From: Candidatus Tepidifontimicrobium thermophilum
GTDB taxonomy: Bacteria; Sysuimicrobiota; Sysuimicrobiia; Sysuimicrobiales; Sysuimicrobiaceae
Length of the DNA: 64,000 nucleotides
Direction of reading: 5' to 3'
Assembly (NCBI GenBank): GCA_031459915.1
Contig: JAVKHO010000004.1
Coordinates: 96,001 to 160,000, forward strand
In this document: positions 1 through 64,000 of the stretch, piece by piece
Layout: every line of letters starts with the position of its first letter
Position numbering within the stretch: the first letter of the stretch is position 1
The notes under the pieces: model-generated
Databases searched by the model: none
Told to the model about the DNA's origin: nothing
The model's input: the letters and a program-made list of their open reading frames with translations, nothing else
Program-made: the position numbers and the translations under genes

Positions 1-16
1 CATCGTGGAGGTACCC

Positions 17-1609
17 ATGAAGCTGGCCGACGCGCGGCCCACTCCGCTACCTTTCCCGGCCCACGGGGCGGTGTACTGGAACCTCACGGTACCCGAGCTG
101 GTGGAGCACGCCCTCAGGCGCCGGGAGGGGATGCTGGCGGAGGGGGGCGCATTCGTGGCCGTCACCGCGCCCCACACGGGCCGCTCCCCTCAGGACAAGT
201 TCGTGGTACGGGAGCCGGGGGTCGCAGACCAGATCTGGTGGGGTCCGGTCAACCAGCCCATGGAGCCGGAGGCCTTCGCGTCCCTGCGGGACCACGCCTT
301 CCGATGGGCGTCTACCCGCGACCTGTACGTGCAGGACGTGGCGGTATGCGCCCACCCCCGGTACCGGGTGTCCGTGAGGGTGATCACCGAGCTCGCATGG
401 CACAGCCTGTTCAGCCGCCACCTGTTCCTCAGGCCCGAGGGGGTACAGTCCGTCGTCCAGCCACCCGCGTTCACGGTCCTCTGCCTGCCCAGCTGCAAGG
501 CGGAGCCCTCCCGACACGGCACCCGGTCGGAGACCTTCATCGTCCTCAGCTTCACGCAGGGTCTGGTGCTCATCGGCGGCACCCTGTACGCGGGGGAGAT
601 CAAGAAGTCGGTGTTCACCCTGATGAACTACCTGCTGCCCCAGCGCGGGGTGGCGTCTATGCACTGCGCGGCCAACGTGGGGCCAGATGGACGGAGCGCG
701 CTCTTTTTCGGCCTTTCCGGCACCGGCAAGACCAGCCTGTCCACCGACCCCCAGAGGTACCTGGTGGGGGACGACGAACACGGCTGGGCGGACGACGGGA
801 TCTTCAACCTGGAAGGGGGCTGCTACGCCAAGGTGGTGCGACTTTCACCGGAGGCGGAGCCGGAGATCTACGCCACCACCCGACGGTTCGCCACGGTGCT
901 GGAGAACGTGGTGGTGGACCCGCTGACCCGGGAGCTGGACCTGCACGACGACCGCGTCACCGAGAACACCCGGGCCGCCTACCCCCTCAGCTACCTGTCC
1001 CAGGTGGTCCCGGACGGCCGCGCTGCGCACCCTACGGACGTGGTGTTCCTGACCGCGGACGCCTTCGGGGTGCTGCCCCCCATCGCCCGTCTGGACTACG
1101 ACCAGGCCCTGTACCACTTCCTGTCCGGTTACACCGCCAAGGTGGCGGGCACGGAGAAAGGGGTGCGGGACCCGCAGGCTACCTTCAGCGCGTGTTTCGG
1201 CGCCCCGTTTCTGCCTCTGCCGCCGGCCCGGTACGCGGAGCTGCTGGGCGACCGCCTGGAGCGGCACCGGGCCCGGGTGTGGCTGGTGAACACCGGCTGG
1301 ACCGCAGGGCCCTTCGGGGTCGGGCACCGGATCCCCATCCAGTACACCCGGGCCATGGTGCGGGCCGCCCTGTCGGGCGCCCTGGACGAGGTGTCGTACT
1401 GGGAGGAGCCGCGCTTCCGGCTCAAGGTCCCCGAGCGGGTGCCAGGCGTGCCCGCGGAGATCCTGGTCCCCCGGAACACCTGGCCGGACCCGCAGGCGTA
1501 CGACGAACAGGCCCGCAGGCTCGCCCGGATGTTCGCGCAGAACTTCGAACGGTTCGCGGGGCAGGTGCCGGTGGAAGTGCGGCGCGCGGGGCCGTTGGTG
1601 GACGGCTGA
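17..1609 (+). CDS. pckA: Phosphoenolpyruvate carboxykinase (ATP)
   Basis: TGRSPxDK, FFGLSGTGKT P-loop, GDDEHGW, NLEGGCYAK and ENTRAAYP motifs; GGAGG before ATG at 17. Confidence 0.97.
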   Translation: MKLADARPTPLPFPAHGAVYWNLTVPELVEHALRRREGMLAEGGAFVAVTAPHTGRSPQDKFVVREPGVADQIWWGPVNQPMEPEAFASLRDHAFRWASTRDLYVQDVAVCAHPRYRVSVRVITELAWHSLFSRHLFLRPEGVQSVVQPPAFTVLCLPSCKAEPSRHGTRSETFIVLSFTQGLVLIGGTLYAGEIKKSVFTLMNYLLPQRGVASMHCAANVGPDGRSALFFGLSGTGKTSLSTDPQRYLVGDDEHGWADDGIFNLEGGCYAKVVRLSPEAEPEIYATTRRFATVLENVVVDPLTRELDLHDDRVTENTRAAYPLSYLSQVVPDGRAAHPTDVVFLTADAFGVLPPIARLDYDQALYHFLSGYTAKVAGTEKGVRDPQATFSACFGAPFLPLPPARYAELLGDRLERHRARVWLVNTGWTAGPFGVGHRIPIQYTRAMVRAALSGALDEVSYWEEPRFRLKVPERVPGVPAEILVPRNTWPDPQAYDEQARRLARMFAQNFERFAGQVPVEVRRAGPLVDG

Positions 1610-1679
1610 GTCCTTTTACCGTCCCGTGACACGCCCCGGGGACGGTGGGGTGGGGCCCAGCAGGCCTCGGGGTGCAGGC

Positions 1680-2408
1680 TTGCAGCAGAAGGTCCTGGTG
1701 GTCGACGACGAGCCCCACATCGTGGAGCTCGTCCGCTACAACCTGGAGCGGGAGGGCTTCCAGGTCAGCGTGGCCTACGACGGCCACGAGGCGCTCCAGC
1801 GGGCGCGCGCGGAGCGGCCGGACCTCATCGTGCTGGACCTGATGCTCCCCTACGTGGACGGCCTGGAGGTGTGCAGGGCCCTCCGTCGGGAGAGTACGGT
1901 CCCCATCCTGATGCTCACCGCCAAGGACGGCGAGCTGGACCGGGTGCTGGGGCTGGAGACCGGCGCGGACGACTACGTCACCAAGCCCTTCAGCCCCCGG
2001 GAGCTGGTGGCCCGCGTGCGGGCGATCCTGCGGCGGGCGCGTCCCGAGTCCGCGGCGGGAGCGGGTCAGCCTCAGCTGGTGGCGGGTGACCTGGTTCTGG
2101 ATCCCAACACCCGCGAGGTCTTCCTGGCGGGCCGTCCTGTAGACCTCACCACGAAGGAGTTCGACCTCCTGCGGCTGCTCATGGCCCACCCGAACCGGGT
2201 GTTCACGCGGGACGCGCTCCTGGAGCACGTGTGGGGCTACGACTACTTAGGGAGTACCCGGACCGTGGACATGCACATCAGCCGGCTCCGGGACAAGATC
2301 GAGGACGACCCCGCCTCGCCCACCTACATCGTCACGGTCCGGGGGGTGGGCTACAAGTTCAAGGTCCCGGAAGCCGGCCGGAAGACTCGGAGGCCCGGCA
2401 CCCGTTGA
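1680..2408 (+). CDS. OmpR/PhoB-family response regulator
   Basis: VVDDE, LDLMLP, GADDYVTKPFS and C-terminal winged helix RTVDMHISRLRDKIE...TVRGVGY; start uncertain (1626 or TTG 1680). Confidence 0.93.
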   Translation: MQQKVLVVDDEPHIVELVRYNLEREGFQVSVAYDGHEALQRARAERPDLIVLDLMLPYVDGLEVCRALRRESTVPILMLTAKDGELDRVLGLETGADDYVTKPFSPRELVARVRAILRRARPESAAGAGQPQLVAGDLVLDPNTREVFLAGRPVDLTTKEFDLLRLLMAHPNRVFTRDALLEHVWGYDYLGSTRTVDMHISRLRDKIEDDPASPTYIVTVRGVGYKFKVPEAGRKTRRPGTR

Positions 2409-4171
2409 GCCTGCAGGCCCGGCTGCTCGGCAGCTACGTGGCGGTGGTGGCGCTGGCGCTGCTGGTGGCCGGGGCCTACGCGGTCCGGCAGATCGAGCAG
2501 CGGTACACCCGCGCGTACGCCCTCAGCCTCGAAGCTCAGGCTCGTGTCATCGCCCAGGCGGTGCGGCCGCACCTGGCCGAGGGCCGCGAGTTCCGGGCTG
2601 TAGAGCAGCTGGCGAAGGTGTACGAGTGGCGTCAGGGCGTGTACGTGGGCATCCGGGACCCCCGAGGCGCCAAGCCGCACCTGGGCGCAGACCAGCCCCC
2701 GCCGCCCCCCGAAGTCCTCCAGGCCCTGCAGGGGCAGGTGGCCACCTCCCAGCGCTGGGACGAATGGACCCAGGAGGTCCGGATCTTCGCAGCCGCCCCC
2801 GTGGTGGACGGCGGCCGTCTGATCGGCGTGGTGCACGTGTCCGCGCCGAGGCTGTGGGTGGAGCGCCAGCTCCAGCAGATCTGGTGGGCTTTCGCGGCCG
2901 CGGGGGCCCTGGCCCTGGCCACCGGGACCTTCCTCGGCCTGCGGATCAGCCGGTCCGTGACCCGGCCTCTCCGGGAGCTGGAGCAGGGCGCCCAGGCCAT
3001 CAGCCGGGGGGAGTACGGCCGGCAGGTCCCCGTCTACGGTGCGGACGAGGTGGGGCGGCTCGCGGAGGCCTTCAACCGCATGGCCCAGCAGCTGGCCCAG
3101 ACCATCGATCGGATCCGGGAAGAACGCAACCGCATGGAGGCAGTCCTCTCTAGCCTGCGGGACGCGGTGGTGGCCGTGGGGCCCGGCGGCGAGGTGCTGC
3201 TGGCGAACCGATCCGCGGAGGAGCTCCTCGGCGTCGGGCCGGAGGCCCTCGGACGGCCCCTGCGGGAGGTGGTGCAGCTTCCCGCCCTGGCCCAGCTGCT
3301 GGAAGCCGCGGCCCGTGGGCAGGAACAGTCAGAGGAGCTGGCGCTGCCCGGCGGCAGGGTGGTGGAGGTGACCTGTAGCCCCATCCGCGGCAACGCCCAG
3401 CCCGCAGGCGCGGTGGCGGTGGTCCGGGACGTCACGGAGCTGCGACGGTCCGAGCGGCTGCGCCGGGAGCTGGTGGCCAACGTGTCCCACGAGCTGCGCA
3501 CGCCCCTCACGTCCATCAAGGGGTTCGCGGAGACCCTCCTGGCGGGAGCCCTTCGCGACGAGCAGAACAGCCGGCGGTTTTTGGAGATCATCGAGGCCGA
3601 GACCAACCGACTCACCAAGCTGGTGGACGACCTGCTGGAGCTCTCGCGGCTGGAGTCTAAAGGGGTCACCTTCCGCCTCCAGCCTGTGGACCTCGGGGAG
3701 CTGTGCCGAGCCCTGGTGGGCCGTCAGCAACCTCGGGCGGAACGTGCAGGGGTGGAGCTCACCTGCTCCGCGGAACCCGGCGCCGTGGTGCTGGCGGACC
3801 CGGACCGTGTAGAGCAGGTGCTCACCAACCTGGTGGACAACGCCCTCAAGTTCACCCCCGAGGGCGGGCGCATCCACGTGCAGGTCGGTCGCCAGGGCTC
3901 GGAGATCTGGGTCTCGGTGGCGGACACCGGCCGGGGCATCCCCCCTGACGACCTGCCGCACGTGTTCGAACGCTTCTACCGCGCGGACCGCTCCCGCACC
4001 CGCACCAGCGGAGGCTCCGGCCTGGGCTTGGCCATCGCCAAGCACCTGGTGGAGATGCAGGGCGGCCGGATCTGGGCGGAGAGCAGGCCCGGTCATGGCA
4101 GCGTCTTCTCCTTCGCCCTCCCCCTGCTCCCCGCAACCGCACACCCTTCCGCCGAACGCAGAGAAGCCTGA
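2405..4171 (+). CDS. PhoR/WalK-like sensor histidine kinase (2 TM, HAMP, PAS, HisKA, HATPase)
   Basis: NVSHELRTPLTSIKGF H-box, NLVDNALKF, DTGRGI, GSGLGLAI; TTG start overlaps the regulator stop. Confidence 0.93.
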   Translation: MSLQARLLGSYVAVVALALLVAGAYAVRQIEQRYTRAYALSLEAQARVIAQAVRPHLAEGREFRAVEQLAKVYEWRQGVYVGIRDPRGAKPHLGADQPPPPPEVLQALQGQVATSQRWDEWTQEVRIFAAAPVVDGGRLIGVVHVSAPRLWVERQLQQIWWAFAAAGALALATGTFLGLRISRSVTRPLRELEQGAQAISRGEYGRQVPVYGADEVGRLAEAFNRMAQQLAQTIDRIREERNRMEAVLSSLRDAVVAVGPGGEVLLANRSAEELLGVGPEALGRPLREVVQLPALAQLLEAAARGQEQSEELALPGGRVVEVTCSPIRGNAQPAGAVAVVRDVTELRRSERLRRELVANVSHELRTPLTSIKGFAETLLAGALRDEQNSRRFLEIIEAETNRLTKLVDDLLELSRLESKGVTFRLQPVDLGELCRALVGRQQPRAERAGVELTCSAEPGAVVLADPDRVEQVLTNLVDNALKFTPEGGRIHVQVGRQGSEIWVSVADTGRGIPPDDLPHVFERFYRADRSRTRTSGGSGLGLAIAKHLVEMQGGRIWAESRPGHGSVFSFALPLLPATAHPSAERREA

Positions 4172-4190
4172 CCGCGGACATCCGATTTTC

Positions 4191-4228
4191 TTGACAGCGA
4201 CTGCAACCGGTGCGACGGTTGCGACGAG
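4191..4228 (+). promoter_or_regulatory. Putative cox operon promoter with three 9-bp direct repeats and an inverted repeat
   Basis: TTGACA 4191-4196; TGCAACCGG/TGCGACGGT/TGCGACGAG at 4202, 4211, 4220; GCAACCG-N6-CGGTTGC 4203-4222. Confidence 0.6.
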
Positions 4229-4237
4229 CCGGGCGCC

Positions 4238-5383
4238 ATGGCCGACCGCGACGAGTACCTCACGGTGCCGGAAGTCGCCCAGCTGCTCCGGGTGCACCGC
4301 GCCACCGTGTGGCGCTGGATCGTGGCGGGCAAGCTGCCCGCGGTCCGGCTGGGGGACCGGACGCTGCGGGTGCGCGGCGACGACGTGGCGGGTTTGCTGC
4401 GGCCGGCGGCGACGACCAAGCGGGCATCGGGGGTGCCACGGCAGCCGCCCGCAGCGGCGCCAGAGTTCGGATCGTGCTGGGCCGTGCTGTCCGCCACAGG
4501 GGGGAGGGGAGCCGGGATGTACCCGCCCAGGTTCGACTACGCGGTCGCCGCCAGCCTCGACGAAGCTGTCGAACAGCTCGCCCGATACGGGGACGACGCC
4601 AAGGTTCTCGCCGGGGGCCAGAGCCTCATCCCGCTGATGAAACTGCGCTTCGCACAGCCCGCGCGGTTGGTGGACATCAACCGCCTCACGGACCTGAGGT
4701 ACCTGCACGAGGAGGCAGAAGGCCTGCGGGTCGGCGCCCTCTGCCGCCACCGGGACGTCGAACGGTCCGAGTGGCTCCGGGCCCGCTACCCCACCCTCGC
4801 GGCGTGCGCACCGCAGGTGGCGGACCCCCTGGTCCGCAACCTCGGGACGCTGGCGGGCAGCCTCTGCCACGCGGATCCGCAGGGGGACTGGGGAGCGGTG
4901 GCCGTCGCCCTGGAGGCCCAGCTGGTCGCCCGCAGTGCCCGGGGCCAACGGACCCTCCCCGCCACCGGGTTCTTCCTGGGCCCCCTCACTACGGCTCTGC
5001 GGCCCGACGAGCTGGTTACCGAAGTCCGCTTTCCCGCGCCCAAGGGCCATGCCTTCGGCACCTACCTGAAACTGGAGCGCAAGGTCGGGGACTTCGCCAC
5101 CGTGGGGGTGGCGGTGTTCGTAGACCTGCAGGACGGGCGGGTAACCCGCGCGGGCATCGGGTTGGCCGCGGTGGGCCCTACCTACGTGAAGGCCCGCGCC
5201 GCTGAGTCCCTCCTGGTGGGCAACGCCCTGACGGATGCTCTGGTGACGGAGGCAGCCATCAAGGCCGCGGAGGAGGCGGACCCTGCCAGCGACCACCGGG
5301 GCAGCGCCCACTACAAGCGCCAGGTGGTTCGCGTGTTCGTGGGGCGGGCGCTCCGCCAAGCCATGGCCGCACACGCCGCGTGA
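4238..5383 (+). CDS. coxM: CO dehydrogenase medium (FAD) subunit with an in-frame N-terminal excisionase-type HTH; internal start at 4517
   Basis: [29 protein letters not shown], then MYPPRFDY...[14 protein letters not shown]...[15 protein letters not shown]. Confidence 0.88.
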
Positions 5384-5393
5384 GGAGGTTGCC

Positions 5394-5882
5394 ATGGAGC
5401 ACAGGATCACGGTCACCGTGAACGGCGTGCCCTACACCGCAGAGGTCGAGCCCCGCCTTCTGCTGGTCCACTTCCTCCGCGAGACGCTGAACCTCACGGG
5501 CACCCACATCGGCTGCGACACCACATCCTGCGGGGCGTGCGCGGTGCTGCTGGACGGCCTCCCTATCAAGTCCTGCACCTTCCTCGCGGTGCAGGCGGAC
5601 GGCCACAGCGTCACCACGGTGGAGGGACTGGCCCGGGACGGCCACCTGCACCCCATCCAGCAGGGCTTTAAGGAGGAACATGGGCTGCAGTGCGGGTTCT
5701 GCACGCCAGGGATGATGCTGGTGGCGAAAGCCCTGTTGGAGGAGAACCCGGATCCTACAGAGGAGCAGATCCGGTGGGCCATCTCCGGCAACCTGTGCCG
5801 GTGCACGGGCTACCAGAACATCGTGAAGGCCATCCAGTGGGCCGCTCGGCGGCTGCGCGAGCCGGCCCCCGCGGGGAGGTGA
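5394..5882 (+). CDS. coxS: CO dehydrogenase small (2Fe-2S) subunit
   Basis: [27 protein letters not shown]; lies between coxM and coxL. Confidence 0.93.
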
Positions 5883-5886
5883 GGGC

Positions 5887-8238
<2,352 letters not shown>

Positions 8239-8240
8239 CC

Positions 8241-9266
8241 ATGCGATGGGAAGTGGAACGCCGCGCGGAGGAGCTGCGCCGGCAGGGCCAGCCCTTCGTG
8301 CTGGCCACGGTGGTGCGGGTCGAAAGGCCCGCGTCCACACGCCCGGGAGACCGGGCCCTGGTGACCCCGGACGGCCGACTGGAGGGATGGGTGGGGGGCG
8401 CCTGCTCCGAGCCCGTGGTCGTGCGCGAGGCCCTGCGGGCCCTGGTGGACCGACAGGCGAGGCTGGTCCGGATCGCGCCTGAAGCGGGCGGCGCCTCGGA
8501 GGGCTGGGTGTCCGCGGTCACCACGTGCCCGTCGGGCGGCACAGTGGAGCTGTTCCTGGAGCCGGTGGAGCCCGACCCGCACCTCGTGGTGTTCGGCGAG
8601 AGCCTCGTGGCCCGGACCCTGGTCCGGCTTGCCAGGACGGTAGGCTACCGTGTCACCTCCGTGGTGGGCGCTGAGAGTGTGGGCGCCGACGCGGACGCTC
8701 TGTTCGTACGAGCCCTTCCGTCCGCAGCCACGTCCAGCGTGGACGGGGCCGTGGTGGCCACCATGGGTCACTGGGACGAAGAGGCGCTCGCCGAGGCGCT
8801 GCGCACGCCCGCGGGGTACGTCGCCCTGGTGGCGAGCCGCCGCCGGGCTTCCTCGGTCCTGAACGAGCTGCGGCGTCGAGGGTTCCGGGAGGAGGACCTG
8901 GCCCGGGTGCGGGCTCCCGCAGGCCTGGACCTGGGGTCCCCTAGCCAGGAGGAGATCGCCCTGGCGGTGCTGGCGGAGTTCACGCAGCTGCGCCGGGCGC
9001 CAACCAGCCGCCCGCACCCCCTTCTACCCGAGGAAGCCACGGACCCCGTGTGCGGGATGACGGTGAGCGTCCGGGGCGCCCTGCACACGTACGCCCACCG
9101 GGGCACCACGTACTATTTCTGTTGCCCCCATTGCCGGGAGCAGTTCGCCCTGGATCCGGACCGCTACCTGGCGCAGCCCGCGGACACGGCTCACACAGGC
9201 GGCTGGAACCGACCGTCCACCGCGGTCCAGCCGCCGTCCACCACCAGCACCGACCCGGTCACGTAG
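8241..9266 (+). CDS. XdhC/CoxF-family Moco insertion accessory protein with C-terminal YHS/TRASH domain
   Basis: GWVGGACSE, CPSGGTVELF, PAGLDLG..S.EEIA; DPVCGM...YYFCCPHC; ATG 2 nt after the coxL stop. Confidence 0.85.
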   Translation: MRWEVERRAEELRRQGQPFVLATVVRVERPASTRPGDRALVTPDGRLEGWVGGACSEPVVVREALRALVDRQARLVRIAPEAGGASEGWVSAVTTCPSGGTVELFLEPVEPDPHLVVFGESLVARTLVRLARTVGYRVTSVVGAESVGADADALFVRALPSAATSSVDGAVVATMGHWDEEALAEALRTPAGYVALVASRRRASSVLNELRRRGFREEDLARVRAPAGLDLGSPSQEEIALAVLAEFTQLRRAPTSRPHPLLPEEATDPVCGMTVSVRGALHTYAHRGTTYYFCCPHCREQFALDPDRYLAQPADTAHTGGWNRPSTAVQPPSTTSTDPVT

Positions 9267-9982
9267 CTGGCGGCGTCCGAGGCCAGGAACACCACGGCGC
9301 CCGCGATCTCCTCCGGCCTGGCCCACCGGCCCAGGGCGGGCTTTTCCGCGTACGCCCGGTACCACGCGGGGTCCCGCTGGATCGGCGCGGTCAGCGGGGT
9401 TTCCACGATCCCCGGGGCCACCGCGTTCACCCGTACCCCGAAAGGCCCCAGCTCCGCGGCCAGGGCCCGGGCCAGCTGCACCACGCCCGCCTTCGTGGCC
9501 GCGTACACCCCCTGCCCGGGCTCCACCACCTGCGCGCGGATGGAAGCCAGGACCACGATGCTGCCGCGGCCCTGCTCCGACATCACACGTCCTGCCGCAC
9601 GCAGCACGTGGAAGGTGCCCTTGAGGTTGACCGCCACCACCCGGTCGAACTCCTCGTCCCCGTACTGGACTAGGGGCTTGCGCACGTTGATCCCCGGCGT
9701 CACCACCACCGCGTCCAGGGACTCCCACCGCCTGCGGACTTCGTCCACCAACGCCGCCGTGGCGGCAGGGTCCGTGGCGTCCACGTAGAACGCCTCCGAG
9801 CGCCCGCCGGCCCGGCGGATGGCTTCCGCCGTAGCGCGGGCCGCGTCCTCGCGGACGTCCGCGCACGCCACCAGAGCGCCGTGCGCGGCCAGAGCCTCCG
9901 CGGCGGCAGCCCCGATCCCGGAGCCCGCACCCACTACCAGCGCCACGCGCCCGTCCAGTCGGAACATCCGGCTGTAGTCCAA
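9191..9982 (-). CDS. Short-chain dehydrogenase/reductase
   Basis: GAGSGIG, YAATK, VRVNAVAPG, YVTG..LVVDGG. Confidence 0.93.
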   Translation of the reverse strand: MDYSRMFRLDGRVALVVGAGSGIGAAAAEALAAHGALVACADVREDAARATAEAIRRAGGRSEAFYVDATDPAATAALVDEVRRRWESLDAVVVTPGINVRKPLVQYGDEEFDRVVAVNLKGTFHVLRAAGRVMSEQGRGSIVVLASIRAQVVEPGQGVYAATKAGVVQLARALAAELGPFGVRVNAVAPGIVETPLTAPIQRDPAWYRAYAEKPALGRWARPEEIAGAVVFLASDAASYVTGSVLVVDGGWTAVDGRFQPPV

Positions 9983-10041
9983 ACCCCTGACCTCCTTCCG
10001 TGCGAGCCTCCGGCGAAGGCACGCGTGCCCCGCACGGCGAC

Positions 10042-11295
10042 TTACCCGCCCAGGGCGTACACCACCGCGGCCGCGTAGATGCGCGCAGCCTCCACGAGCT
10101 CGTCCACGTCCACGTACTCGTCCACCTGGTGCGGGACCTCACGCTTGCCGGGGCCCAGCACCACCACGGGCAGTCCGGCCCACGCCTGCAGGAACGTGCC
10201 GTCGGTGCATCCCGGGACGCCGCCGTACCGGGGCTCCCGGCCTGTCACCAGCCGCACCGCCCGGTCCACGGCCTGCACCACCGGCGCGTCCCGCGGGGTC
10301 TCCGTCCACGGCCGGTCCTCGACCAGCTCCGTGCGGGCCTCCACGCCCTCCTCAGCTGCCGCGGCCCGTTCCGCGAGGTCCTGTAGCGCCGCGAGAAGGG
10401 CTCCGTGGTCCTGACCGGGCACCGTCCGCAGGTCCACGGTGACGTGCGCTTCTCCTGCCATCACGTTGAACTGGGCGTCCCCGTAAGCCGGCGCGCGGAC
10501 GGTGGTGGGCGTGATCCACGGAAGGCCCAACAGAGGGTGGGCGCCGGTGCGGCGCTGCTCCGCCGCCTGCAGCTCGGACAGCGCCAGGACGAAGCGTGCG
10601 GCCGCGGGCAGCGGGTTCGCCCCCGCGTAGGGCATCGCCCCGTGCGCCTGCCTGCCCCGGAAGACGGCCAGCACCCGCAACGCGCCCTTCTGCGCCAGAC
10701 ACACCTCGTTCTCTTCCGGCTCGCAGACTACGGCCCCGTCAAAACCGTCTGCCAGCCCTGCCCGCACGAAGGCCTTGACTCCCTCCATCATCCCTTCTTC
10801 GTCCACGAGGGCCGCCAGCCGGACCCGACCCCGGAGCCCGCGCCCCGCCTGCCGCACCGCGTCCAGGGCCACCACCGCGGCCGCCAGCCCTCCCTTCATG
10901 TCGCACGCGCCGCGGCCGTACAGGCGGCCGCCCACCACCTCCCCTCCGAAGGGGTCGTACGACCAAGCGCTCCGGTCGCCCTCCGTGACCACGTCCGTGT
11001 GCCCCTCCACGATGAGCCCGAAGCCCGGCTCGCCCGTGTCCCAGTCCGCCACCACGTTGGGCCGGCCGGGTGCTGCCTCCTGCACGGACACGGTCCACCC
11101 GCGGCGCTCCAGCTCCTCCGCGAGGAAGGCGGCCACCTGAGCCTCGTTGGCCCGCGGGTCGCCCGGCCGGACCACGCTGGGGATGCGGATCAAGCGCCGG
11201 GCCAGCTCCACCACCTGCGCCGGGTCCACCGCGGCGGCGACCCGCCGCGCCTGTTCATCCAGGGGAGCTCTCTCCGACATCCAGGCCAGCTCCAT
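10042..11295 (-). CDS. M20 family metallopeptidase/deacylase (ArgE/DapE-like)
   Basis: GHTDVV, GRGACDMKGG, DEE, GPG....HQVDE. Confidence 0.9.
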   Translation of the reverse strand: MELAWMSERAPLDEQARRVAAAVDPAQVVELARRLIRIPSVVRPGDPRANEAQVAAFLAEELERRGWTVSVQEAAPGRPNVVADWDTGEPGFGLIVEGHTDVVTEGDRSAWSYDPFGGEVVGGRLYGRGACDMKGGLAAAVVALDAVRQAGRGLRGRVRLAALVDEEGMMEGVKAFVRAGLADGFDGAVVCEPEENEVCLAQKGALRVLAVFRGRQAHGAMPYAGANPLPAAARFVLALSELQAAEQRRTGAHPLLGLPWITPTTVRAPAYGDAQFNVMAGEAHVTVDLRTVPGQDHGALLAALQDLAERAAAAEEGVEARTELVEDRPWTETPRDAPVVQAVDRAVRLVTGREPRYGGVPGCTDGTFLQAWAGLPVVVLGPGKREVPHQVDEYVDVDELVEAARIYAAAVVYALGG

Positions 11296-11379
11296 CTCCG
11301 GAGGGCGATGCCACCGTCTTCCACACCGGTCCGCTCCGCCCCTCCCGCAGGGGGAAAGCCCCTCGTCTTCCCGGGAGCT

Positions 11380-12492
11380 TCAGCCGGCCTCGTCCTCGGA
11401 AAGGAGCGGGAGCGACACGGGCGCTTTCTTCCGGGCCGACAGGTCGAAGGCCTTGCTCACCATGAGACGGTGGTGGGCCTCCGCCGCCGTGGCGTGGGGC
11501 GTCGACACGCCCGTGGAGACGCGATCCAGCCAGGCCACGGTCTCGTCCCGCATGGGCCCCCACAGCTCGCCGAACGCCACGTCACCGGGCGGGTAGCTGC
11601 CCAGGAAGTCCACCAGCCGGCTCTCGTGGGGGTTGTAGCCCTCCATCTGCGGGGCGCTGACGGCCAGGACCACGTCCCGGTGGGTGTCGTCCACCGTCAG
11701 GACCCCTTCGGTCCCCACGATGCCTACCTCGACGCTGTACACCGCCCCCGGCCACGTGACCGGCAAAGCCCAGGACACCGCCATGTGCAGCAGGGTCCCG
11801 TCGTCGAAGACCACCGTCCCCACCGTGGCGTCGATGCCCGAGTATAGGGGGCCCAGCACCCGGTCCACCGCCCGGGCGTGGACCTCCACGGCGGTCTTCC
11901 CCTCCAGGAACCACAGGCACAGGTCCAGGGCGTGGGTTCCGGAGATGACCATGGGGGAAATCCGGGTCGGGTCGTCCGTCCTCCGGTAGTTGTCCAGCGC
12001 CACCAGCCGGTTCAGGAAAGCGCGGGCGGTGACGAGGGTGACCTCCCCCAGGGCTCCCGTCCGGCACTTCTCCTTCGCCGCAAGCCACCTGCGCCGGAAC
12101 CGCTGGGTGTAACCCACTACCGCGTCGACGCCGGACTCCTCGATGGCCCGGAGGATCCGCGCGGAGTCCCGGAGGGTGGTGGCCAAAGGCTTCTCCACCA
12201 ATAACGGCAGCCGCCGCTCCACCGCGGCGAGGACGGGGTCCGCGTGCAGGTGCTCGTCCGTGGCCACCACCACGCAGGTGACCTCGGGGCGTGCCAGCAG
12301 CTCCCGGAAGTCCGTGGTCACGTAGTCGGCGCCGATGCGCTGCGCCAGCGCCTCTCCGCGTTCGGGGACCCGCTCCGCCAGCCCGATCCAGTCCACCGCG
12401 GGGTGCCGGGCCGCGATCTGCGCCCGGAACGTCCCCACGCGCCCCGCCCCTACCACCGCGACCCCGAGCCGCCGTACGGTCTTCCCCCGCAT
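11380..12492 (-). CDS. Gfo/Idh/MocA-family oxidoreductase
   Basis: VVGAGRVG Rossmann motif, VEKPLA, GTHALD. Confidence 0.88.
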   Translation of the reverse strand: MRGKTVRRLGVAVVGAGRVGTFRAQIAARHPAVDWIGLAERVPERGEALAQRIGADYVTTDFRELLARPEVTCVVVATDEHLHADPVLAAVERRLPLLVEKPLATTLRDSARILRAIEESGVDAVVGYTQRFRRRWLAAKEKCRTGALGEVTLVTARAFLNRLVALDNYRRTDDPTRISPMVISGTHALDLCLWFLEGKTAVEVHARAVDRVLGPLYSGIDATVGTVVFDDGTLLHMAVSWALPVTWPGAVYSVEVGIVGTEGVLTVDDTHRDVVLAVSAPQMEGYNPHESRLVDFLGSYPPGDVAFGELWGPMRDETVAWLDRVSTGVSTPHATAAEAHHRLMVSKAFDLSARKKAPVSLPLLSEDEAG

Positions 12493-12570
12493 CCCTGCCT
12501 CCTCGCTGACCCCGTGTCAGATTTCGACGTTCACGCCCGCCAGTGTACCAGGCTTCCCTCGGCCCGCGGT

Positions 12571-12599
12571 TTGACGGCCGTCCCGGGCGGCCGTAGAAT
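12571..12599 (+). promoter_or_regulatory. Sigma70-type promoter of tRNA-Ile
   Basis: TTGACG-N17-TAGAAT ending 10 nt before the tRNA. Confidence 0.8.
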
Positions 12600-12609
12600 A
12601 CGGTGTCGC

Positions 12610-12686
12610 GGGCCCTTAGCTCAGGTGGTCAGAGCGCGGTCCTGATAAGACCGAGGTCCGTGGTTCGAGTCCACGAGGGCCCACCA
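12610..12686 (+). tRNA. tRNA-Ile (GAT)
   Basis: GGGCCCT/AGGGCCC acceptor stem, TAGCTCAG D arm, CGGTC-CTGATAA-GACCG anticodon arm, GGTTCGAGTCC T arm, encoded CCA. Confidence 0.97.
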
Positions 12687-12757
12687 CCTCGTTCCGCCAC
12701 AGCCGGTGGGACTTGAGCGTCCAGGAGGCTCCGGGCCCCTCGCGTGTCCCCCTCAGC

Positions 12758-12773
12758 TTAAGCCCGCTTTAAG
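12758..12773 (+). promoter_or_regulatory. TTAAG-N6-TTAAG direct-repeat box 1
   Basis: TTAAGcccgctTTAAG upstream of the 12800 gene. Confidence 0.7.
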
Positions 12774-12799
12774 CCTGGTGCGCTTTCATGGGTGTCGGG

Positions 12800-13360
12800 A
12801 TGACGCGGGCCCTCCTCGTCGCCACGGTTCTCCTGCTCGCCGGGGTCCCCGGCGGACTGCGCGCCCGGGCATACGAGGTGCGGACCGTGGGTGGCTGGGA
12901 GCGGGAGCTGCGCGCGGGAGCTGTAGTCCGCACCGCGCCCCCGTCCCAGCAGATCTTCTTCCGGGTGGAACGGACCGCCGACGGCCGGTACCGCAACGCG
13001 TCGCAGGGCCTCCTGCTGAGCCCCCGCTGCGAGATCCTGGACCCCTCCGGGAAGCCCACCGGGCTGGACGCGTGGCTCTGTCCGGTCGACCCCGACAAAT
13101 CCCGCTTGCAGGTCCCTTTGAAGCCTGACGACCCCAAGGCCGTCCTGCCGCTGCGGCGCGGCACGGTGGACGTGGACCTGGACGGAGACGGGGTCACCAA
13201 CGAACGGGGCTACCTGCTCGTGACGGAGACCGCCATCTTCGTGGTGGCCTACAGCGCGCACACCCGCCTGCTGAAGTTCGACTTCGTACGGCTGGGTGAC
13301 CCGCAGAAGGTCCGCGTCCTGCAGACCCTGCGGCGCTACCAGGTACGTGTCGTCCCGTAG
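12800..13360 (+). CDS. Hypothetical exported protein
   Basis: Signal-like N-terminus MTRALLVATVLLLAG, DLDGDG loop, two Cys, GC3-rich codons; start 12788 or 12800. Confidence 0.7.
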   Translation: MTRALLVATVLLLAGVPGGLRARAYEVRTVGGWERELRAGAVVRTAPPSQQIFFRVERTADGRYRNASQGLLLSPRCEILDPSGKPTGLDAWLCPVDPDKSRLQVPLKPDDPKAVLPLRRGTVDVDLDGDGVTNERGYLLVTETAIFVVAYSAHTRLLKFDFVRLGDPQKVRVLQTLRRYQVRVVP

Positions 13361-13448
13361 GGTCGGCCAGGCGCAGCCTGGCGTAGCCAGCGCCTCCCGA
13401 CTCTCACCGCCTCTTCCCGGCAGGCCGCACGCTGGCCTCGGCCGTGAC

Positions 13449-13926
13449 CTACGGCCCGGGCTGAAATTCGAGGAGTCGCTCCTCTTCTTTGTAGACTCCG
13501 TCAGTTTCGTCAGAGGACTCCTGATACCGCCCCAACACATAAGATCTGAGCCCGAAGAAGGGCTTGCGGCGAAGGGCCCACTCCTCCAGGACCGCGGTCC
13601 CGACCCACAGGGGGATAGTTGACAGCATCAGCGACGCCCAGAGCACCACGAACCATTCCGACGTGAACGCCGCGTCTGACCGTCCGAAACGTACCGACTC
13701 AACCAGGAACGCCACGGCGGCCGCAACCGCGCCGACCGGGATGAGCAGAAGCAAAAAATACACCGTATCCTGTTCGCTGATGCGCGCGGGGGAGATCCAC
13801 TCGCGCGACCCGGGCGATCCGCCTCCGCTCCTGCTCGGGGTCGCGCACGAGGGACAGCAGGTCCGCGAGCGCGGCGTCGATTCCACCGCGGAGCGATTCC
13901 CGGAGCCCGCGGGACCCCTCGCCCAC
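13449..13926 (-). pseudogene. Small membrane protein apparently split by a frameshift at a T6 tract
   Basis: Helical N-terminal frame (13926-13699) and a two-TM frame (ends 13449) join if one base of the A6 run at 13753-13758 is removed. Confidence 0.4.
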
Positions 13927-13936
13927 GGCCCCCCGT

Positions 13937-15049
13937 TCACCACGGCCTGTGGCGGAGCCGCTCCAGCAGCCGCTCGCCGGGAATCCCGCTTGCCAGGCCG
14001 GCCAGGTACGTCACCCGCAAGAGAGCCTGCAGATCCCCCACGGCCCTGTCGCGGACCCACCGGGCGTCCATGCGGCGCCAGGGGCTTGGTTCCAGAAAGT
14101 CCCTCCACGGAAGGAGTGCGAGTACGTACCCCTCCTGCACGGCCAGGAAAGGCTTCCAGGGAAGTTCGCGGGCGAGCTGCAGGAGGGCACTCCGGACCTC
14201 GAACCCGAGGGCACCGTGGACCCCAGCCGGCTCCGGTGCGTACACCTCGAACCGGCCGTCGAACTCCGGGTCCCCGGTGGGCACCGTGTCCCAGCGGTCG
14301 AGCCCCGACCGCAGCCCGGGTTCCCATTCGGCGAAACGCCCCAGCACCCCCGACCTCGGCAGGACCGCGAGCGGAACGAGATCCGGGCCACCCTCCGCGA
14401 CCGCCACCAGTCCGTAGAACTGGCGCCCGCTGCGCCCCGGCGGCCCGGGCTGCGTGAACCCCCTCCTTTTCGGGATCGCGGACAGGACATCCGCCTCGCC
14501 CGCGACCACGCGACGCGAGTCCAGCTGGAATTCCACGGCGAGCCGGACCGCAGGACGACGGCCTCCGACCAAGAGGTGGACCGTCTGCTGGAAGGGCTTG
14601 CCGAACCGTACGGGGTCGTTGCTCTCCGGCTCGGGCTGGAACGGAACGAATCCGAACGCCGGGCCCAGCGCACCGATCAGCTGGGACCGGATGCGGAGCG
14701 ACTGTCGGTCCCGCACGGGGGCGTAGAGGATCCAAGCCAGGACCAGGACCGGGACGTACAGAAAAGCGGGCACCAGCGGCGACGCGACGAGCCACAAGCC
14801 CAGGTACAGCACCGCGTCCAGGTCCGGCCGCACCCGGGACAGCACGAGCCCCAGCCCCGCGGTCAGCACCCCGACGCCCACCACCAGAGCCGCCAGCGCG
14901 AGCGGGACCAACGCCACCAAGGCAGGTAGCCGGAGCTTCCGACGCTCCGCCTCCAACCCGGAAAGCACCCCCTTCATGGCGGGCAGGACCGCTTCAATCC
15001 GTTCGGCCACCTCACGGTCGAGGGAGTCCAAAATCTGCGGAGGGGTCAC
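13937..15049 (-). CDS. Two-TM membrane protein, DUF3137-like
   Basis: Two hydrophobic helices, then a soluble domain with TGDPEFDGRFEVYA; GTGA overlap with the upstream gene. Confidence 0.65.
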   Translation of the reverse strand: MTPPQILDSLDREVAERIEAVLPAMKGVLSGLEAERRKLRLPALVALVPLALAALVVGVGVLTAGLGLVLSRVRPDLDAVLYLGLWLVASPLVPAFLYVPVLVLAWILYAPVRDRQSLRIRSQLIGALGPAFGFVPFQPEPESNDPVRFGKPFQQTVHLLVGGRRPAVRLAVEFQLDSRRVVAGEADVLSAIPKRRGFTQPGPPGRSGRQFYGLVAVAEGGPDLVPLAVLPRSGVLGRFAEWEPGLRSGLDRWDTVPTGDPEFDGRFEVYAPEPAGVHGALGFEVRSALLQLARELPWKPFLAVQEGYVLALLPWRDFLEPSPWRRMDARWVRDRAVGDLQALLRVTYLAGLASGIPGERLLERLRHRPW

Positions 15050-15594
15050 GGCGAGTTCCCTCCTGTCCGCTCCCGCAGGGCAAAAGGGACGATCAGGAGC
15101 AGCGCCTCACGACCCTCCCATGGAGCGACCAGGCCGAACCCGTAGAGTCCCGCAGCGGCTGTGGAGAAAGACACCACCCGCTGGCCCCTGTGCACCCCGG
15201 CGACCGACCGACGGAGGCGGTGCACCAGGTCGCGTCCGGTGACGGGCGTCAGCTGCTGTCCCGGATGAATTCGGAAGACCGCCGCGAACACCTCGACGTC
15301 TCGGGGCAATCCGCGCCACCTCAGACCGTACGCGAACGGGACGGAGGCGCCCGCTGAGAACGTTCCACCGCCCACCGCCGTCCCTTCCACGGACAACCCG
15401 GGGATCTGCTGCGGGCAGAATCCCCGTCCCAGGTCCTCCGGTCTACTAGACACGGGACCCGGCAGGCATCCCTGGCCCCCCGTCACCGGTCCTACGGCCG
15501 TGTAGACCAGGAGCCCCGCGACCACCAGCACGACCGCCACCAGCGTCAGACACCCACAGCCCAGGGCCCCGAACAGCAAACTGCGGCCTGTCAC
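15046..15594 (-). CDS. Single-pass GCGC-motif membrane protein (paralogue B)
   Basis: LLFGALGCGCLTL+TM; C...PEDLGRGFCPQQIPG; ends LLLIVPFAL; GTG 15594 just after a PrsW stop. Confidence 0.7.
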   Translation of the reverse strand: MTGRSLLFGALGCGCLTLVAVVLVVAGLLVYTAVGPVTGGQGCLPGPVSSRPEDLGRGFCPQQIPGLSVEGTAVGGGTFSAGASVPFAYGLRWRGLPRDVEVFAAVFRIHPGQQLTPVTGRDLVHRLRRSVAGVHRGQRVVSFSTAAAGLYGFGLVAPWEGREALLLIVPFALRERTGGNSP

Positions 15595-15596
15595 GG

Positions 15597-16799
15597 CTAA
15601 CCTCCTGGCCCGTCCTCGCGCATCTCCGCGGGGGCTCGCAGCCGGTCCCGCAGCCGCTGCCGGAGCTCCCGCAGGCGCGACCGGTACCGGTCCAGTTCCC
15701 GCGGGTCGCGGGTCCCCCCCGCGGCCCCGTGCTTGGCAAAGGCGAAGTCGACCGCCAGGTCGTAGTAGGCCCGCAGGTCCCGCCAGGCCCCCACGCCCCG
15801 ACGGGTGAGAGCCTCCCACAGGGCACGGAACCGGAGCGCGGGTGACAGCAGCGCCGGGAAATCCTCCTCTGCCACGACGTCGGTCTCCCCCGACAGCTGA
15901 GCCCGGACCAGGAAAGCCTCCCGTCTCCACGAGAGGTAAGCGATAACTCCGAGGGTGACCCAGGCAGGGGCCTCGAGGAGGCCCCACGTGAGCGGCAGCA
16001 CGACGAACAGGTCGACCCACACGTTCCCACGCGAAAGACGCGTGAGCCACGGGTCCAGGAAGGTGGCGGTGAAGTTCCAGGCGAAGTGCAGGAACACCGC
16101 ACACGCGAACCCTACCAGGGGAGCCGCGACCCTCCCCGCCGGACTTTTCGCCTCCCGCGCGTATCCCAGGCCGGCCCCCGTGCAGGCGGTGTAGGCGGAG
16201 TGGCCCAGCCCGCCGACCAGCGCCCGCGCGTAGAACGACACCGCCAGTCCCGGAAGCCCGCCTCTTTCCAGCGCCCGGAGGAAGTAGTGCACGTTCTCCA
16301 CCGCGGTGAATCCCAGGCCGGCCAGCGCTCCGTACACGACCCCGTCCAGGGTGTTGTTGAACTCGTGGCGCCACAGGAGGGCCACCAGGAGCACGGCGGC
16401 CCCCTTGGCGGTCTCCTCCGTCACCGGCGCCACGAAAGGCCCGACTAACTTTGCCCCCAGCTCCCGACCTAGAACAGCCTGAAGGATCGCGGAAGCCAGG
16501 GAGTTGGCGACGCCCGCACACAGGGTGGCCACCGCGGCACCCCAGAAGAAGGCCGCCAGGAGGAGCCACCCGGGTTCCCGCTCGTGTCGGTCCAGCCACA
16601 GGATCAGCAGGGCGTAGAACGGCACCACGGAAAACGCCGCCGCCGCGCTGAGGAGGAAGGAGGCGACGCTGTCCGCCCGACTGAGGCTCAGGGCGAGGTT
16701 GAGGGCACCCGCGACGACGATCGCACCCGCCAGAACCAGGGCGCCGGCCCAGCGCGCCAGCGGGAAAGCCTCCGGATACCGCAGCTCCTCTGCCGTCAT
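15597..16799 (-). CDS. PrsW-family glutamic intramembrane protease (copy 4)
   Basis: DRHEREP, EETAKG, GLGFTAVEN, GHSAYT, LHFAWN. Confidence 0.92.
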   Translation of the reverse strand: MTAEELRYPEAFPLARWAGALVLAGAIVVAGALNLALSLSRADSVASFLLSAAAAFSVVPFYALLILWLDRHEREPGWLLLAAFFWGAAVATLCAGVANSLASAILQAVLGRELGAKLVGPFVAPVTEETAKGAAVLLVALLWRHEFNNTLDGVVYGALAGLGFTAVENVHYFLRALERGGLPGLAVSFYARALVGGLGHSAYTACTGAGLGYAREAKSPAGRVAAPLVGFACAVFLHFAWNFTATFLDPWLTRLSRGNVWVDLFVVLPLTWGLLEAPAWVTLGVIAYLSWRREAFLVRAQLSGETDVVAEEDFPALLSPALRFRALWEALTRRGVGAWRDLRAYYDLAVDFAFAKHGAAGGTRDPRELDRYRSRLRELRQRLRDRLRAPAEMREDGPGG

Positions 16800-16806
16800 C
16801 TCCAGG

Positions 16807-17319
16807 TCAGCGGGACCGTGAATAGGAGGCGCGCATGCTGCGAAACACCCCGAGGAGTCCGGAGAACTCGGACTCAGCGGCCTCGCCCGACAGGAAAGTC
16901 ACCTCCGTGACGCCACCGGTTCCGGGAGAGGACCGGATCCAGAACACCATGCGGGTACGAGAAGGGCCCGTACCCCAGCGGGACTCCCCTCCCACGGCCC
17001 ACGGGTGTCCGCCCAGCTCCCACCGAAACCCCGGGCGCCGGTCCAGCCCCAGCAGGTCGCCCAACACACGGCGCGCTGCCTCGCGCGGCCGCAGGCGGCC
17101 CTGCACGGGAAGATCCGGAAGCACCACAAAGCGAGGCGGGCGGAACGGCCCGCGGGCGTGGAAGATCACAAGCCCCAGGTCCTCCGCCCGGTGCACCCTC
17201 CAGGAAGCGGGCCGGAGGATCCGGAATCCCCACTCCGGATCCACGTAAGGCTTCAGGGCTACGACCTGCGACGCGAAGCCGACGAGAAGAAGGGTCGACA
17301 CCAGGCCCGCGTGGATCAC
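16807..17319 (-). CDS. Exported protein with putative PsbP/Mog1-like domain
   Basis: Signal-like N-terminus, YVDPEWGFRILRPASW, C-terminal VFRSMRASY; GTGA overlap with a PrsW stop. Confidence 0.6.
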   Translation of the reverse strand: MIHAGLVSTLLLVGFASQVVALKPYVDPEWGFRILRPASWRVHRAEDLGLVIFHARGPFRPPRFVVLPDLPVQGRLRPREAARRVLGDLLGLDRRPGFRWELGGHPWAVGGESRWGTGPSRTRMVFWIRSSPGTGGVTEVTFLSGEAAESEFSGLLGVFRSMRASYSRSR

Positions 17320-18455
17320 GTCCAGGCAATCCCGAGTGACTCCAGACGCGCCCGGAGCTGGACAAGCTGTCCCCTGAGCTGGTCCTCGGAGGCCCCTGCC
17401 GGCCTCCCCCGGGAGGCCCGCCACCGCGCGAAGGCGAGCTCTGCCAGCGTGTCGTAGAACTGGCGGAGAACCAGCCACCCAGCGGGTCCCTTCCGCGTGA
17501 AAGCCTCCCAGAGCCGGCGGGACTTGACCCCACTTGTGGCCACCGCCCGCAGCTCTTCCTCCGTGAGGATTCCCGAGGAGACCAGGTCCACCAGGTGTGT
17601 GCGGATCAGCTCCCGTTCCCGCCGCTCCGCGAGGAAGGCCAGGAGCCCGAGCACGACGAGGGGCGGGAGCAGGATGATCCCGAACAGCACCGGGATCAGA
17701 AACAACTCTCTTTCTCCAACCGCGGCAACGACCGCGAGGTTGCTGGAGTTCCACAGGGCGTGCAGGAAAACCGCCCCGAGATACCCGACCGGTGGGGCTA
17801 CGAACCGGGCCGCTCCCCCGCGCTCGCGCGCGTAGCCCAGGGCAGCCCCCGTGCATCCCGTCCAGACGGAGTGCATGAGGCCTAGGAGGATCACGCGCAG
17901 GAAGAACAGGACGATGAGCGTCCCCAGCCCACCCTCCGTATAGCCACGGCCCAGGTACAGCACGTTCTCCGCCACCCCGAAGCCCAGCCCCACCAGCGCC
18001 CCATACACCAGGCCGTCCGTGAGGTTGTCGAACTCCTCGCGGAGGAAGGCCGCCATGCCGAGGAGTGCCACTCCCTTCGCGGTTTCCTCCACCAGGGGTG
18101 CCACGAGTCCGAGGGTGACCCGGAGCGCCCACTGGGGCCCCAAGACTGCCTTCAGGACAGCCATCCACAGCTGGTTGAAGACAAAGGCGAGCAGCACGGA
18201 CACCGTGGAGCCCCAGAAAAAGGCAGCCAGCAGCAGCCAGCCCGGCTCCTTCTCGTGCCGGTCCAGCCACAGGATGGCGGTGACGTACACAGGCACGGGG
18301 AGCACAGCCAGACCGGCACCGAGCAAGAACGCGACCGGCCCCTCGAGGCCCACGAGGATCAAAAGCACCAACAGCCCCACGAAGCTGAACAGGCCCAGCA
18401 GCGACAGCTGCAGGAACAGGTAGGGGTTCCTCGCCCGGACCGACCCGACCGGCAC
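17316..18455 (-). CDS. PrsW-family glutamic intramembrane protease (copy 3)
   Basis: DRHEKEP, EETAKG, GLGFGVAEN, MHSVWT, LHALWN; GGGAGG before GTG 18455. Confidence 0.9.
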   Translation of the reverse strand: MPVGSVRARNPYLFLQLSLLGLFSFVGLLVLLILVGLEGPVAFLLGAGLAVLPVPVYVTAILWLDRHEKEPGWLLLAAFFWGSTVSVLLAFVFNQLWMAVLKAVLGPQWALRVTLGLVAPLVEETAKGVALLGMAAFLREEFDNLTDGLVYGALVGLGFGVAENVLYLGRGYTEGGLGTLIVLFFLRVILLGLMHSVWTGCTGAALGYARERGGAARFVAPPVGYLGAVFLHALWNSSNLAVVAAVGERELFLIPVLFGIILLPPLVVLGLLAFLAERRERELIRTHLVDLVSSGILTEEELRAVATSGVKSRRLWEAFTRKGPAGWLVLRQFYDTLAELAFARWRASRGRPAGASEDQLRGQLVQLRARLESLGIAWT

Positions 18456-18460
18456 GGCCG

Positions 18461-19021
18461 CTAGCCTCCCATCCACTTGAAGTCCCGCAACATCTCCGTC
18501 AGGGTGCGTTCCCACCGCGGCCACTCCCGCTCCGGCGCCTGGGCCAGGACCAGGTAAAAGACCAGGGTGTCCCCACCGTGCACCGGCGGCCTGGCCACGA
18601 CGGTCAAGAACACCGCCCGCATGGGGATGTCGGCCGCACCCCTCCAGGTCACCTCTCCCCGGACGGTGTAGATCCCCTGACCTTGCGGCGTGATCCGCTG
18701 CCGCAGGCGGACGTCCGCCGACCGGCCGAGTCCCGCTTCGCGCATCAACGTCTCCCGGACCGCCACCTCCGGTTCGAGGTCTCCGCTCAGGCGCGTGCCG
18801 GGGAATACCACGAACGCCGTCCCCTCCCGCGGACGGTCTCGGTAGAAAGCCACCCAGCCGTCCACCGGGTCCTCCTGGATATGCCAGCCGCGGGGATAGC
18901 GAACCGAGAAACGAGCAGAGGGGTCCACGTACACGACCCAATCACTGGAGAAGGGCAGCCCCAGAGCGAGGCTCAGGAAAACCCCCAGCGCACTAACCCC
19001 TCTCTTTCCGGCTACCGGCAC
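18461..19021 (-). CDS. Exported protein with putative PsbP/Mog1-like domain
   Basis: Hydrophobic N-terminus, YVDPSARFSVRYPRGW, C-terminal LTEMLRDF. Confidence 0.65.
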   Translation of the reverse strand: MPVAGKRGVSALGVFLSLALGLPFSSDWVVYVDPSARFSVRYPRGWHIQEDPVDGWVAFYRDRPREGTAFVVFPGTRLSGDLEPEVAVRETLMREAGLGRSADVRLRQRITPQGQGIYTVRGEVTWRGAADIPMRAVFLTVVARPPVHGGDTLVFYLVLAQAPEREWPRWERTLTEMLRDFKWMGG

Positions 19022-19842
19022 AGGGCCTCCTCCCTGGGACGTCCCTCAGTCGGCTTCTGAGGGAGGAAAGCGTGGCTGCGCGCCATGTGCTGGAACACGG
19101 GGACCAAGCTCGGCCACGCCACCCGCTGTGCCTGAAACGCTTTGAAGTGCTTCATCGAGAAGTTGGCCACGCGCGAGTGCAGGTACACACCCAGCAGAAC
19201 CCCGTGCATGGGCTCACCACGACCGTTGGTCCAGGAGGCCTCCAGGAAGGCGGACTCGCTGTCCTGGGGCATGGGCCGGATCTGCAGCGTCTCTACCCGC
19301 AAGTCCGGGTACTGTCTGCGCATGCGCCCCACCAACCCGTCGAGATCCTGTTGGGCGGGCACCACCCGGCCGTACGTCGCCAGCATCCGCGAGAAGGACG
19401 CAGAGCTACCGTCTGACGAATCCTCACCGGGCGGCGTGAAACTCACCCCCGACTCCCCCGGCAACACCCGCCAGCCCGAGGGGTACTGGACGCAGAACTC
19501 CCCGCCCGGGTCGAGGTACCACGAGTAAGAAACCTGAGGCGGCGGGCCCGCAGGCTGGCCGCCGGCAGGTGAGGGCCCCGAAGGCGAAGACGGCCACGGC
19601 TGCCCGGCGGGAAACGAGGGCTGCGGTCCGGGGCGTGCTGGCGTCGCGGGACGCGCAGGCTGCGGGGCCGGCTCCTGGCCGGGCTGCAGAGCGGGAGGGG
19701 GCGGAGCCGGACGCCGGGCGAGCACGTACCACGCCACCCCTCCGATCCCCAGCATCACGAAGAACCCCACCGCCAGGACAGCCAGGATGGCCACCACGGC
19801 CCACGGACTTAGCCCAGCCTGATCGGTGAGTGTCCTCCTCAT
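19012..19842 (-). CDS. Membrane-anchored protein with Pro-rich linker and putative PsbP/Mog1-like domain
   Basis: N-terminal TM, long P/A/Q linker, YLDPGGEFCVQYPSGW, VFQHMARSH; ATGA overlap with a PrsW stop. Confidence 0.7.
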   Translation of the reverse strand: MRRTLTDQAGLSPWAVVAILAVLAVGFFVMLGIGGVAWYVLARRPAPPPPALQPGQEPAPQPARPATPARPGPQPSFPAGQPWPSSPSGPSPAGGQPAGPPPQVSYSWYLDPGGEFCVQYPSGWRVLPGESGVSFTPPGEDSSDGSSASFSRMLATYGRVVPAQQDLDGLVGRMRRQYPDLRVETLQIRPMPQDSESAFLEASWTNGRGEPMHGVLLGVYLHSRVANFSMKHFKAFQAQRVAWPSLVPVFQHMARSHAFLPQKPTEGRPREEALCR

Positions 19843-21002
19843 CCCACAAGCCCCAACGCGGCGGCCCGTTCGCGGAGCGCCTGCACCCGTTCGCGGAGCA
19901 CCTGGACATCGCGTCCGGCTTCCCCGCGCCGTTGCCGCCAGAGGGCGAAGGCCAGGTCCACCTCGGCGTCGTACAGCTGCCGCAGCAGGTTCCACGCGCC
20001 CGGCCCCTTTGCGGTCAACACCGACCACAGGCGGCGGCTCCGCTCCCGCGGCCGCGTGAGGAGCTCCACGTGTTCCGGCAGCATCCTGCCTGCCTCCACC
20101 TCCTCTTGCAGGCCCTCTCGGATGGCGGTCACCTCCCGCTTCCAGGCGAAGTACGCCAGGGCCACCAGCAAGAGCAGCGGGATCCCTGCGATGAAGAAGG
20201 ACATCAACGGAACAACCAGGAGCCCCGCGGCACCCGCAGACCGGACCGCGGCCGGAACCGCAAAGCTCGCCAACAGGTTCCAGAGGAAGTGCAGGAACAT
20301 GGCGCAGAAGTAGCCCGCCACCGGAGCCACGAAGCGTGCCGCTCCCTGGCTCTCCCGGGCGTACCCCAGACCCGCTCCCGTGCAGGCGGTGTAGACGGAA
20401 TGGTTCAGGCCGCCCACCACTGCCCGCAACACGAAACCCACAGTCAGGGCCGCGATGCCTCCCTCGCGGAGGAAGCGGGCGAAGTACAGGATGTTCTCCG
20501 TGGCCGCAAAGCCCAGCCCGGCCAGGGCCCCGTACACGATGCCGTCCACGGTGTTCGTGAACTCGCGCCGCCAGAACAGGAAAACGAGCAGAACCGCAAG
20601 CCCCTTGCTGGTCTCCTCCGTCAGGGGGGCCAGCAGGGGCCCGGTCAGCTGTTTGCCCAGCTGAGGGCCGAACACGAGCTGGAAGACCTCCCCGCCGAGG
20701 GAGTTGAAGATCAAGCTGAAGAAGGTGGCCACCACCCCACCCCAAAGTAGGGCTCCGAGCAGCAGCCCCCCCGGCTCCTTCTCGTGCCGGTCCAGCAGGA
20801 GGATCAGGCCCGCGTAAAAGGGCACCACGGACAGCGCGGCGAAACACGCCATGAGGAACCGGCCCAGTCCTCCTGCGGATTGGTAGAAGAGGAGCATCTG
20901 CAGCAGGGCCAGCACGAACAGCACCAGCCCTCCCGCCACAAGCCCCGCAGCCTTCAGGAAGGTGTCCGTGCCGAAGCCTGACCGCGCAGTGCCGGCTGCC
21001 AT
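19839..21002 (-). CDS. PrsW-family glutamic intramembrane protease (copy 2)
   Basis: DRHEKEP, EETSKG, GLGFAATEN, NHSVYT, LHFLWN. Confidence 0.92.
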   Translation of the reverse strand: MAAGTARSGFGTDTFLKAAGLVAGGLVLFVLALLQMLLFYQSAGGLGRFLMACFAALSVVPFYAGLILLLDRHEKEPGGLLLGALLWGGVVATFFSLIFNSLGGEVFQLVFGPQLGKQLTGPLLAPLTEETSKGLAVLLVFLFWRREFTNTVDGIVYGALAGLGFAATENILYFARFLREGGIAALTVGFVLRAVVGGLNHSVYTACTGAGLGYARESQGAARFVAPVAGYFCAMFLHFLWNLLASFAVPAAVRSAGAAGLLVVPLMSFFIAGIPLLLLVALAYFAWKREVTAIREGLQEEVEAGRMLPEHVELLTRPRERSRRLWSVLTAKGPGAWNLLRQLYDAEVDLAFALWRQRRGEAGRDVQVLRERVQALRERAAALGLVG

Positions 21003-21011
21003 ACTGTGCTC

Positions 21012-21662
21012 CTACTGCAGGGCGAACGGCACCAGCAGCACGACCGCAGGTTGACCGCCCTGAGGGACTGCCAAGACAAACCCGTATAGCCCAGACGAGC
21101 CCCCTTGCGTGTCCAGGGTGTAAAGGGTGCGTCCTGGCTTTTCCACAGGCTGCGGGTTGGTGACGGGGACCACCCGTTCCTGGGACTCGATCTTTACCAC
21201 CAGCGTGACCACCTGAGTTTCCATCCGGCGGACGCCAAAGAGGATCCCCACGGGCTCACCCACCCGGAAGGTCCCGGCTGGCTCCGTGGGCTTTCCGTCC
21301 GGCCCAAGACGCACGGCCATCCCGCCCTCCACCTCCACCCCTGGGACCTGCTGGGGGCAGATGCCCTTACCGAGGTCCTCGGGGCCCCTGGGAGGTGTCT
21401 GGGGGCAGGGACCCGCCTGCGGGCCCGGTGCTGAAGGCTGGGCCGGCGTCGATGGCTGGGCCGGCGCAGGGGCCGGGGGCGCAGGCTGGGACACCGGGCC
21501 CGTGGGTTGAGACCCGGGCTGTGCAGGGGCGGCCGCAGGGGTCGGCGCGGGGGAAGGTTTCGGCCTCGCGAAGACCACCAGCGCGGCCACGACCGCCACC
21601 ACCGCGAGCAGGGTGAGACACCCGCAGCCCAGTCCACCGCCGATCAGCAGGTTCCGGTTCAT
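21012..21662 (-). CDS. Single-pass GCGC-motif membrane protein with Pro-rich linker (paralogue A)
   Basis: MNRNLLIGGGLGCGCLTL+TM, P/A/Q linker, C...PEDLGKGICPQQVPG, ends VLLVPFALQ; ATGA overlap. Confidence 0.75.
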   Translation of the reverse strand: MNRNLLIGGGLGCGCLTLLAVVAVVAALVVFARPKPSPAPTPAAAPAQPGSQPTGPVSQPAPPAPAPAQPSTPAQPSAPGPQAGPCPQTPPRGPEDLGKGICPQQVPGVEVEGGMAVRLGPDGKPTEPAGTFRVGEPVGILFGVRRMETQVVTLVVKIESQERVVPVTNPQPVEKPGRTLYTLDTQGGSSGLYGFVLAVPQGGQPAVVLLVPFALQ

Positions 21663-22708
21663 CGTCCGACCTCCCGGATCCGGTCGCGATACACCTGCAG
21701 CTCCGCTTCGCTGGCGAGCCCGCGCTCCAGCCGGCGCCGGGCGAAGGCCAGCTCCGCGAGGGACTGGCGCGCGGCCTTCGGGACCGTACCCCACCGGCCC
21801 CGCGCGGCCGCTTCCGCGTACTCCTCGGGGATGTGGCCTTCCCGCGCCTCCACAGGCAGGTAGCGGGCTAGGACGTTACGTTCGTGGCGCAGAGCCCAGG
21901 CCACGATGACCACCAACGCGGCAACCCCTGCCCAGTCGGCCACCGTCCGCACGGCCGCCAGCAACCCGGAAGGGCCCGTTCCGGACCCGATCAGGGCGGC
22001 GAGGGCGTCGTAGGCGGCGTGGTACAGGGCCGCCACCGCGAACCCGCCCACCGGCAGCCACCACGCCGCCGAGCCCGTCAGCCTGAACTCCCGCACCGCG
22101 CCCAGGGAGGCGCCGAAGAGGGCGCCGAAAGCGCTGTGGGTGAGGCCGGTGAGGAGGATGCCGAAGAACATCCCCGCGCTGATGCCGCCTCCCAGTCCGG
22201 ATTTCGAGAGGTCCCACAGGTACACCGCGGACTCCGCCAGGGCGAACCCCGCCCCGACGATCCCTCCGTATACGACCCCGTCCAGGGTCCCGTCGAACTC
22301 GCGGGGAAGGGACCGGAAGAGGGCCAGGATCACCAGGGCCTTCATGCCCTCCTCCACCACCGCGCCGGCAGGGTTGGGTCCGAAGAGCGCGGCGTTCAGG
22401 GCGTGGAAGCTCGCCGGGTAGACGGACATCCGGATCCCCGTCAGGCGCTCCACGATCACGGTCAGCACGGGCGCCGCCACCGCCCCTCCCAGCAGTGCCG
22501 CAGCCAGCACGCTGGCGGGCTCCTTCTCGTGCCGGTCCGCCCAGTAGAGGACGGCCACGTACAGGGCCGTGAGCACCACCACGATGAGGACGCCCAGCAG
22601 GACCCCGCTCCCCCCGGCTTCGAGCGCGCCGGTGAACTCCGGCGCGGGCGACTTCTCGATGGGGAACGGGAAAAAAGGACGGGGCGGGACGGTAAGAAGC
22701 AACTCCAT
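21659..22708 (-). CDS. PrsW-family glutamic intramembrane protease (copy 1)
   Basis: DRHEKEP, EEGMKA, GAGFALAES, THSAF, YHAAYD; GAGGAGG RBS before ATG 22708. Confidence 0.88.
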   Translation of the reverse strand: MELLLTVPPRPFFPFPIEKSPAPEFTGALEAGGSGVLLGVLIVVVLTALYVAVLYWADRHEKEPASVLAAALLGGAVAAPVLTVIVERLTGIRMSVYPASFHALNAALFGPNPAGAVVEEGMKALVILALFRSLPREFDGTLDGVVYGGIVGAGFALAESAVYLWDLSKSGLGGGISAGMFFGILLTGLTHSAFGALFGASLGAVREFRLTGSAAWWLPVGGFAVAALYHAAYDALAALIGSGTGPSGLLAAVRTVADWAGVAALVVIVAWALRHERNVLARYLPVEAREGHIPEEYAEAAARGRWGTVPKAARQSLAELAFARRRLERGLASEAELQVYRDRIREVGR

Positions 22709-22769
22709 GGCGACCCTCCTCACCTCTGACCGCGTGCGTGTGTGTTCCGCAACACAGCCCCCGCTGGCT

Positions 22770-23147
22770 CTAACGCGCCCCTTCCCCCGGGGGCCTTAAC
22801 CAGGGTCCCTTCCCCTGCAGGAAGGCGTAGGTGTTGACCGCCGCCGCGGCGAACCACGCGAGAAAGCCCAGGAAGTTCCAGCCAAGCCCTCCCAGGGTCA
22901 CCACTCCCGCTAACGTCCGGTTCCCTGTGGCACCCGCGATCAGCATGAACAGCAGGGGCAGGAAGCCGAACACCACCGACAGGCCGACGCCCCAGCCGAG
23001 GGCCCAGGCTGCGTGGCGCCGCACAAGCGGGTGTGGCGGCTTGAGGAAGAACCCCGCGATGGCGATCCACCACAGCCACCACCCCCCGATGGCCACCAGG
23101 CGCTGAACCTGCGTGACCTCCGTACCGTGCTGGCTTTCTAGCGACAT
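22770..23147 (-). CDS. Small membrane protein, DUF4870-like
   Basis: Three hydrophobic segments; LVRRHAAWAL motif; GGAGG RBS; first gene of the PrsW operon. Confidence 0.6.
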   Translation of the reverse strand: MSLESQHGTEVTQVQRLVAIGGWWLWWIAIAGFFLKPPHPLVRRHAAWALGWGVGLSVVFGFLPLLFMLIAGATGNRTLAGVVTLGGLGWNFLGFLAWFAAAAVNTYAFLQGKGPWLRPPGEGAR

Positions 23148-23216
23148 CAGTACCCTCCGGCAACCGGCTCGAAGCCCGGAACGCGGGCCCCCAAGGCCGG
23201 ACGTAACCAGGAGGGA

Positions 23217-23232
23217 CTTAAAACCCGCTTAA
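23217..23232 (-). promoter_or_regulatory. TTAAG-N6-TTAAG direct-repeat box 2
   Basis: Minus strand TTAAGcgggttTTAAG about 70 nt upstream of the PrsW operon; overlaps the regulator's TAA stop. Confidence 0.7.
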
Positions 23233-25949
23233 CGCCGGCGGCGGTCTAGCAGGGCGGGACGGAGATAGTCCTGGACGAGCGCCCGGGTCTCTGGCAGGGG
23301 AGCCACGCCGACCTCCTCCCGAAGGCGCTCCTCGAAGTCCCGATAGAAGCGCAGGACGGCCTGCCGGTGGCCCAGGCTCAGGAGGTGTCGCAGGAGGGCT
23401 TGCAGGGCGGGTTCGTGGGTGGGGTCCAGCTCGAGGACCCGCTCCAAGTAAGCGATGCCCTCCTCCGGAGCCGCGTCGCGGCCCGCCTGGTACAGACAGT
23501 GCACTACCCGCCGTTGCAGGGCGTACCGGACTTCGTCCACCGCCGGGAGGTCCACCCCCGGTGCCAGCGGCTCTCGGTACAGCCTCAGAACGGACTTCGC
23601 GTCCTCCTGCTGCAGGGCCGCTTCCAGATCCCAGAAGTCCACCCGGGTGTTCCGCAGCGCGTTCCCCGCCAAGTACGTGGGGACCCGCCAGGGCTGCAAG
23701 GCCCTGCGGAGGTGGTGCAGCTGCACGTGGAGGTTGTTGCGGGCCTGGTCGGCGTCCGCGTCCGGCCACAGCTGGCCCGCTACTTCCTCCAGCTCCCGAC
23801 CCATGACCAGGAGCACCAGCAGGGCCCGGGCCGTGGGCGACAGCGACAGCTCCTCCCCGACACGTGTCAACCGGAAGCGTCCCAGGATCTCCACCACCAG
23901 AGGCGGGACTTCGTCCAACCTCCGCTCGACCGCCTCTTTCCAACCGGCCCGCAGCACCGCCTCGATGGGGTAGGCGTCTGCCAGCTCAGGGCGGTGCGGG
24001 GGAAGCTCTGAGACCGACAACAGGGCCGGCAGGATCCGGGAGCCCAGGGAAGTCAGCCCGCACAGCGCCTCCAGATCCTCTTCGCGTCTCAGGATCCGGT
24101 AGCGGGCCGCGTGGTAATAGGCACGCTCCTCCCGGTCGTAGGGAGGGGAGGGCAGTGAGGCGACGGCTTCGTCCCCTCTTCCGAGGTGCCAGAGGCTGAG
24201 GGCCAACTCCAGCTGGCTCCAGAAACCCCGCGCGGGCCGGACGACCTGGGCGGCCTCGTCTACACAACCCGTCTCTCGCAGGGTCCGGGCCCAGAGCCCC
24301 CGCACCGCGTCCTCAAGCTCCGGGTTCTCTGACGTTTCGGCAAGGGTGACCAGCCGCTCGAAAGGCTCGCATTTCCGCTCCAGGCAGGCCTGCCAGGCGG
24401 CCGCCAGGGCCTCGGCCCAGAAGTTCCGCCCCGGCTGGGCCTGGGCGGTGCGGAAACAGGTCAGCGCCTCTTCCCGTCGGCCTGCCAGCAGCAGGAGGCG
24501 GCCGGTCTGCAGGAGGGTGAGCGGGAGGTTGTGGGAGCGTTCCCGCTCCTGAGCTTCCGCGGTGCGGCGGTTGTACGCCAGATAGTAGTCCAGGTCGCCC
24601 TGTTGCTGCCAGCGGAGGAACGCCAGGTTGTACCCGATGGGGTGGAACACGTAGGGGTCGTCCGCCGGAAGGAGACTGCGGGCTTCCTCCAGGACCGCCT
24701 GGAACCGCTCCAGCTGGCGGGCCTTCCACAACGGCCAGCAGGTCCAGTTCAGGAACCGAGCGGCCGAGTGCGGATCCACACGGGGCACGAGCCTGTACCC
24801 CTCGTCCACCGCCCGCAGCGCAAGCTCCAGGTCCACCTCAGGGGCGTTGTAGGCGATCAACCCCCAGGCCCGGATCGCCACCTCCGGGTCCAGGCGGTCC
24901 GCTTCCCGGGCGAGCCGCTCCAGGCGGTGGAATGCCTCCCCGAGCCGACCCGTCAGGCAGAGGGCCATTCCGTAGCCCAGCCTCCGCCAGGGTCCCCCCA
25001 TCCCCGGCAGGGCTCGACACCACCTGACCAGGGAAGACGGGACGGTGGAAGCGAGATCCAGGGCCGCGGGAGATTCCAGGAGCGCCTCCAGTTCCCTCCA
25101 CAGGGCCGCCCGCAGGTAGGCCTCCGCCCGCAGTTCGAGGGGCAGGTCGGCAGCCCGCCGGCGCACCGACTCCTGGATCTCGGTCCACGCGCAGGCGTGC
25201 AGCACCTCGGTAAACAGGGCGTGGAGGCGGAACCCCTGGGCAGTCCGCTGAACGAACCCCGAGGCCTGGAGCCGCCGCAGGGGACCCTCCGCCAGCTCCT
25301 CCGGGAGGGCCGGCACAGCCGACAGAAGCAACAAAACCTCCCACTCCTGCTGCCCTAAAGACTCGCGCACCCCCTGCGCGAGCGCACTCTGCAGGTCCAA
25401 GGTGCCCGTCAGGGCGGCCACGTGGACGGCGATGGGCCAGCCTCCCGTACGCTCCCAGATCTCGTACGCTCTGGCTCCGTCTGCCAACAGCTGCTGGACC
25501 TCCGCCAGACGGAAGCGGAGGTCGTCTGCGGTCAGGTGAACCAGCCGCCCCGCGGTCCTCGCGCGGGGGAGCTCCGGCCACCTGAGCTCACCGCGGCTGG
25601 CCAGGCCCAGCAGTAGGTTTTCCGAGGGGAGCCGGAGGGAAAGGAGGGTATCCGGGGTCAGGTCGTCCAGCACCAGCACCGTGGGGCTTTCCGTCAGCAC
25701 GCACTGCAACAGCGCCCACGAGGGGAGCCCCGGAAGGCCCAACATCCGTCCCAGCTGTTCGAGGAGGGATCCGGTCGCGGCGTCGGCCCACAACACCCGC
25801 CACCCGTGGGCGCGAAGCCTGTCCGTCCACTGCTGGAGCAGGACGGTCTTGCCGTAGCCGTAGGGGGCCTGCAGCCACACCACATACCCGCCCCGCGTCG
25901 GGAGGGCTTCCAGCAGGCGCGGCCGCAAGACCCAGGTTGCGTGCTCCAT
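23229..25949 (-). CDS. Large ATP-dependent transcriptional regulator: MalT-like NTPase, helical/TPR region, SARP-type winged helix plus BTAD
   Basis: RPRLL...APYGYGKT, VLVLDD, DLRF, TGGWP; C-terminal LGRFRL...LWPD...NNLHVQLHHLRRAL...LELDPTHE...GVAPLPET. Confidence 0.85.
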   Translation of the reverse strand: MEHATWVLRPRLLEALPTRGGYVVWLQAPYGYGKTVLLQQWTDRLRAHGWRVLWADAATGSLLEQLGRMLGLPGLPSWALLQCVLTESPTVLVLDDLTPDTLLSLRLPSENLLLGLASRGELRWPELPRARTAGRLVHLTADDLRFRLAEVQQLLADGARAYEIWERTGGWPIAVHVAALTGTLDLQSALAQGVRESLGQQEWEVLLLLSAVPALPEELAEGPLRRLQASGFVQRTAQGFRLHALFTEVLHACAWTEIQESVRRRAADLPLELRAEAYLRAALWRELEALLESPAALDLASTVPSSLVRWCRALPGMGGPWRRLGYGMALCLTGRLGEAFHRLERLAREADRLDPEVAIRAWGLIAYNAPEVDLELALRAVDEGYRLVPRVDPHSAARFLNWTCWPLWKARQLERFQAVLEEARSLLPADDPYVFHPIGYNLAFLRWQQQGDLDYYLAYNRRTAEAQERERSHNLPLTLLQTGRLLLLAGRREEALTCFRTAQAQPGRNFWAEALAAAWQACLERKCEPFERLVTLAETSENPELEDAVRGLWARTLRETGCVDEAAQVVRPARGFWSQLELALSLWHLGRGDEAVASLPSPPYDREERAYYHAARYRILRREEDLEALCGLTSLGSRILPALLSVSELPPHRPELADAYPIEAVLRAGWKEAVERRLDEVPPLVVEILGRFRLTRVGEELSLSPTARALLVLLVMGRELEEVAGQLWPDADADQARNNLHVQLHHLRRALQPWRVPTYLAGNALRNTRVDFWDLEAALQQEDAKSVLRLYREPLAPGVDLPAVDEVRYALQRRVVHCLYQAGRDAAPEEGIAYLERVLELDPTHEPALQALLRHLLSLGHRQAVLRFYRDFEERLREEVGVAPLPETRALVQDYLRPALLDRRRR

Positions 25950-25992
25950 AAGGTGCAGCGTCTATCCTCGCGCCGCCGCTCGTTTCGCGCGT

Positions 25993-26008
25993 TTAATGCG
26001 ATTTTAAG
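25993..26008 (+). promoter_or_regulatory. TTAA-N7-TTAAG direct-repeat box 3 in the divergent promoter region
   Basis: TTAATgcgattTTAAG between the regulator (25949, -) and the PrsW-like gene (26047, +). Confidence 0.65.
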
Positions 26009-26046
26009 CCGGCCTGTCACCACTGTGGAACCGGAGGGCAACAGGA

Positions 26047-26970
26047 TTGCCAGCTCCCGCATGGATCCTCAACCTGTGCGTCCTGGTGTACGCTTTCCTG
26101 TTGTGGTGGCCGGTGCGCCACGAACACCGGTTGCCTGCCCTTTGGGCCCTCCTGGCGGCCGGCGGCGCGGTGGGCGCCATTCAGCGAGCCCTCCTGGGGA
26201 TCCTGTTCCCTGAGTCCGCCGGGTCCTGGCCTCCGTTTGCCGCCGCGTGGGTGGGGGCACCGGTGGCTGCCTGGCGCGGGGGCGTGGAAGAGCTGTCCAA
26301 AGCCGTGGTGGTTCTCGCGATCCGGGCACGGGCCGGCCGGTGGTTCGAGGACGCGCTCCACGGGGTGGTGGCAGGGAGCCTCGTGGGGCTCGGATACGCG
26401 CTAGCCGGCGTGGGACTGGCAGCGTTCAGGGACGCGATGCTGCCGGACGACCCCGGGAGGCTGGTGCACCTGCTCGGAGGTTGCCTGGCGCAGGGAGTCT
26501 ACCCTGCCCTGCTGGGCGCCGCACTGGGATGGACTCCGGCCGACCGCGGCAAGCGGGCGCGTGTCCTCCGGGCGCTGGGCGGAGTCCTGGGCGCGGCGGC
26601 GGGCCACGCTCTGTACCTGGGGTTGGCCCAGGCCTTCCGGCCTGGGCAGGAGCCCTCGGGGATGGCGGTCGCCGGCCTTCTGGCCTTGGAGTGGGGCGGG
26701 GCCGCGGTGCTTGTGGTTGTGTGGGTCTGGGGTGCACGCCGACAGCGGGCGCTGCTGGCCAGCTATCTATGGGGAGAGGTCGCCCTGGGGACCCTCACTG
26801 ACGACGAGTTCCATGCGGTGATCCGCGATGGGAGCCGGCTTGGGGGACCCCTGAGGTCGGCGCTCGTGCAGCTCGCCCTCGCCAAGCGAAGGCTCGTGCG
26901 GGGGGAGGGCCGAGAAGAGGAGGTCCAGGCTTGGCGGGATCGCGTGGCGGCGTTGCGGCGCAGGCGTTGA
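26047..26970 (+). CDS. Degenerate PrsW-like membrane protein (copy 5)
   Basis: EELSKA, HGVVAGSLVGLGYA and the shared C-terminal tail are present; FxxxE glutamate and first His motif are absent. Confidence 0.75.
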   Translation: MPAPAWILNLCVLVYAFLLWWPVRHEHRLPALWALLAAGGAVGAIQRALLGILFPESAGSWPPFAAAWVGAPVAAWRGGVEELSKAVVVLAIRARAGRWFEDALHGVVAGSLVGLGYALAGVGLAAFRDAMLPDDPGRLVHLLGGCLAQGVYPALLGAALGWTPADRGKRARVLRALGGVLGAAAGHALYLGLAQAFRPGQEPSGMAVAGLLALEWGGAAVLVVVWVWGARRQRALLASYLWGEVALGTLTDDEFHAVIRDGSRLGGPLRSALVQLALAKRRLVRGEGREEEVQAWRDRVAALRRRR

Positions 26971-28805
26971 GAGCCCTCCGGAGGGTCAGCGCACGCGGGG
27001 TGCAGGCGCTGGACGCCGTGGGCCAGCACCTCGGGGTGCCCGTCAAGTGGAAAGACCTCCGGCAGGCGGCAGAAGGCCTCCTGGGCCTTCTTCGGCTGGG
27101 TCCCTGGGGCGCCCTGGCCCTGGCCCTTTTCCTGGCGACCCTGGCCGGGTTCGCGGCGGTGCTACGGGAGCCTCCCGCGCAGCGGGCTCAGCCGCTGGGG
27201 ACGCCCGCCGGCCTCGCGTTGCTCGGCTGCATCGCCGCTGTCTCGTTCTCTCTTCTCCTGTCCGGGATCCGCTCCGCCCATCCCTCGGTCCGCTTCGTGG
27301 CCGGACTGTACGGCCTCTGGTATCTCCTCCTGCCCCCGGTGCTGGCTCTCCCTCGGTGGGTGGCGCTCCTGCCCGCCTGGGCTCTGTACGCGGTCGAAGC
27401 AGCCCGCCTGGCGGCCGACCGGAAAACACCCCTCTGGCTGATCCCCTGGGCTCTGCTGCTGGGACGTCTCAGCCCACCGCTGACGCGGCAGGTGTGGGCT
27501 TCCGTGACGGCCTGGGCCCTTCTGTACTTGGCGGTCGGCACCATTCTCTTCCGGACGGTACGTCGCCCTCCTCCGGAGCGTACGGTGCTGTTCTGGAGCA
27601 TGGCGGGAGTCTACGCCTGGGGTATTCTCCAGAGCCCCGGTCGGTTCGGCGAAGCCCTGCACATGGGCTACTCGGCCCTGTTCACCTTCCTCGGGCTGTT
27701 CTGGATGTGGCTGGCCGCGGACCTGGTGGACGACGCCTCGGAGCTCGCCGAGCGGGCGGTGGGCCGGCTGCGGAGGCTGCTGGGAGGCCGGTGGGGACGC
27801 TACGGGGTCAGCGGGGCTCTGGCGCTTGTGGGAGGCACATCCCTGTTGGCGGCCCTGCTGCCGCGGGTCGTACTGGAGGCCCTGCCGCTACCCGTCCTCC
27901 GGCTGGTGGCGAGGTTCCTCCAGAGCGCCTGGACGGACGGGCTGGCGGTGTGCGGTGCTTTGATGGTGTTCACGGGGGCCGCGACATGGCTGCGGGGGAC
28001 CCGGGATCCCGCGGACGCAGCCGCGGACGGCCTGGCCTCCGGAGTCGTCCTCGTTCTCGTCTACTGGGCCGGGACACAGGCGTGGGCCGGGCTGTCGGAA
28101 GTGGAGGAGCCGTCGGGCTGGTGGCCGCTCGTGCTGGCGTCGGCGCCCGTGCTGCTGGAGGAGTTCAAACAGACGGCCAAGGGGGTGAGGGAAGGCCCTG
28201 CGGCTGCAGCCCTGATGGTGGTGGCGGTGGCCCTCCTGGGGATCGCTGCCACCGCGTTCCAGTTCGTCTCGGACCCGCGCGAGGCTGTGCGGGACACCAC
28301 CCTCTACCCCTTTCTCGGAATGGTGCTGTGGGGGCTTCCACACCTCCTGGTCAGGCTGGTGGCTGGGTGGAACGCGCAGGTCCAGTCGGTTCGCCTGTTC
28401 CTGGTGGGCTACTCCTCGGCCCTGCCGGCGGCCCTCGTCTTCCCGGACCTCCGGAGCGGAGCACCGGCGCTGGCGGTGCTCCTGTGGCCGCTGGCCCTGC
28501 GCGTCAGTGGCCGGCCACGGGGTGACTCCCTCGGCCTGCGCGCGGCTTCCGGGATCTTGCTGGCGAGCGGGACGCTGGCGTTTTTCTACGAGCCCCTGCC
28601 CGTGCCGGTACCCTTCGCTCCTTGGACCGATGCGCTCATCCGGAGGCTTGGGGCAGTGCAGGCTACCGAGTGGCTGAGCTGGGCCCAGCTGGTGGCCTGG
28701 TTGGGAGCCGCCCTGGCCGGAGCGGCCTTCGCGGTCCTCGGCCGCGCGGGCTGGGCCGGTGCGGCGCTGCTGTGGGCCCTGTGGAACCGGCTCTTTCTCC
28801 GCTGA
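26967..28805 (+). CDS. Large polytopic membrane protein of unknown function
   Basis: Long, almost wholly hydrophobic ORF; TTGA overlap with the upstream stop; start uncertain. Confidence 0.7.
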   Translation: MRALRRVSARGVQALDAVGQHLGVPVKWKDLRQAAEGLLGLLRLGPWGALALALFLATLAGFAAVLREPPAQRAQPLGTPAGLALLGCIAAVSFSLLLSGIRSAHPSVRFVAGLYGLWYLLLPPVLALPRWVALLPAWALYAVEAARLAADRKTPLWLIPWALLLGRLSPPLTRQVWASVTAWALLYLAVGTILFRTVRRPPPERTVLFWSMAGVYAWGILQSPGRFGEALHMGYSALFTFLGLFWMWLAADLVDDASELAERAVGRLRRLLGGRWGRYGVSGALALVGGTSLLAALLPRVVLEALPLPVLRLVARFLQSAWTDGLAVCGALMVFTGAATWLRGTRDPADAAADGLASGVVLVLVYWAGTQAWAGLSEVEEPSGWWPLVLASAPVLLEEFKQTAKGVREGPAAAALMVVAVALLGIAATAFQFVSDPREAVRDTTLYPFLGMVLWGLPHLLVRLVAGWNAQVQSVRLFLVGYSSALPAALVFPDLRSGAPALAVLLWPLALRVSGRPRGDSLGLRAASGILLASGTLAFFYEPLPVPVPFAPWTDALIRRLGAVQATEWLSWAQLVAWLGAALAGAAFAVLGRAGWAGAALLWALWNRLFLR

Positions 28806-28810
28806 CGGGT

Positions 28811-30397
28811 CTACCTCCTTACGAGCCTGCGGACCAGCTGCGCGGCCCGTCTTCCCGTCTGTGCGGCTCCGTTCATGTAGCCCTGGTAGTCGAGGCTGGT
28901 GTGCTCGCCCGCGAACAGGAGCCTGCCCACGGGCTCGAACTCTGCACCCGCGATGGTGGTGTACTGCCCCACCTTCCAGCACGCGTAACTGCCCCGCACG
29001 AAGGGGTCCGAGGGCCAGTGCCACCGCGCGACCCGGCCGGTGTAGGCCCCGCGAACTCCCGGGAAGACCCGCTCCAGGTCCGGGAGCACCCTCTGCGCCT
29101 GCTCGCGCGCCAGCCCCTCGCCCACATCCACGCCCGCCCGGCCGCCGAGGAACACGGTGTACGTGCCCGCCGTCCCCGGCCTTCCCCGGCTGCTGTCCCA
29201 CCCGGTCTGGAGCGGGAGGTCGGTGAACAGCTCGCCTGACGAATCTGCCTTGCGCCACGCCCGCTCCCGGAACCCGAGGATCAGTTTGCTGTTCGTGCCG
29301 TACCCCAGCTCCTGGATGGCGCGCCGCTTGACCGGCGGGAGGTCAACCTGCAGTTCCACCTCCCGCAGGAGGGTGAAGGGGACGGTGAGGATCACGAAGT
29401 CCGCGTCCGCCTCCACCACCCCCGCTCCCCGCCGCTCGAAAACCAGACGGTAACCGCCGCCCCGCGGCCGGACCGCCACCAGACGGTGACCCAGGTGCAG
29501 GGAGGATTGCAGGAGAAGGGCCAGCCGGTCGCAGACCTGCTGGTTCCCACCCCGCACGCTGTAGCGCTCGTCGCTGTCCCCGTAGACCTCAAACGTGGTG
29601 CTCGGCTCCGTGCCGATCAGGAGGACGAGGTTGAGAGCGGACTGTTCGCCCGCGTCCAGCCCGTACTCCGCGACGTACGCGACTTCCAGCAGCTCCTTCA
29701 CCCATCCGGAAGCTCCCACGCGGTCCAGGTACTCGGACACGGACATGCGATCCAGCTCCCGGGCCCGCGGGGTGTGCCGGCGGTAGGTGACGACGTCGCC
29801 CAAGGCGTCCTGGTCCTGCCGGATCCGTCGGGCGAGGGGCTGAAAGTTGCGCACGACCTCCGACTCGGAGATCCGACGGCCGTCGAAGTAGAAGGTGGGA
29901 CGCAGCCTGGCTTCCGAACCGTGCTGGAGGTCGATCAGCTCCAGACCCAGGGAGCGTACCAGACGGTGCATGTCCTCGTGGCCTGTGTCGATGAACTCCC
30001 CGCCGAATTCGGTCACCAGGCCCGGGACCACGGCTCCCGCCACGGAGAACATGCGGCCCCCTGTGCGGGTGCTGGCCTCGTAGATCCGGGGCCGGATCCC
30101 GGCTTGGCGCAGGGAGTAGCCGGCGACCAGTCCGGCGATCCCGGCGCCCACGATGACCACCCGCGGTGCCTGGGGTCCTGCTAGGGCTTCTGTAGGGCGC
30201 AGCAGCTCCGCAACAGCTGCCAGGGCCGCCCCACCCGCAGCCCGTAGGAACTCCCTGCGCCTGACCCGCCGCTCCCAGGTGGACTCCACCAGCTCCTCCA
30301 CACCTGGAGCTCCAGGCTGGTTCGCGAGGTCCGCAAGCCGCAGCCAGTGCCGTACCCAGGAGAACGTGACTGTCCGGGCACCGCCCTTTCCACGCAT
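28811..30397 (-). CDS. Flavin monoamine oxidase-family protein with Tat-like motif
   Basis: RRREFLRAAGG; IVGAGIAGL...EA..RTGGR; FAGEHTS..QGYMNGA; RBS before ATG 30397. Confidence 0.88.
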   Translation of the reverse strand: MRGKGGARTVTFSWVRHWLRLADLANQPGAPGVEELVESTWERRVRRREFLRAAGGAALAAVAELLRPTEALAGPQAPRVVIVGAGIAGLVAGYSLRQAGIRPRIYEASTRTGGRMFSVAGAVVPGLVTEFGGEFIDTGHEDMHRLVRSLGLELIDLQHGSEARLRPTFYFDGRRISESEVVRNFQPLARRIRQDQDALGDVVTYRRHTPRARELDRMSVSEYLDRVGASGWVKELLEVAYVAEYGLDAGEQSALNLVLLIGTEPSTTFEVYGDSDERYSVRGGNQQVCDRLALLLQSSLHLGHRLVAVRPRGGGYRLVFERRGAGVVEADADFVILTVPFTLLREVELQVDLPPVKRRAIQELGYGTNSKLILGFRERAWRKADSSGELFTDLPLQTGWDSSRGRPGTAGTYTVFLGGRAGVDVGEGLAREQAQRVLPDLERVFPGVRGAYTGRVARWHWPSDPFVRGSYACWKVGQYTTIAGAEFEPVGRLLFAGEHTSLDYQGYMNGAAQTGRRAAQLVRRLVRR

Positions 30398-30473
30398 GGT
30401 CCCCTCCCTGTAAAGAAGGTGGGATCGCCCGCCCGTGCGAAGCAGGGTCGGCTCCAAGTCAACACGGAATCGC

Positions 30474-30489
30474 CTTAACGGGAGCTTAA
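30474..30489 (-). promoter_or_regulatory. TTAAG-N6-TTAAG direct-repeat box 4
   Basis: Minus strand TTAAGctcccgTTAAG upstream of the amine oxidase gene. Confidence 0.7.
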
Positions 30490-30523
30490 CGCCGGGGTGG
30501 GGACGTCTCGCCTCCGCGGCCTC

Positions 30524-30919
30524 CTACCGGTCCAGCGTCCCCGTCTGATACGCCCGCAGCATCAGGGCCGCCACCGTGAGGGAGACCAGGGCCACCGCCC
30601 GGGCCTCCCGGCCTGCCGGGATCGACGCACGAAGGAAGCCGCCGGGCCGCAGGCCGAAAGCCGCTACACCCCCCGCCAGGGACAAAAGCCCGTAGACCAA
30701 GTGGAGACTGTCCGGCGGTCTAGAACCCGACACGTAAAGGGCGACGCCCGACAGGCCCTGGACCACCACCATCGCCGCCGCGGGCAGGTAGACGCCCCAC
30801 AGCCAGCCGGGCAGCCGCCGCCGGGCGAGGTCCAGCGCGAACGCCGCGAGGAACACCGCGGCGTGAATTGCTACCGCGGCCCACAGGAGGGTCCGGAAGG
30901 CGTGCACCGCTGAAGCCAC
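30524..30919 (-). CDS. Small four-TM membrane protein
   Basis: Four hydrophobic segments; HLVYG motif. Confidence 0.65.
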   Translation of the reverse strand: MASAVHAFRTLLWAAVAIHAAVFLAAFALDLARRRLPGWLWGVYLPAAAMVVVQGLSGVALYVSGSRPPDSLHLVYGLLSLAGGVAAFGLRPGGFLRASIPAGREARAVALVSLTVAALMLRAYQTGTLDR

Positions 30920-30954
30920 ACCGCGGAGTTCGGCGCCCGGCGCCCCACTCCTCC

Positions 30955-30992
30955 AGAAAAGACGCGGGGGAGGGCCTTGCGGCCCTCCCCCG
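30955..30992 (-). terminator. Rho-independent terminator of groESL
   Basis: 12-bp perfect stem CGGGGGAGGGCC/GGCCCTCCCCCG, GCAA loop on the minus strand, then TCTTTTCT. Confidence 0.85.
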
Positions 30993-31009
30993 GCTGTCCG
31001 CCGTGCGCA

Positions 31010-32930
<1,921 letters not shown>

Positions 32931-32972
32931 GGCGAGCCTCCCTCCTTGGCCGTGGAATTTGGGCGTGCGGGA

Positions 32973-32999
32973 TTAGCACTCGCACCAGGAGAGTGCTAA
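32973..32999 (-). promoter_or_regulatory. CIRCE element (HrcA operator)
   Basis: Perfect TTAGCACTC-N9-GAGTGCTAA. Confidence 0.97.
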
Positions 33000-33010
33000 T
33001 CCAAGCCCTA

Positions 33011-33039
33011 AGTGTAGGCGGGCGGCTGGGTCCCTGCAA
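33011..33039 (-). promoter_or_regulatory. Sigma70-type groESL promoter
   Basis: TTGCAG-N17-TACACT on the minus strand just upstream of CIRCE. Confidence 0.7.
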
Positions 33040-33047
33040 GCCCTCCC

Positions 33048-33092
33048 TTGACGCCGCAACAAGTCCGGGTATCGTATCAGTAGGTACTGATA
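33048..33092 (+). promoter_or_regulatory. Promoter and palindromic ArsR/SmtB operator
   Basis: TTGACG-N16-TATCGT, then TATCAGTA-GG-TACTGATA (33075-33092). Confidence 0.75.
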
Positions 33093-33107
33093 TGCTGAGG
33101 TGGTGTC

Positions 33108-33461
33108 ATGGCCGCTTTGATCCAGGCAAACCCCACTGCCCTAGCCCTCAAGGCCAAGCTGTTCCGGGGGTTCGCGGACCGGTCCCGCCTGGCCATCCTG
33201 GAGTCCCTACGGGAAGGGCCGCGGACCGTCGGGGAGATCGTCCAGGCCACCGGGCTGAGCCAGCCCAACGTGTCCAACCACCTGCAGTGCCTCTGGGACT
33301 GCGGCCTCGTACAGCGGGAGCGGGACGGCCGGTTCGTCCGCTACCGGCTGACTGACCCCCGGGTGGACGCCCTGCTGGGCCTGGCGGACCGGATCCTGGC
33401 GGAGGTGGCGCGCGGGGTGTACCAGTGCACCCGCTACGCGGAGCAGGAGGACGCCCCATGA
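33108..33461 (+). CDS. ArsR/SmtB-family metal-sensing repressor (CmtR/CadC-like)
   Basis: FRGFADRSRLAIL...SQPNVSNHLQCLWDCGLV; C-terminal Cys. Confidence 0.9.
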   Translation: MAALIQANPTALALKAKLFRGFADRSRLAILESLREGPRTVGEIVQATGLSQPNVSNHLQCLWDCGLVQRERDGRFVRYRLTDPRVDALLGLADRILAEVARGVYQCTRYAEQEDAP

Positions 33462-35521
33462 CGGAACCCTCCACAGCGGAGCTCTCCGTGCGCGGCATGG
33501 ACTGCGCGGACTGCGCGCGCCACGTGCAGCGGGCTCTGTCCGGGGTGCCGGGGGTGAAGGAGGTAGAGGTTCTGTTGGCCTCCGGTCTGGCCGTGGTGCG
33601 CTTCGACCCTTCCCGCACGGGGATCGGGCAGCTGCAGGAGGCCGTCCGCCGCGCGGGCTACGAGGTCGGCCCGGCCCGCCCCACCCCTTCACCGGCCTAC
33701 GGACGCTCTCTGATGCGGCTGCTGGGCGCGGTGTTCGGGGCAGTGCTGGTGCTGGTCGTCCTGGGAGAACGGGCCGGGCTCCTTCAAGCACTCACTCGGC
33801 GCGTTCCCACCGCGACATGGCTCGTGGTCGTCCTGGCGGGTGGATGGCCGGTGTTCCGCAACGTCCTCCGCGCGGCCCTGCGCGGCCAGGTGGTCGCCCA
33901 CACCCTCATGACCGTGGGGCTGGTGGCCGCGGCGGCGGTGGGGGAGTGGGCTGCTGCCGCGGTGGTGGTGTTCTTCATGCGGGTGGGCGAGTTCGTGGAA
34001 CGTTTCACCACGGAGCGGGCGCGGGAGGCGGTGGCGCACCTCGCGCGCCTGAGCCCCCAGACGGCCCGGGTGGAGCGGGACGGCGCAGAGGTGGTGGTCC
34101 CTGCGGACGCGGTGCAGACAGGGGAAGTGGTGGTGGTGCGGCCCGGCGAGGCGGTACCCGTGGACGGTCGGGTGGTTGAGGGGACCGCCACGGTGGACCA
34201 GGCGGCCATCACAGGAGAACCCATGCCCGTGGATGTGCACCCCGGCAGCGAGGTCTTCGCTGCCAGCGTGGTGCGGGCCGGCTACCTTCGCATTCGTGCC
34301 ACCGCCGTGGGGCCGCAGAGCACCTTCGGCCGCGTGGTCCGCATGGTCCAGGAAGCCGAGCGCGACCGGGGACCCGTGCAGTTGGCCGCGGACCGGTTCT
34401 CCAGCTGGTACCTGCCCGTAGTGGCAGGGGTGGCACTGCTGACGTTCCTCCTGCGGAAGGACCTCCTGGCCGCCGCCGCGGTGCTGGTGGTGGCCTGCTC
34501 GTGCTCCTTCGCCCTCGCCACCCCCGTGGCGGTGCTGGCCAGCGTGGGCGCCGCGGCCCGCAGGGGGGTGCTGGTGAAGGGAGGCCGCTACCTGGAGCTG
34601 CTGGCACGGGCGGACGTGGTGCTGGTGGACAAGACCGGCACCCTCACCGTGGGCCGGCCGGAGGTGGTGGACGTGGTGGCCCTGGACGGACGGCGGCCGG
34701 ACGAGGTCCTCGCCCTTGCAGCTTCCGCCGAATGGTACTCCGAGCACCCCCTCGGGGAGGCCGTCCGGCGCGCCGCGCAGGCCCGCCAGCTGGACGTGAT
34801 CCCTCCCGAAACGTTCGAGGCCCTGCCGGGGGTCGGAGTACGGGCCCGCGTCTCCGGTCGGCAGGTCACCGTGGGCAAGCCGGAGAGAACAGCGCCCGAC
34901 GGCCCAGCAGGTCAGCTCGAGCAGCAGGGCAGGACCGTGGTGCTGGTGACCGTGGACGGCCGGGCGGCAGGCCTTCTGGCCCTGGCCGACCGGCCGCGTC
35001 CGGGAGTGGCACAGTCCCTGCAGCAGCTGGCGGCCCTGGGAGTGAAACGTGTGGAACTCCTCACGGGGGACAGCGAGGCCGCCGCACGGGAGCTTGCGGA
35101 ACGGCTCGGCATCGCCTGGCGCGCGCGCCTGCTGCCGGAGGACAAGATCGAGGTGGTCCGCCGCTATCAGGAGGAGGGGCACGTGGTGGTCATGGTGGGG
35201 GATGGGGTCAACGACGCTCCAGCCCTCGCGCAGGCGCACGTGGGGGTGGCCATGGGCTCTGCGGGCACCGCGGTGGCCGCGGAGGCGGCCCACGTGGTCC
35301 TGCTGCGAGAGGACTGGTCCCTGGTCCCCCAGCTGTTTCGCCTGGCGCGCCGGTTCATGGGGACCGTGTGGCTGAACCTGCTGTTCACGGCCGCGTACAA
35401 CGTCGCGGGACTGTCCCTGGCCGCAGCGGGCGTGCTGTCCCCGCCCCTGGCGGCCGCGGCTCAGTCCCTGCCGGACGTGTTCATCCTGGGGAACTCGTCC
35501 CGGCTGCTGCGACGGATGTGA
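33458..35521 (+). CDS. Heavy-metal P1B-type ATPase with N-terminal HMA domain and CSC membrane motif
   Basis: GMDCADC, TGEP, ACSCSFALATP, DKTGTLT, SEHP, GDGVNDAPAL. Confidence 0.95.
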   Translation: MTEPSTAELSVRGMDCADCARHVQRALSGVPGVKEVEVLLASGLAVVRFDPSRTGIGQLQEAVRRAGYEVGPARPTPSPAYGRSLMRLLGAVFGAVLVLVVLGERAGLLQALTRRVPTATWLVVVLAGGWPVFRNVLRAALRGQVVAHTLMTVGLVAAAAVGEWAAAAVVVFFMRVGEFVERFTTERAREAVAHLARLSPQTARVERDGAEVVVPADAVQTGEVVVVRPGEAVPVDGRVVEGTATVDQAAITGEPMPVDVHPGSEVFAASVVRAGYLRIRATAVGPQSTFGRVVRMVQEAERDRGPVQLAADRFSSWYLPVVAGVALLTFLLRKDLLAAAAVLVVACSCSFALATPVAVLASVGAAARRGVLVKGGRYLELLARADVVLVDKTGTLTVGRPEVVDVVALDGRRPDEVLALAASAEWYSEHPLGEAVRRAAQARQLDVIPPETFEALPGVGVRARVSGRQVTVGKPERTAPDGPAGQLEQQGRTVVLVTVDGRAAGLLALADRPRPGVAQSLQQLAALGVKRVELLTGDSEAAARELAERLGIAWRARLLPEDKIEVVRRYQEEGHVVVMVGDGVNDAPALAQAHVGVAMGSAGTAVAAEAAHVVLLREDWSLVPQLFRLARRFMGTVWLNLLFTAAYNVAGLSLAAAGVLSPPLAAAAQSLPDVFILGNSSRLLRRM

Positions 35522-35544
35522 GGGGCCAACCCGGCCACGCCCCG

Positions 35545-36597
35545 CTACCGCGGCTCACCTGCGCCGTCTTGCCAGGGGAGATCGGCCCAGGCCCCCATTT
35601 CCAGGCCCGCCCGCTCACCGCGAGCCAGCCGGAACGCACCCGCGCACGCGATCATAGCCGCGTTGTCGGTGCACAGCCACGGCGGCGGCAACCACAGAGG
35701 GATTCCCAGGCGGTCCGCCTCCGAGGAAAGCCGCTCCCGCAGGGCCCGGTTGGCCGCCACCCCGCCGCCCAGGAGCAGGCAGGCCGGCCGCAGGTCCCGC
35801 GCAGCCCGTACGGTCCTGCGCACCAGGTGGGAGACCACCGCGTTCTGGAACGCCGCGGCCACATCCGCGACCTCCGGAGGCGGGCTCTGCTGCAGCGCCC
35901 GCAGGACCGCGGTCTTCAGCCCGCTGAAGCTGAAGTCGTACCCGTCCTCGGTCGCCAGCGGCACCGGCATGGGGACGCGTGAAGGGTCTCCCTCCTGGCT
36001 CAGCCGGTCGATCTCCGGTCCGCCCGGGTAGCCCAGGCCCATAGCCCGGGCCGCCTTATCGAAGGCCTCCCCCGCGGCGTCGTCCCGGGTTCGTCCGAGC
36101 ACCCGGTAGCGGCCGTACTCGGGGATCCACAACAGGTCGGTGTGCGCGCCGGACACCACCAGGGCCAGAGCAGGCGTGGGGAAAGGCCCGTGCACCAGCA
36201 CGTTGGCGTAGATGTGCCCCTCCAGGTGGTTCACGCCCACGAGGGGCTTGCCCGCGGCCAGGCTCAGGGCCTTGGCGAAGGCCACGCCCACGGCAAGTGC
36301 GCCCACCAAACCCGGCCCGCACGTTACCGCCACGCCACCCAGGTCTGCGACCTCCACCCCGGCGCGCTCCAGGGCCTCGTCCACCACCGCCACCAGACGC
36401 TCCACGTGGCGGCGCGCCGCCAGCTCGGGCACGACTCCGCCGTAGCGGTGGTGCAGGTCCACCTGCGAGGCCACCACGCTGGACCGCACTTGCGTCCCCT
36501 GGACCACCGCGGCCGCGGTCTCGTCGCAGGAGGTCTCGATCCCCAGAACCGGCTGCCCGTACACCGCAGGACGTTGCGCGTCTGCCCCCGACCTCAC
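35545..36597 (-). CDS. tsaD: tRNA N6-adenosine threonylcarbamoyltransferase
   Basis: LGIETSCDET, NHLEGH, DDAAGEAFDK, FSFSGLKT, CTDNAAMI; start 36597 or 36564. Confidence 0.96.
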   Translation of the reverse strand: MRSGADAQRPAVYGQPVLGIETSCDETAAAVVQGTQVRSSVVASQVDLHHRYGGVVPELAARRHVERLVAVVDEALERAGVEVADLGGVAVTCGPGLVGALAVGVAFAKALSLAAGKPLVGVNHLEGHIYANVLVHGPFPTPALALVVSGAHTDLLWIPEYGRYRVLGRTRDDAAGEAFDKAARAMGLGYPGGPEIDRLSQEGDPSRVPMPVPLATEDGYDFSFSGLKTAVLRALQQSPPPEVADVAAAFQNAVVSHLVRRTVRAARDLRPACLLLGGGVAANRALRERLSSEADRLGIPLWLPPPWLCTDNAAMIACAGAFRLARGERAGLEMGAWADLPWQDGAGEPR

Positions 36598-37106
36598 CGG
36601 GGCAGGGCCGCCTTCAGGGCCTCGAACTGCGACCGGAACGGCTCCTCCCAGATGTTCCCGGTCCACATGATGAGGGCGTCCTCTCCGTTGTCGCTGTAGT
36701 AGCGCGGCCGCACGTGGACCTCCCGGAAGCCGTACTTGCGGTACAGGGCCTGGGCCGCGTGGTTGGACCGCCGGACCTCCAGGGTCACCCACCGCGCCCC
36801 GCGCGCCCGGGCCTCCTCGATGAGGGCGACCAGCAACCGTTCCCCGACTTTCCGCCTCCGGTAGCGGGGCTCCACCGCGAGGGTGGTCACGTGGGCTTCC
36901 TCCAGGATCACCCACATGCCCGCGTAGCCCACCACCACTCCGTTCTGCCGCGCCACCAGGTAGCAGGCGCTGCGGTTCTCCTGCAGCTCCCGGCGGTAGG
37001 CGTCCCGCGGCCACGGGGTGGAAAAGCACTGGCGCTCGATCTCCAGGACCCGCGGGATGTCCTCCAGCCGCATGGGCTCGATCTGAACCGACGCCACCGC
37101 CTTCAT
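36594..37106 (-). CDS. rimI: Ribosomal protein alanine N-acetyltransferase
   Basis: LEVRRSN.AAQALY.KYGF....RPRYY.DNGEDA; lies between tsaB and tsaD. Confidence 0.92.
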   Translation of the reverse strand: MKAVASVQIEPMRLEDIPRVLEIERQCFSTPWPRDAYRRELQENRSACYLVARQNGVVVGYAGMWVILEEAHVTTLAVEPRYRRRKVGERLLVALIEEARARGARWVTLEVRRSNHAAQALYRKYGFREVHVRPRYYSDNGEDALIMWTGNIWEEPFRSQFEALKAALPR

Positions 37107-37795
37107 CCTGGCCCCACCTGCCGGAACGCGGGCGTGCGGCCATACCACGGCTGGATGTGTACCAGCGGCTGCGCCCGGCCTTCCATGAGACGCTGCCGGC
37201 CGAGCCAGGCCACCGAAGCCGCACGCGGGGTCCAGGACACCGCCTCCGCCAGGCGGCTGTCCGGCAGCGCCCGCGCGAACACCCCGGCCCACCGCGCCAG
37301 CCCGTCGCCGACCAGCACGCAGCCCCTCGCGGCGTCACCCGCCGCCCGGAACGCGTTCGCCACCTCCTCCGGCGGTGCCACCACCTCTTCCACCAGCCGG
37401 ACTAGCCCGCCGTCGCGCCGCTGGAACAGAGCTGCCGCCACCTCGCCGCGCCTGGCGTCCACCACCACTCCCACGGTGGGAGCCTCCACGGCCGCAGCGA
37501 CAGCTTCCAGGGTCGGAACCCCGCAGGCGGGCAGGTCCCGTGCCCGCGCCCACCCCACCGCGGTGGCGATCCCCACCCGCAGGCCTGTGAACGACCCCGG
37601 GCCCACGGACACCGCCACCCCCTCCACGACCTCTGGACCCCAGCCCGTGTCCTGCAGGAGGCCCCAGATGGCCGGGGCCAACCACTCCAGGGACCTTCCA
37701 GGCGCCCGCACGGTGCGCTCCGCCACGAGACCGGAACCGTCCACCAGGGCCACGCTGGCCGTGCCGGTGGCCGTCTCAACTCCCAACACCCGCAC
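37103..37795 (-). CDS. tsaB: t6A biosynthesis protein TsaB
   Basis: LGVETAT, GPGSFTGLRVG, DARRGEV. Confidence 0.94.
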   Translation of the reverse strand: MRVLGVETATGTASVALVDGSGLVAERTVRAPGRSLEWLAPAIWGLLQDTGWGPEVVEGVAVSVGPGSFTGLRVGIATAVGWARARDLPACGVPTLEAVAAAVEAPTVGVVVDARRGEVAAALFQRRDGGLVRLVEEVVAPPEEVANAFRAAGDAARGCVLVGDGLARWAGVFARALPDSRLAEAVSWTPRAASVAWLGRQRLMEGRAQPLVHIQPWYGRTPAFRQVGPG

Positions 37796-38285
37796 GCTCG
37801 GCCTCCGCCTCCCGTTCCCACAATCGGAGTAGCTGGCAGCTGGAATTCCCCGTGGCCCGCACGTCAAGACGGCGGACCCGGGAGCCGGTCCCGTGGATGT
37901 AAACCCACAGGCAGTCCGCAGGCATGCGGTCGGATGCGCGGTCGGCCCACTCCACCACCACCGCGGCCCCGGAGTCCAGCAGCTCGTCGAACCCGATGCC
38001 GTCCAGGTCTTCAGGCCCGATCCGGAACAGGTCCACGTGGTACAGGTACACCCTGCCGCGGTACTCCCGCACGAGGGTAAAGGTCGGACTGGCCACGTAG
38101 CCGGACACCCCCAGCCCGCGGGCCACGCCCTGCACGAAGGTGGTCTTTCCGGCGCCCAGCTCGCCCACCAAGGCGACCACGTCGCCCGGCCGCAGCACCT
38201 GTCCCAGGGCCTCGCCCAGCCCGCGGGTCCGGGCTTCGCTGGAGCTCGTCCACTCGCGGCCCGCGGCCGCCTCCGCGGCCTTCAT
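37776..38285 (-). CDS. tsaE: t6A biosynthesis ATPase TsaE
   Basis: GELGAGKTTF, SPTFTL, HVDLFR, VEWA. Confidence 0.94.
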   Translation of the reverse strand: MKAAEAAAGREWTSSSEARTRGLGEALGQVLRPGDVVALVGELGAGKTTFVQGVARGLGVSGYVASPTFTLVREYRGRVYLYHVDLFRIGPEDLDGIGFDELLDSGAAVVVEWADRASDRMPADCLWVYIHGTGSRVRRLDVRATGNSSCQLLRLWEREAEAERAGVGS

Positions 38286-39589
38286 CCCTCCCTGCGGACC
38301 CGCAGCCGCAGCCCTTCGACAGCCACCACCCGCACGCGCTCGCCCGCCCGTACCGGCTCGTCCGACTCCGCGGTCCAGTCCTCTCCCGCCACCAGGACCA
38401 GGCCCTGTCCGTCCAGGTCGGTCTTCGCCACGCCCACGCGCCCCACGAGCGCCTCCCGGCCCGACACGGGCCGCCTGCGCTGCGCGCGGATCCCCGCCCC
38501 CAGGGCGAAGAGGAAGAAGCCCCCGGTCATCAGCCCCAACGCCACCACTAGGGGCACCGAGGCCCGGAGGTACGGCTCCTGGTTGCTGGTGAGCAGAATA
38601 CCGCCGAGGATGAACGCCACGATGCCGCCCACCCCCAGCACGCCGAATCCGGGGACGAACAGCTCCGCCATGAGCAGGGCGATCCCTAGGGCCATGAGCG
38701 CCAGGCCCGCGTAGTTCACCTGCAGGATGGCGAACGACGCCAGCGCGAGGATCAGCGCGATGGCCCCCACCACACCCGGCACCACCGCTCCCGGGTTGTT
38801 CAGCTCGAACAGGATGCCGTAGATGGCCACCGTCATGAGGATCAGCCCCACGTTGGGCTCCGCCAGCAGGTCCAGGAAGCGCTCCCGGAGGTCCATGTCC
38901 AGGTCCACCACGCGGGCACCTCGGGTCCGCAGCACCTGGGCACCGCCCAGGACCTCGACCGTGCGCCCGTCCACGCGGGCCAGCAACTCGTGCACGTCCG
39001 CGGCCAACAGGTCCACCACGTCCATCCGCACCGCCTCCTCGCTGGGCAGCGCGGCCGCCTGACGCACCGCGCGCTCGCCCCACTCCGCGTTCCTCCCGCG
39101 TCGGCGGGCGAGGGTGCGGATCTTGGCCACCGCGTCCTCCGTGGCCTTGCGGATCATGGTCCTCTGGCTTTCCGTCTCCTGCTCTCCCCCGCCCACCGTT
39201 ACCGGAGTTGCCGCCCCCAGGTTGGTGGTGGGTGCCATGGCCGCCACGTGGGCTGCGTACACCACGAACACCCCCGCGGAGGCCGCACGGGCACCAGGAG
39301 GCGCCACGTACACGATCACCGGGACGGGCGAGGCCAGGATCGCCTTGGTGATGTCGTCCGTGGACTTCAACAGGCCCCCCGGTGTGTCGAGCTCCACCAC
39401 CAGAGCAACCGCGCCCGCGGCGTGCGCCTCCCGGATCCCGCGGCTGATGTACATGGCGGAGGCGGGGGAGATAACCCCCTCTACCCGGATCCGGTACACC
39501 ACGGGCCCCTGCGGGGCGGCCAGGCCCAGGCCGGACCCGAGGACGAGGAGCAGCAGGAGGAGCAGCCGGTAGACCACCAGGACCTCCAC
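38282..39589 (-). CDS. Long NfeD-family membrane serine protease (ClpP-like)
   Basis: LDTPGG, ARAASAG, GAATPV, TM domain, C-terminal OB fold GE.W.A.S. Confidence 0.9.
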   Translation of the reverse strand: MEVLVVYRLLLLLLLVLGSGLGLAAPQGPVVYRIRVEGVISPASAMYISRGIREAHAAGAVALVVELDTPGGLLKSTDDITKAILASPVPVIVYVAPPGARAASAGVFVVYAAHVAAMAPTTNLGAATPVTVGGGEQETESQRTMIRKATEDAVAKIRTLARRRGRNAEWGERAVRQAAALPSEEAVRMDVVDLLAADVHELLARVDGRTVEVLGGAQVLRTRGARVVDLDMDLRERFLDLLAEPNVGLILMTVAIYGILFELNNPGAVVPGVVGAIALILALASFAILQVNYAGLALMALGIALLMAELFVPGFGVLGVGGIVAFILGGILLTSNQEPYLRASVPLVVALGLMTGGFFLFALGAGIRAQRRRPVSGREALVGRVGVAKTDLDGQGLVLVAGEDWTAESDEPVRAGERVRVVAVEGLRLRVRREG

Positions 39590-39636
39590 CCCTACGGTAC
39601 CCTACCCGTGCGCTGCCGGGAAAGACACCGACGGCC

Positions 39637-41277
39637 CTAGCCCTCCCGCTGTTGGCGGTACAGGGCTTCCACCTCTTCCAGGGTGCTGGCCTCCCGGGGC
39701 GTTTTGTCGGCGCGCACCCGGACGATGCGGGGAAAGCGCAGCGCGTAGCCGGAGTCGTGCCGGTCGCTACGGGTCACGGCGTCGAACGCCACCTCCAGCA
39801 CCACCTTCGGCTCCACCGCCTTGAAATGCCCGAAGTCCCGCACCGTGTGGCGGAGGAAGAACTGCGTGAGCTCCGCTATTTCCGCGTCCTGCAGGCCTGA
39901 GTACGCCTTGCCCACCACCCGCAGGCGGTCGCCGTCCCAGACGGCGAAGGTGTAATCGCTGAGCCACCCCGCCCGTTTGCCGTGGCCGTACTCCGCACCC
40001 ACCACGACCACGTCCAGGGTTGCCAGCGGCTCCTTCCACTTCAGCCACAGCCCGCCCCGCCGCCCCGGCCGGTAGGGTGCGTCCAGGCGTTTCACCACCA
40101 GGCCCTCGTTGCCACGTTCCCGGGCGTCGCGGAAGGCCTCCCATAAGGAGGCCACGTCCCGCACCGGTCGGGCGCTCGCCAGGCGGACCGGTCCGGAGAA
40201 CTCCATGGCCTGGAGGCGCTGGCGGCGTTCGGCCAGGGGCAAATCCATCAGATCCTGCTCCCCGAGCTTCAGCACGTCGAAGAGGAAGAGGGCCACGGGG
40301 ACCTGCTCCGCCACCTGGAAAGGATCCAGCCGGCGCAGGCGCTGCTGCAACCGTTGGAAGGGCGCCGGCCGCTGCCCGGCCCACGCCACCAGCTCGCCGT
40401 CCGCGATGTACGCGGGACCCAGTTGCAGCAGGGGCTGTCGGAGCTCTGGGAAGCTGTCCGTCACGTCGTCCAGGGTGCGCGAGTACAGAGTCACCCGGTC
40501 GCCCAGGCGGTGCACCTGCACGCGTACCCCGTCGTACTTGTCCTCCGCCAGCACCTCCTGTGGGCCGTCGTGGAAGGGCTCCGCGGGGTCCGCGAGGGTG
40601 CCAGCCAGCATGAAGCGGAACGGGCGGAAGTAACGGAGGGAGGCGGCCGCCAGCTCGCCCCGCCGTGCCTGACACGCCACCTCTCCCAGGTCGGAGGACA
40701 GCAGGTCCGCGCGGCGTACCGCTCCCGGCCGAGCGCCGAAGGCCTCGGCCACCGCCTCCTGCAGCAACCCTTCCTTGAGCCCGATCCGCAGGTCACCGGT
40801 GAGCACCCGGACCAGGAACTTGGCCTCCATAGGCTGCGCTTGCTCCAGCAGCGCCCGCAGGACCGCGGCCCGGAACTCTGCGGCTCCCTTCCCGCGCGCG
40901 GCCGCCGCGCGCCGCAGCTGCGCGTGGGCCCCCTCAAGGGTCAGGGGCTCGCGGAAGAGGGGTACCGCGCGGCGCCGGGCCACCAGCTCCGCGGCCACGT
41001 CTCCCAGGTCCCCCCACCGCAGGTACAGCTCCGAGACCTCCCGGTCGGTAGCCCCGGACAGCTCCTTCAGCACCTCCACGATGGTGGACCAGCCGATCTG
41101 CAGTTTGTCGGGATCTCCGGGTGGCAGCACGCGACCGGTCAGGTACGTGCACGCGACCCGCAACGCCTCTTCCGGGAGCCGGCGCAGGTAGGCCGCCAGC
41201 AGGGTGACCTTCTCGCGTTTCGACGGCGTACGGGACACCGCGTCCAGGGTGGCCGCGAACTCCGCCCAGCGCGCCAA
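39637..41277 (-). CDS. ATP-dependent DNA ligase
   Basis: EDKYDGVRVQ motif I, EGLVVK, WLKWK, LRFPR..RVR.DK; GGAGGT RBS before TTG 41277. Confidence 0.93.
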   Translation of the reverse strand: MARWAEFAATLDAVSRTPSKREKVTLLAAYLRRLPEEALRVACTYLTGRVLPPGDPDKLQIGWSTIVEVLKELSGATDREVSELYLRWGDLGDVAAELVARRRAVPLFREPLTLEGAHAQLRRAAAARGKGAAEFRAAVLRALLEQAQPMEAKFLVRVLTGDLRIGLKEGLLQEAVAEAFGARPGAVRRADLLSSDLGEVACQARRGELAAASLRYFRPFRFMLAGTLADPAEPFHDGPQEVLAEDKYDGVRVQVHRLGDRVTLYSRTLDDVTDSFPELRQPLLQLGPAYIADGELVAWAGQRPAPFQRLQQRLRRLDPFQVAEQVPVALFLFDVLKLGEQDLMDLPLAERRQRLQAMEFSGPVRLASARPVRDVASLWEAFRDARERGNEGLVVKRLDAPYRPGRRGGLWLKWKEPLATLDVVVVGAEYGHGKRAGWLSDYTFAVWDGDRLRVVGKAYSGLQDAEIAELTQFFLRHTVRDFGHFKAVEPKVVLEVAFDAVTRSDRHDSGYALRFPRIVRVRADKTPREASTLEEVEALYRQQREG

Positions 41278-41364
41278 CGCCCACCTCCTGCGGCGCCTCC
41301 AGACTAGACGGACCGTCCCGCGGATGCAACGCAGTCCTTTGTGGAATTTCGCCCGGTCGGGGGA

Positions 41365-41393
41365 TTGACAGCCCGGTTGGCCGGCGCTATTGT
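41365..41393 (+). promoter_or_regulatory. Sigma70-type promoter driving the riboswitch transcript
   Basis: TTGACA-N17-TATTGT. Confidence 0.8.
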
Positions 41394-41415
41394 GCCGGTA
41401 CAAAACTGAACCGCG

Positions 41416-41507
41416 CACCGTTCGAAAGGGCAAACCCGCGGTAACGCGGGGACGCAAAGCCAACGGGGCCTGCGAGGAGCAGGTCGGCCGGGTTGCCGAA
41501 AACGGTG
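41416..41507 (+). ncRNA. c-di-GMP-I (GEMM) riboswitch aptamer
   Basis: GGGCAAAC-CCGCG-GTAA-CGCGG-GGACGCAAAGCC...GCCGGGTTGCCGAA core closed by a CACCGTT/AACGGTG stem. Confidence 0.9.
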
Positions 41508-41519
41508 GTTTCGTTTTTG

Positions 41520-41557
41520 GGCCCGTTCGCGCGGTGCGCACGGGCCTTCTGTTTGTT
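41520..41557 (+). terminator. Putative intrinsic terminator (riboswitch expression platform)
   Basis: GGCCCGT...ACGGGCC stem followed by TTCTGTTTGTT. Confidence 0.65.
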
Positions 41558-41567
41558 CTGCAGAGGG

Positions 41568-41636
41568 CACCGGGCAGGAAGCGCGCGCGTGCGGACCCTA
41601 CCCCCCGAGGTCCGCGCGGCGCGCTTCCACCCGGTG
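41568..41636 (+). ncRNA. Long imperfect hairpin with C-rich loop (candidate sRNA element)
   Basis: CACCGGG/CCCGGTG, GGAAGCGCGC/GCGCGCTTCC, CGTGCGGACC/GGTCCGCGCG; loop CTACCCCCCGA. Confidence 0.5.
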
Positions 41637-41685
41637 TGTGTCCGTCGGTATCGTCCGAGCCTACAACGCGGACTCTCCTCGCGGG

Positions 41686-42513
41686 TCAGCGCGTTCCAGA
41701 CGCCACCTGCCCGTCACGGGTCAGGGCACGGTCCCGGGCCCTGGCCGGCCCGTGCCCGAGGCCGTGCACGTACCGGCGGAACGCTCCCTCGACGGCCTCC
41801 GAGAGCACCAACCGACTCAACAGCTCGAAGTCCGCCCCCCAGGCCTCCGCGCGCTCCCGAGCAGCTTCCAGCAGGGAAGCGAAAACGCCGGGCAGCGCGT
41901 CCGCCATCTGGGCCGCGGCCTCCGCGGTGCGGTGGTCGGTCCGCACCAGCAACGCCCCCGTACCGCGGTAGAGCTCCGCCACCGCGTCCACGGCCCAGCG
42001 CTGGTCTCCGCCCAACAGCACCCACCGGGGCCGCAGGAAGTCCCGCACCGCCTGGCCCCGGCGGAGCAGCAGGGGGTTGGAGACCACGCCTGCAGGAAAG
42101 CCTTCGCCCCGACGCTCCCGCAGCCGGTCCTGCAGCCACTGGGCAGTCCCCACGGGTACGGGGGCCTGCAAGGCCAGCACGCTGCCCGGCGCCAGTCTAG
42201 CCACGAGGCTGTCCGCCCACGGCTGCCGCCGCGGGTCCGTGGCCACGCACCACAGCGCCGCCTCTAGAGGCGGATCCGCCACCAGCTCTAGCCACCCGCA
42301 GCCCAGGGCTTCGCGGAACAAGGGCTCCAACCCGGGTTCGAAGAACGGCAGGCGCCCCTGGCGTAGCGCCGCAAGCCGGGCGCGGTCAGGCTCCACCGCC
42401 AGCACGGGACGGCTGGGCCCCGCGAGACAGCTGGCCACCACCAAGCCGGATGCCTCCACCCCCACCACCACGACTCGGGTCTCGGCCACCTCGCACCTCC
42501 GCGGCAACCTCAA
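41686..42513 (-). CDS. Truncated, degenerate UDP-glucose/GDP-mannose dehydrogenase-like protein
   Basis: PFFEPGL, PVPVGT, SNPLLLRRGQAVRDF..P; canonical catalytic motifs and C-terminal domain missing. Confidence 0.65.
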   Translation of the reverse strand: MRLPRRCEVAETRVVVVGVEASGLVVASCLAGPSRPVLAVEPDRARLAALRQGRLPFFEPGLEPLFREALGCGWLELVADPPLEAALWCVATDPRRQPWADSLVARLAPGSVLALQAPVPVGTAQWLQDRLRERRGEGFPAGVVSNPLLLRRGQAVRDFLRPRWVLLGGDQRWAVDAVAELYRGTGALLVRTDHRTAEAAAQMADALPGVFASLLEAARERAEAWGADFELLSRLVLSEAVEGAFRRYVHGLGHGPARARDRALTRDGQVASGTR

Positions 42514-42532
42514 GCAAGTTCCGTGCCGCGGT

Positions 42533-43672
42533 TCAAAACGAGTCCCACACCACCTCCCCCGCCACGACCGTGAGGGCTGCCCGACCCTCCACCAGCACGC
42601 AAAGGTCCGCGCGCAGCCCCGGTCGCAGCAGCCCGCGATCCTCGAGGCGTAGGACCCGCGCGGGAGTGGTGGTGGCCATGCGGACGGCGTCCCGCAGGGG
42701 CACGCCCCACCGGGTCGCGTTGTCTACCGCTTCGTCCATCCGCAGGACGGTGCCCGCAAGGGTCCCGTCCGCCAAACGTGGAGCCTCACCGGGCAGGACC
42801 GTCGCCAGGGCTCCGCCCAGGCGGTACCGACCCGGCGCAGCCCCCGCAGCGGCCATGGCGTCGGTCACGAGCGCCATCCGTTCCGATCCCAGCAGCCGGT
42901 AGGCCAGGCGGAAGGCCGCCGGGTGCACGTGCACCCCGTCTGCCACCAACCCGCACACCCAGGCGCCGTCCTCCAGCGCGGCACCTACGACTCCCGGTTC
43001 CCGGTGGTGCAACCCCCGCATGGCGTTGAAGAGGTGGGTGACCATGCCGGCACCGGCCTCGAAGGCCTCCCGGGCCTGCTGGTAGGTGGCGTCCGAGTGG
43101 CCCACCGAGGCGACGACCCCCGCGCCCGCAAGCCACCGCACCAGCTCCAGCCCGCCCGGCTGTTCCGGAGCCACGGTGACGGCGCGCACAAGACCGCCGA
43201 GGTCAGCCACCAGCCGCCTGACGCTCGGATCGCCCGGAGGCACGATCCACCGCGGATCGTGCGCCCCGGCCCGCTTCGGGCTGATGGCCGGTCCCTCCAG
43301 GTGCAGCCCCACCGGCTGGGCACCGCCTCCCGCGCCCACGGCCACCACCTGCGCGGCTGCCCGGACAACCTCCGGGGGCGCGGTGATCAACGTGGGCAGG
43401 AAGCTGGTAGTGCCCGTGGACGCCAGGTACCGCCGTGCCGCGGCGAACTGTTCGGGGGTGCAGGAAAGGAAGTCCGCGCCGGCGGCCCCGTTCACCTGCA
43501 GGTCCACAAAGCCAGGGACCAACACCCCGTGCGGGAACTCCCGGTCGGCACGGCGTGGTGTGCCCTCCCTGACCTCTGCGATGAGCCCGTCCTCCACCAC
43601 CACGTAGCCCGGTACTAGGTCCCGGTCCGGGGCCACCACCACGCCCGCCGCGAGAACGAGGCGGCTGATCAC
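42533..43672 (-). CDS. nagA: N-acetylglucosamine-6-phosphate deacetylase
   Basis: PGFVDLQVNG, HLEGP, GHSDA, THLFNAM, DGVHV, LVTDAM. Confidence 0.94.
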   Translation of the reverse strand: MISRLVLAAGVVVAPDRDLVPGYVVVEDGLIAEVREGTPRRADREFPHGVLVPGFVDLQVNGAAGADFLSCTPEQFAAARRYLASTGTTSFLPTLITAPPEVVRAAAQVVAVGAGGGAQPVGLHLEGPAISPKRAGAHDPRWIVPPGDPSVRRLVADLGGLVRAVTVAPEQPGGLELVRWLAGAGVVASVGHSDATYQQAREAFEAGAGMVTHLFNAMRGLHHREPGVVGAALEDGAWVCGLVADGVHVHPAAFRLAYRLLGSERMALVTDAMAAAGAAPGRYRLGGALATVLPGEAPRLADGTLAGTVLRMDEAVDNATRWGVPLRDAVRMATTTPARVLRLEDRGLLRPGLRADLCVLVEGRAALTVVAGEVVWDSF

Positions 43673-43680
43673 GGCGTCTG

Positions 43681-44733
43681 TTACCAGGTGACCACGTGAA
43701 AGCCGGAGGTCTCGAACCGGTTCATGGCCTCCAGGACGTCGTTAACCTCGTCCAGGCGTATGGTGCGCGCCACCAGCCTAGCAGGCGACAGCCGGCCCGA
43801 GGCCACCAGGGCCAGCAGGCCCCGGAAGGCCCATCCCGGACAGCCCGCGCTGCCCAGCAAGCTGAGCTCCAGGAGCACCGCCCGGTCCACGGGGATGGGC
43901 ACGGAGCCCTGGTCCTCCCGGCCGGTCAGCCCCACCTGAACCACCCGGCCGCCGCGTCGGACGCAGCGCACCGCCTGCTGGATCGTCTGCGCCAGGCCCA
44001 CGGCCTCCACCGCCACGTGCGCCCCCTCCCCGTCGGCCAGGTCGCGGATACGTCGGACGGGGTCCTCGGCGGAAGCATCCACGCAGACCACCGCACCTTC
44101 CCGCGCGGCCCTCTGGAGGTTCGCTTCCCGGACGTCCACGGCCACCACCTGCGCCCCCAGGGCGGAAGCGATCTGCACCGCCGACAGCCCCACCCCTCCG
44201 GCTCCGAACACCGCCACCCACTCGCCCGGACGGACCGCGGCGCGGTTGGCCACCGCGTGGTACGCGGTGGTGTACCGACACCCCAGGCTCGCCGCGGACA
44301 CGAAGTCCACCGGTTCCGGCAGCCGTACGAGGTTAGCTTCCGCCTCGGGGACCCGAACCCGCCGTGCGAAGGCACCGTCCAAGTCCACCCCCAGCACCCC
44401 GCGCCGGGGGCAGAGGTTGGACCGGCCCCTACGGCACAGCTCGCACCGTCCGCACGCGATCCGGAAGGGCACAGTCACCCGGTCGCCGGGGCGGAAACCC
44501 TCCACCGCGTCCCCCACCGCCTCCACCACCCCCGCGAACTCGTGCCCGAGCACCAGGGGCAGCTTCGGCCGCACCCCCACCCAGCCCCAGTCTCCGCGCC
44601 ACACGTGCCAGTCGCTACGGCACACCCCGCACGCCTCCACCCGCACCACCGCGTCTGCGGGCCCGCACGCGGGCTCCGCGACCTCCCGCACTTCCAGGGG
44701 GACGCTGAACTGCACGAGGACCGCCGCCTGCAC
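43681..44733 (-). CDS. Zinc-dependent alcohol dehydrogenase
   Basis: CGVCRSD, GHEFAG, CGRCELC..G..NLC, GAGGVG. Confidence 0.93.
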   Translation of the reverse strand: MQAAVLVQFSVPLEVREVAEPACGPADAVVRVEACGVCRSDWHVWRGDWGWVGVRPKLPLVLGHEFAGVVEAVGDAVEGFRPGDRVTVPFRIACGRCELCRRGRSNLCPRRGVLGVDLDGAFARRVRVPEAEANLVRLPEPVDFVSAASLGCRYTTAYHAVANRAAVRPGEWVAVFGAGGVGLSAVQIASALGAQVVAVDVREANLQRAAREGAVVCVDASAEDPVRRIRDLADGEGAHVAVEAVGLAQTIQQAVRCVRRGGRVVQVGLTGREDQGSVPIPVDRAVLLELSLLGSAGCPGWAFRGLLALVASGRLSPARLVARTIRLDEVNDVLEAMNRFETSGFHVVTW

Positions 44734-44794
44734 CTCGAACCTCCCGAGACCCTGAAGGAGTCGCGGCCGGGTCGGCTCCGTCAGACGCCCGGGG

Positions 44795-47236
44795 TCAGGC
44801 GCCTTCCGTCACGTACACCACCCGCAGGATCTCCTCGATGGTGGTGACCCCTTCCAGCACCTTACGGATCCCGTCGTCCCGCATGGTCCGGAAGCCTTCC
44901 GAGCGGGCCACCTCCCGGATCTCGTTGGCGGAGGCGCGCCGGACCACCCGCTCCCGGATCCGGTCGCTCACCACCAGCAGCTCGTAGACCCCGGTCCGGC
45001 CCTTGTAGCCCGTCTGGCGACAGAAGTCGCAGCCGGCACCCCGGTACAGCACCAAGTCCTTCTCCTCCGCCAGCTCCTCCGACAGGCGCCGCACCGCCTC
45101 GCGGGGCGGTCGGTACGCCTCCTTGCACTTCGGGCAGATGGTCCGAGCGAGCCGCTGGGCCAGGACCCCAATCACCGACGACGTGATGAGGAACGGCTCG
45201 ATGCCCATGTCCACCAGGCGGGTGAAGGCGCTGGGGGCGTCGTTGGTGTGCAGGGTGCTGAGCACCAGGTGGCCTGTGAGGGCCGCCTGCACCGCGATCT
45301 CCGCCGTCTCCCGGTCGCGGATCTCGCCCACCATGATCACGTCCGGGTCCTGCCGGAGGATACTCCGCAGCCCCGTGGCGAAGGTGAGCCCCGCCTTGGG
45401 GTTCACCTGGACCTGGTTGATGCGCGGGAGCTGGTACTCGACGGGGTCCTCCACTGTAATGATGTTCTTGTCGAGGGTGTTGATCTTGCTCAGCGTGGCG
45501 TACAGGGTCGTGGTCTTCCCGCTGCCGGTGGGTCCGGTCACCAGGATCATCCCGTAGGGCTTGCTGGCCAGCTCCTCCCACTGGGCCTGGACGTCGCTGG
45601 CCATGCCGAGCCGGTTCAGGCTGATGAGGGCGTTGGACTGGTCGAGGATGCGCATCACCACCTTCTCCCCGAACATGGTGGGGAGGGTGGAGACGCGGAG
45701 GTCGATGTCCCGGCCGTCCACCTTCAGGTGGATCCGGCCGTCCTGAGGACGGCGCCGCTCCGCGATGTCCAGGTTCGCCACGATCTTGATGCGGGACACC
45801 AGGGCCGCCTTGAGGTTCTTCGGCGGCGACATGACGTCGTGGAGCACCCCGTCGATCCGGTAGCGGACGTGCAGCCCGTTGCGGTGGGGCTCGATGTGGA
45901 TGTCCGAAGCCCCCTCCCGGATGGCCTGGTCCAGGATCACGTTGACCAGCTTCACCACCGGGGCCTCGTCCACCATCTCCCGGAGTCGGTCGATGCTGAC
46001 CTCCTCCTCGGCCGCCGCCTCCTCCTCCGTGACCACGGCCTGGTCGAAGATGGAGCCCACGTGGTAGTACTTGTTGATCGCCTGCATCAGCTCGTCCTCG
46101 GTGGTGATGCGGGCCTCCACGTCCATCCCGGTGACGAGCCGCACGTCGTCCAAGGCCAGCAGGTTCAGGGGATCCACCAGGGCCACCAGGAGGCGGTCCC
46201 CGTTCCGGCCGAAGGCCAGCACCTTGTGACGCGAGGCGATGTGCTGGGGTACCAGCCGTACCACCTCCGGGTCCACGGGGGTGTTGCTCAGGCTCACGTA
46301 CGGGTAGCCCCACTGTACCCCGATGGCCTTCGCCAGGTCCTCCTCCGCGATCAGCCCCATGCGGACCAGGATGCGGCCCAGCCGCTCGCCGGTGCGGGCC
46401 TGGATCTCCAGGGCCTGCTGCAGCTGCGCTTCGTTCAGCAGCCCCATGCGGACCAGGATGCCGCCCAGGGCTTCCCGCCGGACCAGGGTGGGCGCACCGG
46501 GACGCGCGGCGGCTCGGGGTCCGGAAGGAGGTGCTGGGGGAGTTGAAGCCGCCGGGTCCGGCACCGGCAGGGAGGCCGCAGAAGGCGGCGCGCCTGGCTC
46601 GTGCTGCACGGGCCGCTCGAACGTCTCGCGGGCCGGCACTTCGGCGGAACTCCGTTGGGCGGTCTCGGCCTGGCCCTGGGCTAGGTGCTCGAGTGCGGCG
46701 GCAGCCTCGAAGGGCGCCTGCGCCGCCTCCGGCCTCGGGGGGACCTCCCCTACGATCGGAGCGGCTTCCCCGTGCTGCTCCTCAGCCGGTTCGGGCGCCG
46801 GCCCCGGCTCTCCCGTCGCTGGGGACGGTTGGGCGTCCAGCCCACGGGCCGGTGCCGGGTGGCCGTCCGCCCTCGCTTCCAGGGCTTCGGCGCGCTCCAG
46901 GACGCTGACTGCCTCCTGGGAAAGCCCCAGCCTCTCGTACACCTCACCCAGCGCCAGGAGGACTACCGCAGCTTCCTTCATGAAGCCCCCGGACTGGTAC
47001 AGGTCCGCGAGATCCAGATAGTGGATGGGCTCCTCCGGCGCCAGCTCGATGAGCTTTTTGTACTCCGCGATGGCCTCCTGCAGCCGGCCCGCGTGGGCGT
47101 GCCGGATGGCCTGGTGGTACCGCCACGCGCACTCCAGGGTCTGGTTGCCCGCAGGGATCCCCAAAGATGCCTTGTACTCCCGGAGGGCAGCCAGCTCGGC
47201 CTCCGCCTGCTCGGCCTTCGTCCCGCTTGCCTTCAT
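44795..47236 (-). CDS. pilB: Type IV pilus/T2SS assembly ATPase with N-terminal TPR, Pro/Ala linker and MshEN domain
   Basis: ASDIHIEP, DIAERRRPQDG, GPTGSGKTT, RQDPDVIMVGEIRD, GHLVLSTLH, two CxxC; tandem MshEN motifs 46313-46471. Confidence 0.92.
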   Translation of the reverse strand: MKASGTKAEQAEAELAALREYKASLGIPAGNQTLECAWRYHQAIRHAHAGRLQEAIAEYKKLIELAPEEPIHYLDLADLYQSGGFMKEAAVVLLALGEVYERLGLSQEAVSVLERAEALEARADGHPAPARGLDAQPSPATGEPGPAPEPAEEQHGEAAPIVGEVPPRPEAAQAPFEAAAALEHLAQGQAETAQRSSAEVPARETFERPVQHEPGAPPSAASLPVPDPAASTPPAPPSGPRAAARPGAPTLVRREALGGILVRMGLLNEAQLQQALEIQARTGERLGRILVRMGLIAEEDLAKAIGVQWGYPYVSLSNTPVDPEVVRLVPQHIASRHKVLAFGRNGDRLLVALVDPLNLLALDDVRLVTGMDVEARITTEDELMQAINKYYHVGSIFDQAVVTEEEAAAEEEVSIDRLREMVDEAPVVKLVNVILDQAIREGASDIHIEPHRNGLHVRYRIDGVLHDVMSPPKNLKAALVSRIKIVANLDIAERRRPQDGRIHLKVDGRDIDLRVSTLPTMFGEKVVMRILDQSNALISLNRLGMASDVQAQWEELASKPYGMILVTGPTGSGKTTTLYATLSKINTLDKNIITVEDPVEYQLPRINQVQVNPKAGLTFATGLRSILRQDPDVIMVGEIRDRETAEIAVQAALTGHLVLSTLHTNDAPSAFTRLVDMGIEPFLITSSVIGVLAQRLARTICPKCKEAYRPPREAVRRLSEELAEEKDLVLYRGAGCDFCRQTGYKGRTGVYELLVVSDRIRERVVRRASANEIREVARSEGFRTMRDDGIRKVLEGVTTIEEILRVVYVTEGA

Positions 47237-47475
47237 GGTCCTCTCCCGGCTCCTCGCCACCGGTGCCCCCCGGCCACCGCCGTCCTTGCTCCCAGTCTAC
47301 GCGAAGAGCAAGTATTGTACCCCGCCGCCAGCCGCCCCAGACCGCGGGCCCGGGGTTGACCGGAAAGTAGCACAGGTCCCCGGGGCCCGCAAGCCAACCC
47401 GATAGCCTGGAACGAAACTTGCTCCAACAGCCCCCTGAAGGACCTCACCGGGGCAGGAGGGAAGTGTTGACACCC

Positions 47476-49032
47476 ATGGACGCACGGTACGAGCTGGACG
47501 TGGCGGTCGTGGCGGGCCTGATGGCCGACCGACACCTGATCAGCCTGGCCCTCAACGAGGGGTTCGCGCCAGAGATGCTGGACAACCCCGTGGCCCAGCG
47601 CCTGAGCAAGGTGGTGCTGGAACTGGCCATGGCCCGCGCGGCTCCCCTGGACCAAGTGAGCGTCCGTCACGAGGTGCACGAGCGGGGACTGCTGACCCCC
47701 GAGATGGAGCGATTGCTGCAGGCGGTGCGGATGACCCGTCCGCCCTCCGCTAGCCAGATGGCCAGCTACCTGGACGCGCTCAAGGCGCGGGAGAGCCGCC
47801 GCAGGCTGGAGGCGGTCCAGCGCCGGATCCAGGACTTCCTCCGTCAGGGGGAACGCGCGGGCTCCCGGGACCTGGTCCGGTTCGTGGGCGAGGTGGTGGG
47901 GGAGCTGTTCGAGGTCCAGAAGCGGCGCCTGCGCCAGCGCCTGGTCCCCGTCGGGGACCTGGTGGCCGAGCTCATCGAGAACGTCCAGAATCCCTCCGCG
48001 GGAGGCCTGCTGGGGTACTCCATCTCGCCCTTCGATCGGCTGAACCGGGTGCTCTCAGGGCTCCGGCCGGGCTTCTACTACGGGCTGGCCGGGGCTCCCC
48101 GGCGGGGCAAGACCAACCTGGCGTTGCAGCTGGCCAGCTACGTGGCCCGCAATCACCGCATCCCCGTCCTCTTCTACTCGTGGGAGCAGACGGCAAAGGT
48201 GTTGGCTGCACGGCTTCTGGCCAAGGAGATGCTGGTGAGCCCGGCGGACATCCTGGCGGGGACCGTGGACCGTTCCCCGCTCAGCCTGTCGAAGCTGCGG
48301 GCCGCGGAGGAAGAGGTGTACCGGTTCGCGCCCTACCTGTACCTGGTGGAGGCCGGGCGGAGGGACACCCTGGACCGGATCAAGGCCCACGCCTACAACG
48401 TGATGCAGGAGCACGACACCGACCGGATCCTCGTCTGCCTGGACTACCTGCAGAAGATCCCCCTGGACGAGCCCATCGCGGACGACAAGGCCCGTACGGA
48501 CCTGATCTCCTCACAGCTGGCGGAACTCAGCCTGGAGCTGCGGGCCCCGATTCTGGCTATCTCGCCCCTGGACAAGGAGGGCTGCCGGCTGGACGAGCGG
48601 CCTGCGGAGGACGACGGGGAGTCGGAGCTGTACGAGCGGCCCACCATGCACCACAGCGTGGGCTCAGGCGACCTGGAGTACGACCTGGACGTGGCCATGG
48701 TGCTGGTCAAGGACTGGAAGGCGACCCGGGACCTGCGGGATTACCTGGAGTCCAAGGCCCGGCAGGAGGGGCTGGACCCCGAAGAACTCCCCAGGATCGA
48801 CATCCTCAACCTGTTCATCGACAAGAACCGGGACGCCCCGGAAGCAGAGTCCAACATCGTGCAGTTCGCCTTCTTCATCACCCTGAACAAGTTCGTGGAG
48901 CTGGGCTACAAGCACGAGAAGGAGTACCGGGGCGACTTCCGGGGCTTCTCGAAGGTGGTGGAGATCTACAGCCAGCTCAAGGAGGCCGGGTTGCTGCACG
49001 CACCTCCGGAAGCCCTGGTGGCGGGCAGCTAG
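47476..49032 (+). CDS. Divergent DnaB-like (SF4/RecA-fold) helicase
   Basis: FDRLNRVLSGL, GAPRRGKT, FYSWEQ, LDYLQKI, ISPL, SGDLEYDLD, KNRD; N-terminal helical domain. Confidence 0.8.
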   Translation: MDARYELDVAVVAGLMADRHLISLALNEGFAPEMLDNPVAQRLSKVVLELAMARAAPLDQVSVRHEVHERGLLTPEMERLLQAVRMTRPPSASQMASYLDALKARESRRRLEAVQRRIQDFLRQGERAGSRDLVRFVGEVVGELFEVQKRRLRQRLVPVGDLVAELIENVQNPSAGGLLGYSISPFDRLNRVLSGLRPGFYYGLAGAPRRGKTNLALQLASYVARNHRIPVLFYSWEQTAKVLAARLLAKEMLVSPADILAGTVDRSPLSLSKLRAAEEEVYRFAPYLYLVEAGRRDTLDRIKAHAYNVMQEHDTDRILVCLDYLQKIPLDEPIADDKARTDLISSQLAELSLELRAPILAISPLDKEGCRLDERPAEDDGESELYERPTMHHSVGSGDLEYDLDVAMVLVKDWKATRDLRDYLESKARQEGLDPEELPRIDILNLFIDKNRDAPEAESNIVQFAFFITLNKFVELGYKHEKEYRGDFRGFSKVVEIYSQLKEAGLLHAPPEALVAGS

Positions 49033-49056
49033 ACCGTGTACGGGGAGGTCTGAGGG

Positions 49057-50205
49057 ATGAACATCGAGCAGCTGCTGAAGGAAGTGGTGGACCGCCAGGG
49101 GTCCGACCTGCACCTCACGGCAGGGGTCCCCCCTATCATGCGGGTGTGGGGCAAGCTGACCCCCCTTGCGGGCTACCCGGTGCTGACCCCGGAGGACACC
49201 TACCAGTTGGCCTACAGCATGCTCAACACCCTGCAGAAGCAGAAGTTCGAGAAGAACTGGGAGCTGGACCTGTCCTACGGGGTGCCCGGGCTCGGGCGGT
49301 TCCGGGTGAACGTGTACCGGCAGCGGGGGGCGGTGGGGGTGGCCATCCGGGTGATCCCCCACGAGGTCCCGCGCTTGGAGGACCTGAACCTCCCCAGTGT
49401 CCTGGTGGAACTCACCCGCAAGCCCCGGGGGTTGATCCTGGTCACGGGGCCCACGGGCCAGGGCAAGTCCACCACCCTGGCGGCCATGATCAACCAGATC
49501 AACGAAGAGCGCAGCTGCCACATCGTCACCATCGAGGACCCCATCGAGTACCTGCACGAGCACAAGCGCAGCGTGATCAACCAGCGGGAGCTGGGCTTCG
49601 ACACCCAGTCCTTTCCCAACGCCCTGCGGGCCGCCCTCCGGGAGGACCCGGACGTGGTCCTCATCGGCGAGATGCGGGACCTGGAGACCATCGCGGCGGC
49701 GCTCACCATCGCGGAGACCGGCCACCTGGTGTTCGCCACCCTGCACACCGCCAACGCCGCCCAGTCCGTGGACCGCATCATCGACGTGTTCCCGCCCCAC
49801 CAGCAGCAGCAGGTGCGGGTGCAGCTGAGCTCGGTGCTGGAGGCCGTCATCAGCCAGATCCTCCTGCCCAACCAGCTGTTCCTACGGCGCTTCGGAAGCC
49901 AGGAGAGCTACGCGGCGGCCCGCCGGGCCGGCGCGGTGGCCACCCTGCGGCGGACGTGGCCCACCCTGGAGGAGATCGGCCGGGTGCCCGCGGTGGAGGT
50001 CATGATCGCCACCCCCGCCATCCGCAACCTCATCCGGGAGGGGAAGACCCACCAGATCGAGTCCGCCATCCAGACGGGTGCGGAGTGGGGGATGCAGACC
50101 ATGGACCAGTCCCTGCGGGACCTGTACCAGCGGGGCCTGATCTCCTTCGAGGACGCCATCGGGAAGGCCATTCATCCGGACGAGCTCCGCAAGATGATCG
50201 CCTGA
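49057..50205 (+). CDS. pilT: Type IV pilus retraction ATPase
   Basis: GSDLHL, GPTGQGKSTT, ALREDPDV, AIRNLIRE, GMQTMD. Confidence 0.96.
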   Translation: MNIEQLLKEVVDRQGSDLHLTAGVPPIMRVWGKLTPLAGYPVLTPEDTYQLAYSMLNTLQKQKFEKNWELDLSYGVPGLGRFRVNVYRQRGAVGVAIRVIPHEVPRLEDLNLPSVLVELTRKPRGLILVTGPTGQGKSTTLAAMINQINEERSCHIVTIEDPIEYLHEHKRSVINQRELGFDTQSFPNALRAALREDPDVVLIGEMRDLETIAAALTIAETGHLVFATLHTANAAQSVDRIIDVFPPHQQQQVRVQLSSVLEAVISQILLPNQLFLRRFGSQESYAAARRAGAVATLRRTWPTLEEIGRVPAVEVMIATPAIRNLIREGKTHQIESAIQTGAEWGMQTMDQSLRDLYQRGLISFEDAIGKAIHPDELRKMIA

Positions 50206-50222
50206 AACGGAGGAGGGTAGTT

Positions 50223-51440
50223 ATGGCGGTCTACCAGTACACCGCCCGCGACCAGATGGGTCGGGTGGTGACGGGAACCCTGGAGGCGGAGAACGACGCC
50301 CAGGTGGCGGAGAAGCTCCACCAGATGGGCTTCTTCATCACCGCCATCGAGCGGGCCAAGGCCGGCCCCGGGGAGGCCCGCAGCTTCTTCGACCTGTTCC
50401 GCGGGATCTCCCTGCGGGACCTCGCCCTCATGAGCCGGCAGTTCTCCACCATGGTGAACTCCGGCCTGACCCTGGTGCGGTCTTTGACCATCCTGGAACA
50501 GCAGACCACCAGCCACCGCCTGCGGGAGGTCCTGAGCAAGGTACGGGCGGACGTGGAGCAGGGCCGCACCCTGGCGGAGGCGCTGTCCAAGCACCCGCAG
50601 GCCTTCAGCTCCCTGTACGTGAACATGGTCCGGGCAGGGGAGGCGGGCGGAGTCCTGGACGACGTCCTGCAGCGCCTAGCGACCTTCCTGGAGAAGGAGT
50701 TCGCCCTGCGGCAGAAGATCAAGTCCGCCATGGTGTACCCTGTCATCCTGACCCTGGCGGCCACGGGAGCCTTGCTCTTTATGACCATGGTCATCATCCC
50801 GCAGTTCGTGGTCTTCTTCCAGGAGCTGAACGTGGGCGACCTGCCCGTGCCCACCAAGATCGTCATGGCAATTAGCTACGTCCTCCGGACCTTCTGGTAC
50901 GTGTGGATCCCGGGGATCGCGGTGGCGGTGTGGGGCTTCCTGCGGTGGCTGCGGACGCCGGTGGGCAAGGCGTGGTGGGACCGGACGAAGCTCCACCTCC
51001 CGGTGTTCGGGTCCGTGATCCAGAAGACCGTCCTGGCGCGGTTCGCCCGAACCCTCGGCACCCTGCTGGGCGCGGGCGTGCCGTTGCTGCAGTCCTTCGA
51101 CGTGACCAGCAAGGCCGTGGACAACGTGGTGGTGGAGGAGGCCATCCGGAAGGTCCGCGCCAGCATCCGGGAAGGCGAGAGCATCGCCCTCCCCCTGTCC
51201 CAGGTGGAGCTGTTCCCTCCCATGGTGGTGCAGATGGTGAAGGTGGGGGAGGAGGCCGGTAACCTGGACGAGATGCTGGTGAAGGTGGCGGACTTCTACG
51301 ACACGGAGGTGGAAGCCGCGGTGGCCGCCCTGGCCAGCACCCTGGAGCCCGCCATGATCGTGTTCATGGGCCTGGTGGTGGGGGCCATGGTTGTCTCCCT
51401 GTACCTGCCCATCTTCCAGCTGGCCGCGAAGGCGGGATAG
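50223..51440 (+). CDS. pilC: Type IV pilus platform protein (PilC/GspF)
   Basis: YVNMVRAGEAGGVL, AMVYP, FPPMVVQMVKVGEE.G.L, LEP, LPIF; GGAGG RBS. Confidence 0.95.
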   Translation: MAVYQYTARDQMGRVVTGTLEAENDAQVAEKLHQMGFFITAIERAKAGPGEARSFFDLFRGISLRDLALMSRQFSTMVNSGLTLVRSLTILEQQTTSHRLREVLSKVRADVEQGRTLAEALSKHPQAFSSLYVNMVRAGEAGGVLDDVLQRLATFLEKEFALRQKIKSAMVYPVILTLAATGALLFMTMVIIPQFVVFFQELNVGDLPVPTKIVMAISYVLRTFWYVWIPGIAVAVWGFLRWLRTPVGKAWWDRTKLHLPVFGSVIQKTVLARFARTLGTLLGAGVPLLQSFDVTSKAVDNVVVEEAIRKVRASIREGESIALPLSQVELFPPMVVQMVKVGEEAGNLDEMLVKVADFYDTEVEAAVAALASTLEPAMIVFMGLVVGAMVVSLYLPIFQLAAKAG

Positions 51441-53295
51441 ACAGACCCTTCGGCAGCACCACCAGAGCGTCGCTCACGGGACGCTCGCCTCCCTCGTCCG
51501 AGGGACGGTTCAGCACCGCTCCGCCCACCACCAGGGTCGTGGAGCCACCGCCGTCCAGGTTGACGGCGTCCACGGCCCCCAGGCTCACCAGCTCCCGGGC
51601 CAGCTCGGACAGGGTCATGCCCAAGCTGTGCTCCGGCCACCGGCCGTCCACCACCACCAACAGCAGGCTGCCGTCCGCGGCCACGCCCGCGGCGGTACGC
51701 GGGTGCCGGCGGTCCCGGAAACCCTCCGGGAAGCCCTCGTGGGACGGGCCGGCCACGCCTCCGGAGGCCAGACGCGGCCCGCCGCACACCACGTGGCGGA
51801 CGTTGTGCCACCGTGGGTCGCCCGAGGCGGGCCGAAGGGAAAGGGTCACCCGCACGGGATCCCCGGGGCGGAGGACCTCCAGGGCGGCGGCCACGGAGCC
51901 GCCGGCGGAAAGCACGGAGCCGTCGGAGGGGATCGGGCTGCTGCCGCCGGATCGGACTTCGCGGACGATTCCCCCTACCACCAAGACTTCGACTCCAGAA
52001 GGGTCGGCAGGGGTGGTACCCCCGTAGCGAGGCGTGAACAGGATCACCTCGCCCGCTCTGCGCCTGCGGTTCAACCCGGAAAGCCGCAGCGCGCCAGCCG
52101 GGGTCAGCACCTCGCCGTACCAGTCCAGGGCGTCCACCAGTGCGACTCCGTCCCCCAACCCCAGGCACGACCGTCCCGGTGTAGGCTCGCTGACCCACTC
52201 CCCATCAATGACGAGCCCCCCCAGGGGGTCGCCGTCGGGAGCGAAGAACCCGCCGTTCGTGGCCGCCACCGCGCCCGCGCGCCTGGCCATGTCCGAAGTC
52301 CGCTCCCGTCCCGGGACCCGATCCCGGGCCAGCACCGGGCGCACCTCGAACCTCCGGGGATCCACCCGCAAGGCTGCGACCCACTGAGGCACGGAAAGTC
52401 GCTCGAGGTCCCGCACCGTGGACAGCACCCACGTGGGCAGCCCCTCCATCTTCAGACGCTGTGCCAGCTCCCCCGCTTCCTGACGCGTAGCGAAGGAGCC
52501 TACCCGGACTTTGTACAGCCCGTCCACCTCGTCCACGAACGCCACGAGCCCAGCCGACCGCATGCGGTCCGCCAGCCGCCGGGCGTTGTCGGGGTTCGCG
52601 AAGGCCCCTACCTGCACCCGCCAGACGGGCAGCGTGCGCAGCGCGCCCCGCTTTTCAACCACCACCGACACCCCCGGCGCCAGCTCCTGCTCGTACCTCA
52701 GCCGCACGCCCTCTTCCACCGCCCTCAGGTACGCCCACAGGAGGCTTGCGGCCTCCGCACGGGTGATGAAGCGGTCACGCTGCGGGGCACCCCAGGGCTC
52801 CTGCAGCAGGGGCGGTTCGGTCCGGGCGGCCAGGAGAAGGGGGGCACTGGAGGGGTCGGCATTGGTCCGGACGGCCAGCCAGCTGGCCTCCCACGTGTAG
52901 CCCAGAGCCCGCACCACCCAGTCCACCGCCTCAGCCCGTCGCAGGGGCTCGTGCGGCCGGAACCGGCTCTCCTCCGGCAGCAGCCCGTAGCGGGCAGCGG
53001 CTTCCACGAAGGCTGCCTCCGGGCTGGAAACCTGTACGTCGGGGTAGCTGGGCCGGTCCGGACGGACCGCAGGCAACCCTCGCGCGGTCACCAGCCACCG
53101 GACGAACCGCGCGCGCGTCAGGGTGGACTCGGGTCGGAACAGGCCGTCCGGGTCGGTGTCGACCACCCGGCGCTCCAAGAGCACCTGGATCCGCGACGCG
53201 GCCCAGCTGCCGGCCAGGTCAGGGGGCCCGGACTGTGCCCACGCCCAGGACAGCGCCGTCCCGGTAACCCACAGGACAACCCCAAGACGCCGCAC
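51364..53295 (-). CDS. Exported SLH + SPOR + phosphodiester glycosidase (NAGPA-like) protein
   Basis: FRP...TRA SLH repeats, VQVGAF/VRVGSF SPOR, NGGFF, HPRTAAG, NLDGGGST. Confidence 0.85.
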   Translation of the reverse strand: MRRLGVVLWVTGTALSWAWAQSGPPDLAGSWAASRIQVLLERRVVDTDPDGLFRPESTLTRARFVRWLVTARGLPAVRPDRPSYPDVQVSSPEAAFVEAAARYGLLPEESRFRPHEPLRRAEAVDWVVRALGYTWEASWLAVRTNADPSSAPLLLAARTEPPLLQEPWGAPQRDRFITRAEAASLLWAYLRAVEEGVRLRYEQELAPGVSVVVEKRGALRTLPVWRVQVGAFANPDNARRLADRMRSAGLVAFVDEVDGLYKVRVGSFATRQEAGELAQRLKMEGLPTWVLSTVRDLERLSVPQWVAALRVDPRRFEVRPVLARDRVPGRERTSDMARRAGAVAATNGGFFAPDGDPLGGLVIDGEWVSEPTPGRSCLGLGDGVALVDALDWYGEVLTPAGALRLSGLNRRRRAGEVILFTPRYGGTTPADPSGVEVLVVGGIVREVRSGGSSPIPSDGSVLSAGGSVAAALEVLRPGDPVRVTLSLRPASGDPRWHNVRHVVCGGPRLASGGVAGPSHEGFPEGFRDRRHPRTAAGVAADGSLLLVVVDGRWPEHSLGMTLSELARELVSLGAVDAVNLDGGGSTTLVVGGAVLNRPSDEGGERPVSDALVVLPKGLSIPPSRPAGRWAGTGRQPWPPPPGP

Positions 53296-53374
53296 GGGAG
53301 TCCGCTTCGCGGGTCCCGGCGCAGGGTCCTGCGGGAGGGAAGCGACGGACAGAACCGAAGTGTAACCTAAGCAA

Positions 53375-54361
53375 GTGGTAGAGCTGCGGACCTCCTACGC
53401 GCAGGACCTGCGCCTGGTGTCCGGCTGGACGGGCTGGGCCGGGTTGCTCCTGTTAGGCGGCGGGCTTGTCCTCCTGCCCCTGGTCGCCCCGCGCTACGCG
53501 CTTTACGTCGTCACCCTGGCCGCGGTCCACGCGGTGGTGGCGGTGGGGCTGAACTTGTTGGTGGGGTACACGGGCCAGATCTCCCTGGGTCACGCCGGGT
53601 TCTTCGCGGTGGGTGCCTACACCCACGGGTTGCTGCTGACCCGCCTGGGATGGAGCTTTCTGCCCTCCCTGATTAGCGCCGCGGTCACGAGCGCCCTGTT
53701 CGGATACGCGGTGGGCCTTCCGGCCCTCCGGCTTACAGGTCCCTACCTGGCCGTGGCTACCCTGGCCTTCGGACTGGCCGTGCACCAGGTGCTGGTCAAC
53801 TGGGAGGCGCTGTCCGGCGGCCGGTCAGGGCTGTTCCTGCCCGACGTGCAGCTGGCCGGCGTCTCCCTCAAGGACGAGCGGGCGCTGTACTGGACGGTGC
53901 TGGCGGTGGCCGGCTTGCTGGTGTGGGTGGCGGTGCGGCTGGTCCGGTCGTACGTGGGCCGTGCGTGGGTGGCCATCCGGGACAGTGATGTGGCGGCGGA
54001 GGTGTCAGGGGTGAACCTCACCCGCTACAAGACCCTGGCCTTCGCCCTCAGCGCCTCGTACACGGGGGTCGCGGGAGCCCTCATGGGGCACGTGGTGGGC
54101 TTCCTGGAGCCCCAGCTGTTCACCCTCTTCGAGTCCGTGTACTTCTTCTCCATGGTGGTGGTGGGCGGGCTCGCCTCCATCAGCGGCAGCATCCTGGGAG
54201 CGGTCGTCCTCACCCTGCTCCCCCAGGCGCTGTCGGGGATGGGGGAAGTGCTCAACGTGCTGTACGGGGCCGCGGTGATCCTCGTTTTGCGGTTCGAGCC
54301 GGGCGGGCTCGCCGCCCGGTGGTTGCGGATCCAGCGGTACTGGAGGACCTGGCCCCTGTGA
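53375..54361 (+). CDS. HAAT (Liv-type) ABC permease, LivM-like
   Basis: GYTGQISLGHAGFF, LRL.GPYLA..TLAF, AIRD...A. Confidence 0.92.
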   Translation: MVELRTSYAQDLRLVSGWTGWAGLLLLGGGLVLLPLVAPRYALYVVTLAAVHAVVAVGLNLLVGYTGQISLGHAGFFAVGAYTHGLLLTRLGWSFLPSLISAAVTSALFGYAVGLPALRLTGPYLAVATLAFGLAVHQVLVNWEALSGGRSGLFLPDVQLAGVSLKDERALYWTVLAVAGLLVWVAVRLVRSYVGRAWVAIRDSDVAAEVSGVNLTRYKTLAFALSASYTGVAGALMGHVVGFLEPQLFTLFESVYFFSMVVVGGLASISGSILGAVVLTLLPQALSGMGEVLNVLYGAAVILVLRFEPGGLAARWLRIQRYWRTWPL

Positions 54362-55233
54362 CGCTGCTGCTCCAGTACGTGGCGAACGGTCTGGCGGCGG
54401 GCAGCCTGTACGCCCTGGTGGCGCTCGGGATCGTCTTGCTGTACCGGTGCTCGCGGGTCCTCAACTTCGCCCACGGCGACCTGGCCACGCTGGGGGTGTT
54501 CTTCGCGTTCAGCGGCCTAACGCGCGGCTGGCCTTACGGCCTGGCCCTCCTGGGCGGTCTTGCAGGCGCCGCGGCGGTGTCCGCGGCCTTCTACCGTTTG
54601 TTGATCAAGCCGGTCCGGCAGGCCACCGCCCTCAGCCTGGTCATCACGACCCTGGGGTTCGCCCTGTTCCTCAGTGGCGTGATGGTGTGGGTGTGGGGCA
54701 CGGACACCAAGGTGTTTCCCTTCCCGCTGTCCGAGGTCCGCGTGTTTCGTCTCGGTGGGGTCGTGGTGAGCGAGCTCACCGCTGGCTCCCTGGCGGTGGG
54801 CCTGGTGCTGGTGGCGGGACTTTCGGCGCTGGTGCAGAGGACCCGGCTGGGCCTGGCCATGCGGGCGGTGGCGCAGAACCCGGTGGCCGCGCAGCTGCTG
54901 GGAGTGCCGGCAGGCCAGGTACTGGCGGCCACGTGGGCTGTGGCCGGCGCTCTGGGCGCAGCCGCGGGGATGTTGCTGGCACCCGCGGTGCTGCTGGACC
55001 CCTTCATGATGCTGGACCCGTTCCTCAAGGGGTTCGCCGCCGCGGTCCTCGGGGGCATGGACAGCCTGCCCGGGGCGGTCGCGGGCGGCCTGATTTTGGG
55101 GCTAGCGGAGAGTGTGTTCGCCGGGTACGTCTCGGTGAAGTACAAGGCCACCTTGAGTTTCGTGGTGATCGTGGCGGTGCTGCTGGTCCGACCCGAGGGG
55201 CTGCTCGGCCGGCCCTTCCACCGACGGGTTTAG
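54358..55233 (+). CDS. HAAT ABC permease, LivH-like
   Basis: NGL..GSLYAL.ALG, NFAHG, TRLG.AMRA, RPEGLLG. Confidence 0.92.
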   Translation: MTLLLQYVANGLAAGSLYALVALGIVLLYRCSRVLNFAHGDLATLGVFFAFSGLTRGWPYGLALLGGLAGAAAVSAAFYRLLIKPVRQATALSLVITTLGFALFLSGVMVWVWGTDTKVFPFPLSEVRVFRLGGVVVSELTAGSLAVGLVLVAGLSALVQRTRLGLAMRAVAQNPVAAQLLGVPAGQVLAATWAVAGALGAAAGMLLAPAVLLDPFMMLDPFLKGFAAAVLGGMDSLPGAVAGGLILGLAESVFAGYVSVKYKATLSFVVIVAVLLVRPEGLLGRPFHRRV

Positions 55234-55297
55234 CCCTCGCGGGCGGGCACGGCGCCCGTTAGTCTAGAAAGCAGAGACCAAAAGGGGGAGGGAGATC

Positions 55298-56470
55298 ATG
55301 CGGACGGCGGCGTGGCTGTGTGCGGTGGTGCTGCTGGCTTTGCCCTTGAGCACCGGCGCGCAGGAACGGGGCGTGACCGCCGACGAGGTGGTCATCGGGA
55401 CGTCGATGCCTCTGAGCGGCCCCGCAGCGTACTGGGGCGCGGTGGGCCGCGGCATGGAGGCGTACGCCCGGTACCTGAACGACCAGGGAGGGATCCACGG
55501 CCGGCGGCTGCGGGTGGTGGTGCGGGACGACAGCTACCTGCCTCCGAGGGCGGCGGCCAACGTGCGGGAGCTGGTGGAACGGGTGGGGGTGTTCGCCATC
55601 GTGGGCCTCATCGGGACCGCCAACGCGTTCGCGGTCCGCGACTACATCGTGCGCAACGAGGTGGTGTGGATCAGCCCCACCGCGGACGCCACGATCTGGT
55701 ACGGGTTCCGCGACAAGAAGTACCTGTTCGTCACCTACCCCTCTTACGTGGAGGAGGCCAAGATCCTCGTGGACTACGCAGCCCGGCAGCTGGGGGCCAA
55801 GAGCATCGCGGTCTTCTACCAGAACGACCTTTACGGACAGAAGGGGCTGTTGGGCGCCAAGCAAGGGGCGGCGCGGTCGCGGGTCCGCATCACCGCCCAG
55901 GTCCCCTACGAGGTCACCCAGGCGGACGTGAGCTCGGAGGCAGTGAAGCTACGGGAGTCCCGGGCGGACGCGGTGCTGCTGTACGCCACCCCGCGCCACG
56001 GCGCCCTCATCGTACGGGAGATGGCCAAGATCGGCTACACGCCCAAGCTGCTGAGCTCGTTCACCCTGGGAGACCCCATCATGTTCGCCCTGGCGGGGGA
56101 GGCGTGGAACGGGGTGATCTCCACCGGCTTCTTCCCCCTGCCGGGCACCGGCGACAGCCGGGTGGACGAGGCCCTGGCGATCCTCACCCGCGTGGACCCG
56201 GCGCTGCGCACCAACCCCTTCAACGCCCTGGCGGGCTGGGCGTTCATGGAGCCGTTCGTGGAGGGCCTCCGCCGGGCAGGCCGGGAGCTCACCAAGGAGC
56301 GGTTCGTCACCGCCATGGAGAGCATCCGGAACTGGGACGGCCAGGTGATCCGGGGCGTGACCTTCGGGCCGGACCGCCGGCAGGGCACCAACCGGGTCTT
56401 CCTCACCCGGGCGGAGGGCGGCCGGTACACGCGCCTGTCGGACTGGATCAGCTACCCCACGGGCTTCTGA
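55298..56470 (+). CDS. HAAT ABC substrate-binding protein
   Basis: Signal peptide, PLSGPAA, N..GGIHGR, DDSY. Confidence 0.9.
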   Translation: MRTAAWLCAVVLLALPLSTGAQERGVTADEVVIGTSMPLSGPAAYWGAVGRGMEAYARYLNDQGGIHGRRLRVVVRDDSYLPPRAAANVRELVERVGVFAIVGLIGTANAFAVRDYIVRNEVVWISPTADATIWYGFRDKKYLFVTYPSYVEEAKILVDYAARQLGAKSIAVFYQNDLYGQKGLLGAKQGAARSRVRITAQVPYEVTQADVSSEAVKLRESRADAVLLYATPRHGALIVREMAKIGYTPKLLSSFTLGDPIMFALAGEAWNGVISTGFFPLPGTGDSRVDEALAILTRVDPALRTNPFNALAGWAFMEPFVEGLRRAGRELTKERFVTAMESIRNWDGQVIRGVTFGPDRRQGTNRVFLTRAEGGRYTRLSDWISYPTGF

Positions 56471-56478
56471 GCACCGGC

Positions 56479-57252
56479 GTGGGCGGGCGGCCACTCCTCC
56501 AGGTGGAGGGTGTGACCCTCCGGTTCGGAGGGGTGGCCGCCCTGCAGGACGTCAGCCTGGAGGTGCGGGCCGGGGAGCTAATAAGCGTCATCGGGCCCAA
56601 CGGGGCCGGGAAGACCAGCCTGTTCAACTGCATCTGCGGGTTGTACCGACCGCAGCGCGGGCGTGTGGTGCTCGACGGCCGGGACATCACCCGGGCCTCG
56701 CCCGACGCCATCGCCCGGATGGGCGTGGCCCGCACCTTCCAGAACCTGGAGCTGTTCCGCGGGATGACGGTGCTCGACAACCTCCTGCTGGGCTGTCACC
56801 GCCACTTCCGCACCCCGGTGTGGGAGGTGGCGGTGTGGAGCCGCCGCGCGCGGGAGGAGGAGATCCGGCAGCGGGAGCGGGCGGAGGCCATCCTGGAGTT
56901 CCTGGAGCTCCAGGCCTACCGGGACCGCCCGGTGGCCGCGCTTCCGCACGGGGTCCAGAAGGTGGTCGAGCTGGGTCGGGCCCTCACTAGCCAGCCACGC
57001 CTTTTGCTCCTGGACGAACCCTCCGCGGGGCTCGTGGCGGAGGAGAAGGACGAGCTGAAGTACCGGCTGCAGGACGCCCGGCGGGTCTTCGGGCTCACCG
57101 TGGTGCTGGTGGAGCACGACCTCCGGATGGTCATGGACCTCTCGGAACGCGTGGTCGTCCTGGACCACGGGGAGGTCATCGCGCAGGGGCCGCCCGAGGT
57201 GGTGCAGCGGGATCCGAAGGTGGTGGAGGCGTACCTGGGCGTAGGGGCGTGA
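56479..57252 (+). CDS. HAAT ABC ATPase, LivG-like
   Basis: FGGV.AL, GPNGAGKT, RTFQN, LLDEP.AG, EAYLG. Confidence 0.92.
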   Translation: MGGRPLLQVEGVTLRFGGVAALQDVSLEVRAGELISVIGPNGAGKTSLFNCICGLYRPQRGRVVLDGRDITRASPDAIARMGVARTFQNLELFRGMTVLDNLLLGCHRHFRTPVWEVAVWSRRAREEEIRQRERAEAILEFLELQAYRDRPVAALPHGVQKVVELGRALTSQPRLLLLDEPSAGLVAEEKDELKYRLQDARRVFGLTVVLVEHDLRMVMDLSERVVVLDHGEVIAQGPPEVVQRDPKVVEAYLGVGA

Positions 57253-58022
57253 CCGCAGAAGTCCTGTCCGTCAGGAACGTGGAGGCAGGCTACCGTAAGG
57301 GGCTGGTGGTCCTGCGAGGGGTTTCCCTGCAGGTACGGGAGGGCCAGGTGGTGGCCCTCCTGGGTAGCAACGGCGCGGGGAAGAGTACGCTGCTTCGGAC
57401 GGTCATGGGCTTGATCCCCGACCAGCCCGAGAAGGGCGAGGTCACTTTCCGCGGGGTCCGCCTGAACGGGAAAGACCCGGACGCGATCACCCGCATGGGG
57501 CTGGCTCTCGTCCCCGAGGGCCGGGGGCTGTTTCCGGAACTCACGGTGGAGGAGAACCTGCAGCTGGTGGGCTACGCGCGTCGGTACGGCCGGGCGGAGT
57601 ACGACGCGGTGCTGGATCGGTTCCCCGTGCTCCGGGAGCGACTGTGGCAACAGGCGGGGACCCTCTCGGGAGGCGAGCAGCAGATGCTGGCCATCGCCCG
57701 GGCCCTGCTGCTGCGGCCGTCCCTGTTGTTGCTGGACGAGCCGTCCCTGGGCCTTGCGCCGCGGGTGGTGGCGCAGATCTTCTCCATCCTGGAGTCGTTG
57801 AACCGGGAGGGGATCCCCATCCTCCTGGTGGAGCAGAACGCCCGCATGGCCCTCCAGGTGGCCCACTACGGGTACGTCCTGGAGGCGGGCCGCCTGGTGC
57901 TGGAGGGGCCGGCGGAGCGGCTGCGGGAGGACCCCAACGTGCAGGAGCTTTACCTCGGTATCCAGCGGGAGCCCTCCCCCAAGGGATTCCGGCGGTGGCG
58001 GCCCCGCCGGCGGTGGGCGTGA
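57249..58022 (+). CDS. HAAT ABC ATPase, LivF-like
   Basis: GSNGAGKST, PEGR, LSGGEQQMLA, DEPSLGLAP, VEQN. Confidence 0.93.
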   Translation: MTAEVLSVRNVEAGYRKGLVVLRGVSLQVREGQVVALLGSNGAGKSTLLRTVMGLIPDQPEKGEVTFRGVRLNGKDPDAITRMGLALVPEGRGLFPELTVEENLQLVGYARRYGRAEYDAVLDRFPVLRERLWQQAGTLSGGEQQMLAIARALLLRPSLLLLDEPSLGLAPRVVAQIFSILESLNREGIPILLVEQNARMALQVAHYGYVLEAGRLVLEGPAERLREDPNVQELYLGIQREPSPKGFRRWRPRRRWA

Positions 58023-58047
58023 ACCCGCGACGGTCGGACACCGGCCC

Positions 58048-59913
58048 TCAGCGGTACAGGCTTTCGACCAGGTCGCGGTACTTCTCCACGATGGCCTTGC
58101 GCTTCACCTTCTGGGTGGGGGTGACCTCCCCGTCCTCCTGGTACAGCCGCTTGGGCAGCAGGGCAAACCGCTTCACCTGCTCGGGGTGGCTCAGCGACCG
58201 GTTCACCCGCTCCACCTCCTGGGCCACCAGCTCCCGCACCTGCTCGTTGCCGCTCAGGTCCGCGAAAGTGGAGAAGGGAATCCGCCGGTCCTGAGCCCAC
58301 CGCGCCACGTTGTCCTCGTCGATGACGATCAGGGCCACCAGGTAGGGCCGCCGGTCGCCGACCACCACCGCGTCCTGGATGTAGGGACTGGTTTTCAGCA
58401 GGTTCTCCACGTACGCGGGCGCGATGTTCTTCCCGTACGCGGTCACGATCAGGTCCTTCTTACGGTCGGTGATCCGCAAGAAGCCGTCTTCGTCCATCTC
58501 CCCCACGTCCCCGGAGTGCAGCCATCCGTCCCGCAGCGCCTGCGCGGTGGCGTCCGGGTCCTTGAAGTAGCCGGCGAACACGTTGGGGCCGCGGACCAGG
58601 ATCTCGCCGTCGGGGGCGATGCGGACCTCCACTCCGGGCAGGGGCTGGCCGACGGTACCCAGCCGGATGCGGTCCCCCTGGTGGATGGTAGTCGGACCGC
58701 TACCTTCCGTCTGTCCGTACACCTCCCGGATCCGCACCCCCAGGGCGTGGTAGAACTCCAGGATCTCCGGAGCGATGGGGGCGGCCCCCGACACCGCGAA
58801 CCGCACCCGGTCCAGCCCCAGACGGCGCCGGAGGGGGCGCAGCACCGCCAGCTCCGCCAGCGCGTGCGCGGCCCGCAGGGCGGGGGAGACGGCCTCGCCC
58901 GCCAGCCGCGCCAGGGCGTACTGCCGCCCGACCCGCAGGGCCGCCTCGTACGCGGCGCGCTTGAACGCGTCCACCTCCCGCATGTGCAGGGCGAGCTGCG
59001 AGTGCAGCTTTTCCCACAGCCGCGGGACCGCGAACAGGACGGTGGGACGCACCTCCTGCAGGTTCTGGAACAGGGTGTCGAGGCTCTCCGCGAAGTACAC
59101 CGCGTACCCCCACACGAGGGGCAGGTACACGCTCAGCATGCGCTCCGCGATGTGCGACAGGGGCAGGAAGGACAGCGCGGTGTCCGTGGGGTACAGGGCG
59201 TTGGCCTCGCCCAGGGCCTGCGCGGTCCACAGGAGGTTCCGGTGCGTCAGCATGGCCCCCTTCGGCGGGCCGGTGGTGCCCGAGGTGTACAGCAGGATAG
59301 CCACCTGATCCTCAGACGCCCTGCGGGCGAGGCGCTCCAGGCCCTCGGGGTCCCATGCGGCGCGGCCCAGGGCCCGTAGCTCGTCCAGGGTCAGGACCTG
59401 AGGGTCAGAGAACCCGGCTAGCCCCTCCGGGTCCGTGACCACGATGCGCTCCAGGTGCGGGAGCTGGCCTCGGACCTCCAGGGCCTTGTCGAGCTGTTCC
59501 TCGTCCTCCACGAAGAACACCCGGGCTTCGCTGTGCCCCAGGATATACGCACACTGCTCGGGCGGGTTGGTGGCGTACACCGCCACCGAGAGGCCCCCGG
59601 CCAGAAGGATCCCCATGTCGCAGAACAGCCATTCCGGCCGGTTGTTGCCGATGATGGCCGCGGCCTGGCCAGGCTGGAAGCCTAGGGCAAGCAGCCCGCA
59701 GGCCACCTCCTGCGCCGCGCGACCGTACTCCGCCCACGTGACCGGGTGCCACAGTCCCCTGCGCTTGTGCCACAGGGCCACCCGCGGGCCCCGCTCCCGC
59801 ACCGCCCGCAGGAAGCGCTCCGGCACAGTACCCGTGGTGACCTGCTGGAGTTCGAGGGTCGCCACCTCAGCCTCACCCCACCCGCCGTCCGGGACGGCTT
59901 GCATTTCCTCCAC
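58048..59913 (-). CDS. Long-chain fatty acid-CoA ligase (AMP-binding)
   Basis: YTSGTTGPPKG, LPLSHIAER, YGQTE, GWLHSGDVG, ITDRKKD. Confidence 0.93.
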   Translation of the reverse strand: MEEMQAVPDGGWGEAEVATLELQQVTTGTVPERFLRAVRERGPRVALWHKRRGLWHPVTWAEYGRAAQEVACGLLALGFQPGQAAAIIGNNRPEWLFCDMGILLAGGLSVAVYATNPPEQCAYILGHSEARVFFVEDEEQLDKALEVRGQLPHLERIVVTDPEGLAGFSDPQVLTLDELRALGRAAWDPEGLERLARRASEDQVAILLYTSGTTGPPKGAMLTHRNLLWTAQALGEANALYPTDTALSFLPLSHIAERMLSVYLPLVWGYAVYFAESLDTLFQNLQEVRPTVLFAVPRLWEKLHSQLALHMREVDAFKRAAYEAALRVGRQYALARLAGEAVSPALRAAHALAELAVLRPLRRRLGLDRVRFAVSGAAPIAPEILEFYHALGVRIREVYGQTEGSGPTTIHQGDRIRLGTVGQPLPGVEVRIAPDGEILVRGPNVFAGYFKDPDATAQALRDGWLHSGDVGEMDEDGFLRITDRKKDLIVTAYGKNIAPAYVENLLKTSPYIQDAVVVGDRRPYLVALIVIDEDNVARWAQDRRIPFSTFADLSGNEQVRELVAQEVERVNRSLSHPEQVKRFALLPKRLYQEDGEVTPTQKVKRKAIVEKYRDLVESLYR

Positions 59914-59951
59914 ACGGTAGAATACCCTGTGGAGGTCGGGAGGGAGACGCC

Positions 59952-60182
59952 ATGATCCGTCCGCCCATCGAGACGCTGCTGGAACGGGTGCCTAACAAGT
60001 ACCTGCTGGTGATGCTGGCCGCCAAGCGGGCCCGCGAGCTGAGGTCCGGACAGCTGCCCCTGGTGGACGTGGACTCGCAGAACCCGGTCACCGTGGCCCT
60101 GGAGGAGATCGCGGCGGGACGGATCCGGCCGGAGATGCCGGAGTCCGTGGAGGCCATCTTCGCCAACCTGCCCACCCCCTAG
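59952..60182 (+). CDS. rpoZ: RNA polymerase omega subunit
   Basis: NKYLLVMLAAKRAREL...PVTVALEEI..G. Confidence 0.95.
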   Translation: MIRPPIETLLERVPNKYLLVMLAAKRARELRSGQLPLVDVDSQNPVTVALEEIAAGRIRPEMPESVEAIFANLPTP

Positions 60183-60208
60183 CTTCGAAAACCCTGGAGC
60201 CGGTCGGT

Positions 60209-61324
60209 TCAGGCCCGCAGGACCTCCTCCAAGGGCGTGAAGGCCAGGCCGTGGGCTTCCGCCACGCCCGGGTGAGTGACCCGGCCGTCGACCACGTTCA
60301 GCCCGCGCGCCAGGGCCGGGTCCTGCCGGCACGCTTCCCGCCAACCCTTCCGGGCCAGGGCGATGGCGTAGCCCACGGTGGCGTTGGTGAGCGCCACGGT
60401 GGACGTACGGGGGACCGCCGCGGGCATGTTGGTAACCCCGTAGTGGATCACGCCGCCCCACTCGTACACGGGCTGGCTGTGGCTGGTCGGCCGGATGGTC
60501 TCCACGCACCCGCCCTGGTCTACCGACACGTCCACGATCACCGACCCTGGCTTCATAGCACGGACCAAGTCCGCGGGTACCAGCTTGGGGGTGCGGGCGC
60601 CCGGGACCAGCACGGCACCGATGAGCACGTCCGCGTAGGCCACCGCCTGTTCCACTGTGTACGGGTTGCTGGCCAGCACCTGGATGCGACCGTGCAGGAT
60701 GTCGTCCAGGTGGGCCATCCGCCGCGGGTTCCGCTCCAGGACGGTGACCTGGGCACCCATCCCCAGGGCCACCTTGGCCGCGTTGGTCCCCACCACCCCA
60801 CCGCCCAGCACCACCACGGTTCCGGGGGCCACACCCGTGACCCCTCCCAGCAGGGTGCCCTTCCCGCCCTGCGTGCGCTTGAGGTAGTAGCTGGCCTCCT
60901 GCACCGCCAGCTTGCCCGCCACCTCACTCATGGGCGTAAGCAGAGGTAGCTCTCCGTCCGGCAACTGGACGGTCTCGTACGCCAGCCCCACCGCCCCGGA
61001 ACGCAGCAGCGCGTGGGTGAGCGCCTCGTCCGCAGCTAGGTGGAGGTAGGTGAACAGCACCAGCCCCCGGCGCAGGTACCCGTACTCCTCGGGCAGAGGC
61101 TCCTTGACCTTCATCACCAGCTCGCAGCCCCACGCTTCCGCCGGGTCCCGGGTGATGCGGGCTCCCCGGCGCACGTACTCCTCGTCCGAGAACCCGCTGC
61201 CTTCACCCGCGCCAGACTCCACCACCACCTGACAGCCGGCCTCCACCAGCTGCATCACGCCCGCCGGGGTCAGGCCCACCCGGTACTCGCCGTCCTTGCG
61301 CTCCCTCGGCACCCCCACCCTCAT
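60209..61324 (-). CDS. ald: Alanine dehydrogenase
   Basis: [54 protein letters not shown]. Confidence 0.96.
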
Positions 61325-61406
61325 GGGCACCTTTGAAGCTTCCACGCAGGCCGGCTTGCCTCCTGGTGGTACCATCGCGCCGGACCCCGACCGCGGGAGG
61401 ACCCAA

Positions 61407-62615
61407 ATGAACTCCTTGGCCCCGGCCGGAACCTCACGCGTCCTGTGGGCCGTAGCGTGGGCTGCCGCCGCGGCGGCGCGGGCCGCGTTGCTCTGGGCGC
61501 CTGGCCACCCCGCAGATCTGGCGGCCTTCCACGCCTGGGCACTGCGGCTGGCGGAGGTCGGGCCCTGGCGTTTCTACGCGCCGGGGCAGTTCGCGGACTA
61601 CCTGCCCGGCTACCTAGCGCTCCTGTGGCCCCTGGGGTTCTTGGTGCACGCGTGGCCGGGGGCAGCCGGCCCGCTCCTCAAAGCGGTCCCCGCTTCTGCG
61701 GACTTCGCGGTGGCGGCACTTCTGTGGCGCCTGGGGGGAACCCGGGGCCAGGCAGCGGCCGCGGCCTACCTGTGGAACCCCGCGGTCCTGCTGGCCGGGG
61801 CTTGGTGGGGCCAGGCGGAGTCCGTCTCGGTGGCGTGGCTGTTGGGCGGCGCCGTCGCCCTGCACCGAGGTAACCCAGGGTGGGCGGGAGTGCTGTTCGG
61901 GTGGGCGGCCCTCACGAAGCCGCAGTACGCGGCTGCCGGGACCCTGCTCCTGCTCGGCCTCGTCCGCGGCCGGGCCGGGCTTCGGACACTGGCGTGGAGT
62001 GCGGGGAGCTGCGCGCTCACCGTGACAGCAGGGGGGCTGCTGTTCGGCCTCTCACCCGTGGGGCTCGCGCGCCTTGCCGTTTCCGCCTCCACCACTTACC
62101 CCTACGGGTCGGTGAACGCCCTCAACCTGTGGTACCTCACCGGCCTGAACTGGAAGCCGGACACGCTGCCGGTCCTGGGCGTTGCGAGCTCGGTGTGGGG
62201 CCTCGTGCTGGCGTCCGTGGCCATAGCGTGGGTGGCCTGGCGTGTGGCGGCCCGTGGCGACCCAGCCGTGGCCGCCCTCGGCGCCTCCGCGGTGTGCGTG
62301 GTTGTCTTCGCCGTGGCCACCCGTATGCACGAACGGTACCTGTTCCCGGCGTTGCCCCTAGCCCTGGCCGCCTGGGCTCGCGGCTACAGCGGCGCAGCAC
62401 TCTGGGTCGCCCTCTCCGTCGTGCTGCTGGCCAACCTCGCGTACGGGTTCGCGTACGCGGCCAGCTTCCCGCAGTACGCCACCCCGCCCTGGCCGGCCCT
62501 GTGGCCGGTACTGTCCGGACCCGCTTCCTACGGAGCCGCACTGGCCACCGTCCTGCTGGCCGGGTGGAGCCTGTACGCCGCCGCCTCGGCGGTGCGCCGT
62601 GGCAGGGGGTGCTAG
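61407..62615 (+). CDS. GT-C-type integral membrane glycosyltransferase (mannosyltransferase-like)
   Basis: DYLPGY, WNPA....GAWWGQ.ES, KPQ, MHERYLFP; many TM segments. Confidence 0.8.
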   Translation: MNSLAPAGTSRVLWAVAWAAAAAARAALLWAPGHPADLAAFHAWALRLAEVGPWRFYAPGQFADYLPGYLALLWPLGFLVHAWPGAAGPLLKAVPASADFAVAALLWRLGGTRGQAAAAAYLWNPAVLLAGAWWGQAESVSVAWLLGGAVALHRGNPGWAGVLFGWAALTKPQYAAAGTLLLLGLVRGRAGLRTLAWSAGSCALTVTAGGLLFGLSPVGLARLAVSASTTYPYGSVNALNLWYLTGLNWKPDTLPVLGVASSVWGLVLASVAIAWVAWRVAARGDPAVAALGASAVCVVVFAVATRMHERYLFPALPLALAAWARGYSGAALWVALSVVLLANLAYGFAYAASFPQYATPPWPALWPVLSGPASYGAALATVLLAGWSLYAAASAVRRGRGC

Positions 62616-62624
62616 GCTGATACC

Positions 62625-63134
62625 GTGAGTGCTGACGCGAAGACGGTCAGTGCGCGCCTGCGGGAGCTGGCGGAGGCGTACGTGAGCGCCCTGCACCGCA
62701 GCCTGGGCTCCTCCCTGGTGTCCGCGGTGCTCTTCGGGTCCGTGGCCCGGGGCGAAGCCGGGCCGACCTCCGACGTGGACCTGCTCCTGGTGGTGGAGCG
62801 CCTTCCCGCCTCCCGGCTCGCCCGCCACGACGCGCTGGGCCCGGCGGACGAGGCCGTAGAACCGCTTCTGGAGGCGTTACGCAGGGACGGGATCCATACG
62901 GACGTCCACCCGATCCTCAAGACGCCTGACGAGGCCCGCCGACCTCGGCTTCTGTACCTGGACATGGTGGAGGACGCGGTCCTCCTCTACGACCGCGACG
63001 GCTTCTTCGGCTCCGTGCTGGACCGCATGCGCGAGTCGCTCCGTCGGCTGGGGGCGCGCAGGCTCCGGATAGGCCGTGTTCAGTACTGGGACCTCAAGCC
63101 CGACTACCGACCGGGAGAGGTGTTCGAGCTGTGA
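62625..63134 (+). CDS. Minimal nucleotidyltransferase (MNT)
   Basis: LFGSVARGEAGPTSDVDL (GS-x10-DxD). Confidence 0.9.
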   Translation: MSADAKTVSARLRELAEAYVSALHRSLGSSLVSAVLFGSVARGEAGPTSDVDLLLVVERLPASRLARHDALGPADEAVEPLLEALRRDGIHTDVHPILKTPDEARRPRLLYLDMVEDAVLLYDRDGFFGSVLDRMRESLRRLGARRLRIGRVQYWDLKPDYRPGEVFEL

Positions 63135-63562
63135 CCAATCGGACCGCGGCGCGCGCCCTCCTGAACCAGGCCACGGTGGTTCTGGAGGAGGCGCGCTCCC
63201 TGCGGCAGCGGGGAGCCTGGAACCTAGTGGTCCGCCGCTGTCAGGAGGTCGTGGAACTCTGCCTGAAGGCGGCGTTGCGCGCCGCCGGGGTGGAAGTCCC
63301 CCGACTGCACGACGTGGGAGCCACCCTCCGCGCCCACGCGGCCCGTTTCCCAGACCGACTGAGGCAGGAGGTCACCGAACTCGCCGCCATCTCCCGACGC
63401 CTGGCGCGGGAGCGCGAGCTCGCCTTTTATGGGGACGAGGAAACGGACACGCCGCCGCAGGACCTGTACGGGGAGTCCGACGCGGAGCGGGCCCTGGCGG
63501 ACGCGGAACGGGTGGTGAGCTGGACGGAGGCAGTCTTCAGGGGCCTTCCGGCTGGAGGCTGA
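63131..63562 (+). CDS. HEPN-domain protein paired with MNT
   Basis: CQEVVELCLKAAL, PRLHDV, R...FY; GTGA overlap with MNT. Confidence 0.88.
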   Translation: MTNRTAARALLNQATVVLEEARSLRQRGAWNLVVRRCQEVVELCLKAALRAAGVEVPRLHDVGATLRAHAARFPDRLRQEVTELAAISRRLARERELAFYGDEETDTPPQDLYGESDAERALADAERVVSWTEAVFRGLPAGG

Positions 63563-63604
63563 GCGGGCTACGAGCCGCTGGAGCGGTCCTGAGGTCGTGA
63601 GGCC

Positions 63605-64000
63605 CTAGGCCAGCTGAAAACGCACGCGTTCCCCAGGACGCTTCTGGGCCAGCCGGGGAAGGTCTTCCTCCACCACCACCGCCAGGACCGGGTAGCCGCC
63701 TGTGGTGGGGCCGTCCGGCATGAGCACGATGGGCTGCCCGGACGGCGGGACCTGCACCGCACCCACCACCATCCCCTCCGACAGGATCTCGCCGGCACCC
63801 GCGTGGGCAACTCGTGGGCCCTCCAGTCGGTAGCCGGAACGGTCGCTGCGGGCGGTGACCACGTACTCGTCGGCCAGGAAGCGGTCCAGGGCCCCTGGCT
63901 CGAAGGCCGCGAGGTGAGGACCCGCAACGACCCTCAGGGGCCCGGAGCCCCTGGGTGCAGCTGGCTTGGTTACGCCCGGGATCCTGCGGGCCCGACGCAC
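63605..64000 (-). CDS. pxpC: 5-oxoprolinase subunit C / allophanate hydrolase subunit 2 family, C-terminal part (cut by window edge)
   Basis: SDRSGYRL.G, GAVQVPPSGQPIVLM.D..TTGGYP. Confidence 0.85.
   Translation of the reverse strand: MRRARRIPGVTKPAAPRGSGPLRVVAGPHLAAFEPGALDRFLADEYVVTARSDRSGYRLEGPRVAHAGAGEILSEGMVVGAVQVPPSGQPIVLMPDGPTTGGYPVLAVVVEEDLPRLAQKRPGERVRFQLA

What the first reader, a model, noticed from the sequence alone, without database searches (positions are those of the whole stretch)
13449..28805. Array of five PrsW-family intramembrane proteases interleaved with two families of exported partner proteins
Seen: a tightly coupled minus-strand operon (many ATGA/GTGA overlaps) reading DUF4870-like, PrsW1, GCGC-A, PrsW2, PsbP-like x2, PrsW3, PsbP-like, PrsW4, GCGC-B, DUF3137-like. 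A fifth PrsW and a large membrane protein lie divergently beyond a large regulator. Each intact PrsW is followed directly by a small anchored or exported protein. Known: Bacillus PrsW is a site-1 protease for the anti-sigma RsiW and is usually single copy. No ECF sigma or anti-sigma is visible here. Inference: a modular protease plus substrate/adaptor system for shedding, sensing or envelope defence. I do not recognise it as a described system.
Basis: partly seen in the sequence, partly recalled or inferred. Interest (0 to 1): 0.85.

Follow-up and report, generated by a model that had tools for sequence, protein, structure and literature searches.

The report
Switch-controlled array of five membrane proteases
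A bacterium carries five related membrane-protease genes interleaved with small membrane-anchored partner genes, plus a DNA box repeated before four gene sets; a neighbouring regulator likely switches them on together and the proteases are predicted to clip the partners off the cell surface, a layout we found in no paper searched.

Summary
The array is real. Five PrsW-family genes, the only ones in the genome, lie in one locus. PrsW1-4 keep all catalytic motifs; PrsW5 is a degenerate, fast-evolving offshoot of the PrsW1 lineage. The array recurs in 5 of 11 family relatives, and a PrsW1-partner-PrsW2 core in other families of the phylum and one Gemmatimonadota MAG. A Gly-Cys-helix-Pro-rich partner directly follows PrsW1 in 11 of 11 genomes where visible, and is near none of 59 solitary PrsWs. 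Thermoflexus-like loci join an independently duplicated PrsW pair to such a partner, the same regulator type and the large membrane protein. New here: a TTAAG-N6-TTAAG box (11-bp period) precedes four transcription units, widening the system to about 12.7-30.5 kb (adds a secreted protein and a flavin amine oxidase); the local STAND-wHTH-BTAD protein is the likely activator, though pst promoters carry a similar box. Likely mechanism, untested: sigma-independent, inducible shedding of partner ectodomains. Strict one-to-one pairing fails for PrsW4; the DUF4870 label is unconfirmed. No paper found; this scan noted a related locus before (e1-9925836).

The parts
12758..12773 (+). Operator box TTAAG-N6-TTAAG before the secreted 190-aa gene
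   Evidence: conserved in L001-L005
12788..13360 (+). Secreted all-beta 190-aa protein, homologous to the ectodomain of the Gly-Cys-anchored partner of Thermoflexus-like loci
   Evidence: (E 3e-7, pairwise); AF2 model poor, no fold match (117, 122); not found in 5 relatives that lack the array (81)
13449..13940 (-). Broken remnant of a second DUF3137-like membrane protein
   Evidence: two frames match a 282-aa relative weakly; a near-identical strain has indels here
13937..15049 (-). DUF3137-like two-helix membrane protein, 370 aa
15046..15594 (-). GCGC-B: Gly-Cys-Gly-Cys, one helix, short linker, Ig-like domain with a Cys pair
15597..16799 (-). PrsW4, all four catalytic motifs
16807..17319 (-). 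PsbP-like exported protein 3
   Evidence: family-level match
17316..18455 (-). PrsW3, all four catalytic motifs
18461..19021 (-). PsbP-like exported protein 2
   Evidence: PF01789 E 1.7e-5
19012..19842 (-). PsbP-like protein 1: one helix, Pro-rich stalk, PsbP-like domain
   Evidence: (homologue L012 matches PsbP at E 8e-4)
19839..21002 (-). PrsW2, all four catalytic motifs
21012..21662 (-). GCGC-A: Gly-Cys-Gly-Cys, one helix, Pro-rich stalk (17% Pro), Ig-like domain
   Evidence: (Atlas model, TM about 0.6 to DUF2914 and MG-type domains)
21659..22708 (-). PrsW1, divergent subtype; motifs intact here (HxxxD), motif 4 eroded in orthologues outside this family
22770..23147 (-). Three-helix membrane protein, first gene of the operon (DUF4870 label unconfirmed)
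23217..23232 (-). Operator box before the main operon, overlapping the regulator's stop codon
23229..25949 (-). 906-aa regulator: STAND-type NTPase, TPRs, OmpR-type wHTH, BTAD; the only BTAD protein of the genome
25993..26008 (+). Operator box before PrsW5 and the large membrane protein
26047..26970 (+). PrsW5, degenerate (motif-2 Glu, motif-3 His and motif-4 Asn/Asp lost); likely non-catalytic
26931..28805 (+). 624-aa polytopic membrane protein of an unnamed family, no known fold matched
28811..30397 (-). Flavin amine oxidase (LAAO/MAO family) with a twin-arginine-like motif at residues 44-49
30474..30489 (-). Operator box before the amine oxidase

Best explanation
The locus holds four intact PrsW-family membrane proteases, one degenerate copy and their membrane-anchored partners behind a shared DNA box, and is likely an inducible, sigma-independent envelope module in which the local STAND-wHTH-BTAD protein would switch the genes on and the proteases would clip the partners' outside domains free. 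Steps. (1) Shown: genes, motifs, conservation, and the TTAAG-N6-TTAAG box before four transcription units. (2) Inferred, about 0.75: the 906-aa regulator binds these boxes in the manner of SARP activators after sensing an unknown ligand through its NTPase-TPR part. (3) Inferred from charge pattern and from B. subtilis PrsW, about 0.7: the catalytic sites face outward. (4) Inferred, about 0.5: the partners sit N-terminus-in; GCGC-A (with PrsW1/PrsW2) and PsbP-like-1 (with PrsW2) are cut in or next to the Pro-rich stalk, releasing the Ig-like and PsbP-like domains; the Gly-Cys motif at the inner end of the helix is the recognition or lipidation tag that dedicates the partner to its protease. (5) Inferred, about 0.5: PrsW5, and in other lineages the first PrsW copy, act as non-catalytic subunits that hold partners or the 624-aa membrane protein. 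The purpose is probably display and release of surface proteins during an envelope or competition response, together with the exported oxidase; the trigger is unknown.
For: Catalytic core EE-K-E-H-H-N/D intact in all 21 PrsW1-4 sequences of this family that were aligned; motifs EExxK, HxxxD and the TM5 His as defined in passages of PMC4602095. Orthologue identity 68-78% for PrsW1-4 against 39% for PrsW5. Gly-Cys-helix partner directly after PrsW1 in 11 of 11 genomes where visible, before the first PrsW in 6 of 6 Thermoflexus-like loci that show a PrsW, and in 0 of 59 solitary-PrsW loci with the same filter. Only 2 such proteins in the genome, both here; the GCGCL[TS]L pattern gives 15 matches in 94 genomes, 12 in these loci and 3 not in a matching gene. 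Paired Cys in the ectodomains fit an outside location. Box: 5 in 2.6 Mb against 0.014 expected per spacing, 4 of the 5 here; second half-site TTAAG in 29 of 31 oriented sites at these loci against 2 of 19 at pst and copper-island sites; lineages with another regulator have another 11-bp-period repeat at the same place; 11-bp direct repeats over the -35 region are the SARP signature (passages of PMC4393881). The box-predicted member at 12788 is homologous to the partner ectodomain in Thermoflexus-like loci, an independent link.
Against: No cleavage, binding or induction was shown. Partner topology is ambiguous by charge (1-2 basic residues before and 0-2 after the helix). Two PsbP-like proteins look like plain signal-peptide proteins that need no PrsW for release. 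PrsW1, the copy with the tightest partner, has lost the motif-4 Asn/Asp in 6 of 6 orthologues outside this family and one has also lost the motif-3 His, so it may not cut at all. PrsW4 has no fixed partner. The same TTAA-N7-TTAA spacing marks pst operons and copper islands in relatives without the array, the fifth genome site is in the pst operon, and at least 5 OmpR-type regulators exist in the genome. The filter used for the 0-of-59 control was written from the positives, and the site sets were hand-picked.
Confidence: 0.45

Rival explanations
1. The partners are sensors or adaptors, not substrates: each PrsW-partner pair detects something outside and cuts another target, such as an anti-sigma factor encoded elsewhere or an incoming peptide.
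For: B. subtilis PrsW cuts an anti-sigma factor (passages of PMC4602095); 10 sigma-70 region-2 proteins lie elsewhere in the genome; PsbP/MOG1-like proteins were proposed as adaptors in type VI loci (passage of PMC3482391); two PsbP-like partners lack a stalk.
Against: No sigma gene in any homologous locus read; the locus has its own activator-type regulator and box; ectodomains are exchangeable (Ig-like here, another beta domain in Thermoflexus-like loci) while the Gly-Cys-helix-Pro part is kept, which fits a processing tag better than a fixed adaptor.
Confidence: 0.25
2. Myxosortase-like sorting: PrsW recognises the (lipidated) Gly-Cys motif itself and cuts next to it, making this an N-terminal counterpart of MYXO-CTERM processing.
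For: MYXO-CTERM is a GCGC motif abutting a helix and followed by basic residues (passages of bioRxiv 10.1101/2023.06.07.544157) and MrtX cleavage needs those cysteines (abstract and discussion of PMC11980579); PrsW shares the catalytic core with type II CAAX proteases; Gly-Cys is invariant in 14 of 14 partners aligned.
Against: The motif is N-terminal; with an N-in anchor it lies on the side opposite the inferred active site; only 2 carriers per genome, not dozens; the proteases match PF13367 and no other protease family in the scan.
Confidence: 0.12
3. The proteins assemble into a mainly structural membrane complex (active and dead PrsW copies, the 624-aa protein and anchored partners) in which proteolysis is secondary.
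For: A degenerate PrsW accompanies the intact one in three lineages, from three separate origins in the tree (PrsW5; short QE/QQ type; Thermoflexus-like copy a); APH-1 of gamma-secretase belongs to the same superfamily (passage of PMC4602095; its non-catalytic role is recalled).
Against: All catalytic residues of PrsW2-4 are invariant across 15 sequences, which argues for selected activity.
Confidence: 0.1
4. The array is a lineage-specific tandem expansion in a plastic island; neighbours are passengers and no pairing is functional.
For: PrsW2/3/4 form one clade and are still 65-68% alike at DNA level; the 3' end is reshuffled and decaying; not found in 3 near-complete relatives.
Against: Each paralogue has its own orthologous clade across two genera; the PrsW1-partner link survives across families and a rearrangement; the same gene set recurs in another phylum with independently duplicated PrsWs.
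Confidence: 0.08
5. On regulation only: the boxes are read by a PhoB- or CopR-like response regulator, so the locus belongs to a phosphate or metal stress regulon.
For: Same TTAA-N7-TTAA spacing at pstS/pstC in 6 genomes and in copper islands; AfsR and PhoP share sites in Streptomyces (passages of PMC4415409).
Against: Oriented half-sites differ (TTAAG against TTAAC); the repeat sequence changes with the local regulator in other lineages; two near-complete relatives without the array have no site at all.
Confidence: 0.2

Closest known systems
Bacillus subtilis PrsW (YpdC) - RsiW - sigma W regulated intramembrane proteolysis
   Same: Pfam PF13367 family, same catalytic motifs, single-pass membrane proteins as likely substrates
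   Different: Far below the NCBIfam PrsW equivalog cut-off (43-50 against 225 bits); longer type with a charged C-terminal helical extension; five copies; no sigma or anti-sigma gene in the locus; controlled by its own STAND-BTAD regulator
Myxosortase MrtX and MYXO-CTERM (bioRxiv 10.1101/2023.06.07.544157; PMC11980579)
   Same: Glutamic intramembrane protease superfamily; candidate substrates share a short Gly-Cys(-Gly-Cys) motif abutting a helix on otherwise different proteins; enzyme and target genes adjacent
   Different: Motif is N-terminal, two carriers per genome, PrsW family instead of CPBP, inducible locus instead of housekeeping
PrsW-dependent polymorphic toxin systems (PMC3482391)
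   Same: PrsW domain proposed to process and release an exported domain
   Different: No toxin domain fused to any PrsW here; released domains would come from separate genes; no immunity cassette recognised
SARP/AfsR-type activators
   Same: OmpR-type wHTH plus BTAD, NTPase and TPR parts; direct repeats with 11-bp period before target genes; possible overlap with Pho boxes
   Different: wHTH-BTAD is C-terminal in this protein; targets are envelope genes, not a biosynthetic cluster
Earlier scan finding e1-9925836 (triple PrsW, Pro-rich protein, trypsin operon)
   Same: By its note: activator, PrsW relatives, anchored partners, one degenerate PrsW; loci with that layout were read here (L012, L028)
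   Different: This locus has four intact long PrsWs, no trypsin, a different degenerate copy, and a defined operator with four units

Membership tests
PrsW family (PF13367) | Pfam match above the curated cut-off | tested here: met
   5 of 5 proteins, 36-162 bits against 23.5
PrsW family (PF13367) | Catalytic motifs EExxK, FxxxE, His, HxxxN/D in PrsW1-4 | tested here: met
   EExxK, HxxxD and the His; the FxxxE label is recalled
PrsW family (PF13367) | Catalytic motifs in PrsW5 | tested here: not met
   6 of 6 PrsW5 sequences lack the motif-2 Glu and motif-4 Asn/Asp; 4 of 6 lack the motif-3 His
PrsW family (PF13367) | Proteolytic activity | not testable with these tools
   needs a cleavage assay
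B. subtilis PrsW-RsiW-sigma W system | Orthology to PrsW (NCBIfam equivalog NF033739) | tested here: not met
   43-50 bits against cut-off 225
B. subtilis PrsW-RsiW-sigma W system | Cognate ECF sigma and anti-sigma pair | tested here: inconclusive
   none on this contig; 10 sigma-70 region-2 matches elsewhere could be served in trans; anti-sigma families not searched
Myxosortase / MYXO-CTERM | Gly-Cys motif directly followed by a hydrophobic helix | tested here: met
Myxosortase / MYXO-CTERM | Signal at the C-terminus with an Arg cluster | tested here: not met
   motif lies at residues 12-15 of 216 and of 182
Myxosortase / MYXO-CTERM | Many carriers per genome | tested here: not met
   2 in the genome with the filter used
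Myxosortase / MYXO-CTERM | Cys-dependent cleavage and lipidation | not testable with these tools
   needs experiment
PrsW-dependent polymorphic toxin system | Variable toxin domain fused C-terminal to PrsW | tested here: not met
   C-terminal parts are a conserved extension of about 100 aa without a toxin match
SARP/AfsR-type activator | OmpR-type wHTH next to BTAD | tested here: met
   BTAD above cut-off; wHTH weak in the window (E 0.048), above cut-off in orthologue L002
SARP/AfsR-type activator | Direct repeats with 11-bp period before target genes | tested here: met
   criterion
SARP/AfsR-type activator | Binding of this protein to these repeats | not testable with these tools
   needs EMSA or reporter
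DUF4870 | Pfam PF09685 match of the first ORF | tested here: inconclusive
   no match in 5 members; weak profile match

The most novel reading that the evidence does not exclude
PrsW proteases have a second, sigma-independent job as dedicated sorting or shedding enzymes: an active PrsW paired with a degenerate copy recognises an N-terminal Gly-Cys-helix tag on exchangeable surface proteins and processes them, in an inducible envelope apparatus that also needs a new 620-aa membrane protein family, and this pairing arose at least twice.
Probability: 0.25. Interest if true: 0.82.

Novelty: new variant of a known kind. Interest (0 to 1): 0.6.

Why it matters
The papers read here give PrsW one tested substrate, an anti-sigma factor. 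This locus offers co-encoded candidate substrates, active and dead paralogues as built-in controls, a candidate recognition tag and a predicted operator, so what PrsW proteases cut besides anti-sigma factors becomes testable in E. coli or B. subtilis. If the Gly-Cys tag is read by PrsW, it would extend the myxosortase principle to N-terminal signals and to a second protease family. It also defines a regulon and an unnamed membrane protein family in an uncultured lineage.

Tried and rejected
Co-folding of PrsW1 (36-349) with GCGC-A (1-44): no answer, score 0.00, partner fold uncertain; neither for nor against. Fold of the 624-aa protein: confident model (pLDDT 81.5) but no Foldseek match at E 0.001 and best VIA Z 8.8 over 83 residues, ordinary for helical bundles; Atlas hits all under 0.9; domains were not folded separately. 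Fold of the secreted 190-aa protein: pLDDT 55, no match. The 628-aa membrane protein of family-f5 loci as a homologue of the 624-aa protein: weak only (hhalign E 0.0045, probability 8%; not found by the profile). The 624-aa family in Chloroflexota: 0 of 401 sampled genomes (no positive control), so its link to Thermoflexus rests on named proteins and metagenome contigs. RNA: one run's contigs cover the locus evenly and may be DNA, one run has 286 reads mostly on groEL, two have 4 and 0 reads; no test of expression. Idea that every TTAA-N7-TTAA cluster marks a BTAD regulator: rejected, four clusters read were copper/redox or similar islands without one. Genome-wide housekeeping sorting signal: rejected. 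Sigma-70 consensus scan uninformative. Polymorphic toxin reading rejected (no toxin fusion). Literature searches without a description of such an operon: PrsW+intramembrane+gene cluster (15), PrsW+sorting signal (20), PrsW+PsbP (47), PrsW+EExxK (70), PrsW+paralogs+catalytic+RsiW (115), PrsW+tandem+operon (123); open-access library only, listings seen, supplements not read (the additional file of PMC3482391 may list related PrsW neighbourhoods).

Full report
Setting. The window is contig C28 of a 2.6-Mb, 96% complete, about 70% GC genome. Sources label its relatives Armatimonadota; the phylum search returned 94 genomes of one order, which fits the GTDB group CSP1-3 (name recalled).

Observation. 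The minus strand reads regulator (23229-25949), three-helix protein, PrsW1, GCGC-A, PrsW2, PsbP-like 1 and 2, PrsW3, PsbP-like 3, PrsW4, GCGC-B, DUF3137-like and a remnant; PrsW5 and a 624-aa membrane protein run on the plus strand. Junctions are tight. The five PF13367 matches are the only ones in the genome. PrsW1-4 keep EExxK, FxxxE, the His and HxxxN/D; PrsW5 keeps only EExxK and the motif-4 His. PsbP is confirmed at family level, DUF3137 in relatives, DUF4870 not. GCGC-A is a single helix preceded by Gly-Cys-Gly-Cys, a Pro-rich stalk and a domain that the Atlas model places with Ig-like DUF2914 and MG domains at TM about 0.6; this is a lead from predicted models.

Conservation. Of 11 family relatives, 5 have the array (3-5 Pfam matches in one locus), 1 has regulator, PrsW5 and the start of the large protein on a short contig, 1 has regulator fragments only, and it was not found in the other 4, three of them 94-100% complete. 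The 5' part is fixed; the 3' end (PrsW4, GCGC-B, DUF3137-like genes) is reshuffled. Four genomes of another family and a Gemmatimonadota MAG hold a PrsW1 and a PrsW2-type gene with a Gly-Cys partner; a sixth genome has both types 2.7 kb apart on a short contig. The family-f5 loci add, variably, a short degenerate PrsW, a PsbP-like gene, a trypsin-like protease and a 628-aa membrane protein, the layout noted earlier in this scan as e1-9925836. The 59 other loci from the genome scan (mostly Chloroflexota) have one PrsW with unrelated neighbours, and 301 genomes of that class have at most 3 matches each.

History. In a 73-sequence tree PrsW2/3/4 form one clade with the type-2 genes of the other family, each paralogue with its own orthologous group; PrsW5 falls inside the PrsW1 clade (99/95) on long branches (long branches can mislead, and no one-clade test was run). 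Orthologue identity is 68-78% for PrsW1-4 and 39% for PrsW5. PrsW1 orthologues outside this family have lost the motif-4 Asn/Asp in 6 of 6.

A second phylum. The 624-aa protein defines a small family (15 clusters at 50% identity among 1.84 billion) with members named Thermoflexus and Anaerolineae. Its model is confident but matches no known fold. Of 9 metagenome loci with distant members, 7 were read for genes: five near-identical ones, about 70% identical to the Thermoflexus protein, read STAND-BTAD regulator, Gly-Gly-Gly-Cys-helix-Pro partner, PrsW a, PrsW b, with the large protein converging; L099 reads large protein, partner, PrsW a; L102 is short and shows no PrsW. That PrsW pair is a separate duplication within the Chloroflexota lineage (100/100), and copy a is eroded. 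These count as two or three lineages, not six.

The partner tag. A Gly-Cys-helix-Pro protein follows PrsW1 in 11 of 11 genomes where the next gene is visible and precedes copy a in the Thermoflexus-like loci, with a different ectodomain. The same filter finds none in 59 solitary loci and only the two locus proteins in this genome. The DNA pattern for GCGCL[TS]L gives 15 matches in 10 of 94 genomes; 12 are in these loci, and the 3 others were read and are not such genes; the reversed control pattern gives a similar number of scattered matches, so the three are chance level. The filter was written from the positives. The tag resembles MYXO-CTERM (passages; abstract and discussion part 1) but is N-terminal. 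Charge does not settle topology; Cys pairs in the ectodomains favour N-in.

The operator. TTAA-N7-TTAA occurs 5 times in the genome against 0.014 expected; the nine other spacings from 3 to 12 give 1 match together. Four sites lie here, before the main operon, PrsW5, the oxidase and the secreted 190-aa gene, and are kept in relatives. The regulator is the genome's only BTAD protein and has an OmpR-type wHTH. Against a simple reading, the fifth site is in the pst operon, and this spacing also marks pst operons and copper islands in relatives, as it does CtrA promoters (notes). Read in the direction of the target gene, the second half-site is TTAAG in 29 of 31 sites (30 from 7 array loci plus one before a related secreted gene; near-duplicate metagenome loci and L008, whose site ends in C, were left out) and in 2 of 19 comparison sites (8 pst sites and 11 of the 20 island sites). 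Family-f5 loci carry a GGAACG-type and Thermoflexus-like loci a TGTTCAC-type repeat with the same 11-bp period after their own regulators; none was found in L006, and L011 was not scanned for repeats. This fits SARP-type activation (passages of PMC4393881), with Pho cross-talk as a precedent (passages of PMC4415409). The secreted gene, predicted as a member by its box, proved homologous to the Thermoflexus-like partner ectodomain and was not found in five relatives without the array (no positive control in that call).

Mechanism. Shown: genes, motifs, conservation, tag, box. Inferred: the regulator activates four units; the proteases face outward like B. subtilis PrsW (site-1 role from passages of PMC4602095 and PMC9263693); they shed the stalked partners; dead copies act as subunits. 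I put this at 0.45, adaptor or sensor roles at 0.25, myxosortase-like cutting at the Cys motif at 0.12, a structural complex at 0.10 and passive expansion at 0.08. RNA data gave no test.

Comparison. It works like regulated site-1 proteolysis but is not a member of the sigma W system (equivalog cut-off missed; no sigma in the locus), nor a myxosortase system, nor a PrsW toxin system (passages of PMC3482391). Six literature searches on PrsW listed no paper on a multi-PrsW operon; only listings were seen for most, and subscription papers and supplements were not covered.

Verdict. A real, conserved, apparently undescribed regulon built on an unusual PrsW expansion, with a testable tag and operator, narrow in distribution and without functional proof: new variant of a known kind, interest 0.6.

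Noticed in passing
G000:C14:29008 (L111:7009) and L116, L117, L118, L122, L125: TTAAC-N6-TTAAC boxes before pstC or pstS: a likely Pho box of this lineage.
   Followed up: partly
L112, L113, L114, L115: Copper/redox-type islands (YHS-like, cupredoxin-like, heavy-metal ATPase, molybdopterin oxidoreductase; labels by eye) with 3-6 TTAA-N7-TTAA boxes each, two of them with an OmpR-type two-component pair inside.
   Followed up: partly
L009, L010, L015, L017, L020, L021, L022, L024: A second conserved PrsW context in this phylum: short intact PrsW beside DUF350, DUF3592, a 90-aa coiled protein, a 170-aa exported family, vWA proteins, often a STAND-BTAD regulator and sometimes flavin amine oxidases.
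   Followed up: partly
L007, L012, L016, L018, L019, L023, L028: Short PrsW with degenerate motifs (QE/QQ/ET for EE) followed by or fused to a PsbP-like domain and then a trypsin-like protease.
   Followed up: partly
L032-L035, L038, L040, L043-L045, L056, L061, L063, L065: Chloroflexota proteins of about 780 aa with a long exported N-terminal domain fused to a PrsW; in the three aligned the motif-2 Glu is lost.
   Followed up: no
L104:7898-8917: One Thermoflexus-like locus has an extra Cys-x-Cys-helix protein with a PsbP-like-looking domain and an acidic tail between the large membrane protein and the PrsW pair.
   Followed up: no
L004:945-2465 and L124:2204-3778: A secreted 506-524-aa protein without Pfam match sits behind the same TTAAG box in two relatives, once inside and once outside the array: a further likely regulon member.
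   Followed up: partly
window 1680-4171: OmpR-family response regulator and PAS histidine kinase (PhoB/PhoR-like), a candidate reader of the pst box.
   Followed up: partly
window 47476-51440: ORFs that look like type IV pilus or type II secretion genes (retraction ATPase and platform protein; labels by eye).
   Followed up: no
L011:10017-11420: Two tandem Gly-Cys partner genes after PrsW1 in one genome.
   Followed up: no

Follow-up and report, generated by a model that had tools for sequence, protein, structure and literature searches.

A gene-less c-di-GMP-I riboswitch predicted to gate a conserved non-coding hairpin in Candidatus Tepidifontimicrobium thermophilum

Results

Locus, promoter and flanking genes

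The window, that is, the whole stretch of DNA analysed, comprises 64,000 nucleotides of the Candidatus Tepidifontimicrobium thermophilum genome (G000, the source genome; G000:C28:96001-160000), and coordinates are window positions unless a contig is named. A promoter and riboswitch on the plus strand lie between two minus-strand genes: an ATP-dependent DNA ligase gene (lig, 39637-41277), the divergent upstream neighbour, and a short nucleotide-sugar-dehydrogenase-like (ugd-like) gene (41686-42489), the convergent neighbour. The convergent run past the switch continues from the ugd-like gene through nagA and adh to a gene for a PilB/GspE ATPase with an MshEN c-di-GMP-binding motif (44795-47236, minus strand), whose linkage to the switch is not conserved. 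The Ugd-like protein has 267 aa, and its profile match is below curated cut-offs and covers positions 2-243 of 413 in the model. Its gene diverges more quickly than those around it (54% identity in G003), and the genome G007 and the metagenome locus L076 have lost it.

The promoter (41365-41393, plus strand; promoter scan and alignment) is of the sigma-70 type, with a -35 hexamer TTGACA at 41365-41370, a 17-nt spacer and a -10 hexamer TATTGT at 41388-41393. It is the single promoter-like site in a 2.3-kb scan (40500-42800), against a mean of 0.0 in shuffled sequences, and in the alignment of seven genomes TTGACA and TA..T are invariant and the spacer is variable. From these motifs, transcription is predicted to start near 41400. 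On a coding model trained on the genome, three plus-strand ORFs and a GTG frame score -39 to -188, compared with +99 for the Ugd-like gene. The sequence-only reading of this DNA had named the same promoter, placed both flanking genes on the minus strand and taken the plus-strand ORFs downstream for antisense shadows, and it is borne out on all three points.

Aptamer and predicted switching

Covariance models place a c-di-GMP-I (GEMM-I) aptamer at 41420-41501 on the plus strand, which scores 67.8 bits against RF01051 (gathering cut-off 35). Within the Rfam clan CL00126, the best-scoring model was that of the c-di-GMP-I-UAU variant, RF03168 (66.1 bits against 65.9; E 4.4e-12). Membership of this variant was rejected: its name presumably refers to U at positions 20 and 92, and where the model has its two U, the present element has G41429 and C41496. 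By what we take to be the Vc2 numbering, these two bases are the equivalents of G20 and C92, and 41456 is the equivalent of A47. Both G41429 and C41496 are invariant in 16 aligned copies. The genome encodes 11 GGDEF domains, seven of which have the canonical Asp. In an account of the ligand roles of aptamer positions, G20 and C92 are c-di-GMP contacts (PMC6140456). By sequence, the element is a member of RF01051 of the c-di-GMP rather than the cGAMP type, and ligand binding is predicted. The earlier description of a well-formed GEMM aptamer is thus upheld, as is its expectation, from a G at the G20 equivalent, of c-di-GMP rather than 3',3'-cGAMP.

Folding and alignment define a 5' switching strand (41413-41422, plus strand), in which an antiterminator strand (41413-41420) overlaps the 5' strand of P1 (41416-41422). 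It has two alternative partners, the 3' strand of P1 (41501-41507) or an antiterminator 3' strand (41532-41539) held within an intrinsic terminator. The terminator (41520-41554, plus strand) consists of a hairpin at 41520-41546 (folding z -2.85) and a weak U-rich tail, TTCTGTTT; it was missed by the promoter/terminator scanner, which gave a weaker stem at 41490-41511 instead. A competing stem (41496-41504 with 41512-41520, plus strand; folding) would tie up C92 together with the 3' strand of P1 in the ligand-free state. This stem and the terminator had both been read from the sequence on the plus strand, and both are confirmed.

In unconstrained folds the antiterminator is favoured in 13 of the 16 copies and the terminator in three (G005, L068 and L066). 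With P1 and P2 forced, the terminator formed in all 16, and 13/16 copies are computed to switch on forcing P1. Because the free fold favours the antiterminator and forced P1 gives the terminator, the element is predicted to be a terminator-type OFF switch. Across the 16 copies the antiterminator helix is paired in 100% of cells and the competing stem in all cells, neither with a compensatory change, and the terminator has two pairs with changes on both sides.

A conserved hairpin beyond the terminator

In the alignment of genus relatives, conservation extends past the terminator to about 41640. Folding and alignment define a 69-nt read-through hairpin in this region (41568-41636, plus strand), with a 7-bp outer stem, a 20-bp core with one bulge (41577-41628) and an 11-nt C-rich loop (41598-41608, CTACCCCCCGA) that contains a run of six C (C6). 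The fold has an energy of -59.4 kcal/mol (z -6.35), the minus strand being nearly as good at -57.1, and there is no U-tract at its 3' side. No Rfam family matched the hairpin in a search to E 10.

The 16 copies (alignment A4) come from seven GTDB genomes and nine metagenome loci, some of the same species. Invariant columns number 47/53 in the hairpin core, 77/93 in the aptamer, 27/48 in the platform and 6/32 in the linker. Over the same locus, identity to G000 at four-fold sites of lig, ugd and nagA is 0.37-0.58 in distant relatives and 0.72-0.79 in G001 and G002. Only two substitutions occur in the core stem, one at the bulged base (L076) and one from G-C to G-U in four copies; one U-G pair is invariant, the outer stem has an A-U/G-C swap, and loop variants are confined to bases 5' of the C6 run. 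These few changes fit an RNA made from the plus strand. Since 19 of the 20 core pairs never vary in the 16 copies, covariation speaks neither for nor against the structure. It is invariance, not covariation, that marks the core, and this may reflect recognition by a protein or structure-specific recognition.

The hairpin model (R1) had a match in seven of the eight genomes of the genus, whereas under strict filters the remaining 86 genomes of the order gave nothing better than two matches at E 0.04-0.05. The exact 21-base core occurs in six records among GTDB species genomes. A pattern for the 5' part of the aptamer found 13 metagenome loci, of which nine contain the aptamer and, in 9/9 cases, the hairpin; the remaining four (L065, L067, L072 and L074) have no aptamer and were dropped as chance matches. 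In the genome G007 (96% complete), the 3' end of the aptamer, the terminator, the hairpin and the ugd-like gene have all been lost. It also has no flagellin or fliD/fliS match, and keeps MshEN and 10 GGDEF matches. Co-loss with flagella was considered and rejected: G007, the single case, lacks both, whereas the hairpin is retained in G002 and G005 (83% complete), in which no flagellin was found.

No conserved sense ORF follows the switch in any of the 16 copies, which answers the question, raised by the sequence-only reading, of whether relatives carry a gene there. Conservation, and weakly the reads described below, identify the read-through hairpin as a non-coding plus-strand RNA under strong selection, and it is very probable that the switch gates this selected hairpin. 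The earlier claim of a switch with its own promoter and terminator and no sense gene therefore stands, except that it had missed the output, the conserved hairpin at 41568-41636. Its suggestion of a c-di-GMP-gated non-coding RNA is likewise supported.

Metatranscriptome reads

Seven RNA runs were mapped, with 3-5% of each raw run sampled. Run X5 gave 10 reads, eight of them at at least 99% identity, all within 41412-41511 and none elsewhere in 1.5 kb. Four of the 10 carry a back-joint from 41511 to 41412, delimiting a 100-nt aptamer-only RNA piece (41412-41511, plus strand). The joint may mean that the aptamer RNA was circular or ligated, but a library artefact or a tandem copy of the stretch in some other strain would produce it too. 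Cleavage into short products has been described for terminated class I switches (PMC3649979). In these 3-5% samples, X5 had no hairpin reads and X6 no reads at all at the locus.

In X7, aptamer-like reads, mostly from other organisms, fall 91:3 in one orientation, and this bias calibrates the strand. Four partly aligned reads (possibly two pairs) lie on about 41564-41606 in the aptamer orientation; lig and ugd reads (depth about 1) have the opposite orientation, and no plus-strand reads of X7 extend past 41619. A 380-nt contig of X3, from another species, starts at 41412 and spans the hairpin. Two contigs, which carry no strand, were found in other runs: a 1165-nt contig of X1 from 41264, at a depth of 29.6 versus 2.2 in the ligase gene, and a 256-nt contig of X2 (41630-41885; depth 61.6), which starts from the hairpin's 3' foot. 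Most X7 aptamer reads and the X1 and X2 aptamer contigs belong to other organisms and were left out of the expression count.

Proposed mechanism and target search

The reading that we prefer, and to which we give an even chance, is that of a gene-less c-di-GMP-I OFF switch whose hairpin output acts in trans, with the C-rich loop likely pairing to G-rich stretches in other RNAs. Transcription would begin near 41400, the promoter being visible in the sequence and the start deduced from it. At high c-di-GMP, folding and known aptamer chemistry suggest that P1 would take the 5' strand and the terminator would form, giving an RNA of ~155 nt that ends near 41554. At low c-di-GMP, the 5' strand is predicted to pair into the terminator, and a read-through RNA of at least 237 nt would be made. 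On the evidence of conservation and, weakly, of reads, the read-through part would be the plus-strand non-coding hairpin under selection. By analogy with 6C RNA, its rigid stem may then hold out the C6 loop as a seed that pairs with G-rich ribosome-binding regions and needs no chaperone, and low c-di-GMP would therefore dampen the translation of unlinked mRNAs.

Hfq was not found in any of the five genomes tested, and G-rich ribosome sites are common in this genome. A duplex ranking over 2561 start regions gave no outlier, and the count of G6 before ATG in G000 showed no excess (73 versus 85 in the reversed control). The full loop complement lies near the start of eight of 2583 genes, as called by an ad hoc caller. 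Conservation tests covered fliS, yajC and rng, and seven of the eight full-complement genes lie outside this set. All three candidates were rejected: the fliS site is kept in 4/5 genomes but is coding-constrained and lost in G001, the site in the yajC leader occurs in only one of six genomes, and that in rng in only two of six. The best loop complement genome-wide, a 13-mer at C2:100205, lies antisense to a 23S rRNA intron region and was attributed to chance. The 23S rRNA gene there (G000:C2:98000-100300) is apparently interrupted by introns, which carry two ORFs (98253-98798 and 99607-100191) that by eye resemble homing endonucleases. A weak profile match at C30:83906-83944 (E 0.045) has the hairpin's own sense and lies, by eye, in an apparent coding frame, so that it is no target. 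The search thus yielded no target and all three candidates fell away, so that we infer the pairing step from 6C RNA.

Alternative explanations

Among the alternatives, the one with most in its favour, though we think it unlikely, is that the RNA binds a protein: at low c-di-GMP the stem and loop would titrate an RNA-binding regulator, in the manner of EutX/Rli55 with EutV. The stem sequence itself is invariant, not merely paired, the genome encodes three ANTAR proteins and CsrA, and no conserved pairing target emerged for the loop, fliS, yajC and rng having failed. However, an ANTAR element is a dual short-loop structure and a CsrA target a GGA loop, whereas the present element is one long hairpin, has a loop of 11 nt and lacks a conserved GGA loop. 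Additionally, the P2 stem of the aptamer is just as invariant, and the invariance of the hairpin may therefore merely reflect slow stem evolution.

An improbable alternative is cis-antisense action, in which read-through would extend into the convergent ugd-like gene from its 3' end; reaching pilB would be its least likely form. The absence of a U-tract behind the hairpin would permit this, the X1 and X2 contigs (depths 29.6 and 61.6) cover the stretch past the hairpin well, and some convergent gene comes next in all GTDB carriers. However, those contigs are strandless, and in X7 the plus-strand reads end by 41619 and the ugd reads run in the opposite orientation. L076 has no ugd-like gene, nagA being the direct neighbour, and yet retains the hairpin; moreover, a conserved loop would be superfluous for antisense action. 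The sequence-only reading had gone further and proposed read-through antisense into the pilB-adh-nagA-ugd run as a possible second control of pili. The 3' end of pilB is 3.1 kb from the hairpin, and pilB follows adh in G000, G001 and G004 but not in G003, and in G006 it lies mid-contig on another contig; the whole element is retained in both of the latter genomes. Antisense control of pili is therefore not supported. The output that is conserved is the hairpin rather than any complementarity to neighbours; antisense RNA may nevertheless reach a short way over the 3' end of the ugd-like gene, since the X1 and X2 contigs carry no strand.

Two observations concern pilus genes in their own right. 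The block containing pilB (44795-53295) is flanked in G000 by adh and a pxpB-like gene and is absent from that position in G003 and G007, and thus moves as a unit. The second class I switch of the genome (C8:6816-6894, within C8:600-6894; L002/L089) is an ordinary one with a terminator, and precedes a minor-pilin cluster with PilM/N/O-like genes.

Rather improbable, too, is a standalone store or sponge for c-di-GMP, in which the hairpin would only protect the 3' end. A precedent for a gene-less c-di-GMP switch RNA is the Bdellovibrio merRNA (PMC3627812), and the X5 reads (10/10) all fall on the aptamer. However, an OFF platform would yield the hairpin only without ligand, and a 3' clamp would have no need of a C6 loop that never varies; the terminator of the element is far more variable. 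The X5 depth (about 9) is also low and not merRNA-like.

It is very doubtful that the element is the relic leader of a lost gene, with the hairpin a former cis element. In its favour are a similar unit in G009, which stands ahead of two further aptamers and a sense ORF, and the losses in G007. Near-invariance across relatives with saturated synonymous sites largely refutes this explanation, and the absence of a sense gene in 16/16 copies and the presence of the hairpin with the aptamer in 9/9 metagenome loci also count against it. The switch is no relic, given that relatives all lack a sense gene at this place and that selection on the unit is strong; it may have originated as a leader, but it is under selection now. 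Finally, a small peptide from the GTG inside the hairpin is scarcely credible. GGAAG does lie 7 nt upstream of the GTG in 7/7 genomes, and small proteins are under c-di-GMP switches in C. difficile (PMC13724677), but this precedent does not apply here. The frame varies from 16 to 203 aa across seven genomes, with unrelated tails, and 1-nt loop insertions shift it in three of the 16 copies (L066, L071 and L077); there is, besides, no synonymous variation, a coding score of -182 and a putative ribosome site paired in the stem.

Parallel units in the order

Class I switches occur in 93 of the 94 genomes of the order, about 530 in all. Most of the 85 others examined stand before a sense ORF, and only one, in the sister-genus genome G009 (L012/L117, G009:C16:148054-148568), has a comparable long C-loop hairpin. 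It shows the same promoter-aptamer-terminator layout, followed by a stem that differs in sequence and carries a C7 loop, to which the hairpin model R1 has no match. Three class I aptamers stand there in tandem before one secreted-looking ORF, and a run of seven G lies about 100 nt past the C7 hairpin. As this hairpin is upstream of two aptamers, the sense ORF and the G7 run, it may act in cis there. By eye, from N-termini, class I switches also often precede sigma-factor-like or PilT-like ORFs (L146, L158, L173, L058, L152 and L156).

In the family f5 (L178-L199), a gene-less switch with a terminator is followed, about 210 nt behind the aptamer start, by a conserved RNA (for example G035:C1:648675-648895, minus strand, with its aptamer at 648951-649038). 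This RNA is a 110-150-nt multibranch structure with an invariant 9-nt loop and C-rich stretches, and is found in 22 of the 34 family genomes at E <1e-7. Its exact core is present in 18 of 22 loci, with an aptamer upstream in 18/18 (17 without the unpublished G060). G060 was left out of the f5 alignments, and G023, also unpublished, contributes one ordinary switch (L019). Four of 32 predicted pairs show covariation, the downstream genes vary, and Rfam gave no match to the f5 RNA besides the aptamers. Homology with the present hairpin was not detected, as profile searches in both directions gave nothing below E 0.45. The f5 RNA is more deeply conserved than the present element. In the genus g6 (L043, L047, L051 and L055, from G090, G093, G089 and G014), a switch without a clear sense gene, with a convergent gene after it, leads into an invariant anti-Shine-Dalgarno-like C-rich stretch and then a terminator with a C-rich loop.

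By sequence, parallel units of a gene-less switch plus an RNA are also present in other families of the order. We tentatively propose, as a possibility with less going for it than against it, that the order routes c-di-GMP through riboswitch-gated, Hfq-independent sRNAs with a C-rich seed against unlinked mRNAs, in at least three lineage versions (the hairpin, the f5 multibranch RNA and the g6 anti-Shine-Dalgarno-like form). Should this hold, RNA alone would carry the signal of a second messenger to many mRNAs. At 240 nt, the element is amenable to testing in vitro or in a laboratory host.

Comparison with known systems

To our knowledge, c-di-GMP riboswitches are known as cis switches of the gene behind them. 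Riboswitch-gated sRNAs are already known for B12 and SAM, aspocR being an RNA controlled by a B12 switch, and a gene-less c-di-GMP RNA is known from Bdellovibrio; a preprint is said to deal with an sRNA upstream of Vc2. No c-di-GMP switch with a dedicated conserved RNA module as its output was found in the openly accessible literature searched. Compared with the c-di-GMP-I switches of RF01051 (Vc2; C. difficile Cdi1), the present element has the same aptamer with G20 and C92 and a predicted terminator-type OFF platform, but no coding gene stands behind it and the regulated product is the conserved hairpin. In C. difficile, 11 of 12 class I switches are OFF and terminator-type (PMC3649979).

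In the EutX/Rli55 sRNAs, a B12 riboswitch terminates with ligand and the non-coding read-through is the effector, as described in PMC7602753 and listed in PMC13501541. The predicted logic here is the same, but the ligand is c-di-GMP and the effector is one long C-loop hairpin rather than an ANTAR element. The antisense RNA at Clostridium ubiG, mentioned in PMC3627812, is driven by a riboswitch. That switch, too, is convergent on an operon, but here the set of convergent genes varies and the internal hairpin is fixed. The merRNA of Bdellovibrio bacteriovorus is described as a gene-less, lineage-restricted c-di-GMP riboswitch RNA of 445 nt, massively expressed and proposed to store the ligand (PMC3627812). 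The present element is likewise gene-less and lineage-restricted, but has a conserved terminator/antiterminator and a downstream module that is conserved as well.

The element probably does not belong with merRNA, and by test it is not a 6C RNA, whose Rfam model was absent among 16 matches at E up to 10. 6C RNA has two C-rich hairpins. The 6C RNA of Actinobacteria pairs with mRNAs through its C-rich loops and requires no chaperones (PMC6486639). The present hairpin shares with it a six-C loop on a GC-rich stem, in genomes where Hfq was not found, and differs in having one C-loop hairpin, not two, fused behind a riboswitch.
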